A stretch of 64,000 bases of DNA from Okamejei kenojei (Eukaryota), in the NCBI GenBank assembly GCA_035221665.1, contig CM069174.1, forward strand, positions 9,858,001-9,922,000. Direction: 5' to 3'. The translations under genes and the position numbers were made by a program. Below, one piece after another: positions 1-64,000 of this stretch (the first letter of the stretch is position 1; the number at the start of each line of letters is the position of its first letter). The notes below the pieces were generated by a model, which ran no database searches, had not been told where the DNA came from, and saw only the letters and a list, made by a program, of their open reading frames with translations.

Positions 1-814
1 CACGATCAGAACCATTAGACTTGTTCCTTCATTCTTTAGCTGAAATATTATTTCACTGCGCCTTTGTTTTGGAAATGTACACTTCTGGACCATTGAGGCA
101 ACTGAGACTTTAGTGAATGATAGAACCAGCTGTCTATATCCTCGACTAATGAGATTTAAGGATTGACAAAGAAATATAGGAATGATGGCGAATGAGTGAA
201 TCAGAGACAAATCAGCAAGAGAAAGAAAAATATGGAGAAAAAAGAAGAAATTGAGTAAGAGAACGAGGGTAATGAGCCAGAGAGGAAAGTAAAAAGTCCA
301 CACCAAAATTTAAAAACTGCAACAATTCTTGTTGAGATGAAACTCAATCGTTTCAATTACGCTTATGAATTGGAAAAATTGATTGACACGTATTAAGATT
401 ACTATTAAGAGAGTACTTATATGATTAATTATGAGCTTCAACTTAACTTTAAGGCATTTAAGCCTGTAAATCCATTGCGGCTTTTTGATTTAAATCAAAA
501 GCCTCAACTTTATAAGCCATGAAGAGAGGAACTAGGAAGTGCTTCGCATTAAAAAAAAGACACAAAATGCTGGAGTAACTCAGCGGGACCCACTGAGTTA
601 CCAAACTGGTGCTGAGAATCAACAAAATTTGCAGGAATAAACTGTCACAACAAACAATCTTTTTTTTGTAAACCAGCATCAGCAGTTCCTTGTGGCTAGT
701 GTTTACACATAACCGGAAAGCTAAAGATATGACGATAAATAAAAGAGCTGGGTAAGGCGCTGGCCCATTCTTGGTCACGTGTGTGACCAAATATATGAAA
801 AAATTGTGGAATAC

Positions 815-1188
815 AACGGACAATAGGGTGCAGGAGTAGGCCATTCGGCCCTTCGAGCCAGCACCGCCATTCAATGTGATCATGGCTAATCATCCACAAT
901 CAGTACCCGTTCCTGCCTTCTCCCCATATCCCCTGACTCCGCTATCTTTAAGAGCCCTATCTAGCTCGCTCTTGAAAGCATCCAGAGAACCGGCCTCCAC
1001 CGCTCTCTGAGGCAGAGAATCCCACAGACTCACAACTCTCTGTGAAAAAAAGTATTTCCTCGTCTCCGTTCTAAATGGCTTACCCCTTATTCTTAAACTG
1101 TGATCCCTGGTTCTGGACTCCCCCAACATCGGGAACATGTTTCCTTCTTCTAGCGTGTCCAAATTCTTAACAATCTTATATGTTTCAA
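815..1188 (-). mobile_element. CR1-clade (HER1-like) LINE 3' end, young subfamily
   Basis: ORF 890-1162: SRTRDHSLRIRGKPFRTETRKYFFSQRVVSLWDSLPQRAVEAGSLDAFKSELD. Near-identical to the copies at 18190, 26347 and 47790. Confidence 0.9.
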
Positions 1189-1926
1189 CAATACATCTCT
1201 TCTAATTCTGAAAGCATTACAGGGATATTGTTATGTGTGCTGTATATATGATTCAAATTTTTTTTTCGAAGTTTATCAAGTGACATTTTTATGACATGCT
1301 GACAATGTTTGTTTAGGGTCAGAGGTCAAATATGACTGGTCACGGGTGTGACTTCACACGGAAGCACTTTTTCCATAACTGCTTTATCTTACAAACTCTG
1401 TGAATTAAAAAACAGCTAGAATGTTCATATGTTTAGCAGACATGCATTATAGTTCTGTAGGTAGGAAAATAGCAATGAATAAGATTAATCTCTTACAAGA
1501 ATTTCTTTATGTATTACTTTATGTGACGACATCTGGTCACGTGTGTGAAATTTGGTTCACTTTCCAAAGAATGGCCCTTCTAGAGAGTCACAACACGTGG
1601 CAAATCACTTTGAACCCTGAACATGCTGGCTGACGTGCATTAATACTGGCTGCTTTATTGACTCAGTTGCTTTCACAGGAAACGGCGACTATTGCAATTA
1701 TTTATAGGTGCAGCTCAATATCTTGCAAACCCTTTCACTGGGTGTGACATGTCAATTTTTGCATAGCAAACAATTTTGTGTATAATACTGCTGAAGTGGT
1801 AGAGACACCTGTTTCCAAGATGATTATAGCAACACTAAAAACTGCTTGCCCTCATTTTTACCCAGCACTTCCCAAAAAGTCCACTGAAGTTTGCATTCTA
1901 CCACAGAGAGCAATAAGACTAGTGCT

Positions 1927-2211
1927 CGAACATCAGTCCATGAGGTATTTGGACATCGACATGTCTTGTCCTACCATGACAGTCACACCCTGAGATACAC
2001 ATTCAAATGGTGCGGGGGAGAGAGAAGAACTTTGCCTTCCATCACAGTGAGGAGGAGATTTACTGTGATGGGTGTTTGTGTGAATTGAATTGTTTGTGTT
2101 TTTTTTTTATGAATTGTTCTGTTTGTTAGTTTGTATGGCTTGTAGAAACGGAATTTAATTCGAGCCTCCCTGAGGTTCAAATGACAAGTAATAAAATCTA
2201 ATCTAATCTAA
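1927..2211 (+). mobile_element. Unclassified retroposon 3' end with (atcta)n tail and TSD
   Basis: aataaa followed by atctaatctaatcta; actagtgct at 1918-1926 and 2212-2220. Confidence 0.6.
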
Positions 2212-2857
2212 ACTAGTGCTGAGAATCAATGAGATTTACAAATATAAACTGTCACAGCAAACTGTATTTACACAAGATATGCACTTTTATACCAGCTCAT
2301 TACAACTCCCAGAGATAGCACTTAATTTAGAGTGAAATTAGAGTACAATGTGAAATGACCATCACATAGATGTTGCAATATTGAGACAGACCATTTATTT
2401 CACATCTGTTTTTATCCCCTGTACATGCAGTAATCCAAATCCCATGTATCCACTTTGTTCCCATATCTCTTAAATCAATTATCCCACTTATTTTTAATCA
2501 CGATGTGTTTATTGCCTGTCACTACATCTGACAATGCATGCCACATCCTCAGGATCTTCGGTATGTAAAAGTTTGCCTGCTCTCTGCACTAAATTATTTA
2601 AAGTTATAAATATGCCAGCTTGTTCCAGACCCTTTAAACTAGCCTCTGTGCCATTGCCTTATAACCTTTAACGCACTTGCTGAATAACCCATCTTCTCTA
2701 TGCAAGAACACCCCAATTTTTTTCCAAACCTTTGTCATGTAGATAAATGTGGGAGTCATTTTATACGGAACAACAATCCTGTTTAGATAATTCCAGCAGT
2801 TGTTATGGACATGGTGGACCCAAAGGCCTGATTCTGTGGTGTGGGGCTCTATAACGC

Positions 2858-3395
2858 CATGTGTAAGAAGGAACTGCAGATGCTGGTTTAAACCGAAGGT
2901 AGACACAAAAAGCTCAAGTAACTCAGCGGGACAGGCAGCATCTCTGGATAGAAGGGATGGGTGACGTTTTGGGTCGAGGCCCTTCTTCAGAATGGTTAGG
3001 GAGAAGGGAAACGAGAGATATAGACGGTGATGTAGGGAGATAAAGAACAATGAATAAAAGATATGCAAAAAAGTAACGATGATAAAGGAAACAGGCCATT
3101 GTTAGCTGTTTGCAGGGTGAAAATGAGAAGCTGGTGCGACTTGGGTGGGGGAGGGATAGAGAGAGACGGAATGCCGGGGCTACCTGAAGTGAGAGAAATC
3201 AATATTTCTACCACTGGGCTGTAGGCTGCCCAAGCGAAATATTTACTTGGACCATCTCCGACACCTCCCTCCCCTTTCTTGATCTCACCGTCTCCATCAC
3301 AGGAAATAGACTATTGACTGACGTCTATTACAAACCCACTGCTCCCACAACTATCTCGACGACACTTCTTCCCACCCTGCTTCCTGCAAAGACTC
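2858..3395. mobile_element. Penelope fragment with inversion: 3' end on the - strand joined to an RT fragment on the + strand
   Basis: 2858-3243 is the reverse complement of the 3' end seen at 50940-51268, plus the endonuclease tail IFRLGSLQPSGRNIDF. 3241-3395 encodes FTWTISDTSLPFLDLTVSITGNRLLTDVYYKPT...SSHPASCKDS on +. Confidence 0.85.
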
Positions 3396-3523
3396 TGGAG
3401 AAAACCCACGCAGTCACAGTGAGAATGCACAAACTCCATAAAGACAGCACCAGTAGTCAAGATCGAACCTGGGTCTCTGGCGCTTGCAAGGCAGCAACTC
3501 TACTGCTGCACCACGGTGCTGCC
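3395..3523 (-). mobile_element. V-SINE 5' half
   Basis: Reverse complement of the tRNA head and V-domain. Confidence 0.75.
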
Positions 3524-4047
3524 GATTACAGAAATTAGACCCTATAGTATGGTTTACATCACTGCTGTTTGACAAAAATATAGTTATCACGTGGAGGCAT
3601 GATAATAACCTTCTCAGCAGAAGTCGCAATTGCATGTCTGATATAATTTCTGTATCAGGTGGGCATAAGAACGATATAATTTACTATGCAATGCTTACCA
3701 CTCCCTTGATCCACACTCATTCCTGGGCTGGACAGCATATTATTGTCCCTGCCGATGCGTGACGCCTGCCCAGGGTGTCCAATAATTTCTGCAGTCATCT
3801 GGTCATTCTTATTTTGGACAATACTTTGTGTAAATTGAATGCTGTGTTGCTCTCTGCATTACATGAGTGGCCACACTTTAAAAATTGCTACTATTTTGAG
3901 ATGGATGGAACAGTTAAAGGTCTAAAATAATAGGTTCTATACTCATTAAGGAGAAAAGACTATTTATAAAATAGTCCAGGCTGCCTGTTAAAACCCCGGA
4001 CATAAACTATACTTTACTTGTAACATTCACTTATTTTCTGTCTCCAG

Positions 4048-4455
4048 GTCATAGAGTCACAGTGTCATACAGCATAGAAACAGGCCCTTCGACCCAATTT
4101 GCCCATGCTGACCAAGATGCTCCATCTACACTAGATCACCGGCCCATGTTTGGCCCATATTCCTCTAATCCTTTCCTATCTATGCCCCTGTGCAAGTGTC
4201 TTTTAAATGGTGCTATAGCACCTGCACCAACTACCTCCTCTTGCATATTCTACCATCCTCGGTGTGATTAAGTTGTCACCCAGGTTCCTATTAAATCTTT
4301 CCCCCCCCCCCCCCCCCCACCTTAAAACTCTGTTCTCTGGTTCTTGATTTCTCTACCCAGGAGGTTAAATACTCCATGCATTCATCCTATCTAATCCCCT
4401 CATGATTTTATACCAGTTTAAAAGATCACCCCTCATCCTCCTGCACTCCAAGAAG
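4048..4455 (-). mobile_element. Older CR1 3' end containing a poly(C) tract
   Basis: gtcatagagtc...gaaacaggcccttcg...ttgcccatgctgaccaagatg tail and decayed ORF2 end. Confidence 0.75.
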
Positions 4456-5699
4456 CAATTCCTAAACACCATCATAATGATATTAAAACATGCCTTTCCT
4501 ATTTAGCAATTTGTTGTGTCAAACCCATTACTGAACCTGTAGAAGATTACTACATGCTTTTGATTTAGAAGGTAGGGAGTGAAAATATTGTGTCGATGAA
4601 CTGATATTAATTGTAGCGATCGTAAAAGACCCATATACCTTGACAACTGTAAGAAAGCTTTGTCAGTCACCGGATCCTAATGCACGTCAGGTCTGATTCA
4701 CTCCGACCCCGTCATAAGAGGCACGTAGGCATTGCCTTTTTAAGTTGATGGTGTAGCGGCGCCAGCTGGCGCACGCAGGTATCGAACCCGGCGTTCGGAA
4801 TCTGCGGCCACGTGACTCGGGAGGGGCTGTTTTCACGCAGTTTCGCTTTTGCGCCACGGTTGTGTTGCTGACCATCATTGTGGCCAGACGTGTTTGCAGA
4901 GACCTGTAAGCCAGGGAGCTATTGTCTGAATAAATAAGTTCGCAAAACTTGGTTGTCGTCTTTGCATCCGCCAAAATGGAACGTTTAAAAGTCAACATAG
5001 GAGTTTCTAACAAAGATCTTCTTCTTCTTTCGTGTGGCGTGCACAGCCTAAAGTTGTTGGACAACTTGTTCTATTTGATCTTCCATTTGTGCACGTCGAG
5101 TTGATTGCATTAGTCGGAACGGGGTGGACCACGTGAAGGTTGCAATCTTCCACCCCTCCAACAAAGATAAATATAAAGAAATCTGCAATTGATAAAACTC
5201 ACAAGTAACTTTCAACTGCCCATGAAACATTGGAAAATATGAAAACAACTATAGATGCTGGAAATCTAAAATAAAAAACAAAAAATGCAAAAAACTCAAC
5301 AAATCAGGCAGCGTTCGTCTGACCTGTTGAGTGGTTCCAGCATTTTTTTTGTTTTTTATTTGAGATCTTGCATCCTTATCCCACCTGATGTTCTTCGCTC
5401 ATCAACAAAACGACATTATTAATGCTATTTGTGGGACTTGCTGTCTGACACCAACGGATATACTTGAAAGAAATTAAGTGAATGTACAGTTAGGTATGAA
5501 GCCAAGTTGAATCCAAATTAATCATTCTGTTGATCACAGATCTCACTCTTAACATTTCCCTCAATGTTGGCAGTTCCACTATCCAATGATGAATTCGCCG
5601 AATTCACAAATACATGTTATTTATTTTATCCACGTTATTTCTTTCATTGTTCTACATTTGGCTTAATAAAATGTCTTTGTGGATTTAAAAATACATTTT

Positions 5700-6381
5700 T
5701 AAAAACGTGACGGTTCAGCCTTCTGGGAAAAATGGGAAATGAAGCGCATTGGGGCGCTAGGACCCGGTGGAATCCCTGGAGTAGCTTTCCACCTGCTGCA
5801 ACAGTGGGAGACTCTGCAGCCTAGCTGTGTGCTGCTCGTTCTTTACATTTTAACAGTGAGTCGCGGCTGCCTCCCCCATCACTTTGCAAAATCACGTTCA
5901 GGGTTTTTTTTTTTTTTGGCGAGCCGCCCTTCCCCGACTCACTGAATGCAGAGCGGCGGCTCGGGTGAATTGTTCCTGACACGGCCCCAAGACCAGGACA
6001 GTCTGAAGTTTCTGCACTTCCTACACTTGCTGCTGTTCCTTCCTTCCGCTCGCTCTAAGGTACTTCAGCAACTAGCCTTGTCCTATTTTTGCAATCTCGT
6101 TTTGCAGTTATAGACAACGTTAAGGTGCCTTTCGATGCCCAATGGGCTCATTTGAGTTAATGGGACCGAATGCTTGATGCTTATTTGTTGTAAAACTTTT
6201 GACCGAGAGTAACGTGAAACGGAATTGAAACTGATGGGAGGAATCGCCTTGTGCCTGAATCAATATTTATTGACTGTGAAACTTTGCACATTTTATTTTA
6301 AGGAAGCAGAAATTTGGCATTTAAAGGTAAAATATCTCTGTGGTTTCCGCGACGGACTACAATTCATTCTTTTCGGTAAGT
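5700..6381 (+). promoter_or_regulatory. Candidate promoter and non-coding first exon of the GALNT6-like gene
   Basis: Non-repetitive and locally CpG-enriched. GC box gccgcccc near 5923, TTCTGGGAA (STAT-type) at 5721-5729, E-box CACCTG, AP-1-like gactca. Donor candidates aag|gtactt (6060), aag|gtaaaa (6327) and consensus tcg|gtaagt (6376). Confidence 0.5.
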
Positions 6382-8999
6382 GTTTTTTTTTAAACAGAAA
6401 GAAGTTTCCTGAGTGACATTTTCCGGAACTTTCTTAACATAACTGACTTTGACAAAAGGTTAGGGGTTTGAGGCTGCTGTCGATACACTTAGTTTGTTTC
6501 CTATGGTTTTATGTATGACTGCTCCATCTATGTGGATATTAAACCATCATTATACAATGGGAAGTGTATGCATGTTTGTCTGGTATTGGGTGTGTGGAAT
6601 TGAGGCTCGCAAAGGGTTAAGATGGCTGCTCCCTTTGAATAATTTAATGTCCAAAGTGTTTTGTTAAACTAGTTGCGATGATTTCGGAGAAGTAAAGTGG
6701 GGAGGAGGAAAGTTTTTTTTTAAAGAAAGAAAACATCACAATTTTGTGAGGGATAAATATCTCACAATTTGATGTAGAGAAGCTTTCAATTCAGCAGAGT
6801 TTGCTACAAATCCCTGGCTTCAGTTATTTTGGGGAGAAGGGGTGAGAGAAAGAACCAGGTTCCCCTAATAAATGGTGAAAGAGAGAATTGAAACCATTGA
6901 TGGATAAGTGTCACCGTCTCAAGTTCTGGGTTCCAAAATTCCCCAAATTTAAGAGAATGCATAGAATAGTACAGCACAGGAACGGAGTGATACATTTTAG
7001 TGTAGGTAAATATTTTTCCCCCTCTGATGGCTGAATTGATACACGTATTAGGTACTGTGGAACTGAGCCAGATGGAGCAAGGAGGTCTCTCTCAATCTCT
7101 CCAGCGTTGCCTATCTGCTGGAGTGAGCATCCTGGTGTTGGTAGAGGAGGGAGTGAAACTGTCCTCTGTATATCATGTGACTACTGCAAGAAAGTATCTT
7201 TTGTGCACATGAGGTGTGAACAGGATCAGGTGTGTTGAGTAAATGGCTTGTCAATACTCACTGTTTTGGCACACCTGAAAAATGCCACTTGGCTGAGATC
7301 CCAGAAAACAATCCGTCATTTTGTTTCCTGGAGTAAGAATTTTAATCAAATATATATAGTTATATCTGCTGTTAGGATAAAATTCAGATTTTAATATATC
7401 ACTACTCAACATGTCAAAGATGATCTGATGATCAATAGTGGCATAGGTTTGCACTAAGTAACATAACTTTCATTTAATGGATATACTGTGTTATCTGAAG
7501 TATACAATGTATTTCTGGGCATGTATGATTGAAATTTATGGTTGCAGTTCAAGGGAAACTATTTTAATGCAAGTGCTACATACAATGTGTTGAGACAAGG
7601 CAAAACTGGCAAATAATAACTTAAAATTAAAATCGATGGGTAATTTCTAAGAATGCATTTGTATATAGTGCTGAATTATGCAGAAAAAAATGTGGTGTCA
7701 GTTTTTGTTTCCGAAGCACCCTTGATTATTACAAATAAGAAAGTGGCATTTGTTAAAAGGAGTGTTGGCCAGGATAACTGCACAGCTTTTTAAAGTGTCT
7801 CAACTATCTGAACAAGAAGGCCAACCGTCATCTAATGCCTCCACTTGAAGGGTATCCTTGTGTGGTAGTACAGCCCGAACTTGGGTGTGTCAATCTAAAC
7901 CTTGTGGCGAAATCCGAAAGTGAACTTCAACCAATAGTCATCTAATCCAGAAGTTGTTATCATCTTAAATTAGTTGACGATTGGCTGTTTCTAACAACAA
8001 AGTATTGTGCAGTGTGGCCATGACTAATGTGTTGTAGTTACAATTAAGTACTTGCTGATGCCATACAAATCTTTGCCCAGCCAGTTATTATCTTGGGTAT
8101 GCAGAACAAGATCTGTGTCCTCCATGTGTGAAACATTGTGTTCATCAGCACTTTCCAACATGTTATTCACTGTAATCAGCTACACATTTGATCTTAAGAA
8201 TTTCTATTTGTCCTGGAGGGCCGATCTGGTTTCTCATCTTCTGTACCTTGCAAAGGAGGACAACGGCAAATGAAGTTTAAAAAGCATTGCGATCTAATCC
8301 TCAACTTGCTCATCATTCTGGTGGCACTTTGCAGAGCTACTAAAAAGTTACTTGTCACTTTAATTAAAAGCTAAAGATATTTTTGTGCATGGTTGACTGC
8401 TAGTCCACCATGACAATTAATCTTGCAAGGCAATTTAATGTGTGTGTACACATAACCCAATGTTATAATTAAATAATAATAGTGTTTAATTTGTTTTTGG
8501 TAAACCACACTATTCTTGTTTGAATATATGGCTGTGGCTGCAATTGGGGTTAGGAATTTTAATGCAGTTTCTCAAGGACTGAAACGCTCAAATTTGATGA
8601 GGTTTGGCAATAGATTTGAGTTTTGATGTGTTCGTATGTGTGGTCTGTAGCTGGTGAGTGGGCCTTGTGTGACCCCTGTTCTCATTAATGCAGGGTGGTC
8701 TGCTAAAGTATTGTTTGAGACTGTTTCCAGGCTACTGGTTGTGCTTGACTTGCCTTTAGGTACTGGATCAACAGAATGGAAAATGCTATAGATCCCAGAA
8801 CTTCACCTTGCCAAGCAGAAGAGTTGTTTAAAAAGTGGTCAGCATAAATATAGAGGGGCTACAAGGTAACTGCACTCAGAGGAGATCACCTAGCAAATAG
8901 AATACCAGAATTATTTGAGTAGGTTTGAAAACTGACAGAAATCAGTCAATATGAATCATGTAATTGTTGGTAATTGAAATGAGATTAGTAGAAGGACAG

Positions 9000-9285
9000 A
9001 GCATGGAAACGGTCTGTGCCAACCACCCAGTTTTCTACTAATGCTGCACCAACTCATTTTATTCTCCTTGCATTTCCATAAACTCTTCCCAGATTCTACC
9101 ACTCACATTCATGCTAGGGGGAAATTTACAGTGGCCAATGAACTACACACATTTTAGGAATATGGGAGGAAACTGGAGGCACCTGGGGGAAACCCACACA
9201 GTCATGGAAAAAGTACAAATTCCACACAGACAGCACCAGAGGTCAAGATTGAACCCAGGTCACTGGAGTTGAGGCAGTGGTTTTG
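9000..9285 (-). mobile_element. Old V-SINE
   Basis: gggaggaaactggaggcacctgggggaaacccacacagtca...ccacacagacagcacc...attgaacccagg. Confidence 0.7.
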
Positions 9286-9554
9286 CAGTTTGTAGTTTAC
9301 TATTTTCTAACGTTTGGATTTTCCATAGAAAATGGCACATCCGATTTTAAGTTGCAATTTTTTTTTGTGCAGGTGGGTTCTGGTTTACAATTGGTTCCTG
9401 CAGAAATATGCAATCTTATTGACAATGAATTATGAGGTGCTGTTCATTCCTGGAATAAATATCTCCCAGTGCCTTGGCATGTCATTCAAATATCAGGCAT
9501 CATTGCAACTAATTGCCTGCTGGAAGTATAATAACTCTTATACAGTCATGGGGC

Positions 9555-10035
9555 TCTGGTGAGGAGGCCACATTTAGAGTATTGTGTACAGTTTTAGTCA
9601 CCCTGTTATAGGAAATATGTTGCTAAGCCGGAAATGGTGCATAGAAGATTTACGAGGATGCTGCCAGTACTCAAGGGCTTGACCTGCAGGGAGAGGTTTA
9701 GCAGACTAGTTCTTTATTCCTTGGTGTGCTGGAGAATGAGGGGTGATCTTGTGGAGGTGTATAAGATTGTAGGAATATGGTGAATGCACAGAAACCTTTC
9801 CCCAGATTTGGGAAATTGAGAACTAGAAGACATAGGTGAGGGGCAACTTTTTTAACACAAAGGGTGGTAGCAATATGTGGAACGAGCTGCTGGAGGAGGT
9901 AGTTGAGGCACAACATTTAAAAAAACATTTGGACAGGTACATGAATATAACGGGTTTAGAGGCACATCGGCCAAACGCAGGCAGGTGGGACTAATGTTGG
10001 CTGGCGTGGGCAAGTTGGGCCGAAGGGCCTGATCC
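9555..10035 (+). mobile_element. Older CR1 3' end
   Basis: ctggtgaggaggcccacatttagagtattgtgtacagtttt...agaagatttacgaggatgctgcc...ttgggccgaagggcctg. Confidence 0.78.
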
Positions 10036-11974
10036 TCAAAGCGTCCAGGGAGCTTCAACATCTACTGGCATAACCAGGAATATTGCAAATTCTACGGCAA
10101 CCATTTTTTGTAAACCAGCTACCCTTTTTAAACTGGTAACTAGTGCATTTTTATTGTTTGCTTGGCCAGAGTTGACAATTGGCACTGATCCTGGTAAATT
10201 GCTTACAAGAGAACATAGTAGTATGCCCATTGTGTCTTCTGACCGTATCTCGGAGGCTGAAAATGTAACAGCATGAGACCGTTTATACAAGTTAACTGAT
10301 GGATGACGTTTCCCATGTCAATCAAATTCCCACATCAGTTAAAAAAAAACAGATGAAAAGACTTTGAGGTCATGCAATGTATACAGGAACCCCACAGTGA
10401 ATTCTCAGGGCAGAACGATGTAGATTAGACTCAGTGATCAATAAAAGCAGCGTGGAAAAAAAAGAGGGGAATTTAATTAAAGTACCTTGTTCCCAAGTGA
10501 ATTATGGAGAGTGACTGTATTCCATAATTAATGTATCAAAATAGTATCTCAAATCAAATCAGGGTGCCTGCACCCAATGAGGTTTTTGTGTTATCTGGTA
10601 ACAAACTTGCGCGCAATATTTTGTTTTTAAGCACTGTTAAAACACAAAGCTGAGTGATGGTCCAGTAGGTGACAAAGAAATCAAGTGACGGGTGACGGCA
10701 ACTAGAACTTAAAGATGTGTGTTCATTGCTCAAATGGGCCTGTCTTCACACATTTGAAGCATCTGAGTAAAGGATAGATTCATTTTATGGATAGACAGGT
10801 ACATGGTTTAGAGGGATATGGGCCAAACACTGGCAGGTAGGTCTAGCATAGAGGGGACATCTTGGCCGGTATGGGCAAGTTGGGCTGAAGGGCCTGTTTC
10901 TGTGCTGTATGACTCTATCGTTCTATAACTGAATTGGAAGGCAAGTGACAGGACCTTGTCACCTGTTAAATGATGTAGCCACTGGCCAGAGGTAAATTTT
11001 AGAATTGACCATAACTCTTATAAGTAGTACAGGACATATGACCAGTTAGGACATCTGACCAACCAAAAATTAGCTGATGTTACATTATGCTGAAGGTGGA
11101 GCAGTGATGATTCTTAAATATTTAAGGGTTAATTTAAATTAAACATAATGGAACATTAACATCAACTGCTCATGGGGATGGAGGATTGTGTCGTCAAAAT
11201 GGCTGTGTGGTTACATAATGGTTGTAATGGAGAGGCAACTTGATTGCAAGATTCAATTCATGATCTCATTCTTCATTTAAGACTTTGCAACACCCACTTT
11301 GCTCCAACAGTACTAAGCAAAAAATGACTGTCTCCTCGAAAGACACACATTGCAGCCAATTCTGTGTCATTCAAAAGCTTTGTTAAATGAACAAATAGTT
11401 AATGAGTATTTTGCATATAATGAAGGGTCTTCATGTTGAGAAATGGAAAAGCGCTCTGAAAGCTGGGTCAGTGTAGGTTCAAGAGCAAAGAGTGTTTAAT
11501 TGTAATATGTACCGACAACGGAACAATGAAATTCTTACTTGCTGCAGTTTACAGGCCTGTAAACACCATACACACAGATAATATTTAATAATCAAAATAC
11601 AATACATAAATAACAGTCATATGTTTAGTATTACAGTTAATCATTGTATTTTTCCTTTTATATTTTACTCTTGTCTAACCGATAATGTCTAGACTTGGAG
11701 TAAAATATTCAGAATAGGTTAATATCCAAATATTGCAATATTAGTTCTATTTTCCTGCACTAGGTATTCCATGCGCTGAGTTGAATTTGTGCCAGGCTGA
11801 TGCCTCTTTCCCCACCTAATAATTATAAATACAACAAATGGTCTTGTCAGAATTGAGTGGGAGTCTACTTATGTACTGTAAGTAAATTGATGTGTGTTGT
11901 TGAAATGTATATTTCACTGAAGCACCCCAAGTTAATTCATTAATGTCTACTTAACCATTGCCTACCTATGCCAA

Positions 11975-12116
11975 AGATAGACACAAAAAGCTGGAGTAAC
12001 TCAGGCAGCATCTCTGGAGAGAAGGAATTGCTGCAGAAGGGTCTCGACCCGAAACGTCTCCCATTCCTTCTCTCCAGAGATGCTGCCTGAGTTACTCCAG
12101 CTGTTTGTGTCCATCT
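11975..12116. repeat. Fold-back Penelope-derived unit
   Basis: agatagacacaaaaagctggagtaactcaggcagcatctctggagagaaggaat ... attccttctctccagagatgctgcctgagttactccagctgtttgtgtccatct; a hammerhead remnant forms the loop. Confidence 0.85.
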
Positions 12117-13039
12117 CTGCATTTACTTCCTATATATTTTGCCTAACTATGCCTGCCTGTACCTGCCATTTGCAGGCATTGGCTCCTTTTTTAAGTTGGC
12201 CATTTCTTAAGGTGTGCCACTTGGGGAGAAGAATTGTCATTTGCACAAGGAGGAAGCAATAGGATAATGTTTTAGTGAGATTTACATCCTCTGCATCCAT
12301 CAGTAATACAAATGTCTTGAGCTTGTTAAAATGGTGATAATTCTAAAACACGATAAATTAAAATAAACAATTTTAATATTGCGAGCAGCAGCTTCAAATG
12401 GTGGAGCAAACATACTCTAATCGTACTGCTAGTTTTAAATTGCTTCCTTGTCAGAAAAGGTATCCAGGAACCTCCAACCAGTGGAAGTTAGTGTGCAGCG
12501 TAAACGTGTAGAACCTGTTGAGCCTATTGCTGTGCTATAAACGCAGTTTTAATTTGAAACAGTCAAGAACTAACAGGATACTTTGCTTCTCAATCTTCAA
12601 TTAGATTTCAATACTGGGAATGTTAAGTTTTTTTCAAAAGTACATTCAGTTATGCCACACCCAATATCCAATCATCTCCCTCCAGTTGGAAGATTAACTT
12701 ATGAGTCAATGTCAGTTCAGCAAATGCACAAGCTGTTTCCCCCAATTTAAGTTTGAAGTAAAATTTTATTGTGAACTGGAAAAACCACGTCCATTTCCAT
12801 GAAATTGCCTTCATTTCATTCCACTGGCTTTTGATCACAGTTACGATGCCACCAGCACTGGCCTCCCTTCCTGCCCCTGCACTATTGCTTCTGGAGTCTT
12901 GTATAGACTTTTCCATGTACTACTTCCACATTTAAATATCACTCTTTTAATCGTTGTTTGATGTCACGAACCAGCTCTCGTCCCTCCTTTGCTGGTGTGT
13001 CTGTTATTCAATCTTGGATGGGTTTCAATTTAGTCATTA

Positions 13040-13578
13040 AATCATTCGCTGTACAGTACGGAAACATGCCCTTCAGCCCTTGTTTATGCCAATCAAGTTG
13101 CCATTTTTCGCCAATTCCATTTACTTGAATTAGGTCCACAGCCCTCTAAACCCTCCTATCCATCTATCTGTCCAAATGTCTTTTAAAAGTTGTAATTGTA
13201 TCTGCTTCTATAGCTTCGTTTGGCAGCTCATCCCAGATACAGACTGCCCTCTGAGTGGAAAAAATTGACCCGAAATCCCTCTTAAATATCTCTCTCCTTA
13301 CCTTGAGCCGATGGCCTTTAGTATTAGAATCCTCTACTCTGGGGAAAATAAGACTGTGTGTGTTCACTTTATCCGTGCTCCACATGATCTTGTACGCCTC
13401 AATATGTTCACCCCAATCCGCCCACGTTGTAAGGAAAAAGCCCCAGCCTTTCCCAAGTTTCCCTATAACTCAAGTCTGCAAGCCAAGGCAATATCCTGGT
13501 GAATCTCATCTGCACCCTTTCCAACGTAATGACATCCTTCGTGTAGCTGGGCGACCAGATCTGCGCGTAGTGCTGCAA
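13040..13578 (-). mobile_element. Older CR1 3' end
   Basis: ORF 13164-13385 SNTKGHRLKVR...FSTQRAVCIWDELPNEAIEADTITTFKRHLDR. Confidence 0.8.
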
Positions 13579-14139
13579 GTTATTCGGATCAATTTATTTT
13601 GTAAGGCCGAAGCCACTGTGTTGAGATGCTGCCACAAATTCTGGATCTTTGCAACTGATTTTCACCCACCTGCCAGTTCCCTTGCCCACAATATCTCTCT
13701 CCCTAGCTGAAGATTAAACAGAATATTTACAGCCTCTGTACTATTTCACCTCGCGTCCCCCAAATCTCAAAGACAAGTGCAAAAGGTAAAAAGTTGACAT
13801 TGGAAGCCTTTATCCATGTAACGTCACTTGTCTCCACCTCTCCCGGTTCATCTGCTGCTTTGGTTATTGTTGCTCGGGGAGGAGGAGGAATCGGAAAGGT
13901 GATTTAAGGAGGCCACATACAAACCGTGCAGGAGTATTGAATGCTGATGCACAAAATCAGCTTGGATTGTTTTTATTTCCCCCTCTCCACCCCTCAATTG
14001 TGGCTGATTGTAGTGCCTCGACTGGTACACCGTTGTGGTTGTGTGGCTCTGGGTCATCGTAGGTTAATTTTAGCACTTTAATCCAAAGATCCTATAGCGG
14101 TATTAATCTGTATCATTTGGTGTCGTGCTTCAACTGGAA

Positions 14140-14237
14140 TGTAGTCATGTCTACTATGTTCTGTTGTGCTGAAGCAAAGCATGAATTTCATTGTCCTATC
14201 AGGGACACATGACAATAAACTCTCTTGAATCTTGACT
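14140..14237 (+). mobile_element. Short LINE/SINE 3' tail (related copies at 11478-11560 and 38308-38371, both - strand)
   Basis: gaatttcattgtcctatc...gacacatgacaataaactctcttgaatcttga; the 38308 copy is flanked by a gtgaaaagt duplication. Confidence 0.6.
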
Positions 14238-15624
14238 TTTTTTTTCAGTTAGAAAACGTCACCTTCCATATGGCAGTTGCAGTACAGAAAATGGTTCCCA
14301 AATTAAAATGTCAGTTGTGGCCAGTGTGGTTGTAAGAAATTTAAAAACCAGGTGTGGCATTATTTTTTGATTAAACACTGAGATTGTTGTTTTACTGAAC
14401 AAGCAAACAGAACAATTCGTTGAAGAACATCAGTTGAACAAACTGGAAATGTCAGCTTTGTCTGCTTTTGTATACCAGGTTAGTCCAATCCAATGTAGCT
14501 GCAGAATGATATAAATTGCCACAGTTTCAGAACCAACATAAGGGTTTTGCACTGTTATTAAAGCATTCTAATAAACTAATTTGTCATAGAAGAAGTTGAA
14601 AAAAGTGTGATAGGATGTTTTTGATAGGATTTTGCAACTAACAGAGGAAAGACACTGCCCTTGTAGATGTGCCTCTGATATTACTCCATAGCCTCAACAA
14701 TCTCCTGGGGTTTTAAGGTATATGGGTCAGAATATTTCTCATCGAGCTACAGTATCTTGTGTGCAAACAGCATGGTTCTATTTTTGAAGGATTCTGCATT
14801 TTTTCCTGAACTATGGCTTGAATCAGAACAGTATATTGCAACGACTCCCTTTAAACTTGTCCCCTGTTCTATAATTGGTTGCAAGACTAATAATGGGTTG
14901 ATACAGTATTCCAAATGGGGTTATTTCCTACTGCCCTTTGTGCCCTGTATTAAAGTAAGTTTCCCAGAGCCAAACCCATTTGAATTGAAACCAACCATCA
15001 CCTGCCAGCAAAATTAGATATTGTGACACTGGGTAAACAATGAACCTTTACACCATTGGGAAATGCACTATAAATAGGACTGGATGCAAGTATCTACTCT
15101 GGATCTTGATAATTTGACAGCAACTCGCCGTGCTGCCGGCGTAGTCCGAGGTATGTGACCTAGTCAAATGTAACACGAGTATTGCAACATGGAGGTGAGA
15201 ATAAATCTCCAGGGTAATGATCAATACAGTATGTAATTTTTCATGAAAATGAAAAGGAAAAAACTGCAGGTGCTCGAAATCTAAAAATCAACTGAAAATT
15301 CTGGAAGAGAAACCAAGCTACTGTTTCACATCATCTTGGTTTTACCCTATTGGAGACATTCCCCCCCCCCCCCCCCCCCCCCCCCCTCCTCGCACTTCCT
15401 GAAGCTTAACAGCCTTTGTTTCTCTTCTTCCCTTTTCAGACAAAGGGTGTTCGACCTGCTGAGTGGTTCCAGCTATTTTTTCAGCATCTAGTTTTATGTA
15501 TCTGTTCCTAAACACAGAATTCATATTGTGCCTTTCTGTATATTTTTGATGAATTTATAACCTTTTAATGCAAAACAAAAAAAAAGTCTCTGAGAGGCTT
15601 TGTTTACCCTGAATCAAGTGCACT

Positions 15625-15850
15625 GACACACAAGTCAGACAGAAAACACTGGAGTAACTCAGCGGGACAGGCAGCATATCCGGAGAGAAGGAATGGGTGA
15701 CGTTTTGGGTCGAGACCTTTCTTCAGACTGAGAGTCGGGGAAATTGGAGATATGGAAGGGTACAAAGAGAATGTAAGGTGTGAAAACGACAGATCAAAGC
15801 AGCCGATGATCAAGGAAAGAAAGAATGGTTCATTGTTGGCTGAAAGGAAA
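15625..15850 (-). mobile_element. Penelope 3'-end fragment with hammerhead core
   Basis: Reverse complement of the 51050-51260 terminal region. Confidence 0.75.
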
Positions 15851-16211
15851 TGTAGTAACACAAGCTTATGAATCCCATCCAATCCATTTTGCCGTAATGC
15901 AATAAAACTGCATAAAACTTCGAATGATGTGCTATCATATAAAATTGCTTTCAGTAAGGGTGAAGCAAGAGTTTAATGGATTGAAGAAATTGCACTGTGC
16001 TGACAAGTAGCCCTGAATACATTGATTGTTAAAGTTCCCAAAAACTTCTCCATAGCTCTCCTCCCCACCCCCGACATTTGACATATAGAACACATGTACC
16101 TTGGAACAAGGAGGCAGTAGCCTGGCGATATGCAACCTTTAAACATCCAGCTGGCAAATGACATAATTATCTTCTTGGACTGATGACAAATATTACACCA
16201 CTTGGACTGAT

Positions 16212-16294
16212 CACACACACACACACACACACACATACACACACACACACACACGCACTCACACTCACACTCACACTCACCCCCCCCCCCCCCC
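16212..16294. repeat. (CA)n / (CACACT)n microsatellite plus poly(C)
   Basis: Directly visible. Confidence 0.95.
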
Positions 16295-17654
16295 ACAATG
16301 GGCAAAATAAATCCGCTTCCTGTCTGCACTTCCTCAACAGCACTGGGGAGGATCGCGAGTGGTGTGTAGGGGAATTAGCAGCAGTCTGTGGTTTACAGAC
16401 TGATACAGCAGTTGTTGCACCCAAATTAGGTAATGTCTCAAAGTTCAGATTTCTAACTCAAAGTTCGCCTTTGTGTTCAGTGATGCACAAGTGTCATTAT
16501 ATCCACCCTGGCATTGCCTCCATGACACTAGCTTAAGTACACATACTATATGCTGGGGTGTCAAGGCTATTTTAATTTTTCAAGCAATTCTACTATTGTA
16601 TTTGTGTAGAATGTGGTGGTATTCCCTTATCTGTTAATGTGGTCAAAATTCCAGTCATTCAGGTTTTGTGGTACTCTCCTTTTTTCACTCCTGCGACACA
16701 TTTCTATGGTGGCATTTGGATCAGCGTGAACATGCAACTTTTTGAGCACAAAATCAATTGCGGTTTTTTGGCCTTAAACCCATTTGTGCTGCTCCTACTT
16801 TTCACATGCGGTAGTTTACGGGTTTGCCAGGGACAAAGGCACTGAGCAAAGGCAATAGCTTCCAATGATTTTGAATAAACCTGGCAAAATAACGGCCTGT
16901 TCAGGGCTTGTATTTTGAGACCTTCGCATCTACTCTCGTCTCTCTTGCAGGTTTTATGATGTCACTTCCGGCCTCGTATCTTGCAGTTTTTCCAAAAGAT
17001 ATGTTGAAAGTCCTGCGGTGTGATGTGGTGCTGTGTAAATGCAACATTGCCGCTGTTCAATGCACTAGTACTGACTCTTTGCCTGCAATTTCCCCTGGAC
17101 TGAGTTAATTAGCATTGTGGGACAAAGTAGTTTCAATGGGATACGTTGAGCGTGAGAGGCTAATATCACACATAGTGATTTCATGGTATTGGAGCTGGTT
17201 GAATGATGTAGAGTATTCAAGATCACATCCATGGGTGGCAGGGGAAAAAAAAGTCTTGAATGGCTTTGTGTTTTGCACTGTTAGTTTTAACGGAAATGTG
17301 ACACTACAAGGCCAGTTTCCACACACGTTGGATTTCCCGTAGCGCCTTTGATCAAGCCGGGCTCAAGGGGTGCGCCTAATGTACCTTGAACTGTTGCATT
17401 GGGTTGCTGGCAGATAATTTAATTACTCTGGTAACCCCTCAACAATATACCAATCTGTTCTCCTGTGAATGTCTTCACTGGATCGATGTGTGTATTCATC
17501 CTAGATTTTAAAGAAAAGCACCATTTACATCAATGATTTGAATTTTATGAGTTAATATAATTTTGCAAGTTGGAGAAAGACAGGTTACTGCTGAGGATGG
17601 TGGATATTAATAATTTTTTTACAGTGCAGTAAGTGAAGCTGTTCCTCTTTAGTA

Positions 17655-17957
17655 CTGGAAATTGGAGGAGCTGTACCTCGCATTCTGCTTGGGCAGTTTA
17701 TACCCCAGCGGCATGAACATTGACCTCCAATTTCCGGTAGCCCTTATTGTCTCCTCCCCTTCTCAGCTCTCCCTCAGCCCTCTCGCTCCTCCTCTTCCTT
17801 TCTTCTTCCCCACCCCCCCGCCTACATCAGTCTGAAGAAGCGATTCGGCCCGAAACATTGCCTATTTCCTTCGCTCCATAGATGCTGCCACACCCGCTGA
17901 GTTTCTCCAGCACTTTTATCTACTTCCGATTTTCCAGCATCTGCAGTTCCTTCTTAA
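17655..17957 (+). mobile_element. Penelope 3' fragment (endonuclease C-terminus, 3' end, hammerhead core)
   Basis: ELEELYLAFCLGSLYPSGMNID, then a C-rich tract, ctgaagaagcgattcggcccgaaac and the shared terminal sequence. Confidence 0.8.
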
Positions 17958-18189
17958 ACCTCTTTAATACTGCTATCTTACAGCCTGTGCTTCCTCTACC
18001 ATCGTTGCTGGCATACATTGCACAAAGTTTCTCTTCCTGAACTTGCAGGCTCCAAGGTTCCATCCTTTGCCATCTCCTATTCCCCTTTTGATCACGTTGC
18101 TTTCTCATTAATACGCTGATAATCCGAGAATTCAAAATGCCACGGCCACCCTTGGTTCCATGACTTGCTGAAATGCCTGCCTGAATGTT

Positions 18190-18415
18190 ATAGACAATAG
18201 GTGCAGGAGTAGGCCATTTGGCCCTTCGAGCCAGCACCACCATTCAATGTGATCGTGGCTAATCATCCCCAATCAGTACCCTGTTCCTGCCCTCTCCCCA
18301 TATCCCCTGACTCTGCTATTGTTAATCTAGCTTTCAAGAGAGAGCCCTATCTAGCTCTTTTTTGAAAGCATCCAGAGAACCTGCCTCCACCGCCCTCTGA
18401 GGCAGATAATTCCAC
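18190..18415 (-). mobile_element. CR1 LINE 3' end, young subfamily
   Basis: Same 3' UTR (ggtgcaggagtaggccatt...cccttcgagccagcacc) as 815-1188. Confidence 0.85.
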
Positions 18416-18799
18416 TGTGGTGTGGGTAAGACGGATGTGTTGAAAACTTGACGTTGGCATGGTCAAAGCCATCTCGTGCTGGATCACCAAGAGTTCTTCC
18501 CATCCCTGACGTTGGCTGGATCTAGGTTCAATACGAAGAAAGCTCAAAGATTTGTAGCTAGTCTGTCGCTGAGAGCGTCTCCTTTTTGCCTCATATTGTG
18601 GCCTCATTAGGTAATTTAGTTATTGATGCTCAGACTGGACACTGGTATATGTTCATCACAATTTGTTGTGTGATTGGAATCAGGAAATCTAATTTTCTTG
18701 TTGAGGCAAAAAACAGACTGCTGGAGGAACTCTGCAGGTCAGGCAGCATTTGTGGAGGGATAAGGACAGACAACATTTTGGATTGTAGCCCTTCTTCAG

Positions 18800-19645
18800 A
18801 CTCCCTACATCCACCCTGTCAAGCCCTTTTAGAATTATGCAAGCTTTCATGAGATCTCTCATTCATCTGAACTCCAGAGAACACAGACCTAGTCTACTTC
18901 ATCTCTCCTTGTGCTGTAAATGAGCCATTCCTGGAACCAGTCTAGTAAATATTTGATGCACTCTGGTGGCAATTACATCCTTTTTTGGGCAAGAAGATTA
19001 AAACTGTGCACAATACTCCAGTGTAATCTTGCCAAGGCCCTATACGATTGCAATAAGATCCCCTTATTCCTGTACTCCAAATCTTGTCATAAATGCTAAA
19101 ATACTATATCTCCTCTTAATTGTTTGCTGTATCTGTGTTCTGGCCTTCAGTGACTTGTTTACAAGCACCTTGGTCCTCCAATCCCTTTAAATGTCAACAC
19201 CTACCATTTAACAAATACTCTGCTTCTCTACAATGTCCACCAACAATGGACCTCCATTGGACAAACTGGTGTCTTTCTTTTTTCTGTATATTTTAACTGC
19301 CATGTTCACTCACTCAACTTGTCCATGTTGTCTTGAAGACATTTTGCATCCTAACCATTGCCACACCCAGTTTGGTGCCATCCGCCAACTTAAAAATACA
19401 CCACTTCATCCCCTCGTCGACTTAAGAAGGATCCATTTATTCCCGCTCTTTGGTTTCTCTGTTATAACCAGTTCTCAATCCATGTTAGTATGTTATCCCT
19501 AATTCCATGTGCTTGTGGGCCAACTTTTCTGGGACCTAAACAAACACCTTTTGAAAAACGAAGCGCACTACATCTTCCAGTTTTCCCCACATCTATTTTA
19601 CCAAACGCATGCTCAAGGAACTCCAGAATATTAGTCAAACATGTT
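18800..19645 (-). mobile_element. Old CR1 RT fragment
   Basis: ORF 19462-19683 CLTNILEFLE...HGIRDNILTWIENWL. Confidence 0.7.
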
Positions 19646-20233
19646 ACTTCTGTGGTCATTGGAAATGTTAACACTATTTGCATGCACGGAGTACATTTAC
19701 TTGTGCGAGCATAGATCTTTTCTATTAAAATTTGTGCAACTGGCTAAAATAGTGTTGCCTCAGCGACACCTGTGTCTCTTCAGTGATTTATATTGCACAG
19801 CACTGGTGTAGTAAGTGTCTGCTGAGCAGAAGACTAACATTGCTCTATTATAACAGAGGTTTACTTAAAGCACTTGGGGACATGTTTGTTCTGCTGAGTT
19901 TAATATTCCTCTGGCTCAGAGAATTCCCAGTGCTAACATGCCTTCTACTTGATCAAGTGATTATTCATGCCGTATACTACAATGAGCAGAAATGTCATGT
20001 ATATCAACTGCATGCATGTCAGCTACCTTTTGTCTTTAAATGATGAGTACATAGGAAAGCCTGCACTTTATTTCTCAATTAAATTATATATTTTCTTTGT
20101 TTTTGTTGAACTGTGGTTCTTTATGTATTGAAAGGAAGCATTGTCTATGTTTCCATCTATTTAGAAATCAAGAGATCATTTGGATGATCAATGAGGTCAG
20201 ATTTAGCACCATTTGAATTGCTGTTATTCCAGA

Positions 20234-20659
20234 AGATAGACACAGAATGCTGGAGTAACTCGGTTGCAGGCAGCATCTCTGGAGAGAAGGAATGGATGAC
20301 GTTTCGGGTCGAGACCCTTCTTCAAACTATTTGCATGCACGAAGTACATTTACTTGTGCGAGTATAAATCTTTTCTATAAAGGTTCGTGCAACTGACTAA
20401 AATAGTTTTGCCTCGGGTATACCTGTGTCTCTTCAGTGATTTATTTGCACAGCACTGGTGTAGTAAGTGTCTCCTGAGCAGTTTTTAACGTTGCCCTATT
20501 ATAACAGAGGTTTACTTAAAGCACTTGGGAAGAAGGGTCTCGACCCGAAATGTCACCCATTCCTTCTCTCCAGAGATGCTGCCTGTCCTGCAGAGATACT
20601 CCAGCATTTTGTCTACCTTTTGGTGTAAACCAGCATCTGCGCTTCCTTCCTACACAGTA
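20234..20659. mobile_element. Fold-back Penelope-derived unit with a 204-bp captured loop and 10-bp flanking direct repeat
   Basis: Inverted arms 20234-20325 and 20529-20656; ttattccaga at 20224-20233 and 20660-20669. Confidence 0.85.
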
Positions 20660-22861
20660 TTATTCCAGATATGACCTGCACTTGGGAGTGTGCTGTGTAA
20701 TCGATGAACCCAGCTGTATAATTGACAGCCTGGTGTATAACTAACTAGACATTGAATAGGCACTGCCATCCGCTTCAGATAGTGAAATAGCTGGCACAGA
20801 GCCTGTTAGTTGAACTGCCCGTTCATGGACTTCCAGTACTATCCCCATACAGCACGGTCCAATGCTATTATTTCTGCCTGTGTGCAGTGTAGTGTGACAG
20901 CACGCTAGCTGGTACAATCTCGTGGCCACACCAGCCTGACAGGAGGTTGAAAAGGCCATCTGACAGCTGAAGAACAATAAGGCCTCTGAAATCCCCTGGC
21001 ATGCTCTCCACCTCCCAGATTGGATTATGAGTTTGTGCCAAAAGTATTTCTCTGCCATGTTTTGGAACTTCAGCAGGGATTCTGTCTGTTCCAGAGGCTG
21101 CCTTGTTGTTCAGCTGGCGGAGTCTGTGGTTCCCACACTGGACTCACCGGTCACCTTGGAACCCCCAAAACCAGAGTGGTAGAAAGTCATCCTGAATCCC
21201 AAGATACTGCTGAAGAAGATATACTGAAATTGTTGCAAGTTTTGTGCGTCCATTTGCTTTGCTAGTTTTCATGGCCTCTCTGAATGTGATTATCAATTTA
21301 ATGTTGGTATTTGGCAGGTTTGTGGGCCTGCCTGGAGCTGGAGTAGGATTGCCATACTTGTGGCTTAGCCAGGAGTGTGAAGAGTTTTATACTATCTGCT
21401 CATTAACAAATAGACCCAATGAGAGCAGACTACCATACTACAAAATCACACAAGTTCTGATAATATGGATTTTTTGCATGTTGATGCAAAAATGCTGCCG
21501 CTGCCTTCAAAGGGTTAATATGCTTAGAAATGTCTGGCAAGGATGTGTTCCAGCTTTTGCATCCTGCAACTGAAAAGACTCCAGTTCCTGCCCAAGGATA
21601 CAGACATTACTAATGGGAAAAGGTGATAGTACATTCGTGAAACTGAATTTTTATTTTGTGTTTTTTTTTAAAAAAAAGGCAGTACTGGAAACTGAAAAAT
21701 GTCTATGTGGGCCTGGGGTTAAGTGGAAATGAGGTCCAAGGCAGCCGCTACCTGCTTATGTGTCCAACGGCTACCTTGCGAACCTGCAAATTGAACCTGG
21801 TAAGGATCCTCGTCTTGATTTACACTTTTGTACACAATTTGCAGCCTAACAGTATGGCAAAGCAAGGTAACACTCCATTTATCTCCTCCTCCTGATTTAT
21901 TTTGTATATTTCATACATTTTCAAATACGTCTATGCCTTTTATGTGCACGTGATGCCTTGAATGATTAATTGTAGCCTTCGACCACGTTCTGGAAAGGAG
22001 ATGATACTTGGAGATCTTACCGTCACGTTACAGTGTACTCTGCCTGAAATCTTGCATGGGTACTGCACATCAACTGGTGTAACGGAAATCCATTAAGGGG
22101 CGGTTCCATAGCCAGCAGGCCCCATGCCAGTTATTTCAATATTTGAAGCGGATAGCAGTGCAGAGTAAATGTCTAGCTATTTACATGCCAGGCTAAGTCA
22201 TTTAGTGGATTGCACCAAGTTCGTTCATTCCGTTTTGGAATTTTTTTTTGCACCTTGCAAGGTCAAGAAGTTTGTGTTTTTTTGAATGGTTACTTCCCTT
22301 TCATAGTTCAGACCATTCCCTGCTCACTGCACAGTTCCAGTGATGGATGCCAAACAGGATAAAGGAATTATATTTCTTCTGTTTGCAAAGGGGCACAGGA
22401 GAAACAATTCTACTCTGAGATGTGAAATGTATATTCCATCTTTTATATGTTCAGTGCTTTGATTGGCAGCAAGAACTGATCAGAAGGGATGGGTCTCGAC
22501 CTGCAGAACAATGTGTAAAATGTCTTCCTGAATATTCCCGTTGCTGGCTGAAGACTTCATTGTGCCTGTGACCCAATAGTGTTTGAAATCTCTAATTTTT
22601 GGATGTAAGATATTTAATATAGATGAGTGCAGCTCACTGAATCACGAGTCAAAATGTTGCTTGTGCTTCTGGGCTCTTTTTTAAACTTGTCTCCTTGCTG
22701 GCATGGTAGGTGTTTCTAACTTGGAATAACAATGTCCACCACATCCTTTCCACACTAATGTATAACCACACAATGTAATTTCTTTTTTATTATTATTCAT
22801 TCACAGGATGTGGGTATTGCTGCCATAGTCAGCATTTACTGCCAATCCGTGATGGTCATTA

Positions 22862-23143
22862 TCAAACAGCATGGAAACAGGCCCTTCGGCCCACTGCCTG
22901 TGCTGTACACCAAGCACCCACTTCTAAACCCTCCATATTCACAACTCTTCACCCACCTCCCCCCCCCCCCCCCCCCCCCCCCCCCAACACATATTCTAAC
23001 TCTGACCGACACACTAGAGATGTGTTGCGGTGGCCAATTAACCCACTGACCTGCATGCCTTTGGGATCTGGGAGGAAACTGGAGCACCCAGAGGAAATCC
23101 TCAGTCATTGGGAGAACGTGCAAACTCCACACAGACAGCACTC
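22862..23143 (-). mobile_element. V-SINE containing a poly(C) tract
   Basis: gggaggaaactggagcaccca...gagaacgtgcaaactccacacagacagcac; CR1-type tail at 22862-22910. Confidence 0.75.
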
Positions 23144-25103
23144 TGTTAGAATAGCTTGGTGAGTTGCTGTAATGCATTCTAGAGATGGTGCACACAGCAG
23201 TGATAGTGCACCAGTGAAGGAGGGCTTGAATAGATGTGGGGGGATGGGATACCAATCAAGTGATCTTTTGTGATCAATCATGCTTGGGCTGCACTAGCAC
23301 TAACCACTCTGACCTGTGCTTTGTAGATGGTAGAGAGGCTTTGGAGTGTCAGGAGATGAGTCAATTATGTGCCCCGAGTTAAAGGATTAAGTTACAAAGA
23401 TGAAAACTCTTATTATTGATGCTCACCACAACATCGGCAAAGAGGAAGTTACTTTCTGGGAAGAAAAATCATTTATGTAATGGGATTTTAATCCCAAACG
23501 GTGGGAGGTTTGCTGCTATGGTTTGTGAAAATCCATTGGATTTCTGCTGCTGCTTTTGAGGCAGAAATCCAAAGCATCAGAGAAATGATGAAATATTAAG
23601 ATGAGTCTCCAGAGGGGAAAAGACTGAGCAGCACTGGTGATGGGTCAGTCTGCCTATTGATCCCACCGTGGATCACCGTGTTTTAGACTGTGGTGAACAT
23701 CCTAAGAAAAGGTTGTTTTAGAATTTTCCTACCCCCTTCGTATTACCTGGGCCAGTAGATTTCCTTCACGGGCAGCTTTGTGCAAATAAATTGGCAATTG
23801 TAATATTTTTTGGACAGCAGTCAATTGCTTCCCTTTGTGCTTAATCGCCACAAAGCATCCATTCTTTTAGAAGTGCTAGGGCGGGAAGGATTCAATGCCA
23901 GACAGGTGTGGTTCCAGGGTGGTTTTGGTCTGGGCTGGGAACCCAGAGGCTGAAAGCTCAACTTCCAAGATAGTACATTGTAATTTATGGACTATGCATA
24001 GTCACTCTGGTCTGACCTGAGCTTAACTCCTGATGATTTCTCAAGTCGTTTGGCAATTTGTATATATTTAAGTTTGAATCTTGTTGGACTGCTGTCTGGA
24101 TTAATGCATTGGCCATTATTTCTGCACGTATTCAAGCTGCACATAATGCCTGCACCTGCATTCTTCTTTGATTTTTTTTTAAATGTCCATCATTTTAAAT
24201 AATTCCATCTTAAAAGGAAATGAAGTAGAACATTTGAGTCTTCCCTCTAAACCCAGCATCACGTTCCAGAATTATTGTTTATTGCACACATGTACTGCAG
24301 ACATGAATTGTTTGAAAGTTTAACAGTTACCAAGTTAACTCGTATTTTTGGGTCAACCTTCCAGCAGACCATAATCTCGCCTCTTTATTGTAATATTCTC
24401 CAGTCACCATTTACTCCTCTCAAACCGTGGGAGGTTTGCTATTGTGGTTTGTGATTTGTCTAAACTTGGAGTGTAGCCTTGTAATTTCTCCTTGTGTTGA
24501 TTCCAGGGAGTCCTGTTGCCAAAGATAAGTGCTGTTCTTGTAGATGCCCAATGCAGCCTTTTGCTAAAGTGGTGTTGTAATGGGTTATTCACTGTGAATC
24601 AGCAAATGATGTCATCATGGTTCCCATTTTGAATCATCTTGGCTGTAGTGTAGGGATGCAAGAGGAAGGATTGTGTTGAATGTTGTTGCAGTAAGATTTC
24701 TCTTCACTTCTCTTACTTGCCCCTGACTGTATGAAGGAATAATTATTGTAAATTTGAAATCAAGGCCTCATTTTTGTTCTTTCAAAACTCTCAAATCACG
24801 ATTCGGCTTTTCTTGAGCAGTATTTGTATTTGTATAACAAAAACTCATCAAGCAAAACATGTCAAACTAGTACTTCATTTTAGGTTTGGGCATCTCCACA
24901 GAGAGGAGCGAGGTCATTTTGTGATAATTGGGTTTCGCCCCCCACAACTCCCTCAAGTGTAAACCCTTCCTTGCAACAATTGTACATGTTGTGGGTGACG
25001 TTAATCTCCCAGGACACTTGTTGATGGCATGTGATCCAGAGGAAAATCTGACCGGTAGTGACAAAGGGCTCAACAGGTTCCCCTGAAATGGACCTGTGAT
25101 ATG

Positions 25104-26012
25104 CAGGGCCGGCCTGAGGTGCGGGGCCCACTTGGGAACAATTTTCATATAAATATATAATTATAAATGAGTCGTATTTAGGCACTTGCCGTGAGTAATT
25201 ACTCAGTGTAGGCAGTCAGTCGGCTTTTTAAAAATCTGAAACCGCGCATGCGCAGATTGTTCTCCTCTCCGTAAAAATAAAAAATAAAAATAAAGTAACA
25301 AATTCAATTTGCCCAAGGCTTCCAAATCTTCTTCATACTGAATGGGTGGGGGGGTGGAGGGTGACGGCAGGTGGAGAGATGGTGGGGAAAAATAGGAGCA
25401 CACCGGGACAAGTTGAATCAGTTGCTCTGGGTGCGGAGCCACCGCATTGTGGCCGGGGTGGGAAGCAGCTCATGTGGTTACGAGCGGCCACCGGGACCTC
25501 AGCGCCTTCTGCCAGCCCGCTCACCTCTGGCAGTGCTCTCCGTCTGAACGGTGATGGGACCAGCTCAAGAGCGAAGATCATAGAGCGGAGTGGGTCAGCG
25601 GTTGATGGATAACAGGACAGCGGGCAGTGGAGCTTACTCCAGTGTCAGCGAGAACAAGGGACCAATTGAGGTTACTCACACTGACGTATGGAGTAAGCTC
25701 CACCGCTCCCGCTGTCCTATTATCCTTCGCCCGCTGACCCACTCTTGAGCTGGATGCTGACGTGATCCCTGACCCCCTGCTTCTCAACGCTCCTGCCCTC
25801 CCCATAACTACTGGCTGTTAACAAGTGCTAACAGTGGTAGTTAACAAATCGTTTTTGTTTGATGGCCGGTGCAGCGGTTTTTATCCATGTTCGTTTTTTT
25901 AAAAAAAAATCTGTATTTAACAAGGCAAATTCGTATTTCCGTACGAAATACAGAAAATTAGCGCGGGGCTCATTTGGGAGCAATCGGTCCAATTGGCTTA
26001 AGGCCGGCCATG
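25104..26012. mobile_element. Non-autonomous hAT-type DNA transposon (909 bp)
   Basis: TIRs cagggccggcct / aggccggccatg. Perfect 8-bp TSD gtgatatg at 25096-25103 and 26013-26020. CpG-rich interior, no transposase. Confidence 0.88.
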
Positions 26013-26346
26013 GTGATATGACTTTTCAGCAGGTCCTTGGGCCTTCAGCAGGCCTGCCATAAATGTAATCTGCTGGTAAAGACTCTGCTCTTGTTCTCAA
26101 AATCTCTTACAATAAAGACCAACCTACCACTTTCCTCAATTGCTTGCTGAACTTCATATTAACTTTCAGTGATTCTTGTAGAAGAACAGCAAGTCCCTCT
26201 TAAGCAGTTCACTGTCTCACTGTTGGAAATCAATACTGACTTTTATTTTCTACCAGAGTGGATGACCTCATACTATTCACCGTTGTATTCCATTTCCCAC
26301 ATCGTCGTATAACCCAGCCTGGCTCTATTCCCCGAAGCCCCTCTCC

Positions 26347-26865
26347 AATAGACAATAGACATTAGGTGCAGGAGTAGGCCATTTGGCCCTTCGAGCCAGC
26401 ACTGCCATTCAATGTGATCATGGCTGATCATCCCCAATCAGTACCCCGTACCTGCCTTCTCCCCATATCCCCTGACTCCGCTATTTATAAGAGCCCTATC
26501 TAGCTCGCTCTTGAAAGCATCCAGAGAACCTGCCTCCACCGCCCTCTGAGGCAGAGAATTCCACAGACTCACCACTCTCTGTTAGAAAAAGTGTTTCCTC
26601 GTCTCCGTTCTAAATGGCTTACTCCTTATTCGTAAACTGTGGCCCCTGGTTCTGGACTCCTCCAACATCGGGAACATGTTTCCTGCCTCTAGCGTGGCCA
26701 AGCCCTTAACAATCTTATATGTTTCAATGAGATATCCTCTCATCCTTCTAAACTCCATAGTGTACAAGCCCAGCTGCTCCATTCTCTCAGCATGTGACAG
26801 TCCCGCCATCCTGGGAATTAACCTTGTAAACCTACGCTGCACTCCTTCAATAGCAAGAATGTCCT
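26347..26865 (-). mobile_element. Young CR1 3' end nested in an older CR1 fragment (about 26090-27700)
   Basis: ORF 26582-26842 QRRFTRLIPRMAGLSHAERMEQLGLYTMEFRRMRG; (caataga)n tail; decayed CR1 RT sequence resumes on both sides. Confidence 0.88.
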
Positions 26866-27974
26866 TGTTCCTTATAGTCTACACTACCACCGAGCTTTGT
26901 AACATCTGAAAGCAGGGATATTGTGCACTTGAATATCTCATCCACTGAGCAGCCGATGTCACTTATTGTTTACCAACCCAAAAATGTTGCATGTGTTCCT
27001 ACTGCCTGTTTTCTGTTCTTCGATCGGTTCTCAATCCACACCCCCCAGTGCAATGTTTAATTATCTTTTGTGTGGCACATGATCAATTGGTTTCTGAATG
27101 TTAAAATACATCACAGCAATTATATCACGTTTAAATATACCACAAGTTCACCCTTATTGATTCTGCTAGTTACAACCTCAATTTCTAATAGAATTGTCAA
27201 ACATGAGTTCCTGTTCACAAATCTAGGTTCATAAATCTGTTCACAAATAATGCCCTGTTACAATTTCCTAAATAATAGATCCATATATATTCTCTTGCTA
27301 TGAATCCTGAACTAGGTGGTCGAATGTTCCCCGTTTTTTCCTCTTCCTTTCTTTAATAGTGGGGTTATGTTTTGCTACCTTCCAACCTATGGGAACAGTT
27401 CTAGAATTGCTAGAATTCAGGAAGGTGACGACCAATTGATCAGAAAAATGGCATCCACCATCTCCACAGCTATCGTCTTAGGCTCTCTCGGATACAAGTC
27501 ATTATGAGCTGGAGATTTATCACATTGCTGTCCCATTAATTTTTCTTATACTAATTTTGTACTAAAACTTCTCCTCCTTCAGCTCCTCCTTCACCCTTGG
27601 CCTCAAGCTTTCTATTATTTCCAAGAAGCTATCTGTCTCTTCTATGAAGATGGACACACAATATTTGTTTAATTTCCCTGCCATTTCCTTATTCCTCTAT
27701 ATAATTTACCCGGTCTCAGTCTGCAATGGACTCGTGTTAACTTATCAATGCCTTGGTGCTCCTTTGCTCAATTCTGAAAAATCCATTTGTGTAGTTAACT
27801 ACATTTCTGCAAAATTATACGCCTTTAACTTTGATCAAATGTCACCTTTCAATATGGTGGACACAGCCAAACCATTCTACCAGTTTGTGTTTCCTGTTTG
27901 TCTTTTAGAATATGTTAAAACAAATTTGAATTCTTTAAATGTTAGTCATTTATTGTTTATTGCCACAGTGCAAA

Positions 27975-28112
27975 TGTAGGCGTATATAGGAACTGCAGAT
28001 GTTGGGTTAAACCGAAGCTAGACACAAGATGCTGGAGTAACTCAGCGGGACAGGCAGCATCCCTGGAGAGAAGGAATGGATGACGTTTGTGGTCGAGACC
28101 CTTCTTCAGACC
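27975..28112 (-). mobile_element. Short Penelope-derived hammerhead unit
   Basis: Same terminal sequence as the other units, ending gacgtttgtggtcgagacccttcttcagac. Confidence 0.8.
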
Positions 28113-29594
28113 AGACAAAATGAATGGCGATATCTCCAAGTTACAAGTTGCTGCACAGCTGTTGTGCTTGTCTTCCCTGGTGTATACATTTCTAAACAAA
28201 CATTTTTCCTTTCTCCCCTGAAGGCACATTGCTGCCAATAAATGCAAACTGCTCACTTATCCAATGGCTATTATTCACATGTGAATGTGTCTGTGCAATA
28301 CAGCAGACAGTTCAAACTAACAAGGGCATCTCATAGTTCGGACCTGAACTTGCCTGAATCTAAATGCGCCCACGTCTGCTCGGAATCCTTGGATATCGAT
28401 CTATAGCGCCAATGCTGATTTGTCTGGCTCACTTTCACAGTTCATTTATCAAAGGAACTCCCCAGGGGACCTTGAAATCAAAAGTGAAAATATGTAGATT
28501 TATAAGATGTCTTCAGTGTTGCAAGGTTTTGATGCATACATACATTTCACAATTCATTGTAAAAGCTCATTGGTGAATGAAATTAATAAATCCTGAGCTC
28601 CTGGAGCCTGCTCTAGATATATTAGCCCTATAAATTCAGGCAGAGTAAGAGCTACTTTTTTGTCAACGACTGAATGCTTACAGGAGTGCCATTTAAGCTG
28701 AAGTGAGGGGGCAGGTGGGTGGGGAAAGCCTTTTAAAGAAATGCTATTGTATCAAGCAGGAGAAGTCTAGTTTTTCAGTGATTTTATACCATAATGTGGA
28801 TTATATTTGGTCTTTGTAACTGGAGAAGCTAATGGCAAATCTTCCTAATAATATTTACGTTTCCTCTGTGCAATCTGGCCTAGCCAAATTTCCATTCTTT
28901 CATGGTGCCTATCTTCAGAGGTTGATTTTAGCTACAAGATTATTTAGTCTTTTGAAATGCTAATATATGCAGATTTGCAAACAAATGGGAAGGTCAGATT
29001 GTAAGACCTTGTATTGTTCCTCCAAGCTACTCTACCATTTAATGATCAGATGGCCACATCTCTACTTTCCTGCCTCCCCAAATAAACCAGAACTCCTTTC
29101 CACCGAACAATCTGCTTATCGCAGCCTTGAATATATTCAGTGATTCTACCTCAACAGTTTTCTGGGAATTCCAAAGATTCATCACCGTCAGAATAACACT
29201 TTCCTCTTCATGTCCATCTTACATCATGTCCTGAAATTTTTCACGCTCGTTCTCAATTCCCTCCCAAAGAGAAACCTCTTTCCAACATCTGTGCTGTCAG
29301 ACCTCAGAGTCGTATGTTTCAATGAGATCATCTATGATATTTCTAAACCCAGCGAGTATAGGTCCATTCTATTCAAAATAAAAGGAGGATTGCTCTGGGT
29401 TCTATGTTTTCGAAGTGGGGGACAGGTCGTTAAGTGGCTTTGACCATGTCTGATAAAACTGATTTTGTGAATTGAGTTATGGAAAATTCCTGCTATCTGG
29501 TCGCTTCTTGCGACAAGTTGCATGCGATGGCTGGAAAAACACCTGAAATTTGTTCACAAGATGTGGATGTTGCTGATGTTCATACTTGCACATC

Positions 29595-29885
29595 ACATAG
29601 GAGGCCTTTTGGCCCATTCAGTCTGTGCTGGTTCACCGCACAATTCCATTCCAACACTAACTTTCCGTGCTTTTCGTGCCCCACACTCTTATCAATGTTG
29701 CAACCCACCGACAGTGGGGGATATTTATAGTGGCTAATTAACCCACCAGCCTGAACGTCTTTGGGATTTGGAAACCTGTGCAATCACAGGGAACGTGTGC
29801 AAACACTGGATAGACATCACCCATGGTCAGGGTTGAACCCGGGTCATAAAAGTGGTAAGGCAGCAGCTCTGTTAGCTGTGCCGCT
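29595..29885 (-). mobile_element. Old V-SINE
   Basis: cacagggaacgtgtgcaaacact...ggttgaacccgggtc...aaggcagcagctct. Confidence 0.7.
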
Positions 29886-29949
29886 CCAGCCATTTCATAG
29901 GTCAGTAAAAGTACAAGCACATTGATGAATATTGAGCTGCTGCTGCTCT

Positions 29950-30086
29950 CTCTTTGAAATGTGTATTGTTGATGTCCCTACTACTTTTTTGTTTCATTTG
30001 TTTATATGTTTGTAATTTGCTTGTTTTAATCTGTAAGGCGTCCTTGAGAATCCTGAAAGGCGCCCATAAATAAAATGTATTATTAC
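29950..30086 (+). mobile_element. L2-type 3' tail
   Basis: tgtaaggcgtccttgag...gaaaggcgcccataaataaaatgtattatta. Confidence 0.6.
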
Positions 30087-31538
30087 ATGAGCTAGACTGG
30101 GTAAGGTGGCAGACTTCCTTCCTTGAAGGACTTTATTTGTGACCACAACACTTCATAAGAAGCTTGTAATGAATAAAAAAATTATACAAAATGAAATCTA
30201 ATGAAAAGATTTGGAACTGTCTAGTCCAAGTATAATGCTGCTGATCTATTGCTGTCTAGTAAATAAAATAGATTTATGATTTTGGCTTTCAACTGTAGTT
30301 ATGGCCAATTTTAAGTGGACAAGAAACCCTGGTGGCCAAGCCCTATGCGATTTATGATGTGTTACACTGTGACAAGGGGTGAATTTGCTTTAATGGATTG
30401 CTGTTGCATTAACACCAACTGTAAGGGATAGGATTTCACTTGCACCTTGGAATGCTTCTGGAAAATGCCTTTTCCTTATCACCATTTATTCAGTGTTGGG
30501 AGGTAGCCTGGATTCTAACAGTCCTGCGAGTTCACTGCTGCTGACATGATGTTGGGACCTGCAACATTGTGTTGTGTGTTTTTTCACTCATCAGCTACCT
30601 TCGCCCTCTTGGACCTGGGTTTGATTTTGGCATAAATGGAAGGGATGACTAAAGTGATCAATTGCAAAAATCTTCGCTGAAGACAGAGAGTGAGTTTGCA
30701 ATGGATATGAGTTTGTGTTATTTGGTGTAAATGGATGCTGCATTGGATAATTGGGAGTTGCTTCATTCTCTGCCCTTGAGTAAAGTATACTTCAAATATT
30801 TGTGGAAAGTTTCTTGTGTCTTCATTTTGAGAAAATTTAAAAAGTAGGTACATTGTGCTAAACCTGCATCGAACCTATCATTAAACCCTAATGAATGATT
30901 TTGTTTTTTTATTTGGACTTGTTAACCTGCATATCTTTTAGTCAATGGTGTATTTGTTCTTCGAGATCACTTTTGTTCCTCCACCCCAACCAGCCTCTTA
31001 CCATTCAAGTAATAAATGACCTCCTCTGAGCTCCATTGTCCTGACCAAAATGTACTGCTTCACCTAGGTCTGTATTGAATTTCATTTTCCCTTCTGCAAG
31101 CTGCTTATTGCCCACCTGTAATTTGCTGCAAACAGCTTCCAAATTGATATAATCCGAAATGTTCAAAAAATAGTTTTATTTTAAATAATGAATTTAAATT
31201 GTGAACAGCAATGTGCCTGGCACTGATCCTTGAGAAGCACCACTGGTCACCGCCTTCCACGATAAATAGCTGCCCTTTACTCCCAATTTGTCTTGAAGTC
31301 GGCCAGCAACCCATTTTGCTGATTGCTCCACATGCTTTGACCTTATTCATTCTCACGTTTTTCGGTATCTGACTGAAGATCTTTTGAAAATTGAGATGCA
31401 TTACACCAATTGAGATGCATTACACTGTTTGCTCTCTGTTACTTAAAATCATGACAAATCTATTAACCATGGGTTCAGCTGCAGGGATTAAAGATTGGAA
31501 GGCGTGTAATGTCTTTTAACTTTTTTTTATTATTCCAG

Positions 31539-31645
31539 ATCCATGAATCAGAACTTTCAAAACCAATTAATGGAGTCGCCTTCCTTGTGAATAAATCCAA
31601 CCAACTCCAGTACTGCTATTATTCTGTCACGCTTAGCCAGCGATC
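31539..31645 (+). other. GALNT6: 5' UTR part of the first coding exon
   Basis: Strong acceptor ttttaacttttttttattattccag| ending 31538, leaving 107 nt of UTR before the ATG. This implies at least one upstream non-coding exon. Confidence 0.75.
31543..31590 (+). other. Upstream ORF (15 aa, MNQNFQNQLMESPSL*) in the 5' UTR
   Basis: ATG at 31543, second in-frame ATG at 31570, TGA at 31588-31590, ending 55 nt before the main ATG. Confidence 0.6.
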
Positions 31646-32136
31646 ATGAGACTATTTTTTAGGAAACGCTTTGGTCCAGTGAAACTTGCTCTGGTCAGTG
31701 TAATATTTATGATATTTGTATTCATACTCCAAAGAGATGTCGTCAAGCAGAGCCCAGAGGATGAATCTTGGCTTAAGGACTTGTCGGGCAGGAAAGATAG
31801 AATGCTGGGCATTATGTTTGGAGCGGTGAATAATATCCGGGACTCGATGCCTAAGTTTCAGATCATTGCTCCAGATCGAGGCCAAGAGGATGTTGATAAC
31901 ACCAAGAATTGTTTGCCAGGATTCTACACTGCAGCGGAACTGAAGACCTTTCTTCCCCGGCCTCCTGAAGATCCCAATGCCCCTGGTGTTGATGCAAAGG
32001 CTTTTCATACGGACAATCTCTCTCCCGAACAGCAGAAGGAGAAAGAGCGTGGTTTTGAGAAACATTGCTTCAATGCCTATGCCAGTGACCGCATCTCTTT
32101 GCACAGGAGCCTTGGACCAGACACACGACCTCCAGA
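31646..32136 (+). CDS. GALNT6: Polypeptide N-acetylgalactosaminyltransferase (GALNT6-like), coding exon 1: cytoplasmic tail, TM anchor, stem, start of catalytic domain
   Basis: MRLFFRKRFGPVKLALVSVIFMIFVFILQRDV...CLPGFYTAAELK...HCFNAYASDRISLHRSLGPDTRPPE. The short MRL.R.R N-terminus and the WAFI* C-terminus fit GALNT6 better than GALNT3. ATG has A at -3. Donor GA|gtagga at 32137; 491 nt. Confidence 0.93.
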
Positions 32137-32447
32137 GTAGGATATTTTGCATTTCTTTTGTCAAGAATTTCTGTGTGTAGGAGGGAGGATGTTATTTGGT
32201 TATAAGTTTGTGCTCGGTATTGTTCAGATAACTGATATTGGGAAATTGGCGACTTTCCCAGATTCAGGAACCAGTTTCAACTTTTAAGCAGGGTACACAA
32301 AGTCCATCTATATGGCCTATTATCTCAAAGTATCCCTTAATATAAAATCCTGTACCAACTTGCTGTGGAGCCCCTGACTACAATTTCCATTTCACTGTCA
32401 AGTAGGAATAGATTACTGCTGTTGACTCATTCTGACCGAGGAACCAG

Positions 32448-32720
32448 GGCGCACAGTAGTGCAACAGTAGCATTACCGCCTTCCAGTGCCAGACACCAGG
32501 GCTCGATCCTGACTATGGAGTTTGGACATTCTCCCTGTGATCGCGTGGGCTTTCTCCGGATGCTCTTTTTTCCTCCCACACTCCAAAGATGTACAGGTTT
32601 GTGGGTTAATTGGCTTCTGTAAATCGTCCTTGGTGTGTAGATAGTGCTAGTGTACGGGGTGACCGCTGGTTGGCGTGTGCTGAAGGGCCTGTTTTCACGC
32701 TGTATCTCTGAAATCTAAAG
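32448..32720 (+). mobile_element. tRNA-derived V-SINE (HE1-like), near full length
   Basis: Pol III A/B-box-like head (ggctcgatcc), V-domain ggagtttggacattctccctgtga...ttcctcccacactccaaaga, CR1-type tail gaagggcctgtt. Confidence 0.8.
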
Positions 32721-33024
32721 TCCAGGTCTAAATTACCCAAGTTCTTCTCGTGTAGGACCCTCAAAGGGTCAATTCTATCAGCTTGGCTGACGAGTGGAAA
32801 CCTCTGGTGGTTGAGCCCAGATTTTTTTCCCTTTCTTCTGGGAAATACTTTTTGCCGCTTGTTTTCAACTTCATGCACTCTTCAAAATCTGTCCCAGCTT
32901 GAAGCAAGAGGCAAACGTTTTCTTCAATCCACGCGGCACACTCCGTATATGGAGCAATTTCATACTTATGAAAGCATTATATAAGCTAGGATCTCTCAAA
33001 CTCTCTTTGGATTGCTTTGTGCAG

Positions 33025-33197
33025 GTGTATTGAACAAAGATTCAAGCGTTGCCCTCCTCTACCTTCAACCAGTGTGATTATAGTGTTCCACAATGAGGCC
33101 TGGTCCACCTTGCTGAGAACTGTGTACAGTGTGATGCATACATCCCCAGCCATACTGCTAAAGGAAATTCTATTAGTGGATGATGCCAGCACAGATG
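33025..33197 (+). CDS. GALNT6: GALNT6-like coding exon 2
   Basis: Acceptor tttgtgcag|, donor |gtgagt; 173 nt. [36 protein letters not shown]...[11 protein letters not shown] (GT2 fold start). Phase matches both neighbours. Confidence 0.96.
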
Positions 33198-34108
33198 GTG
33201 AGTTTTTAGTCACTTGTGTTTGAAATCGGAATACGGGATTTTATTTTAAAAACGTGTTAATCTTAAAGTTGGTGAATTTGTGGTCAATAATAAATCCCAT
33301 GACTAAAATATAAGCAGACATTGGAAGCCCCTTATCAGACCATGGCACTTGCTGTTTTCTCCAAGAGTTGGTTGTTAAATGGAGTAGGTTTGAACAATCC
33401 AAACTGGGACTATCCCACCAATGGTCCTCTGGCTCTTGTCAGATGTTCGTATCGGTTTTCTCTCAGTTTTCATGGCTTCAGTTGAGGGAGTGGGTTGTCC
33501 TAATTTATCAAGTCTTTTGTGAACTTAACCCATCATCTCTGTAAAATCCAAGTGAATCTGCATTGCAATATATTCCATTGCATTTATAACCTTCCTGTAA
33601 TGGAGAGTCCGAAGCTGCAGGTTGTCTGAGGTCGTGCAGGACGTATGGGATGGGCTGGTGCATCTTCACCTGTTGTTCGTGTTTGGATGTTATACGCTTC
33701 TGCTGATGAAACCCAAGTGGATTGCTTGTTTCATGGCCGTAGCTGCTTCAGTTCTCTCCTTCTCAATGACCCACACATCTGGTCCTCTATTCCATTTAAA
33801 TAGCTTGCCCCTTTTCCTCATTCCTTCTCCCCAAATGTTTTCGGGCTCTTGAAGAACGTGGAATGCTGCATCACAGGATCGGGCCCCATCGGCCCACAGT
33901 GTCTGTGTCGAAAATGATACCTAAACCAACTCTTATCTGCCTGCACCCATTTCCACGAGCTTATCAAGAGTCTCTTAAATGCCACCATTGTATCTGTCTC
34001 AACCACCACCACCACCTCCAGCAGCACGCTCCAGGCACTCGCCACCCAAAGTGTTTTTTAAAACAAAACTTGCCACATCTCGTTTAAACTTTGCCCCTCT
34101 CGCCCTGA

Positions 34109-34729
34109 TGGCCCTGTCCCACTGTACGAGTTCATTCAAGAGCTCTCCCGAGTTTAAAAAAAAATCAAACTGATGGTAAGCACGGAGAATGAACGTAGCG
34201 GGTATGTCGGAGCTCGGGGATGTCTCGTAACGCTAACGGCAGGTACTTGGAGGAAATGCGGTAAGCTCGGGAAGACTCGTGAAGATTTTTCAACATGTTG
34301 AAAAATGTCCACGAGAGCCCCAAGTACCGACGAGCGGCCATTACCGTAAATCTCTGAGTTCTAATCGGGGCAAACTCGGGAGATCTCTTTGAATGAACTC
34401 GTACAGTGGGACAGGGCTTTGAAGGGCCTGTCCCACTATACGAGTTTACCCAAGAGCTCTCCAGAGTAAAAAAAAAATCAAACTCGTGGTAAGTACGTAG
34501 AATGTACGTAGCGGGTACGTCGGAGCTCGGGATGGCTCTTAGCGGCTCGTAATGCTAACGGAAGGTACTCGGGGAAACGCGGTGAGCTCGTGAAGTTTTT
34601 TCAACATGTTGAAAAATGTCCACGAGAGCCCCGAGTACCTACGAGCGGCCATTACCGTAATTCTCCGAGTTCAAATTAGGGGAAACTTGGGAGAACTCTT
34701 GAATCACCTCGTACAGTGGGACAGCCCAT
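34109..34729. mobile_element. Two tandem PIF/Harbinger-like MITEs (34109-34419, 34423-34729)
   Basis: Each has long TIRs gccctgtcccactgtacgag / ctcgtacagtgggacagggc; 3-bp tga/tga/tta boundaries. Confidence 0.85.
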
Positions 34730-34927
34730 TTAGGCTATGATAGTATTTGATTTTGTTTTCCATCCCGGGAGAAAAGGTTCTGACTGTCTACGTTATGCCT
34801 CTCATAATTTTATTTACTTCTATCAGGTCTCTTCTGCAACTTCTGGTATTCCAGAGAAAACAATCTAAGTCTGTCCAACCTTTCCCTGTAGCCAATATCC
34901 ACCAAAGTAGGTATCATTCTGATAAAC

Positions 34928-35022
34928 ACAAAATGCTGGAGTAACTCAGCAGGTCAGGCAGCGGGTCTGGAGAAAAGGAATAGGAGACGTTTCGGGTCGA
35001 GACCCTTCATCGGACTGGAATA
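34928..35022 (-). mobile_element. ~95-bp Penelope-derived hammerhead unit with TSD, inserted in a CR1 fragment
   Basis: attctgataaac (34916-34927) / attctggtaaac (35023-35034) flank the unit. Confidence 0.8.
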
Positions 35023-36244
35023 ATTCTGGTAAACCTCCTTTACATCCTTTCCAAAATATCCACATCCTTCCTATAATGGGGTGACAAGAACTGCATGCAA
35101 TGCTCCACAATTTCACTCTTCATACAAGGGAATACTTGAGAGACTGATCAGAGGACGCATTTTGGGTCAAAAGGCTTCTATTTCTGCTTCTTTCACTCCC
35201 TCCCCCACCCACTCCCAAGTTCCCGTTACTGATCACAGCTGCAAAAAGTGGACGTGTTCTTCAATTTGTCATCATCTCTGTGCATAACATGTGTCACATG
35301 GCTGCTGGCAGTGGGAGCATGGTTGTGGCCACAGCGTGGGAGTTCCAGACTTCCAGTCATCACAACATTTTAAAGCTCTGCCTTAAACTTGTTCTTTGCA
35401 TGTCCTGCTGCCTCATTTATGCCTCCCTCCCCCACCGCAAGCTCCATACACACCAACTGTGAGCATCTTCCCTTCTCTGTTGTAAACCTATCATCTCGAG
35501 CAATGGATGGAAAATCTCCACAGGGTTTTGACACGGATTTTGTTTGAGTACCGATAAAATGCTCAACGGTATGCATTTTGCAAAAAATACAAATCCAGTG
35601 TCAAGAGTTAAATGACCTGTTCACAGTGGGCTTTGCACTCTATCGGCAGTAGATAAAGAACAGGCGGAGGGGAGAAGTGAACCCGCATTTCCCACCCCAG
35701 TCCTACTTGTCAGCTGTAAAGTTTCCAATGTGTCTGTGTGCATTAAAAATTAAGCTAGAGTAATTTCACACTTTAAGCAATAAAAGCCAGATTCCTTCCA
35801 CCTTTCTATGAAGTTTATATGAAGCTGAAGTCCTGCTTGATCGTCAGCCTACACTTTGATCTCTGGAGTGGAGGAGAAGTGATTGCTTTTGGGTAATTAA
35901 TGCCCCACATATCTCCCGCTCTTGCCAAAATAGTTATCTCTTACCAGTTGAAATCTGTATTTGGGTTGGAAATATCGTAATACAAACAGCAGTGGTTGAT
36001 TGAAAGGTTGCTGTGACTTAAGATGTTCTTGTACAGTCGATGATGCGAATGTACTACACTCATGGAAAATGTTAATTGGCCCAGTCCTCGTGGGAGTGAG
36101 CTCCCAGAGAGTGTAGTGGAAATTTGAGGAGGAGGAAAAAAACCCCCAACATCCTCATTTCAAGATTTATGGAACACTTTTCATCTCCCCTCTGCATTGC
36201 ATGCATTTTACATCCAAGAAAGTGTGTGGTCATTTATAATGTAA

Positions 36245-36444
36245 AGGGCCTGTCCCACCTGAGCGTTTATTCGCGTCACTTTGTGAATCCCAAAATCCTG
36301 GGGCGCCACGCGTGACTGCGCGTCACTGCCTACACCTCCACGCCTCGCCATACGCACGTAATGCACGCCATGCGCACATCACGACGCACACGTTGTGACA
36401 CATAAATGATGTCGTGCAAATAACGCCCAGGTGGGACAGGCCCT
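36245..36444. mobile_element. PIF/Harbinger-like MITE (200 bp)
   Basis: TIR agggcctgtcccacctg / caggtgggacaggccct; TAA TSD. Confidence 0.88.
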
Positions 36445-36534
36445 TAAGTAAACACAGCAGCTACTTCACACGTTGCAAGTTCCGTGCAAACAGCAATGTG
36501 ATAATGGCCAGATAAGCTTCTTGCAATGTAAAAG

Positions 36535-36712
36535 AAAACACTGGCGGAACTCAGCGGGTCAGGCAGGCAGCATCTGTGGAAGGGACTGCAAGGACAGTGA
36601 TTTGGGCCAGGACCCTTCTTCAGACTTTCCCACCACAGATGCTGCCTGACTCGCTGAGTCCCTCCAACAGCTTTTGTTGCTCAAGATTCCAGCATCTGCA
36701 GTCTCTTTTGTC
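36535..36712. repeat. Older fold-back Penelope-derived unit inserted in a Deu-SINE
   Basis: ggaactcagcgggtcaggcag...catctgtgg versus ccacagatgctgcctgactcgctgagt; minus-strand hammerhead remnant at 36597-36625. Confidence 0.7.
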
Positions 36713-37495
36713 TCGAGTTGTTCTGATGTGTTGGTTGAGCGAAACATATTGATCCATAAATTTGGGATTACTCCCCTGCTCGTCTTCAAAATGATACAAT
36801 GATTATTTACATCCACCTGAAAGAGCAAGTCAAGCTGATGCACAAATCGTCATCATCATTGAATACTTTCAGCTTCTGTTTAACCATATTTATTATTCAC
36901 CTTTCCTCTCAGTCCAAGTCTCTTATATAGGCATTCCAGGAATTAGACCTTGTAGTATTATGGGGTGGGGAAATGGGTGGTGATGTGAATTGATTAGGCA
37001 GTATAATGGGTGCAGTACTTATTAAACAACTGGAGTTTAAATCTACAATGAAATAAATGCTTTCTTTGTTTTTTAAATTTTGATTGACCAAGCTAAATAC
37101 TTAAAACTCATGAACAAATTCAATTGTATTGTCAAACTAAATCCTATTCATTATGCAAGTGTCTCCTAAAGGGGTTGAGAATGCGTCAGTAATGCTTGCG
37201 TTTCATTTATCCAATCGTGTAGATAATGTTTAAACAATCCTTTTAAAATATTTCTTCGGCTGCAGTCACCAAAGCAGCCTGGTTTTCGGACAAGTCTGTT
37301 GCTGACTAAATTATAAATTAATTGTTCATTTTAACCAGAGTGCCTTGAATCAATATTTAACGAGCAAAAAACATTTTTAAAGATGCAGTCTTAATTAATG
37401 ACGGTGAGTGTGGAAGGGCTATTCCACCATGGGCAGCATTGCAGCTGAGCCTGTTCTTGGCCACTGTCTGTATAAGTGCATTTTCCAATGAGTTA

Positions 37496-38107
37496 AGGGC
37501 CTGTCCCACTTGGCCGTCATTTAAACGACAGGCCGGTAGTGACTGACGCATGACGATCGCGCACGTTATCATGCGTCCGCACAGCTGTCTGGAGCGCGTG
37601 ACGTCATTTGAAGATGGACACAAAATGCTGGAGTAACTCAGCGGGACCGGCAGCATCTCTGGAGAGAAGGAATGGATGATGTTTCGGGTCTAGAGTCTTC
37701 TTCAGTCTGAAGAAGGTTCTCCACCCGAAATGTCACCCATTGCTTTTCTCCAGAGATGCTGCTGGTCCTGCTGAGTTACTCCTGCATTTTGTGTCTATCG
37801 CCAATCATTTTGGCCCCGCTCTGGGAGTAGGAGTGGGGGAGGATCCAGATCTGCAACAAGCTCGGCGATCGCTTGCCTGCTTCTGCTGCTGTTGGAGGTG
37901 AAACGTTGCACCGCGCCAGGGTGTCCCACTTGTCCGTCATTTACGCGACAGGCCGGTGGCGCGCAAAGATTTCGTCCAGAACGAAATCCTGGAGCGCTGC
38001 GCGATATACCACGCGCAACTCCACACTCCACGCCACTCCATGCGCCCGTCCCGCGCTACCAGGGCGCGTAAATGGCGCGCAAATGACGGCCAAGTGGGAC
38101 AGGTCCT
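37496..38107. mobile_element. Composite PIF/Harbinger-like MITE
   Basis: TIR agggcctgtcccacttggccgtcatt / aatgacggccaagtgggacaggtcct; TTA TSD; second left end at ~37917; fold-back hammerhead unit inside. Confidence 0.85.
37613..37797. repeat. Full fold-back unit with a hammerhead core on both strands
   Basis: Palindrome centred on cttcttcag-t-ctgaagaag (37697-37715); ~90-bp arms. Confidence 0.85.
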
Positions 38108-38539
38108 TTAGTGATTAAGGAATTGTACTTTTTTTTCCCCCATCACTCTAATAACTCTGAGATGCTGAGGACAACTTGGTGGGTTGGATTAAGGTCAGGT
38201 AACAGCGCAGAGCCTTGATCTGGAACAAAAATCAAAAAACTGCAGATGCTAGAAACTGAAATAAAGAGAGAATGCTGGAAGCACTCGGGCAGCGTCTGTG
38301 AAAAGTCAAGAGTCAAGAGAGTTTATTGTCATGTGTCCCAGATAGGACAATGAAATTCTTGCTTGCTGCAAGTGAAAAGTAAAACAGTTAACGTTTCAAG
38401 TCGGAGATCTTTCATCTAAGGACATTTGCAAAGAGGCATATGGCAACCCTGGCCTCGCCCTATCAAAGATATTCTCTGTGTCCTGTCCATCCTTCTCCTG
38501 CCTACTGTAGCTTAACACTAACGTGTTCTTTCTCTTACT

Positions 38540-38578
38540 CAGTTCTGATGAAGAGTCTCCAACCTGAAATGTTAGCTG
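38540..38578 (+). ncRNA. Degenerate hammerhead motif of an older Penelope-derived subfamily
   Basis: CAGTT-CTGATGA-agagtctccaacct-GAAA-TGTT-AGCTG. The 5-bp stem I (CAGTT/AGCTG) closes a canonical core; stem II is decayed. Confidence 0.5.
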
Positions 38579-38973
38579 TTCCTCTTTCCACCGGCGCTCT
38601 GTAGCTTGCTGAGTATTTATTTGTATTTTGAAACTCCTGGTGTGTATTGCATGGTACTGCAATGGGCGATTCCTTTTACCCATTAGGCCATGTTGGAGAT
38701 GGCAACACACTTTTTGCCCACATTTTGACATCATTTGAAAAATATCATATTGCTTGCTTACAATGTGACAATTAACATTCTTCCCCTCATCTCTCTATAT
38801 ATCTGACCATTATTATACATTTGGAATTAAACAGTGGCTATGCACACCTGTAATGGTCTCGCTACTCTTCATTTTAATTCACCCCAGAATTGGTCAGTAT
38901 TGCAGATAACAGTGCTGTGAAATGAATACGACTATGTTATAACACTGAAACAAAATGAATTCTAATTTTTCAG

Positions 38974-39123
38974 ATGCTTTAAAAGAACAACTGGATGAGT
39001 ATGTGAAGCAGTTCCGGATAGTGAAAGTCATCCGACAGGTGGAAAGGAAAGGGTTAATAACGGCAAGGCTCTTGGGTGCCAGTGGGGCCACAGGGGAAGT
39101 GCTAACTTTTCTTGATGCTCACT
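38974..39123 (+). CDS. GALNT6: GALNT6-like coding exon 3 (DxH metal-binding motif)
   Basis: Acceptor tttttcag|, donor |gtaagt; 150 nt. ALKEQLDEYVKQFRIVKVIRQVERKGLITARLLGASGATGEVLTFLDAH. Confidence 0.96.
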
Positions 39124-39472
39124 GTAAGTATATTTGTGTGTCCCTCCCAATGTTAAATGAGGATTTTTATGCAAACAGGGTCATCAGCCCAGATATTGAG
39201 TGGCATGTGAAATTGTCCATTTTGGCAGGAAAAAAATTAAAAACACAAAACATATTATCAAAGTGATGAGACTTTGCAAAGCTCTGATATGCAGAGGGTG
39301 CCCTAGTGCATGATTCACAAAAGGATAGTCTGCAGGTAAGTAAGTCACAAGGAAAGTTAACATAATTTTGTCATTTATTGCTAGGGAATTGAATGCCAAA
39401 GTAGGGAGGTTGTGCTTCAGTTATAGAAGACTTCGGTGAGGCATATATGGGATGCTGTATACAGCATTGGTC

Positions 39473-39568
39473 TCTGAAGAAGGGTCTCAACCCAAAACGT
39501 CACCCATTCCTTCACTCCAGAGATGCTGTCTGTCCCGCTGAGTTACTCCAGCATTTTGTATCTATCTA
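39473..39568 (+). mobile_element. Short Penelope-derived hammerhead unit inserted in an old CR1 fragment
   Basis: Starts tctgaagaagggtctcaacccaaaacgtc; CR1-like sequence on both sides (about 39290-39760). Confidence 0.8.
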
Positions 39569-40202
39569 CAATGAAGAATGTAGATATGTTGGAAGTAGTT
39601 CAGAGAAAGTTTATTAAACGGGTATCTGGAATGAGGAGGGGGTTGATTTGTCAAGAAATGTTGAATTGGGTGGGTTTGTACCTGCTGTAGTTGAGAAGAG
39701 TAAGTGGGAACTTGATTGGAACATATATGATTCTGAGTGAGCAGTTGATAGGAAGATGCTATCCTAAGGACCCCACTAAGCCCTCTACCAGCTGTTTGTT
39801 ACCAGTTGTGTGTAAAAGTGAAGTGACTAACCTTTGGCATAGATCCGTGGGTGTCAACTGGTAGGTGCAACAGCCAATAATAAATGGGGATCTGCTATCC
39901 TGCCTTTGTTTCCAGGACATAAACTTAGAATATTAACTGACGGTACTGTGCCAGGTGCAGTTGCAGGATACCTCTAAGATTGTGAAGGTTACAAGGGGAA
40001 AATGAATTGCTGGTGAGTCTGTGTACTTGGGTTGCAAAATCTAGCAAAAGAAAGAAGAAGCCAAGGTAAAGATTTGAGGTGTGAGAAGCAGCAAGTTCAA
40101 GGTGGAGTCTATACATAGGCTAAGGGCCTTGGATTTGAGGAATGTCCTTCCTGCGACTACATTTGGTTCCATAAATTCAGTATCGGACTTTGCCACTGAA
40201 TT

Positions 40203-40412
40203 TGTGTAGGAAGGAACTGCAGATGCTGGTTTAAACTGAAGATAGACACAAAAAGCTGGAGTAACTTAGCGGGACGCAGCATCTCTGGAGAGAAGGAATG
40301 GGTGACATTTCTGGTACTTCCAACATATTTACATTCTCAACACAAAATGTCACCTTCGCATTCCCAGAGATGCTGCCCATCCCGCTGAGTTACTTCAGCT
40401 TTTTGTGTCTAT
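40203..40412. mobile_element. Fold-back Penelope-derived unit with a 23-nt foreign loop
   Basis: Inverted arms 40203-40314 and 40338-40412. Confidence 0.8.
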
Positions 40413-40454
40413 TGTTGCTCCAATCTTCTCCCCTTCTCTGAACTTGGAGAGTTA

Positions 40455-40720
40455 TGCCCCTGTCCCACTTAGGAAACCTGAACGGAAACCTCTGGCGACT
40501 TTGCGCCCCACCCAAGGTTTCCGTGCGGTTCCCGGAGGTTTTTGTCAGTCTCCCTAATGGTCGAAAGTGGTTTCCGGCGATTATTTCAAAAAATTAAAAA
40601 CTGGCCGCGACTAAAAATAGGTTGCCGTTTTAAAAATCGGTAATTTTTTAGTCGAAGCCGGTTGCGATGCTAGTTGAAGGTGGTTGCCGGAGGTTGCAGG
40701 TAGTGGAAAGTAAGACCTCC
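40455..40720. mobile_element. One-ended Harbinger-like MITE
   Basis: tta followed by tgcccctgtcccactt; CpG-rich body; no matching right TIR seen. Confidence 0.6.
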
Positions 40721-41713
40721 CTGGTGGAATAAAACTGGGTGAAACAAAGGTCTTGCCTTCCACTACCAAAGGTCTTGCCTTCCATTGGCTGAGCTTGATC
40801 CTGGTTGTGCCAGATGTACAGGCTTGCAGGCCAACTCTGATGGGCAATTTGTTTTCCCCCCTCGCTCATGTAATTTGGGATAATTGTATCCCACACTTTT
40901 AACAGCAGCACAGTTTGCGAATAAAAGATAGGGAACTTGGGCAGCATAGCACACCCACTTTGCCCCGAAATGAATTAGAAACAGGTACTTGTTACTTTAT
41001 CAATGTAGAATTGCTGAAAACTCCCCTGCTTTGACGTCACAGGCATCGGAGCTATTTTAAATGGCCGTTAATCAATTTCACTTTCAATAGGAAGTGTTTT
41101 GAGCCAGAAAACTATTCTAGTCTCAAATCTAGGTCACTGCTGCTGGTGTGGTTTATTGGTAAAATAAGATTGCCATCAACCGGTCGTTCTTCATTCAACT
41201 CTCGACATATTCAGCAATGTCGAAGAGCTGCACAGAAACCAAAATCAGGGTTTGGAACGTGTCTGGGTTAACCAAGGCTGCTGAAGTGAGGGAGAAAATG
41301 AGGAACTAACTATCTGCGAGGGCAGAAATTATTAAGCTGTATCAAGGAACTTGCTCAGGAAGTGAGACTCTGGAGGGAAAGCAGTTGATTGGGGTTACAG
41401 AGCAAATGGTTTCTCTCAGTAACAAAACCTGCCAGATTGACTAGATGGGCAAATCTAAAACAAAAATGAAAATGCTGGAAATATTCTGCAGGTTCAACAC
41501 CATCTGCGGAGGGAGAAACAGAGTTCTTGTTTCGGAACAAAACCCCTCATCATAGACTTGTTTTCTTTCTGTGCGTGGTTTTGCACGCAGCGTTCAAATA
41601 ATGCTGTTTCCTGGCTGTGGAGCGAAAAGATTGGGAGCAGGAAAAATAGTTTTGTCTGGGATAAAAAATACTTTTATCTAAAATCGCTGTTTTCTAATCT
41701 CTCATATATTTAG

Positions 41714-41948
41714 GTGAGTGCTTTAGTGGATGGTTGGAACCTTTGCTGGGAAGAATAGCTGAAAATTACACTGCTGTGGTCAGCCCTGACATCACTACCA
41801 TTGATCTCAATACTTTTGAGGTATCCAAACCAGTCCAGTATGAAAGACATCACAACCGGGGTAACTTTGACTGGAGTCTGTCATTTGGCTGGGAGGCTCT
41901 TCCATCTCATGAAATAAAGAGAAGAAAAGATGAAACGTATCCTATCAA
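41714..41948 (+). CDS. GALNT6: GALNT6-like coding exon 4
   Basis: Acceptor atatttag|, donor |gtgagt; 235 nt. [31 protein letters not shown]...[13 protein letters not shown]...DETYPIK. Confidence 0.96.
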
Positions 41949-42450
41949 GTGAGTGTCTTGTGTATTTGGTGATAATATTGAATTTTCATATTGAATATTT
42001 TTTTATTCCATATCTTAAGTGAACAATAGAATGGTACACCCAAGAATTAATAACCTGTAGAAATGTTAAAGCACAGAAGTAAATCATTTGGCCCATTGAG
42101 TTCATGCTGGCTTCTTGAAGAACAACCTATTCTTAACTCATTCCTCTGCCCCTTTGCATAGCCCAGTAAAGTATTTTCCTTAAATGTCTATCTTTTTTTT
42201 GTTGAAAGTACTGATTTGCTCTGATCCCATCATCATTTTAAGGCAACTGGTCCAATTCATAACCATTCATCAGTAGAAACATTCTTGCATCCCTCGCAGT
42301 CTTTGTGAACGGGAATAACTTTCTTCTTGAACAGCAGAATGGTGCACACATTGTTGTGCAATCTGAAGTAGTGCAAGAAAAGTGTAAGTACTCGAGAGTA
42401 TGAGGCAGCACTTCTGGGAAGGGGTGTGAAAGAGGTGATTGGTTCAGGAG

Positions 42451-42631
42451 ATGGACACAAAATGCTGGAGTAACTTAGTGGTACAGGCTGATTATTCAGT
42501 CTGAAGAAGGGTCTTGACCCAAAACGTCACCCATTCCTTCTCTCCAGAGATGCTGCCTGTCCCTCCGAGTTACTCCAGCATTTTGTGTCTGTCTTCGGTT
42601 TAAACCAGCATCTGCAGTTCCTTCCTATACA
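42451..42631. mobile_element. Partial fold-back hammerhead unit with 15-bp TSD
   Basis: tgattggttcaggag (42436-42450) / tgattggctcaggag (42632-42646). Confidence 0.85.
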
Positions 42632-43309
42632 TGATTGGCTCAGGAGTCTGATAGCTGTGGGGAAGAAGCTGTTCTGAAGTCTGTATGTCTGACCTTGCAA
42701 ACAACTGTATCTTCTCCCAGAAGCTAAAAGAGAAAGGAATGACCAGGGTGACAGATATTATAGTCATAGAGTGATACAGTGTGGAAACGGGCTCTTTGGC
42801 CCAACTTGCCCACACCGGCACCGGTATCCTTGATAATACTCCCAGCCTTCCTGCGCAATGCACTGTGAAGATAGACTGGATGGAAGGAAGCGGCTAGCCT
42901 GTGATGGACTCGGCTGTGTTCACCACACTCTGCAGGTTGAGGCCATCCAGAGGAGAGTAGTTGCCACATTGGGCTGAGATGCATCCCGTCAAAATACTTT
43001 CTATAATGCATTTGTAGAAATCGTAGAGAATCCTTATGAATTTGATGAAACCTCAGATGCACTATATAAAAATAAAGAGCGGGGGGGCACCAGCGTTGAG
43101 GGTCACAGTAGAGGAAATGTTGTGACCAAATTGAACTGATTCGGGTCTGCTGCTCATGAAGTCCAGAAGCCAGCTGCAGATGATGATCCAAGGCATAGGT
43201 CCAGAAGTTTGGAGATGAGCTTATTTAGTATTGAAGGCTGAGCTGCTGCAGTCAAAGAACAACATCCTAACATAGGTGATCTTGTAATCAAGGTGATCCA
43301 GAGCTGAAT

Positions 43310-43936
43310 GGGGGTAGGGTGTTGACGTGGATAGAAAATTGGTTGGCAGACAGGAAGCAAAGAGTAGGAGTGAACGGGTCATTTTCAGAAATGGCAGGTA
43401 GTTGCGAGTGGAGGGCCGCAAGGCTCGGTGTTGAGGCAGTGCAGCGTAAGTTCACGAGATTGATCCCAGGGATGGCGGGACTGTCATATGCGGAAAGATT
43501 GAAAAGACTAGGCTTGTATTCACTGGAGTTTAGAAGGATGAGGGGGGATCTTATAGAAACATATAAACTTATTAAAAAAAACTAGACAAGCTAGATGCAG
43601 GAAAAATATTCCCAATGTTGGGCGAGTCCAGAACCAAGAGCCACAGCCTTAGAATAAAGGGGAGGTCATTTAAGACTGAGCTGAGTAAAAACTATTTTAC
43701 CCAGAGAGTTGTGAATTTATGGAATTCTCTGCCACAGAGGGCAGTGGAGGCAAATTCACTGGATGGATTTAAGAGAAAGTTAGATGGAGCTCTAGGGGCT
43801 GGTGGAGTCAAGGGATATGGGCAGAAGGCAAGCACGGGTTATTGATTGGGACAATCACCCATGATCACAATGAATGGCGGTGCTGGCTTGAAGGACCGAA
43901 TGGCCACCTCCTGCACATATTTTCTATGTTTCTATG
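43310..43936 (+). mobile_element. Young CR1 with internal deletion
   Basis: WIENWLADRKQRVGVNGSFS fused to EAVQRKFTRLIPGMAGLSY...SRTKSHSLRIKG...FTQRVVNLWNSLP; (tttctatg)n tail. Confidence 0.88.
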
Positions 43937-45397
43937 AATGCAGTGCAAGGGAGATGGTGTCTTCCATTAGACCTATTTATCCTGTACACAAATTGCAAGG
44001 GATGCAGATTGTCCATGAGACCGGCTCTGATGCACACCATTATCTTTTAGTTAATTTCTAATGGCCAACCCCAAGTTGTCCTATGGGCATTAGAACCTAC
44101 CATGCCAATATTGCCAAATTGTAGAACAAAATCCCACCAGTGTGATCAGCGACTGAAGAATCCAGAGGTGAAAGAACACTCTGCTACCAACTGTACCAGC
44201 AGGGCAGCACTGATTCTCTCAGTCAGACAAGGCGCGCTTGTATATCAACATACATGTGAGAAGGCTTCACATGCACAGGAAGCCACACTTTATTGGCCAG
44301 CTTCGTGGAGTCAATGCTCTTTTATTTCATCCTTTGGCATAAGTTCCACTTCCCTGGCCAACAAGGGCGAGGTATTTTTGAACTTTTTCTTTAAAACAAT
44401 TGTGCATGAAGCATGGGTATTTTGGCAAAGTTTTGTGAGTGAGGTCAGGTAGCGTGACACAAGTTTCATTGAACCATAGCTCAGGAAGAGACCAATGCCA
44501 ATGAGCAGAAGGGTGTGGGGGGACTAATGGATGTCAAGGCAGAGGAAAAGTCCATAAATATACCGAATATCTTGCACTGTGCATTATATGGAATATCCAC
44601 TATTAGCACTTTAAAACGGTCGCTGGGATAACCACAAAATGTGACCTCTGCTGTGGGTCTGTGGTTGAAGCCTGCTTGACTCCTAACCTCTGTGGGTTTT
44701 CCATGGATTTTAAATAAATGTTTGGAGTATTGACACTTGTTCCCACCCATGTTTAACAGGCTATAATTATCAGTATCATTACTGTACCAAAGAAGTGCAG
44801 CTGTGATGTTGCTAGGGTGAAATTGCACCGTGGGACCATCTTTTTATTTGTATTAAATATTTTTTAATTATATCTTCTCAATAACCTATTCTTCATCTTT
44901 GGTTATGAGACAACTGTCTTTATTATAATTGTATGTAATCCAAAGAGGATGTCTTCCCATAATAGTTGATTTTTAACGATTCCAAATGAATATTAGAACC
45001 AAAGGCACTAATGCAGAGAATTGTTTCTGAACAGAAAGTGTGAGTAAAATATTGGCCTGTTCAAGACCATCTTAGTCACCAGTCTTGAAATAAGAAGAGT
45101 GAGTGGTCTTTGAGGAGGAATACCATGATTTCAATAGAATAGGTGGGAAGATGAAAGCTAAGTTGGTGGGATAATGTAGATGCACCCAAAAAGTGGCCTA
45201 TCCATGTTCTCCAGAGATGTTGCCTGAGCCGCTGAGTTTCCATAGCACTTTGTGTATTTTTATTGGTGGGATAATGGATTGTGAGATGTAAAAGAGGTTG
45301 GGGGTCATGAAACCATCATCAAACAACTTCAGCAGCTGGTGAAGTCGAATGCATCTCTCTCTCCCGTTTGCTCTCTCTCTCGCTCTTTTTCTTCCTC

Positions 45398-45398
45398 C

Positions 45399-45429
<31 letters not shown>
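45398..45429. repeat. Poly(C) tract (others near 4301, 15361, 16279, 22958)
   Basis: Directly visible. Confidence 0.95.
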
Positions 45430-45430
<1 letters not shown>

Positions 45431-45874
45431 AACAGGTGACCACTGCAGCCTTTCAAAGGGCGTCCAATCCATTATTTCATGGATTGTAACGAGATGGGTT
45501 AATCATTGTCCGCAGGATTGCTGGGGTGTCGAGGTACCAGCAGTGAGACTCGTGATACTGAGGAACCACCTATCATGCTGATGGTCTGCCCTCTGATGTG
45601 GTAGTATCTATCAAACAAATTGGTGACGCTAACTATCAAAAATATCTCTCCTTGCCTCTTTTAAGATTGTTATGATAGACCATTCGATTTGATTTTGATT
45701 TGATTTTCTATGTAGTATACGTGTGACACCTTGACACCTTTTTTGTCAACACTAAATCTGCAGTGTCCAATTGAGGGTCCTGGATTTTAACTTGGTGGGA
45801 GAAGTGCTTGCAACTCTGTTCTCATCATGCACAACTTGTTCATTAGTGAAGGGACAAGATGGATTGATCATACA

Positions 45875-45978
45875 TTCAATACGGTCTGAAGAAGGATTTC
45901 GGCCCTGAACGTTGCCTATCTCCCTTGCTCCAAAGATGCTGCTGCACCTGCTGAGTTTCTCCAGCATTTTGTGTACCC
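45875..45978 (+). mobile_element. ~100-bp Penelope-derived hammerhead unit with TSD
   Basis: ttgatcataca at 45864-45874 and 45979-45989. Confidence 0.8.
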
Positions 45979-47789
45979 TTGATCATACAATCGTTCAGTG
46001 GGAATAGGCAGTGAAGATTACTGCAAAGAGTTTTCAGTTTTTGATAATGTTTTTTTTTTTGGGGGAAAAAAACCTTTTGAGGTGATTGTAAGAAGTTGCA
46101 GCTCGCGCGACTTTATATGCCTCGGTTTGAATTCCGGTGCTTCTACTTCCAATGGTGTTATGTAGTTGCTGTGAAGGTTATGCTACTGTCTGCAGCGTGC
46201 TTGCCATCCCTGATTCATTATCGACCTGATCACACTGTAAATGGGTCAAAATTACAGCGCAAATACAGCGTCACATGATCCAAGAGCGCAAAGCCCAATA
46301 ATGCCATGAACGGCAAAAATGCAGCAAATCTAGGTCTATATTCCTTTCACTACAATAACATGACGCCAAAAGTTTTTTTTCTTTCTTGACTGCAGTCAGT
46401 TCTGTGCGAGTTCTTGTCTGCTGGTCACAGCAGCTCGTGAATGACTATAAAATATTACTTTTTGAATGTCAAGTCTCACATGCAAGTGTCAGGAGGCCAA
46501 TTTTGAAATTGAGCAGGGTTTAAAGAACCAGTTAGCCCAGTGGTTCATCGTGTGTGATTTACCAAATTTACAGGTGATATCAAACATTGGTCTTGTATTT
46601 TAGGGTTGTTTTGATGGGTCGTGTGATTTGGATAATGTTTTGATCCCCTCAGTGATGATCAGCATATCTATCTGCCAATACACAACTGTCTGAATCAAAC
46701 ACTGGGCAGAATCCTCTGTGAAGCTTTGAGAAGCCAACTCTGAAATGAACTCTACGGATGCTAATAGGCAACCTTTCTCCAGGGCATGGTTTGGGAATAC
46801 CTGGATGATGCAGTAATGGGTGAAGAAATCTACAGTTAAGGGTGATAAGAGGGACCACTGAGTTTTACCTGACCATGGATGACAATGCATGCTAAACTGG
46901 AACAGGGTACTCTCTGAAAACATATTACCACTTTTAAAAAAAACAAGCCCAGATCAGATGGGTTTATTTTTGTTGATGTTTTTTATATAAATGCATTTAA
47001 GCTGGTCTCTGATCATGCAATAAATCTGTAACGGGTGAGAAAGCCGGTAAGCAGCTTGTTAGAATTACAGTGAAAGCAGTTATATTTGGATAAATGTTAA
47101 GGGTAGAGGTTGCCCTGATTCAGGTTAACTGAAGCACTGATACAGGATGAATATCATTATTTTCATGATCGTATCCTTTAGAAAACATTGAGGCCCACGT
47201 GTAACCAAACCCAACAGAGGAAACTGGAAAGCTGAATGTTTTCACAAAGCGTGCCCTGTTGTGACTGAAAGCAGTTTCTCTCTAGTTGCATACAAGGGAC
47301 AATCAATGGTCCTTTTCAAATGCAAAGGGATTTTTATCTGGGACTTCAACGTAGCATCACCAGTTTCGGGAGACTGCTGTGGAGTTGAGTGGAGGCTGTC
47401 TTGAGATGATAATGTTCTCGTCAGTTGTTTTTGTGTTCAGAAATCCCATATGGTTTTCCCCACTATTTCTATCCAAGTGACTGCTGCTCAGTCTGACACT
47501 TTGCTCTGGTCATGACCGTCGAAGAACACCTGAGCAAATGGCATTCCCTGTATAAATCCACATGTTGCTTCAGGAATTAGATTTTGGAAAGCATTAAGTT
47601 CCCACTTGCCTTTTTGTTGCCACCACACTACTTATTTAGACATGGCAGGATGTGTAGACTCCTGGAAATGTGCCCACCTTAACTTCATGCCACTTGTGAT
47701 AGTGGATACTGGGATTATATTTAAAAACGGTTCACAACTGGCATCGTGTGTCTAAATTTGAAAAGTCAATGGCATCGCTAGCAGCTGCA

Positions 47790-48250
47790 AAATAGACAAT
47801 AGGTGCAGGAGTAGGCCATTTGGCCCTTCGAGCCAGCACCACCATTCAAGGTGATCGTGGCTGATCATCCCCAATCAATACCCTGTTCCTGCCTTCTCCC
47901 CATATCCCCTGACTCCGCTATCTTTAAGAGCCCAATCTAGCTCTCTCTTGAAAGTATCCAGAGAACTGGCCTCCACCGCCCTCTGAGGCAGAGAATTCCA
48001 CACTCATAACTCTGTGTGAAAAAGTGTTTCCTCATCTCTGTTCTAAATGGCTTACCCCTTATTCTTAAACTGTGGCCCCTGTTTATGGACTCCCTCAACA
48101 TCGGGAACATGTTTCCTGCCTCTAGTGTGTCCAAACCCTTAATCTTATGTTTCAATAAGATCCCCTCTCATCCTTCTAAATTCCAGAGTATACAAGCCCT
48201 GCCGCTTCATTCTCTCAGCCAGTCCTGCCATCCCAAGAATTAACCTTGTA
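47790..48250 (-). mobile_element. CR1 LINE 3' end, young subfamily
   Basis: ORF 47937-48155 GLDTLEAGNMFPML...GHSLRIRGKPFRTEMRKHFFTQ. Confidence 0.88.
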
Positions 48251-48389
48251 AAAAAAAATGTATTGCATCACTAGGAATATCAAGAATAGTACAATATGAA
48301 TTGTGGGCACACTATAAGTTCAAGGATCTGGCACATTACCATCTTCGAGCAACCAGGTATAGGCAATCAAAGTGGCTTTTTGGTATTAC

Positions 48390-49345
48390 TTAGAACATAG
48401 AACAGTACAGCACAAGAACAAGCCCTTTGGCCTACCAAGTTTGTGCCAAACAGGACCTCAGTCTGAAGAAGGGTTTTGCCCCGAAATGTTGCCTTTCCTT
48501 CGCTCCATAGATGTTGCCTCACCCGCTGAGTTTCTCCAGCACTTTTGTCTACCACCAAATAGGCCTATTTAAACGAATTCCTTCTGCCTACGTGTGAACT
48601 ATATCTCTCCACTACCTGCATATTCATGTGCCTATCTAAGGCAAACACTGCACATATCCTTTAAAGTTTCTCCCCCACCTCACGTTTAAGGTATGCTCTG
48701 AAATATTTGACATTTCCACCAGGGGGGAAGGGGGGTTCTGACTGTCTTCCTTAGCTATGCCTCTCATAATTTTATGTTTCTATCAGGTTCTCCCTCTGCT
48801 GCCTCTGCTCTGGGGAAAACAATCCAAGTTTGTCCAATGTCTCCCCACAGCCTGTTCCCTCGAATCCAGGCTGCATCTTGATAAACCTCTTCTGCACCCT
48901 CTCCTTTGTGTAATGAGACCGGAACTGCATAAAACACTCCAAATGTAGCCCAACTCAAGTTTTATAAAGCTGCAACATGACTTCTCGACGTTTATGTTCC
49001 GTGCCTTGACCGATGAATGCAAACATGCCATTTGCCTTCCTGACCACTGCTACTTTCAGGGAGCTATGGACTTGAACTCCAGGATCCCTCTATGCATCGA
49101 TGCTGTTGAGGATCCTGCCATTAACTGGATAATTTATCCTTGCATTTGACCTCCCACAGAGCAGCATCTCACACTTGCCTGGATTCAACTAACTCCATTT
49201 GCCGTTTCCCTGCCCATATCTGTAACTAATCTACGTCCTGGTGTATCCTTTCACAGCTGCCTTTATGCTCCACACCTTCATACATTTTAGTCTTCTTCAA
49301 GCTTATTAACCAACCCAACTACATTTTCTTCCAAGTAATTTATCC
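48390..49345 (-). mobile_element. Older CR1 3' part
   Basis: (tagaaca)n tail, decayed ORF2 (LGQTWIVFPRAEAAEG frame), RT remnants to ~49340. Confidence 0.7.
48455..48555 (+). mobile_element. ~100-bp Penelope-derived hammerhead unit with TSD, inside a CR1 tail
   Basis: ccaaacagg (48446-48454) / ccaaatagg (48556-48564). Confidence 0.75.
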
Positions 49346-49599
49346 TGAGAATAAATGGTCTCAAAAATTCCATACATTTTAAGGCTGAGAGGGTCACCTG
49401 ATTCTTGTGAATGGATGTGTTGAATCTACTTCAATGTGAAATAAAAATTATCAGCTGTTTTAAAAAATAGTGTGAATGTTGCGGGTAATTTATATTTAAA
49501 TAGGAGTTACTGTGAGCGTTTGGGTGAGCTTCAATCAGGTACAAAATAAAACGATGCAATCTCTGCAGCCAACAGATTTGATCTTTAGTTTATTTTCAG

Positions 49600-49717
49600 G
49601 ACTCCCGCGTTTGCTGGTGGCCTCTTTGCGATCTCCAAAGCTTACTTTGAACTGATTGGAACATACGACAACCAGATGGAGATATGGGGAGGAGAGAATG
49701 TGGAAATGTCATTCAGG
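49600..49717 (+). CDS. GALNT6: GALNT6-like coding exon 5 (Gal/GalNAc-T motif); absent from the ORF track
   Basis: Acceptor tattttcag|, donor |gtaaat; 118 nt. [39 protein letters not shown]. Confidence 0.96.
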
Positions 49718-50092
49718 GTAAATGCAAATGCTTATATTTATAATGGTGCTCCTTGGTTGTGTGTTGGATTTTTAATTTGAACGTGATGTTGTGGTCTAAA
49801 ATGTAAAGGCACAGCCTATTTTCCATGAGAAACTGCCCAGGACTGTATTCAATTCGCTGATCATCATCACGACACCAACTGAACATATCACTTGGTCTCC
49901 GTTCTGCTGGGCCAATGAGGGCAAAACAAATCTTTTAGTGTTTTCCCTTTCTGATCGAGTGTCTGATTATTTGGAAAGACCAAGATCAGGCTCCATACCC
50001 TCCACATGTAAAGCCCAAGGTCACGATGAAGAATTGATGAGATGCCAGTCCCAAAGGGCACTCGCAAAGGTACCCCGCTTGTTCTCGGTGGA

Positions 50093-51268
50093 CCAGGGCC
50101 CCATCCCCGACCTCTACCTCCGTTACATCGACGACTGCTTTGGTGTCACCTCCTGCACCCACACACAACTGACTGACTTCATTCATTTCACCACCAACTT
50201 CCATCCGGCACTCAAATACACTTGGACCATTTCCGACACTTCCCTACCATTCCTTGACCTCACCATCTCTATTGCAGGTGATACACTCCTGACCGACATC
50301 CACTACAAACCAACTGACTCCCACAGCTACCTGGACTACTCTTCCTCCCACCCTGCTTCCTGTAAGGACTCCATCCCCTATTCCCAATTCCTCTGTCTAC
50401 GCCGCATCTGCTCCCAGGATGAGGTGTTCCACACCAGGTCATCACAAATGGCCTCATTCTTCAGAGAACGGGGATTCCCCTCCCCCACTATTGATGAGGC
50501 TCGCACCAGGGTCTCCTCCATACCCCGCAACACTGCCCTCTCTCCCCATTCCCCCACTCGCAAACAGGACAGAGTCCCCCTGGTCCTCACCTTTCACCCC
50601 ACCAGCCGGCAAATAAAACACATAGTCCTCCGCCAGTTTCGCCACCTCCAACGTGACCCCTCCACCCGCCACATCTTCCCATCTCCCCCCCTGTCTGCCT
50701 TCCGCAAAGACCGCTCCCTCCGCAACTCCCTTGTCAATTCTTCCCTCCCCTCCCGCTCTACCCCTTCCCCAGGCACTTTCCCTTGCAACCGCAAGAAATG
50801 CAACACTTGTCCCTTCACCTCCCGCCTCCACTGCTTTCAGGGACCCAAGCAGTCCTTCCAGGTCCGACAGAGGTTCACCTGCACCTCCTCCAACCTCATC
50901 TATTGCATCCACTGCTCCAGATTTTCTCAATTCTGTTAACCCTTGCTGTCTCCTCCCCTTACCACCTCTCCCTCAGCCCTCGGGCCCTGGCATTCCCTCT
51001 ATCTCTATCTCCCTCCCCCACCCTAGTCGCACTAGCTTCTCATTTTCACACCACAAACAGCGTACAATGGCTTGTTCCCTTTATCATCGATACTTTTTTG
51101 CATATCTTTCGTTCATTGTTCTTTATCTCTCCACATCATCGTCTATATCTCTCGTTTCCCTGATCCCTGACCAGTCTGAAGAAGGGTCTCGACCCGAAAC
51201 GTCGCCTATCTCCTTCGCTCCTTAGATGCTGCTGCACCCGCTGAATTTCTCCAGCTTTTTGTGTTACC
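50093..51268 (+). mobile_element. Penelope-like element, 5'-truncated, with internal deletion of most of the GIY-YIG endonuclease
   Basis: ORF 49938-50939 contains YLRYIDDCFG (RT motif C), HYKPTDSHSYLDYSSSHP, SIPYSQF..RRICS, VPLVLTFHP, CNRKKCNTC and FTCTSSNLIYCIHCSR, then jumps near 50920 to a C-rich 3' end with a hammerhead core. The first ~50 codons of the ORF are read-through flank. Confidence 0.9.
51174..51205 (+). ncRNA. Minimal type I hammerhead ribozyme motif in the Penelope 3' end (best-preserved copy)
   Basis: CTGAAGA (51176-51182), extra A, stem II GGGTC-TC-GACCC, GAAA (51196-51199), palindromic stem III AC/GT, GTC cleavage triplet (51201-51203). Stem I is only ~2 bp. Confidence 0.7.
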
Positions 51269-52149
51269 CCGTGACAAATTTGTGCCTTCAGGGCAAGAAC
51301 TTTGGGTTTTTGTCTTATCTAATATTTTGGATCTTTTTGTATTTGAGAAAAACATTTCCAATGCACTGGTAAACGATAATTACAAAGTAATGTTGATTGT
51401 TGCCATTTGAGCATTTGATGGAAATTGATTGGCCTATTCCTACTGAATTATGGAGAGACTAGTGTTTAAATACTGGAGGAAGCCCAAACTCTGTTTTGTT
51501 TATGCCTCCTTGAATTTTTTTTTTGATCGAATAGGTTGGATTTGCTTCCAGAACGCTAAACTCAAAAAGTTGGCTTATAAATAGCCTTCATACCCATGAC
51601 CAAAGCTCTTCTCAAAAGATGATTTTTCAAAATTGAGAGGAAGCCTATTCTCTGTCATCAATGGCTCCTAAACGTTTATGAATGAATGCCCCAAAATACT
51701 TGCTGTTATGAACTACTCCTGTAAAGGAGTTGCGGCTGTCCCAAAGGTTCCTGGGAACTACAAGCAGCCCTTTGGAGAACGGTTCGTTTGTATGTGAATT
51801 TTCTGTTTAAATTGCCTTTATTATTAAAGTGACATGATCGCTCTGTAATCGGTTGTACACCCAGATTGGCAATCATATTCTTTATAAATTCAAAAGATTA
51901 AAAATGGTTATGTTACAATGCTCTTCTGAAGTTAGTCGTGTTATAATGAAAATTCCTGCCATTCTTGGGCTGCGATTGGCACTGGAAAATGTGGACAAAA
52001 CTGGCATTGACTTTTTTACTGCTTTTATAAAAGGTGCATTTCTAATGCAGCCTTGAATATATTTGTAGGAGTTCAAGTGGAGTAGTTGCCATGATTTCAT
52101 CATCCATAGTGAATGCAGAAAAAATAGAGACAAAGATTGACTGGTGTCT

Positions 52150-52562
52150 GGTTCTGCTCGGTATCCGCTCCCACCTTATTGGAGTCAGAAGGTTGTGGGC
52201 TTGAACCCTTAATCTAGTCCCGTGCCAAACTGAGGTTAATGCACTGCCTGAGGTGTTGCCAGATTCAGTTGAAATGTTGAACCTCTCATGGAGGCATAGA
52301 TAATCCCAGAACACTTTTCAAAGAAAACTAGCACGTTCCTTCCAGTGTCCCAGCCAGCAAATATCTCTTGCCCAATGTTTAAAACTGATCACTAAAATCT
52401 GATCATTTATGTAACTTTTGGAGCATGCTCTGCGCAAATTGACTGTTCTTTGGCTCCATTACAGCGTTAACTATATTCCAAAAATGCATCACTGGCTGTG
52501 ATGTGTTTTGAAATCTATTGAGATCATGAAAAATGCTACATAAATGCAAGTCCCTTTCTTCC
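52150..52562 (+). mobile_element. Ancient Deu-domain SINE (SacSINE1-like), near full length
   Basis: gagtcagaaggttgtggg head; Deu-like core (atcccagaacact..caaagaa..., tgcgcaaattg); L2-type tail gaaaaatgctacataaatgcaagt. Confidence 0.6.
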
Positions 52563-53959
52563 AAAAGACATGTCGCAGAAAATGTAATTGTTATTAATTC
52601 ATATCTGTTCTTTTAAAGTCACATGGACGTTAACCAATCTGATTTGCTAAGGCTGGCTTGATAACAATACTGAATAATCTAATTAGATCTTGGTTATGTG
52701 GCCACAACCCCAATTCTTCATTCCTCTTTTGCATTTTTCCAATTCTCCTCTGCTTTCACTCTGCAAACTTTGAAACTGGCTGGAAGCAATCTCTTTGACC
52801 AATTGGTTTGCCTTACTCGCGGTGACTCTGTCTGTCCGACTACTGTCCTTAGAGGTGCCTTTGGATGTATTTTCTATGTTGATGGCGTGACATTAACACA
52901 ATAGAAATCTTAATTACCCCTGTTTGACACTTTCTGGGTGTACTACACTTTCATAACTTGGTTCTAGCTGTTGCTTCATCATTTTATCCTGTACTGTTTT
53001 TGAAACATTTCAGTTTTAATCTCTCCATCATCCACAAATGGTCCATCTTTAAGTCTTGCATATAAACGGAGTGAGAACAGCCCTGAACTCCATTTCTGGG
53101 CAATGTTTGCTGTTCATTATTACGAGCTCAATGTGTGCTGCCTCTACTGGAGAATTATAAGGGGCAGTATTTAAATGGCTAGGCTGTTCTATTTTGGGAG
53201 ATCTATGAAGGAGAAATGTAAGACATGCTAACTGCATCATATGCCCTTGTGACACGAGGCCATTCAGCCCATCACATTTATGCCACATAATTAACAGTTA
53301 TGTTTGGAGGAGAAATACACGAATACCTTTTTGAATTAATGATCCAATTCCTTGCATTCAGAAGTATTAGGATTATGATGGAGGAATAGAGATCTTTCCC
53401 TGGAGGTTGAGAAAGTTGAATGTCCATGTTTCAAGTACCATCGCTCAGATAGGCTTAATTTGTGAAATGTTTTTTGCAGGGTTCCTTTGAATATGTGATG
53501 TGCTTTTGCTATGTCAACACTCATACATTTTACATTATTATAGTTGAAAACAAATTAATTTTTGGTAGCAGGCTTCAAAATACCTCAAACTACATGTGCC
53601 TATTTGTGTCCGGTGCTGGTGCAAACCAGCATCAGCAGTTCCTTCCTACATACAAACTACATACACGTCAGGGTCTACATATTGTGAAGATGAGGCACAA
53701 TCAACCAGAAGGTGGCGCAATAGCACAGACAGTCGCTCATTTTGTCATTCAATTCAACTGCACAGCTATACTTCTGATTTTTTTTTAAAAATGATATTGG
53801 ATGTTGATGGGCTGGAGGGTAAAATGCGCAAAGATTAAACCTTTCAGGACATTCCACGCACACATTCGGGAGATTAAAAACAAAATGCTGTCAATGTTAG
53901 CATGTCAGATAGCATTAGTGGCAAGGAAAACAAAGCTGACAATTCTGGTTGATGATCTT

Positions 53960-54245
53960 GGGAACCGACCGTGTGGATTGACACTTTGGTGCAGTGCCCA
54001 GAGAGTACTGTCGTCTGGCGTCTTTCAAATGGGACTTACATCAAGTGGACATGAAGGATCCAACAGCTCTTGCTAGAAGAGCAGGAAAGAACACCTTTTT
54101 CAAAGCCAATATTTATCCCTCAAACCAACATCACTGGAAACATTATCGGGTGGTTATGATTGTGGGATCTTGCTGTGTGCATATTGGCTGCATGTTTCCT
54201 GCTTTACAATGGTGGTTATGCTTAAAATTACCTTGTTGCCTTTAA
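53960..54245 (+). mobile_element. Ancient Deu-domain SINE core
   Basis: gtggacatgaaggatcca...gaagagcagg...gccaatatttatccctcaaaccaacatcact...tgtgggatcttgctgtgtgcatattggctg. Related fragments near 3770-3900, 7760-7950 (-), 36460-36830 (-) and 61800-61960. Confidence 0.65.
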
Positions 54246-54798
54246 GCTAAATTTAGAGTACAGGCTGACAATGTAGGTGGTGGGGTCAGGGTGGGGAAGG
54301 TGGCTGAAAAAGGACAGTGCAATTGGAAACAAGTAAAGTGTGCAACATCGGCTGAATCTAACTGTGAATAAAATGAAGTAAGTCGTCGCAGCGCATTGAT
54401 GTAACAATCTGTACAAGTATCTGTTCTGACAGTTCAGTTCCACGCCTCAAAAATGCCTGAATTGATAACTCTTCTTAGTCCATTCCCTCTGTATTGTCTT
54501 CAATCACTATTCAAAACCAGGATAGATGTTTAAGCAGGATATCAGATGGCCATAATCAGCCTTGATAATGACCTTTTTATTCTTAAGGGACACAAGTATT
54601 AGGAATTCTCTTTTTAACTGACCAAAAATATTCCCTTAGGTTTTTTCTTACTAAATTGAAGTATTTTTCTTAATAAATTTACTAGAAATTGATTGGTAAA
54701 TATGAATTATTAAGGAAATTATGTGTTTAAATAATACCCTTTAATTAACTTTTGCTGTTCACCATGGACTAACAGCCATGTTGTGTAATTTTCTTTAG

Positions 54799-54999
54799 GT
54801 CTGGCAATGCGGTGGGCAGTTGGAGATCATTCCCTGTTCAGTGGTGGGCCATGTGTTCCGCACCAAGAGCCCGCACAGCTTCCCAAAAGGTGTGCAGGTA
54901 ATTGCCCGCAACCAGGTGCGTCTGGCTGAGGTCTGGATGGATCGCTACAAGGAGCTGTTTTACAGGAGGAACCAGCAGGCAGAAACAATGGCCCGTGAG
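54799..54999 (+). CDS. GALNT6: GALNT6-like coding exon 6
   Basis: Acceptor ttctttag|, donor |gtgagt; 201 nt. [67 protein letters not shown]. Confidence 0.96.
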
Positions 55000-55507
55000 G
55001 TGAGTGACACAGTTGGTAGTTACTCCTTCAAATCCTGGAGGGATTTTTGCTTTTCTTTTCTCCAATACCCGGTTAACGGTATTTCTATTCAGAGCAGACC
55101 CTGGTCTTTGCCTCCCAGATTTTGCTCCGTTACTAGAATCTATCTTGAGCACAGGGATTAAAGGGTGGTTCAATCGGAACTGGTGTTTTTCCAAGACATT
55201 AAAGCATATACATCACGTGGGTGCAAAGGATCCCACGGCCTGTTAGAAAAAGAGCATGACAAGACACTTTTGTCTGAACTCTCCTGCTTTGTAACTGCTT
55301 TGTAAGTGGTGAAATCTCCTGCTTTGTAACTGCATGCCTCCCTTGGAAACCTATTTAGGATTTAAAGTTTTAAGATGTGTTGTTTTCTACACTCATAGTC
55401 GTGACTGGATGGAATACTGACTTGCTTCTGTGTAAAGGTGTTTTTTTATTTCCAATTTATAGTACATGATGGATTTGGGATTAATCTTTTTTTCCCCCTA
55501 TTTCTAG

Positions 55508-55639
55508 AAAAGTTTTGGCGATCTTTCAGAAAGGTTTCAGTTGAAAGAGCGATTAAAGTGCAAGAACTTTACCTGGTATCTGCAGAACGTTTACCCTGAA
55601 ATCTTTATACCAGATTTCTCTCCAATACGTTATGGAGCA
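55508..55639 (+). CDS. GALNT6: GALNT6-like coding exon 7 (end of catalytic domain, linker); absent from the ORF track
   Basis: Acceptor tttctag|, donor |gtgagt; 132 nt. [44 protein letters not shown]. Confidence 0.95.
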
Positions 55640-56278
55640 GTGAGTTAAATGATGCATTAAATTAATAAACTTTAGTTTGTTTAAAATATGAATGAATTGA
55701 TTCTGAATTGCAATTTTTCCTTTTATTTAAATTAAGAAATAGTTTTTCAACAGATTTAACAGGCATTGAAATTGCACCAAAGTTTTGAAACTGGTGAATG
55801 TTTTAATATCTTGATGTGGTTTTGATTTGTTTTAGATCATAACTTTGAGGGTTTTTTTCTCATTTGCATTTTAAAATCTATGAACCAAACTTCCCAAGGT
55901 TTGGCAAGGAGCATTTAGCTCCAGAGTTATTGAGTGCTTCCAGAAAAATACTTTTAAACTAGAACAACAAATTGTTTTTAACTATGATTTATTAAAAATC
56001 TGTATTTCTTCATTATTTTTAATGTATAAATGGAATTAATTCTGCTCTATGTTGTTTAGATCCCACCTTCCTGAATTATTTCCCTTGGCACTTTTTCTCC
56101 TAGTCTTCAGATTTCTCTCCTTGCACTCAATCCCTACTCCCAGTTTAGATTGCCACTGTCCTATAAAATACTATACATCTCTCCATGTAATGAACCCTAC
56201 AGAAATCCAAGTTCAATTAATAAAATACTATACATCTCTCCATGTAATGTTGAGAAGCAGAACCCGCATGAGGCTGAA

Positions 56279-57360
56279 TGATAATCAATATTTTAAATAT
56301 ATACAGATACGTGACTTTATGAATAAATATATACATAATTTCAAACTATATTTTTAGACCCTTTAGAAGAAGCAATGAATATTAAGGCCGATTCACAAAA
56401 ACTAATATCATATTTTTATAATAGTATATTAAATAGAGAATTACCCTCAACAGAGGCACTAAGAGAAGATTGGGAACATGATGATAAAGATTCCGAAAGG
56501 TAGATGGGAAAAGTATCTGATGAACACACATAATTGTTCCGTTAATGCAAGACATATTACATAGACTATATTATTCAAAAACGAGGTTGAATAAATTCTA
56601 CTCAAACGTCTCTCCTAGATGCGATAAATGTTTGTTTCAAAATGCCAATATAACACATTCATTTGTAGGATGTATAAAGTTGAATAAATTTTGGAGCGAC
56701 ATATTTGATATATTTACAAAGCTCTTCAAGTCAAGAATAGAACCAAATACGGAATGGATTATATTTGGAATAATAGTAGGAGATATCAAGTTAAACAAAG
56801 ACCAAAAAGTATTCTTTAATTATGGGTTAATAATTGGAAAGAAATTGATACTTTGGAAAAATTCAGCTATACCAACTATTAAAATGTGGATTAGTAATAT
56901 GACGGACATAGCTCACCTTGAAGAAATGAGACTCCGCCTAATAGATAAATATGACCAATTCTTAAGGAGTTGGTCCCCTTTCATCGACTTTATGGAATCA
57001 TGTGATGCAGCAGTACCGTAAAGATTACTGATTTCAGGTCAGGTCGTGGGTAGAATTACATCTCCGAACAAAGATTTGAAAATGTTCTTTTTTAAGGGTC
57101 TTTTTCTCCTATTTCTACTTTCTACTTTTTCTTTTCTTATATACACACTTCACATTTTTCTATTTTCTACTATCTATTTTTCCTCTTCTCCCTATTTCTT
57201 GTCTTTTTTTAAATTTCCTTTTCAAAAACATAAAACTAGAGGTTGTACGTAGAATATATTACGTTATGACATAGTTGGCACCTAAAATTAGGTGCCACTG
57301 TATTGTTTTGCACTGTATTAACTTCTAATAAAATAAACAAACAAAAAAAACAACAAAAAA
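56279..57360 (+). mobile_element. 5'-truncated L1/Tx1-type LINE with poly(A) tail and TSD
   Basis: ORF 56545-57021 has the ORF2 C-terminal zinc knuckle (LHRLYY...CDKC...H...C...FW). AATAAA and A-rich tail at 57327-57360. TSD gaacccgca(t/a)gaggctgaa at 56260-56278 and 57361-57379. Confidence 0.88.
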
Positions 57361-57703
57361 GAACCCGCAAGAGGCTGAAGAGCTGCCTCCACTTGTTAAG
57401 TCCCGACTGCATAGTTTTTATATTCTCCACCCTTTGTTAAATTTGGAGTGGCTTTATGCTGCAGGTCCATAGGCCTAGGGTCATTAATAATGCTGTTATC
57501 AGAAGTCATGAAGCCATTAGGCAAGTGATTGGTTCGTCACTTCAATCTGCATTGCTCCTGTATCTGGCATTGGTGTTTTTTATCTTGTTATCAGCGAGAT
57601 TGTTGTTTTGCAATCACTACCTTTTCAACAATTTTACAATTTGCTTTTGTTGCATGGATTATCAAAATGATCAATTGCTGAACTTTTACTGCATGTTTTG
57701 CAG

Positions 57704-57805
57704 ATTAAAAACAAGGGAACTGGAAGCTGCTTGGATGCTGGGGAAAACAATCATGGTGGAAAACCTCTGATAATGTACCCATGTCATGGAATGGGAGGCA
57801 ATCAG
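57704..57805 (+). CDS. GALNT6: GALNT6-like coding exon 8 (ricin-type lectin alpha repeat)
   Basis: Acceptor ttttgcag|, donor |gtacca; 102 nt. [34 protein letters not shown] with the CLD motif. Confidence 0.95.
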
Positions 57806-57879
57806 GTACCAGTCAATGATCATTTGAAAAAGCAAGCAGTTCTAAAACTGCGCCTGTCTGTGTTCCTTGTCGGGATCAG

Positions 57880-58755
57880 TTTCAGTTTAGTTTATTGTCA
57901 CGTGTACAGTGAGAAGCTTTTGTTGCATACTATGCAGTCAGCAGAAGGATAATACATGATTACAATCGAGCCACTTATAGTGTATAGATACATGATAATG
58001 GAATAACGTATAGTGCAAGGTAGAGCCAGCAAAGTCCGATCAATGATAGTCCGAGGGTCACCAAAGAGGCAGATAGTAGTTCAGCACTGCTCTCTAGTTG
58101 TGGTAGGATGGTTCAGACTGATAACAGCTGGGAAGAAACTGTCCCTGAATCTGGAGGTGTGCGTTTTCATACGTCTATACCTTTTGCCTGACGGGAGAGG
58201 GGAGATGAGAGAGTGGCCAGGGTGAGACTCATCCTTTATTATGCTGCTGGCCTTGCCGAGGCAGCGTGAGGTGTAAATGGTGTCAATAGAAGGAAGGTTG
58301 GTTTGTGTGATGGTCTGAGCTGCGTCCACAATTCACTGCAATTTCTTGCGTCTTGGATGAAGCTGTTCCCAAACCAAACTGTGATGCATCCTGATAAAAT
58401 GCTTTCTATGGTGCATCTGTAAAAGCTAGTGAGTTGGTGAGAACTTCCTAAGCCTTCTAAGGAAGTAAAGATGTTGGTGTGCTTCTTGGTCGTTACTTTA
58501 ATATGGGTCGTCCAGAAGAGGTTGTTGGTGATATTGACTCTGAGGAAATCTATTTTGGCACCGTCAATGCAAACTGGGGTATGTGCACCGCTTCACTTCC
58601 TGAAGTCTATCACTATTTCCTTTGTCTTGCTCACATTGAGAGAAAGGTTGTTGTCTTGACACCAGGACACTAGGTTCTCGATCTCCTTCCTGTACTCTGT
58701 CTCGTCATTATTTGATATCCGGCCCACAATGGTGGTGTCGTCTGTGAATTTGAAA
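57880..58755 (-). mobile_element. Rex1/Babar-like LINE 3' part
   Basis: Minus strand FKFTDDTTIVGRISNNDETEYRKEIENLVSWCQDNNLSLNVSKTKEIVIDFRK and KASSIIKDESHPGHSLISPLPSGKRYR...FRDSFFP. Confidence 0.8.
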
Positions 58756-59524
58756 ATCACGTGCTACTAACTGAATTGTCATGCCAAACTAATCAACTTT
58801 CCAGACCATATCAAATGTATGAGAGGGTGGGTGAATTTGAAGTTGCAACCCAAGGATCATGTAAATAGATGAACAAATGGCAGATTATCATTGTACGTGG
58901 CAGGAATGTTAGGATGCTCGTGTTCCAACTATGTCTGGAGTTAGCTATGATTGACATTTGGAGATCTGGGGGTTTTAGTAGATGAGATGATCAAGATTTT
59001 AACACAACAATTAACAAAGTAACTAGATGCTTAACCATATGGCCAGGGTAGTGGAATGCAAGTTGTAGGGAGCTGTGGTCCGACATTGAGTGCTGTGTAC
59101 TATTACGGTCACTAAGACATTTGGCAAAGACACTCAAGCCCAGGAGGTGAAGCAGAGAAGGGATTTGTTGTTGATTCTTTAAAAACTTGAGTTTGAAAGA
59201 TAAAGAGAGGAAACAAGTTGTCATAATATTGGGGGAGGAAAAAATGTGCTGATTGGTATGACTCATCAATATAAGATGGTGAGTAAATGTGCCTCTTAGA
59301 CCAAACAAGTCTTGGATTTGCACCTCAATCAATTGGGAAAATTGCACACAATTTCCACTTTTCACTGATTACTTCTATAGGAATGGAATGTGCAATGGTT
59401 TTGTATGGGGGAAAGTTTCTCCATTTATCCACTCACCAGGTGGTCAAATGATCCACTAATGCTAGCTCTTTAGACTCACAAGTAACCAGAGGTTAATTGG
59501 GTAAGATTATACCACTCATTATAA

Positions 59525-59950
59525 TGGAGATGCTGGAATCTTGAGCAAAACACAGTGCTGCAGGAACTCAGTGGGTCAAACAGCATCTGTGGAAGGAATG
59601 GACATGCAACGTTTCGGATCGGGACACACTAAAGTCGCCTGCCCTTCCACACTAAAGTCGCCTGTCCATTCCCTCCATAGATGCACTTTGTGTTTTGGCC
59701 ACAAATAATAATATCTACTTCCAGTTAAACGGATCCTTTAAACAAAGGTTTATCAAGGTTCACATAACTATTATCGAACAGTGGTTGGTGCCTATGGAAG
59801 CCTAATTCTGCTCCAGTGCTATGCATTCAGGAGAAATAAGAGAAGTAAAGTGAAGTGAATATAGGGTACACAAAAAGCTGGAGAAACTCAGCGGGTGCAG
59901 CAGCATCTAAGGAGCGAAGGAGATAGGCGACGTTTCGGGTCGAGACCCTT
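59525..59950 (-). repeat. Two further Penelope-derived units (older fold-back 59525-59697; younger single arm 59864-59950)
   Basis: Shared terminal motif gctggagaaactcagcggg...gcagcatct; truncated hammerhead cores. Confidence 0.7.
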
Positions 59951-60043
59951 ATAGATTGGGTTAGAAGTGTTATTATTGTGCTTGGAGATCTGCCATGTAT
60001 GCTGTTTTGATAATATGCATTTTTTCCCCATTGATATTTTTAG

Positions 60044-60196
60044 TATTTTGAATACACCACCCAGTCTGAAATACGCCACAACATTGGCAGGCAGTTGTGC
60101 CTTCGAGCCATGTATGGCCAAGTTCTATTGCAACAATGTAAATACATGGGGAAAGATACCAAAGTGCCAGGAGATGAACACTGGGAATTTTTAAAT
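60044..60196 (+). CDS. GALNT6: GALNT6-like coding exon 9 (lectin beta repeat); this frame is absent from the ORF track
   Basis: Acceptor atttttag|, donor |gtaagt; 153 nt. YFEYTTQSEIRHNIGRQLCLRAMYGQVLLQQCKYMGKDTKVPGDEHWEFLN. Confidence 0.93.
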
Positions 60197-60368
60197 GTAA
60201 GTTTTGCATATGAATAAAAGTGTTGTCTTAAAGTGTGAGGGGATTGGCAACTTCCTCCCCTCCCATTGTAAGGATGAGTTCACTTCAAAGGTGCATTCCA
60301 TTATCTCAGATGTGAATTTAGCCACCAATAAAAATCAGAAATAGAACCTGGGCTTTCTTTCCATTTGG

Positions 60369-60392
60369 GAGAGAGAGAGAGAGAGAGAGAGA
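60369..60392. repeat. (GA)n microsatellite
   Basis: Directly visible. Confidence 0.95.
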
Positions 60393-60699
60393 TGGCTTCA
60401 GCTCCCATGGGCAGGTATGAACTGTGACTGAACTACCATGATGGGCTGAGCCTGATGTTTTTGTGGGATTGGTGAAGAGCAATTTGTTGGGTGCAGTATG
60501 TCCAATCTTCAGCTTGTACCCCTTTGTAAAATGATGAATATGTGACGTGTAATGTTATTGTGGCAGATATTGTGTCCAGGATTCACCACTAGGTTGCAGG
60601 TTGTTCCCTGGATTCATCAGCAGCTTTCAGGCAAATTATAGTTCCTTTGGAAGGTAGCTGTCAGCAGTTGAGAGAGGGCATCAGACCACCCTGGTACTT

Positions 60700-60912
60700 G
60701 AGCACAGAGGGTAGTGGGTATATAGAACGAGCTGCCCAGGGAGGTAGTTGAGGCAAGTATTATAACAGCATTTAAAAGACATTTGGACAGGTACATGGAT
60801 AGGAAAGGTTTAGAGGATTATAGGCCAAATGAGGCAGCTGGGACTAGCGTTGATGGGGCATCTCGGTTGGCATGGGCAAGTTGGGTGAAGGGCCTATATC
60901 CAAGCTCTGACT
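60700..60912 (+). mobile_element. CR1 3' tail (a similar tail lies at 10790-10925)
   Basis: acacagagggtagtgggtata...aacgagctgcc...ttaaaagacatttggacaggtacatggatagg...gaagggcct. Confidence 0.75.
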
Positions 60913-61112
60913 CGATGATTCAGAGTACAAAATGATCTCTTTTTGTTCAAATAAATCATAAATTGATTAAATAGAATGATGAGCACCAATAGAAATGTTC
61001 CCACATGTGTCAGCAATGTCTGGAGAAGATTTGAGGGGTGAGGAGGGGCAGTTAAAGAGGAAGAGAAAGATAAGCATCTATTTAACTTGAATTTCTTTGT
61101 TTCTTCAAAAAG

Positions 61113-61223
61113 GACCTGATAAAAAATTCTGCCAGTAATCAGTGCTTGACTGCGTCAGGAAAGAATCCATCCGTGGTTCCGTGCAACTCTGCAGACCTGC
61201 ACCAGCAGTGGGCTTTCATCTAG
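61113..61223 (+). CDS. GALNT6: GALNT6-like terminal coding exon (lectin gamma repeat, stop)
   Basis: Pyrimidine tract then caaaaag|. DLIKNSASNQCLTASGKNPSVVPCNSADLHQQWAFI-TAG with QxW motif. Total CDS 1866 nt = 621 aa plus stop. Confidence 0.88.
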   Translation, partial: DLIKNSASNQCLTASGKNPSVVPCNSADLHQQWAFI

Positions 61224-62879
61224 TGTTGTCAAGAAGGACGTTGCCGCTTGGTGAACTATCCAAGTCATTCTGAGTGGGGAAAGCGCACATTTTAAAACAT
61301 AAAAGCCGGCCTTGCTGTTAAATCTTTTTGTGACTCTGAATTTTAGCCAGGGTATAGAGCAAATCAGATTTACCGATTTCATTCTTGTTTTGTTCAGAAA
61401 AGAAAACTATTAATTGGATTGAAAAGAATCTCTGCTACACTTCAAAAATGTTCAATTAAGTTTCCTCTGGCATTGCAGGAGCGATTCCTTTCTAAAAATC
61501 CTGTATCTTTGACATTGAAAGCAAGTGATTTGGAACATTTATAAGGTAAAATGTCAATTTAGTTGGCATTTAACGTAAATTGGATTCTGGATATCCACTG
61601 CCTTTGTTTGATCCAAAGCAGAGCAGGGTTGAAGCTGGTACCATTTGATAGATGCGCCTGGAGACTATTCTGCATTGATGCTTGGATCTATTGATGATTC
61701 AAATGTGACTGAAGATTCCTGCTGAAGTTTGAAATTCCTCAAATCTTGAAGTAGGGAAAAGAAAACACTTAATTCGGATGAGAAGTTAAATGGAGATCTC
61801 CTCTACCCTCCCAGATATATGTACAAAGTCCCATTGTATGGTCATTTATTTTATTGTTGTTTGTGGGAACTTGTTAAGTCAAAATTGGCTGCAAAATCTA
61901 TTTGCATAACTGCACTTACTGCCTGTGGAATGCTGCGTGCACTGAAGCGAAAGGTGCTAGATAAATGGGTAAGGGATACGTGTCACTTCAGAAGGGCTTA
62001 TTGTGGGCCGAGGGACAGTACTGCTATAGGGTTTTGGAGGGCGGAGGGAACTTTTAATTACCTTTATACAAATGACATTTTCTTTTTGATGCGTTTTCCT
62101 ATTGGCACCACTTGTGAATTTGCTGAAAGGTAACAGCATCAAACTGTTAAATGTAACTATGAAACATCACTGCCTTTGGTGCTCAAGATCACTAAAGCCT
62201 TGAAATGTGGGAGCTGCAGATGAATTGAAAATGAATTCCCTGTCATTTGTACCATACATGGTTTACAGTAGCAGCTGCACATTCACCTCTGCTTCTGAAA
62301 TTCAGTTCCAGTGGACCCAATGCAAGGTGTTTAGCGCTACCAGACAGGGACAAATTTCCTTGCAGTTACGTCATATTCCAAAGGCAACTTGCAACTAATT
62401 TTCTTAATTTTGGACAGCCACAGGGCAAATTTGTAACAAATGTTTATTCAAGGCCAAGATAAACTAATACAATTGCACATTTCTCTCATTTAAAATGTTG
62501 CTGCACGTCTTCCCTTATTTACCCCCATAACTTCCCAACCAGGTATTGTTGCAAGTTAATGCTCAATCTCTGAATTAACTGATTCCTATATGAGAAAGCA
62601 GTGGGAACTGTACAGTTAAGTTACATGTTTCAAATATTGGCACTTGTGAAAACTCTTTCAAAAATCGGCTTTAAGACGTGCAAGAATAATGGTCACTTGG
62701 GTAAGATGGCAGAGTGTAACTCGTTCCTCAGAACCTGTACCTATGGAATGACAGGGGAGGACATTTGCAACATAAAATCCAATGGAACATAGAGCATAGA
62801 GTTCACTGTGGTGGCTTTGATTTGTACTTGAGGTCAGTTGTCATTTAATATTGAATGTAACCAATTGTGAGGCTGTTTT

Positions 62880-63168
62880 AATAAATCATGGTGTGTGCGT
62901 TAGGAGTAATGTCATATCAAAGGTACAGTACTGCTTTGATACCCAGGTCACTTCCATCCAAGCAGTCATTGACTTGTAGAGCTCTGGAATTGTCAAATGT
63001 GGTCTGGAAAGAGCATTAAAATCAATGTTACGGGTAAACACAGGAGACTTATTTTCGGTACGCTGATTGCACCAAGCTGCATTTCCACAAATATGCAAGG
63101 TCAGCAAAAAAGTGGGTCTGCACATTGGAATTGTATAAATTAAGATAATTTATCTTGCTTAAAATAAA
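62880..63168 (+). terminator. Candidate polyadenylation signals
   Basis: AATAAA at 62880-62885 and 63163-63168, each followed by GT-rich sequence. The 61.2-63.2 kb stretch lacks young repeats, as expected for a 3' UTR. Confidence 0.45.
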
Positions 63169-64000
63169 TTGAACATTGAGCTGTATATATGTGTCAAGAC
63201 ACAGTTGAGATAGATTTTGGGTTTCTTTATGAAATATTTAGTTCCTAAGCTGTAATAATTGTAGTTTCTCAGAGTTGGTGGGCTGCACTATCAAACAGCA
63301 TGAGGCTCTTTTGAGTGAGTTTGGGGATACTCTAGTTGAAATTTTTCATACTCTAGATTTGAAGCAACAAATGTTGAATTATATTTTTCTAAGCTTTTTT
63401 GAATTTATTATAATACTCTGACTTGTAGAAATCTCTGCCTTGTAATTGCACTTTTGCACATGTGCAAAGGTATCCCACTATTAATCTAGCATTAAAGACG
63501 CTCGTTGATCTCATTTCACAGTGATAAAGATGATCCTCTTGTACTGCAGTAAATTTAGTTTGTCTCCCCAAGCCAACAATGATTTGCCCTATAACACTGC
63601 AAACCATGGTCATTTTAACCATCGATCCAATAGCCTGTGAATATTGCATTTAGACATGTAAATGTATTAAATTGGGAAGCCTGCTTCATATTTGTATGAA
63701 ATATTTGCTGGCGTTATCAGGATATAGAAGTGTACACAGGATATAGAAGGCAACATGTGGGAGAATGCTACTTTAACACAACCACCATTACCCCCTCCCC
63801 ATCTCTTACGATTCCAGTTTTTATCCTGATTTATTGAACAGAATATTGATTTCCTGAAAAGTGAACAGAGGTTTGAATTTAATTTCCTAAATTTCCTATC
63901 TACCTCCATTGAATTCCAACTCTGTAGTTCTAAACAAAAAAAAACATTCAATATTCACTACTCTAACAATTGCATAGGCACTTCATCTTGTATGTTTAGA

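Follow-up and report, generated by a model that had tools for sequence, protein, structure and literature searches.

Short hammerhead-bearing insertions in Okamejei kenojei as probable copies of the terminal module of a Penelope-like element

A minimal hammerhead ribozyme motif recurs across a 64-kb stretch of the Okamejei kenojei genome (the window, meaning the whole stretch of DNA analysed here), which raises the question of what kind of unit carries the motif and how such units arise. All 20 of the sites listed in an earlier note were found in the sequence (for the minus strand it gives the lower coordinate of each motif), the most decayed being that at 38391 (nhmmer E 0.048). When 19 of the window's copies were used as a profile, 39 matches at E≤1 were obtained in the window and none in the reversed window. 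Motif fragments therefore outnumber the earlier list, in keeping with the high copy number that it had claimed. Grouped manually, the 20 motifs represent 17 insertions rather than 20, since 20298/20529, 37678/37707 and 38391/38545 are pairs of inverted arms, of which only 20298/20529 is proven to be a single event, by a common target site duplication (TSD). The terminal module that bears the motif occupies about 4.6% of the 64-kb window, where no tandem arrays of it were found. The hammerhead models that had been suggested as a check recovered nothing, as no hammerhead family was among the 12 Rfam matches at E≤10 in the window, and the miRNA matches were rejected as inverted repeats scoring below the gathering score. 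A tRNA-, 5S- or 7SL-type family, the Pol III head by which a SINE is recognized, was likewise absent from these 12 matches, and ARAGORN found no tRNA gene in the window. Exact-pattern scans for the motif found none in viral, prokaryote-genome or metagenome contigs, and the element protein found no relatives among viral contigs.

The longest copy, at 50093..51269 (+), is a 5'-truncated Penelope-like element (PLE) with the C-terminal half of the reverse transcriptase (RT), the thumb, a C-x4-CxxC linker and the start of the GIY-YIG region. It has an internal deletion near 50922 and a 3' pLTR at 50940-51269 with a hammerhead core at 51176, whose predicted cleavage position is after 51203. The region 50082-50924 matches 171 proteins, many annotated RVT_1 and some GIY-YIG, the best named matches being from Stegostoma (61%; P0002, over 280 aa) and Chiloscyllium (62-65%), in agreement with an elasmobranch host. 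The Stegostoma homologue P0002 continues into a KGLRPKR peptide resembling the motif's translation. A direct Pfam scan of the RT fragment, which is a truncated and deleted copy, returned no family. The Cys linker lies at residues 236-243 of the translation and conforms to the CX2-5CxxC pattern of Neptune elements; Nematis also carries a linker of this type (PMC8557442). Judged from RT/GIY-YIG homology and the Cys linker, the element is an EN+ PLE, probably of Neptune type. In three copies (2990, 17832 and 51176) the module and the PLE reading frame form one continuous sequence, with the pLTR and its hammerhead following the ORF, and relatives, in which 28 motifs were found in 26 of 80 loci, are arranged alike. 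This continuity and the protein matches bear out the earlier claim that the motif is the 3' end of a Penelope RT element at 50093. In two relatives (L040 and L046) the motif overlies the ORF start, as it does in PAc (Poseidon of Anolis carolinensis). Neither a full-length element nor a 5' pLTR was seen for the window's family, and the leader position used below is therefore borrowed from relatives.

Two further long copies lie at 2861..3395 (−; ORF end, pLTR, hammerhead at 2990 with G12A, and tail), linked with an RT fragment in inverted orientation at 3245-3395 (+), and at 17661..17958 (+; a second subfamily with ORF end, pLTR, hammerhead at 17832 and tail), flanked by a 14-bp TSD at 17644/17959. 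The tailless copy at 15632..15860 (−; hammerhead 15726, G12A) has ∼130 nt of pyrimidine-rich upstream sequence that we read as pLTR, with an approximate 5' boundary. Short copies, with end positions counted from C3, lie at 18708..18802 (−; older, within another repeat, start −3), 27983..28112 (−; with tail, start −2), 34910..35034 (−; without tail, decayed 18-bp TSD), 39473..39568 (+; G12A, start −1), 45864..45989 (+; exact 11-bp TSD), 48446..48563 (+; weak TSD, score 6) and 59864..59952 (−; start +6), the last of which shares 97-98% identity with the 50093-51269 element at its 3' end. Two more were absent from the earlier list, an old decayed copy at 41463..41553 (−) and one at 45163..45276 (+; start +16, exact 14-bp TSD). 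Inverted pairs, entered without a strand, are found at 11975..12116 (head to head, hammerhead on the + arm at 12031, A6C), 36529..36707 (older), 37609..37799 (two hammerheads, joined at a shared CAG-N-CTG near-palindrome), 38238..38636 (old, the left arm interrupted at about 38302-38380 and the right arm with a 5-bp stem I, read by eye), 40206..40415 (without the first core box, spacer ∼23 nt), 59525..59684 (old) and 555..691 (fragmentary, 3' end and tail pieces). Also unstranded are 20224..20669, a single insertion with a 10-bp TSD comprising an inverted arm (20232-20328) and a forward arm plus tail (20529-20655), and 42436..42646, a two-arm insertion with a 15-bp TSD comprising a short inverted arm (42447-42488) and a forward arm plus tail (42498-42630).

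Retrotransposition with TSDs, as previously claimed, is upheld by a test in which six of 28 boundary sets scored at least 9 (17644/17959, 20224/20660, 34910/35017, 42436/42632, 45163/45263 and 45864/45979; the 17661 boundary was moved after the first pass), compared with 1/600 random and 2/732 cross-paired controls. The other 22 sets showed no significant TSD. Of five units previously credited with TSDs of their own four pass, while 48455 scores 6 (p about 0.12). The TSDs are 10-18 bp long and flank whole composites. By manual grouping, two arms, inverted and head to head, are present in about 12 of about 27 events. Two insertions captured nearby host DNA, and the donors of both spacers lie within 1 kb: 20224..20669 contains 197 bp of host DNA (20330-20526) that is 89% identical to a local donor at 19677..19875 (+), and the spacer of 40206..40415 is an inverted copy of 39574-39598. 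A search for local donors of six other spacers or flanks gave none that was convincing.

The ends of the units are sharply placed. The 3' ends fall into two classes about 40 nt apart, with 23 of 35 arms ending at +83..+97 and nine at +113..+131. Among 19 arms that reach +2, 14 stop at −8..+2 compared with 1.1 expected, in a test that left out five old arms with weak alignments (41553, 53954, 15441, 5318 and 5316). Most units thus begin some 30 nt before the cleavage site and keep the whole uncut ribozyme at the 5' end. Loose ends were also surveyed in contigs of four runs from three organisms. The top ones were at 2859/2860 (4/4 runs) and 2900 (3/4 runs), and one at 2991 (4/4 runs) coincides with the window's 5'-end peak; the cleavage position 2962/2963 was not among the six loose ends listed per run. 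A mismatch at 2992, together with the upstream divergence of subfamilies, confounds the reading of the 2991 loose end. Summed contig depth over the 3' module exceeds that over the upstream pLTR about tenfold and that over an RT fragment about a hundredfold, a rough ratio and not a copy number.

At this 5' edge all five long window copies match the initiator pattern YYANWYY, the A lying at −3 or −4 and two letters of the pattern being those of the conserved hammerhead core itself. A TATA-like 7-mer is present at −32 in two of the five copies, the other three having no TATA-like box. Among relatives, five of 17 families have such a 7-mer at −40..−30 compared with 1.6 in shuffles (19/2000 as high), in a window chosen after looking and with three of the five positive families apparently related. 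The initiator A at −3 occurs in only 3/17 relatives.

The earlier note had described the motif as a minimal type I hammerhead of the PLE kind with a very short stem I and doubtful activity, a description that agrees with what was found. The 51176 copy has all the minimal type I features (core nucleotides, G10.1-C11.1, the extra nucleotide and a palindromic helix III) and is the only fully intact hammerhead, with core and stems II and III intact in 1/18 scored copies. All 11 core positions are kept in 5/18 and G12 is altered in 8/18; genomic copies are predicted to be mostly catalytically dead. Stem I is 0-3 bp across the 18 copies (2 bp in the window's young subfamilies) and stem II is best drawn with 4 bp and a 4-nt loop, preceded by one extra A. 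Predicted folds pair the core with a downstream pyrimidine run and do not include the active ribozyme. That of 51150-51270 differs from the active fold and does not surpass shuffled sequence (z 0.68), which that of 42495-42632 surpasses only mildly (z −1.84). Covariation, proposed earlier as a check on stems I and II, was seen in relatives at about 45% protein identity, at 3.4 pairs compared with 0.96 shuffled for stem I (16 flank types) and 2.8 of 3 pairs compared with 1.94 for stem II (15 types), each value being reached in 0/5000 shuffles, which ignore relatedness. The window's young subfamilies showed one-sided stem changes only. A coding frame through the motif was considered and rejected: one frame is open in the 2990 copy but is not conserved, since the second subfamily has one additional base before the shared block and the old subfamily has a stop.

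We propose that the units probably arose by retrotransposition as short copies of a Neptune-type PLE's terminal module, comprising the pLTR end, the minimal hammerhead motif and an optional tail, a proposal that draws on published work (PMC11167929, PMC8557442, PMC3846280, PMC4209133). The element's own enzyme likely begins reverse transcription within this module and continues to a nearby 5' end of the RNA, where it runs off. By analogy with PAc, the protein would cut both DNA strands and start cDNA from either of two internal sites in the RNA, and copying would be possible from both cut ends, which could give one-arm or two-arm inserts. Nearly all units begin just before the ribozyme, likely because the element RNA starts there. 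We somewhat favour a transcription start at the initiator-like CAGT as the cause of the 5' stop, with most cDNA made from the mRNA leader and long copies only from read-through RNA. The RNA template would be uncleaved, and ribozyme cutting would then not be what defines the unit. In master elements that are active, selection would act on the motif. In Penelope of D. virilis the start lies 46 nt upstream of an intron of 75 nt whose end is at helix I, and not at the ribozyme (PMC2377424, PMC4209133), which counts against a transcription start at the hammerhead edge.

Of the earlier suggestion of a Penelope-mobilised ribozyme SINE or retrozyme-like family, the link to a PLE stands, while a separate family is not borne out, given that every subfamily includes long members (with pLTR or ORF sequence) as well as short ones, that tandem arrays and tRNA genes are absent, and that the 5' end is uncleaved. 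It is improbable that the short units propagate themselves as a non-autonomous, PLE-dependent SINE-like family, with their own transcripts copied again in trans. The sharpness of both ends is consistent with such a family, as is the excess contig depth of the 3' module over pLTR and RT, depth not being copy number; a unit beginning at an initiator retains any downstream promoter elements, and non-autonomous PLE derivatives have been proposed (bioRxiv 10.64898/2026.07.22.740005). However, run-off on a master mRNA accounts for the same ends, the short copies have no common upstream sequence, no tRNA genes were found, and the short copy 59956 is 97% identical to the ORF-linked 51176. Moreover, no short-only clade was seen on a weakly supported tree of copies (87 columns, 1/17 branches starred), on which long and short labels interleave with 5 changes, a number reached in 500/500 label shuffles as well. 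We are equally doubtful of a more far-reaching scheme in which an elasmobranch Neptune element starts transcription at the hammerhead 5' edge, leader priming yields 90-130 bp units at 10^5-10^6 per genome, and these units keep the initiator and RT start structure and self-propagate, without ribozyme cleavage, as a Pol II, PLE-dependent SINE-like class that copies neighbouring host DNA or nascent RNA into the insertion.

The 5' stop could instead be a 3' splice site or a protein block at a pyrimidine tract plus AG, the units still being PLE by-products, although we regard this as unlikely. A pyrimidine-rich stretch is present in all five long copies (0.71-0.87; 2% of background windows reach 0.77), AG lies just before the motif in four of them, a GT resembling a splice donor overlaps the ORF stop (at about 3183 and 17737), and the D. 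virilis intron ends at helix I (PMC4209133). The short copies, on the other hand, lack a common upstream exon and several retain the AG, and a joint skipping 2992-3183 was absent among the 15 joints listed. AG is found at that place in 0/16 relative flank types, and a clade-wide 3' splice site before the motif was accordingly rejected. Finally, tandem units might self-cleave and circularise, as retrozymes do, before rolling-circle reverse transcription, which appears very improbable here. The hammerhead is of type I, TSDs exceed 4 bp, and the four runs contain 13, 0, 12 and 12 contigs with a head-to-tail joint of 2991 to 2860, giving a 132-bp unit. However, it is the unit ends that meet in this joint, away from the cleavage site. 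The joint is just as rare as the tail-to-tail inverted joints formed at that end, and insertion at an existing tail would also explain it. In addition, the window holds no tandem array, units do not start after the cleavage triplet, and the motif is minimal rather than canonical.

As copies of a PLE terminal module, the units form no new class, because dispersed PLE hammerheads and the anatomy of PLE insertions, including 5' truncation, inverted arms and an optional tail, have already been published (PMC8557442, PMC3846280). In a literature search limited to the main text of papers, we found no description of this elasmobranch family or of PLE 5' ends clustering at the hammerhead. The family provides a very large natural record of PLE insertion, with a fixed 5' end, two fixed 3' ends, paired arms and captured local DNA. 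From a different PLE clade, it supplies an in vivo parallel to the internal priming found for PAc. It argues that the inserted RNA is not defined by ribozyme cleavage, and brings the start point of PLE transcripts and the function of the hammerhead within reach of available genomes and CAGE data. In annotation, the module belongs under PLE, not under SINE, nor among thousands of active ribozymes.

The window copies resemble EN+ PLE insertions (PMC8557442, PMC3846280) in having a pLTR after the ORF, strong 5' truncation, an adjacent inverted copy, palindromic junctions, an optional 30-40 bp tail, TSDs around composites and unrelated DNA captured between pLTRs. Unlike those insertions, most of them are reduced to 90-130 bp and have their sharp 5' boundary at the ribozyme, and donors of two captured spacers were identified within 1 kb; the TSDs, at 10-18 bp, compare with 8-10 bp in the rotifer examples consulted. 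According to the parts consulted of Cervera and de la Pena 2014 (PMC4209133), metazoan PLE minimal hammerheads share the type I core, the G10.1-C11.1 pair, the extra nucleotide between A9 and G10.1 and the palindromic loopless helix III, and are mostly dispersed single motifs with some close opposite-strand pairs. Those parts give a stem I of 4-5 bp for the schistosome set and 2 bp for D. virilis, compared with 2 bp in the window's young subfamilies, and highest vertebrate counts of about 4,000-9,000 per genome, compared with 20 motifs in 64 kb here; they do not name cartilaginous fish. PAc (PMC11167929) likewise has a hammerhead at the junction of pLTR and ORF start, two internal RT start sites bounding the tail (suggested in the window by the 3' ends), and an uncleaved RNA template with both strands cut and extended, as the window copies would have. 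However, PAc belongs to the Penelope/Poseidon clade, whereas the window element has the Neptune/Nematis Cys linker, and no start codon or frame was found to be conserved across the window's subfamilies. Non-LTR retrozymes (PMC7229834; bioRxiv 10.64898/2026.07.22.740005) are also short, non-coding and pLTR-related with a type I hammerhead, but they are arranged in tandem, with two or more complete motifs, and processing at the cleavage site typically turns them into circles, whereas the window units are single or inverted and carry an uncleaved motif at the 5' end.

The motif is present in the window sequence at all 20 positions listed in an earlier note, and the recurrence described there is real. 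A profile search, using a profile built from 19 window copies, returned 39 matches at E≤1 in the window versus 0 in the reversed window. Grouped by hand, these matches represent ∼27 insertion events, ∼12 of them two-armed head to head, and the 20 listed motifs fall into 17 events. The module, consisting of a pLTR end, the minimal hammerhead motif and an optional tail, accounts for 2,936 bp (4.6%) of the window. The high copy number proposed in the note is borne out by four public sequencing runs, two from organism A (X1 and X15) and one each from organisms B (X6) and E (X12), in which 184,307, 17,330, 176,307 and 148,940 contigs matched the reference copy (2800–3450) at a threshold of 80% likeness. 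The family is therefore very abundant in three organisms; by extrapolation, rather than by count, there would be 10^5–10^6 copies per genome.

The motif is tied, as had been thought, to a Penelope-like element (PLE). The C-terminal half of a PLE reverse transcriptase (RT) is encoded at 50082–50924, followed by a C-x4-CxxC linker and the beginning of a GIY-YIG region, after which a deletion interrupts the frame; 171 longer proteins match the translation, the best named ones being from sharks. In the Stegostoma homologue the frame continues across the pLTR into a KGLRPKR peptide similar to the motif translation. ORF ends are joined to the module also at 2990, where an inverted RT fragment is attached, and at 17832. 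From these junctions, both young subfamilies have ORF-linked members within the window. On a weakly supported 20-copy tree, in which one branch among 17 is starred, the labels long (pLTR- or ORF-joined) and short require five changes, and all 500 shuffles performed as well. Short copy 59956 shares 97% identity with copy 51176, which is ORF-linked.

The units have a sharp 5′ end. Of 35 arms, five were excluded as too decayed and 30 were kept, five of which were called long by hand. Counting from hammerhead C3, 11 of the 30 start between +81 and +3. The other 19 extend as far as +2 or further upstream; 14 of them have their end at −8 to +2, where the downstream rate predicts 1.1 (P=2e-11, for an interval chosen post hoc), and none of the kept arms starts between −9 and −60. 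One start was taken as −4 where the script gave −11 because of a shared palindrome. Position 2991 (−1) is among the top loose ends in all four runs, with a loose consensus that opens with the complement of TCAG, although this peak arises partly from reference-copy mismatch and from subfamilies differing upstream. The cleavage position is absent among the six loose ends listed per run. With 5′ ends at −8 to +2, the copies thus retain the entire uncleaved motif.

The 3′ ends lie at +83 to +97 in 23 of the 35 aligned arms and at +113 to +131 in 9, and the top loose ends listed per run include 2859/2860 (∼+131) in four of four runs and 2900 (∼+91) in three. What separates the two classes is the optional 30–40 bp tail described for PLEs (PMC8557442); the anole PLE (PAc) has two internal sites at which reverse transcription starts, and its tail lies between them (PMC11167929). 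In predicted folds of several copies the tail (2860–2940 and other tailed copies) pairs with a block at ∼+52 to +60, which may be a structural feature of the region where the RT starts. All four runs contain joints that link the two favoured 3′ ends (2859/2860 to 2900/2901) in inverted orientation, which suggests insertion at pre-existing element ends.

Target site duplications (TSDs) were scored for 28 boundary sets. A score of at least 9 was reached by one random control in 600, by two cross-paired controls in 732 and by six of the sets, namely at 17644 (14 bp), 20224 (10 bp), 34910 (18 bp, decayed), 42436 (15 bp), 45163 (14 bp) and 45864 (11 bp); the 17661 boundary was shifted after the first pass. 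Four of the five units credited with TSDs in the note are among these (20224, 34910, 42436 and 45864), and the fifth, 48455, scores 6 (p∼0.12). Since the TSDs at 20224 and 42436 enclose both arms, the two-arm structure is a single event. One TSD encloses, with its two inverted arms, a captured 197-bp segment (20330–20526) that is 89% identical to 19677–19875 in the same orientation, with 1–3 nt of microhomology at the joints. Another spacer between inverted arms (40315–40338) is an inverted copy of 39574–39598 (22/25; next best in the window 17), which lies 720 bp upstream, just behind the 3′ end of another unit. In both cases the donor lies upstream at a distance of <1 kb. Such capture is compatible with templated DNA repair and equally with a jump of the template to nascent host RNA, and DNA capture between pLTRs is described in a rotifer (PMC3846280).

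The host gene, on the + strand, encodes a polypeptide GalNAc transferase, which we take to be of the GALNT3/GALNT6 type, with an exon at 31637–32140 (matching PDB 6s22, E 2e-51) and probable further exons at ∼49600–49720 and ∼54830–54990. A different repeat, which looks like a LINE 3′ end, splits the left arm of an old inverted pair at 38302–38380. A 165-codon open frame at 56524–57021 that weakly matches zf-RVT (E 0.009) is probably a LINE 3′ fragment, and a 149-bp near-perfect inverted repeat at 25592–25740, unrelated to the module and falsely matched to an Rfam miRNA, is probably a MITE.

The proposal of a separate retrozyme or SINE family was not upheld, as the window contains no tandem arrays of the unit and no tRNA genes. 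Head-to-tail joints of the 132-bp unit occur in 13, 0, 12 and 12 contigs of the four runs, and inverted joints are about as frequent at that tail end; both kinds would result if units inserted at a tail already present. Retrozymes are by definition tandem arrays of complete motifs (bioRxiv 10.64898/2026.07.22.740005; PMC7229834), and most minimal motifs are reported to be scattered singly, probably as remnants of truncated PLEs, with some paired on opposite strands (PMC4209133). In the open-access literature searched, no description of this family or of PLE 5′ clustering at the motif was found.

The Rfam search of the window did not detect the hammerhead. Among 80 loci with relatives (roughly 36–52% protein identity), 26 carry sequences that fit the core, 28 motifs in all. 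The mean number of pairs is 3.4 in stem I versus 0.96 with shuffled partners, and 2.8 of 3 in stem II versus 1.94 (0/5000 each, in shuffles that ignore relatedness), and A-U, U-A and C-G occur at the same stem positions. From these paired changes, the covariation in stems I and II that the note had proposed to look for is seen at the clade level. In the window, all 11 core positions are intact in 5 of 18 copies, and G12 is altered in 8, six times to A, as expected from CpG decay. Only 51176 combines stems II and III with an intact core; its stem I is 2 bp and its predicted fold differs from the active fold. In published work, dimers of minimal motifs show weak cleavage (PMC4209133; PMC6765202), whereas cleavage of the PAc motif requires protein and insertion in vitro proceeds without the motif (PMC11167929). 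A highly decayed motif at 35150–35211 (− strand) adjoins an inverted upstream-pLTR piece.

Three readings of the 5′ stop were considered, of which transcription start at an initiator-like site is, on balance, the one we favour. The initiator pattern is present in five of five long copies, with A at −3 or −4, where starts are most frequent. Two of the five (one upstream type) have a TATA-like 7-mer at −32, and 5 of 17 relative families have one at −40 to −30 versus 1.6 in shuffles (19 of 2000 as high). Together this is modest support, as the TATA interval was picked post hoc, three of the five positive families look related, three of the five long copies have no TATA-like box, the initiator A is at −3 in 3 of 17 relatives, and two letters of the initiator belong to the conserved core. 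The stop could instead mark a 3′ splice site or a protein block, as the long copies have a pyrimidine tract and AG upstream of the motif and the D. virilis Penelope intron ends at helix I (PMC4209133; PMC2377424); however, an upstream exon common to the short copies is absent and AG is found there in 0 of 16 relative flank types. The remaining reading is an independent master element starting at this point.

Two PLE relatives appear to be full-length (L040, 1–620 and 3840–4122; L046, 310–3729); in L040 the pLTRs are direct, a TATA-like box precedes the motif by 78 nt and the first ATG falls within the hammerhead core. The motif overlaps the ORF start in both L040 (1,049 codons) and L046 (1,139 codons), so that the module is an mRNA leader as well as a 3′ repeat. 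PAc likewise has its motif at the ORF start.

The sharp 5′ end of the units provides one testable mechanistic hint. A retrozyme monomer would be expected to begin right after the cleavage triplet, whereas starts here cluster ∼30 nt upstream of the cleavage site. The motif itself agrees with the minimal hammerhead described for PLEs in PMC4209133, sharing the extra nucleotide after A9, G10.1-C11.1 and a loopless palindromic helix III.

Follow-up and report, generated by a model that had tools for sequence, protein, structure and literature searches.

A copy of neighbouring single-copy DNA at the joint of a head-to-head pair of Penelope-like pseudo-LTR ends

How does a copy of host DNA come to lie between two inverted arms of a mobile element, within a few hundred bases of its source? 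This question is raised by a small cassette in a 64,000-nucleotide stretch of genomic DNA (hereafter the window, to which all positions refer). A first-pass annotation of the window had described the cassette as a fold-back ribozyme element whose loop, 204 bp long and 85-90% identical by eye, directly duplicates DNA upstream. In a BLAST search against the 64-kb window, the loop matched the donor (Table 1) in direct orientation with 89.3% identity over 206 columns (E ~1e-73), and this was its only other match. The alignment contains 20 substitutions and two 1-base deletions. The end of the donor is separated from the start of the loop by 447 nt (653 nt from start to start), and the donor homology ends to the base at each arm junction. 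The local match score of the loop was 44 within 2.5 kb and 10 across the rest of the window. The donor is located about 11.8 kb, and the cassette about 11 kb, upstream of the first coding exon (near 31640) of a GALNT3-like gene on the + strand. Other old local duplicates are also found nearby (20719-20834 with 22084-22204).

Table 1. Positions of the cassette, its donor, the family reference and two further fillers in the window
Feature	Position	Strand	Basis or remark
Donor of the loop, single-copy non-coding DNA	19673..19878	+	BLAST; single-copy depth in bins 19742-19855 in 4/4 relatives
Left copy of the putative 10-bp target-site duplication	20224..20233	+	Last two bases also fit the element end
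Left arm, pseudo-LTR 3' end, short end without tail	20234..20328	-	Profile, alignment
Loop, direct copy of 19673-19878	20326..20529	+	First 3 nt (ACT) common to the left arm, last G common to the right arm
Net insert of the loop	20329..20528	+	200 nt; present in run X10 as a contig of its own (20330-20525)
Right arm, pseudo-LTR 3' end, starting inside the hammerhead core	20529..20618	+	Profile, alignment
38-nt tail extension, right arm only	20619..20656	+	Followed by 3 nt, 20657-20659
Right copy of the putative 10-bp target-site duplication	20660..20669	+	Exact repeat of the left copy
Family reference: probable 5'-truncated Penelope-like element with pseudo-LTR (50984-51268)	50070..51268	+	Motifs
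Second filler, separating the arms of pair 40203-40412	40315..40337	.	22/23 letters shared with the reverse-complemented 39575-39597
Third filler, within the right arm of pair 558-695	603..655	+	83% identical to 2210-2262

The copy numbers of the donor and the loop were analyzed in relatives. The stretch was present in 20 of the 24 listed runs, from eight organisms; the contigs of four runs from four organisms were compared at 80% likeness, with the best holder left out of these four. Donor bins showed single-copy depth in all four relatives, as opposed to millions on the arms, and the loop bins never exceeded single-copy depth. In run X10, the donor (contig 19677-19874; 4 other letters and 3 gaps) and the loop (11 other letters and 2 gaps) were represented by two separate contigs, both of which break at the shared ends, which is the signature of a two-copy repeat. 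The loop could in principle belong to a dispersed repeat or result from an assembly error, its nearby match being a coincidence, given that repeats lie just left of the donor, where the depth is raised (19571-19684). We consider this hardly credible. The single-copy depths in the four relatives contradict the proposal, which the first-pass annotation had itself put forward as a challenge, of a dispersed repeat with better distant matches; the two X10 contigs also argue against it, and the 10% divergence of donor and loop rules out a collapsed or doubled read. The head-to-head joint, inside one target-site duplication, holds a direct copy of neighbouring single-copy DNA.

The arms belong to a family for which a profile, built from copies in the window, gave 29 arm matches in the 64 kb. 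The family reference shows a frame with YIDD at 50124, CX5CXXC at 50784 and a GIY-YIG-like start at 50892, and it is broken thereafter. Pfam gave no match for the reference frame (50070-51268), for which the Atlas named PF26215 HTH_animal clusters. On the basis of the motifs, partly by comparison with the available text of PMC8557442, the frame is probably that of a Penelope-like element with a Neptune-type linker, its CX5CXXC conforming to the linker motif CX2-5CXXC. The reference pseudo-LTR ends in the same arm as the cassette, with an intact minimal hammerhead at 51176-51203. The focal arms share 80-82% identity with 51178-51262 and, as judged from this comparison, represent a sister subfamily of the reference copy, not an identical one. 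No arm pattern was found in viral contigs, metagenome contigs or prokaryote genomes.

The minimal hammerhead has been described for Penelope-like elements (available text of PMC4209133) and for non-LTR retrozymes (available text of bioRxiv 10.64898/2026.07.22.740005). The family shares with these metazoan hammerheads the motif CUGANGA, one bulged base, helix II, GAAA, the palindromic CG and UC; it is in the focal unit that the cores differ, being damaged and located on opposite strands. C3 is changed in the left core (20325), whereas C3 and U4 are replaced by loop bases and C15.2 is changed in the right core. A descriptor modelled on the available part of PMC4209133 was passed in the window only by the reference hammerhead and by 48463-48490. 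Rfam showed no family at gathering score anywhere in the 64-kb window, and when four core segments of 56 nt were folded, no usable signal of a hammerhead was obtained (z from -0.7 to 1.0). The claim of inverted hammerhead-bearing arms thus holds for the inversion and, as regards the hammerhead, for the family, but not for the two focal cores, which failed the descriptor. The term "ribozyme element" overstates the case: judging from their sequences, the focal arms are decayed pseudo-LTR 3' ends and not working ribozymes. A non-LTR retrozyme was rejected as an identification, the focal unit being a head-to-head pair with damaged cores and not a head-to-tail tandem. A DNA transposon of the MITE or Pack-TIR type was rejected likewise, as the ends are unequal by 38 nt, the clear duplications vary in length between pairs (10 and 15 bp, see below) and no further cassette copies were found. 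As to copies sharing the internal sequence, there is one loop in the window, and its depth is at most single-copy in all four relatives. "Mobile-looking", as the cassette had been called, therefore describes its appearance only; with one loop and unequal arm ends, there is no sign that it has moved.

The two arms are 96% complementary over the inner 57 nt (20267-20323 and 20529-20585), their outer limits being 20234 and 20656, and the predicted hairpin of the cassette gave z = -17 against 100 shuffles. The 10-bp repeat reported to flank the cassette proved to be exact, with TTATTCCAGA on both sides; a third occurrence is located at 31530. From this repeat round the whole unit, we infer a target-site duplication. 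Among the eight head-to-head pairs in the window, clear target-site duplications (10 and 15 bp) were found in two and weak or absent ones in six. Each focal arm contains bases that are absent from its partner, namely the tail on the right and the centre bases on the left, and neither arm can therefore be a plain copy of the other. For the same reason, self-fold-back of a single cDNA was disfavoured as the origin of the pair. The inner 57 nt of the arms are less diverged than the outer part (2/57 versus 6/29, p 0.016), a contrast that was chosen after seeing the data and in which the outer changes are clustered.

The insertion was further analyzed at the junctions. The plain fold-back joint of the family reads CTTCA-G-A/T-CT-GAAG, as seen in the perfect fold-back at 37610-37801, the centre of which is unbroken. 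The joint of 20324 to 20529 was at the top of the joint list in each of the four runs, with at least 27-49 contigs each. At the focal left junction the sequence is CTTCA-A-ACT, and ACT is also how the donor begins. The left microhomology is accordingly 3 nt, which needs one assumed G-to-A change at 20325, a base that is masked in the relatives by other high-copy arm copies. Most likely, the left arm runs on to 20328 and its final ACT is common to the start of the donor. At the right junction, one G is common to the loop and the right arm, which is at the level of chance. Given the G-to-A change, the loop is most likely a clean 200-nt insertion after the T of the plain joint, with nothing lost. 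The alternative without this change, in which four bases were lost and there is no left microhomology, is about four times less likely by our own estimate. The position of the loop at the palindrome centre, as first described, is thereby refined to a clean insertion into the commonest fold-back joint.

These observations bear on a reading in which an older local duplication came first and two arms then inserted independently on either side of the copy. Arms are dense in the window, and a further pair of old local duplicates lies near the cassette. This order of events is nevertheless very improbable, since the single target-site duplication encloses everything, the donor homology stops to the base at both arms, removal of the loop restores the commonest fold-back joint, and the ages of the parts match.

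Concerning these ages, the left and right arms differ from the window majority by 6.3% and 7.1%, respectively (6 substitutions and one 2-nt deletion in 95 nt for the left arm), and from each other by about 7-9%. The divergence between donor and loop is 9.8% (95% range 6-15%). Both one event and two events close in time fit the arm and loop ages. Each of the four relatives differs from the window by about 3-4% in total. Among the 7 listed of the 11 letter differences in the X10 loop, 3 return to the base of the donor and 4 are peculiar to X10, and polarisation by X10 places more of the donor-loop change on the loop side. Between the window and X10, the donor changed more slowly (4/201) than the loop (11/194, p 0.07) or the flanks (42/1142, p 0.29), but neither difference is significant, and we do not claim that the donor is conserved. 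We estimate that 12-16 of the 20 donor-loop differences are older than the split from the species of X10. Since so many of the differences precede that split, compared with a distance of only about 3-4%, the event that produced the loop probably predates the splits of all four relatives.

No loop contig was present in runs X9, X19 and X15, of which X9 and X15 were 86-88% read and X19 was shallow. We do not take this gap as absence of the loop, because assemblies readily lose a short single-copy contig that lies between very high-copy arms and because, by distance, the loop predates the splits of these species. The gaps in loop cover would then represent drop-out or later loss. On the right flank, contigs run into the arm in X19 and X15, and those of X9 end at the duplication; on the left flank, they run into the arm in X9 and X19 and, in X15, end 45 nt short of it. 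In the right-flank contig of X9, matching ends at 20660 and is followed by 37 unmatched letters. Within the sample, organisms C and D share two derived donor states, and this was the only grouping supported; a tree joining the window species with organisms E and H was dropped accordingly.

Is the focal cassette an isolated case? The window contains eight head-to-head pairs, six of which were obtained from the profile and two (558-695 and 59525-59700) by eye; an automatic pair (41469 and 42494), whose members lie 941 nt from each other, was set aside because it represents two separate insertions. The short end is on the left and the tailed end on the right in 6/8 pairs, as judged by eye. Non-element fillers of at least 20 nt are present in three of the eight, and the best match of each lies within 2.5 kb; the second and third fillers, the donors of which were judged within the 64-kb window, were copied from 0.7 and 1.6 kb away. 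The local scores of the three fillers are 44, 20 and 26, compared with 10 in the rest of the window. One of the two extra donors sits in a repeat fragment, of which the other window copies match at most 16/23. This fragment is presumably LINE-like. In the remaining five pairs, the arms meet directly in three; a 7-nt filler resembling the pair's own duplication is found in one, and an internal tandem repeat in another.

A comparison of fold-back loops with random loci, which had been suggested on first inspection, was run within the window and bore out the local origin in these 3/8 pairs. Among 1200 random anchored positions used as the control, a score of at least 20 was reached by 19 and one of at least 14 by 31. 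The chance of two or more local fillers among the 7 unselected pairs is 0.005-0.02, with a local-match mask that was narrowed to real tails after an earlier mask had hidden the donor of the 40315 filler. None of 13 unpaired arms had a local filler, the best score (14) being due to the arm's own duplication. Of the 13, two probably extend into the pseudo-LTR body, and two further arms were left out. The difference in fillers between pairs and unpaired arms gave a Fisher p of 0.04 with the focal case and 0.11 without it.

The observations can be explained by a hypothesis, to which we assign a probability of about one half, that the loop was pasted in by end-joining repair while a Penelope-like element was integrating, both target ends having been extended into cDNA. 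The endonuclease of the element would make a 10-nt staggered cut. Both 3' ends would then be extended on the element RNA, the left from a short start site and the right from a long start site that includes the tail, and both cDNAs would halt at the self-complementary TCAG-N-CTGA, immediately beyond the hammerhead stem. Usually the two cDNA ends would anneal there to give the common plain fold-back. At the focal locus, the left end would instead have primed on the donor through ACT; a polymerase, either a host repair enzyme or that of the element itself, would have copied 200 nt of donor, and one G would have served to link the new end to the trimmed right cDNA. What remains would be a dead, non-mobile scar together with a small local duplication.

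Several facts support this patch during integration. One exact 10-bp duplication encloses the arms and the loop, the arms end at the two ends of the family (short on the left, tailed on the right), and the arm, arm-to-arm and donor-loop ages agree. About 6 of the 13 unpaired arms begin, as judged by eye, inside the 9-nt motif TCAG-N-CTGA; since no long palindrome is possible there, the stop at this motif would arise at insertion. The filler of pair 558-695 lies off the tip, inside an arm, with the hairpin tip intact. Locally templated fillers are, in addition, known from the retrotransposition of L1 and fish LINEs (see below). Local templating had been proposed from the first inspection, and it gains from the single-copy donor in four relatives, the putative junction microhomology and the two further local fillers. 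Against the patch during integration weigh the relatives sampled, all of which lie inside the age of the event, and the single G-to-A change needed to read 20325-20328 as arm.

A second explanation, in two steps, is a substantial possibility, at somewhat less than even odds. A perfect fold-back with arms of about 90 bp and a 3-nt loop would have been inserted and, soon after, the hairpin or cruciform would have been cut near its tip and the gap filled from nearby DNA; the patch would break the palindrome and thereby stabilise it. Three facts that count against a patch during integration are more readily understood in this way. The junctions sum exactly to the commonest plain joint with nothing lost, which a later cut predicts more directly. 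Fillers are found in 3/8 pairs and in 0/13 unpaired arms, whereas a patch during integration should have marked single arms too. The donors are located 0.45-1.6 kb away, hundreds of bases off as in gap-filling, whereas L1 templates lie mostly within 15 bp. The break 2 nt 3' of the tip base is, furthermore, within the range of 1-4 nt at which Artemis opens hairpins (available text of PMC2175297), Mre11 attacks hairpins with loops under 9 nt (available text of PMC8053094), and the Pack-TIRs described in the available text of PMC8277862 acquire nearby fillers after insertion, with a median microhomology of 2 bp. On the other hand, the loop does not prove younger than the arms within the error of the dating, perfect fold-backs such as 37610-37801 survive and the plain joint is the commonest class, and the 558-695 filler is not at the tip. 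Since the same geometry would result if a hairpin end were opened in the course of integration, we place the patch during integration slightly ahead. The two routes named in the first-pass annotation, a switch during insertion and a palindrome centre that was cut and patched, are both compatible with the data.

It is also conceivable that the reverse transcriptase of the element jumped from its own RNA to a nascent host transcript over the donor, copied 200 nt and joined the other arm; the transcript could possibly be a 5' untranslated intron of the GALNT3-like gene. The orientation fits a right-arm cDNA reading a + strand transcript, the right junction has only 1 nt of microhomology, and one co-insertion of local pre-mRNA has been reported for L1 (available text of PMC10191854). 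Such a jump is improbable, however: the first coding exon is far from the donor, and two cDNAs of opposite polarity fit any orientation, so that the orientation lends no support.

How does the cassette compare with known systems? According to the available text of PMC3846280, PMC8557442 and PMC8969392, endonuclease-bearing Penelope-like elements form units in which the pseudo-LTRs face each other in inverted orientation, with a palindrome where they join, a tail at one end and a duplication of 8-10 bp. Unrelated host sequences captured between solo pseudo-LTRs inside the duplication are also described in the available text of PMC3846280. The focal unit resembles such insertion units, with a probable Neptune-type linker in the family, in its head-to-head arms, one-arm tail, 10-bp duplication and, for the family, the minimal hammerhead in the repeat. 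It differs in that it has no coding part and that its captured sequence is traced to a donor 447 nt off. The captured spacers in the available text of those papers are not traced to local donors, whereas the focal loop is, together with the fillers of two more pairs in 64 kb. According to the available text of PMC11167929, in which the later steps of integration are said not to be validated, both target strands are cut and extended by a purified Penelope-like protein, with synthesis starting at two sites on the RNA; the tail is bounded by these two sites. Because two strands are extended from two start sites, the short and the tailed arm may represent two converging cDNAs.

For L1, templated insertions were found in 22 of 3,598 insertions; they are under 250 bp and typically copied from within 15 bp of the site (available text of bioRxiv 10.1101/2024.08.27.596794). 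Templated insertions or extra 5' nucleotides at sites of L1 and of zebrafish LINEs are reported in the available text of PMC11702581, PMC10191854 and PMC4245944. As far as these texts go, the focal filler resembles those cases as a host segment under 250 bp with putative short microhomology and a retained duplication, and the joining of two opposed cDNAs is among the events described there. It differs in the class of element and in joining two overlapping inverted copies, and the distance to the template is hundreds of bases here, as against typically 15 bp or less for L1. The rate also looks far higher (2/7 unselected pairs versus 22/3,598).

Single-copy Pack-TIRs arise by gap-filling independent of transposition (available text of PMC8277862). 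With them the cassette shares a nearby filler between inverted repeats, putative short microhomology (compare the median of 2 bp given above for Pack-TIRs), little loss of the element and a single copy. The focal arms are, in contrast, retroelement ends with unequal termini and not the terminal inverted repeats of a DNA transposon. In Pack-TIRs the filler comes after insertion, whereas the focal filler may date either from integration or from a later break. Inverted pseudo-LTRs, captured spacers and templated fillers are thus each already known. No paper tracing or counting local donors of fillers in Penelope pairs was found in a literature search of mainly open-access main texts, and the local origin in Penelope pairs seems to be new.

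The focal locus itself is a fixed, old, dead scar upstream of the GALNT3-like gene. The interest of the finding lies in the apparent frequency of fillers and in what the junctions may tell about Penelope integration. We suggest, only tentatively, that, in this lineage, head-to-head pairs of Penelope pseudo-LTRs often give rise to small local duplications throughout the genome; the arm sequence is found in well over 100,000 contigs per run. If this is true, there would be many thousands of such patches, in roughly a quarter of the pairs and with donors within 2 kb. If the 2/7 rate holds genome-wide, thousands of non-coding local copies of 20-200 bp would have been supplied as raw material for regulatory change. 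The junctions would, moreover, be a natural record of how a Penelope-like insertion is completed, and of why it so often yields an inverted pair with a one-sided tail. They would then record the last step of integration, namely priming at both ends, the stop or snap-back at TCAG-N-CTGA, opening of the hairpin and templated joining.

The loop of the focal element (20326-20529), a direct copy of the donor at 19673-19878, lies at the centre of two inverted arms, each of which is the 3' end of a Penelope-like pseudo-LTR. The sequence ATTTGCAT, the octamer motif, was retained in both the donor (19676-19683) and the loop (20329-20336). Conservation of the donor was not significant over 19673-19878. 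At position 19794, T was found in both the donor and the loop of the window, and A in the donors of all the relatives compared (4/4). This difference may reflect a derived state common to the four relatives, the same change arising in parallel, or gene conversion involving the donor and the loop.

Local duplicates and palindromes were also observed elsewhere in the window. An inverted duplicate (20719-20834 and 22084-22204; 76% over 121 columns), which begins 50 nt to the right of the focal element, is older; no arm lies beside its second copy at 22084-22204. At 34106-34724, a 310-nt unit with inverted repeats inside is duplicated in tandem at 82% identity. No arm was found beside the imperfect palindrome of 157 nt (25588-25744) or the short duplicates at 23492-23528 and 24418-24454 (37 nt, 86%) and at 56163-56192 and 56220-56249 (30 nt, exact).

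Exons of the GALNT3-like gene in the window
Feature	Position	Strand	Basis
GALNT3-like gene, exons	within 31640-57800	+	Pfam, structure-sequence match, motif search
Exon	near 31640-32137	+	
Exon	near 33040-33170	+	
Exon	near 38970	+	
Exon	near 41730-41940	+	
Exon	near 49600-49719	+	
Exon	near 54800-54990	+	
Exon	near 57700	+	

The head-to-head pair at 42436-42646, with a 15-bp duplication (one mismatch), carries a central 7-nt filler similar to the start of that duplication, and in another head-to-head pair the centre (59626-59665) consists of a 16-nt segment of the element's own sequence repeated in tandem. The fold-back pair at 37610-37801 has a perfect centre and is hosted by a GC-rich element (37502-37957) with 36-nt direct repeats (37502-37537 and 37922-37957), which are related to 36410-36448 and 38068-38110. 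The second filler, at the centre of the pair at 40203-40412, has its donor at 39575-39597. Only 6 nt separate this donor from the 3' end of a further arm (39469-39569), which makes the two insertions look linked.
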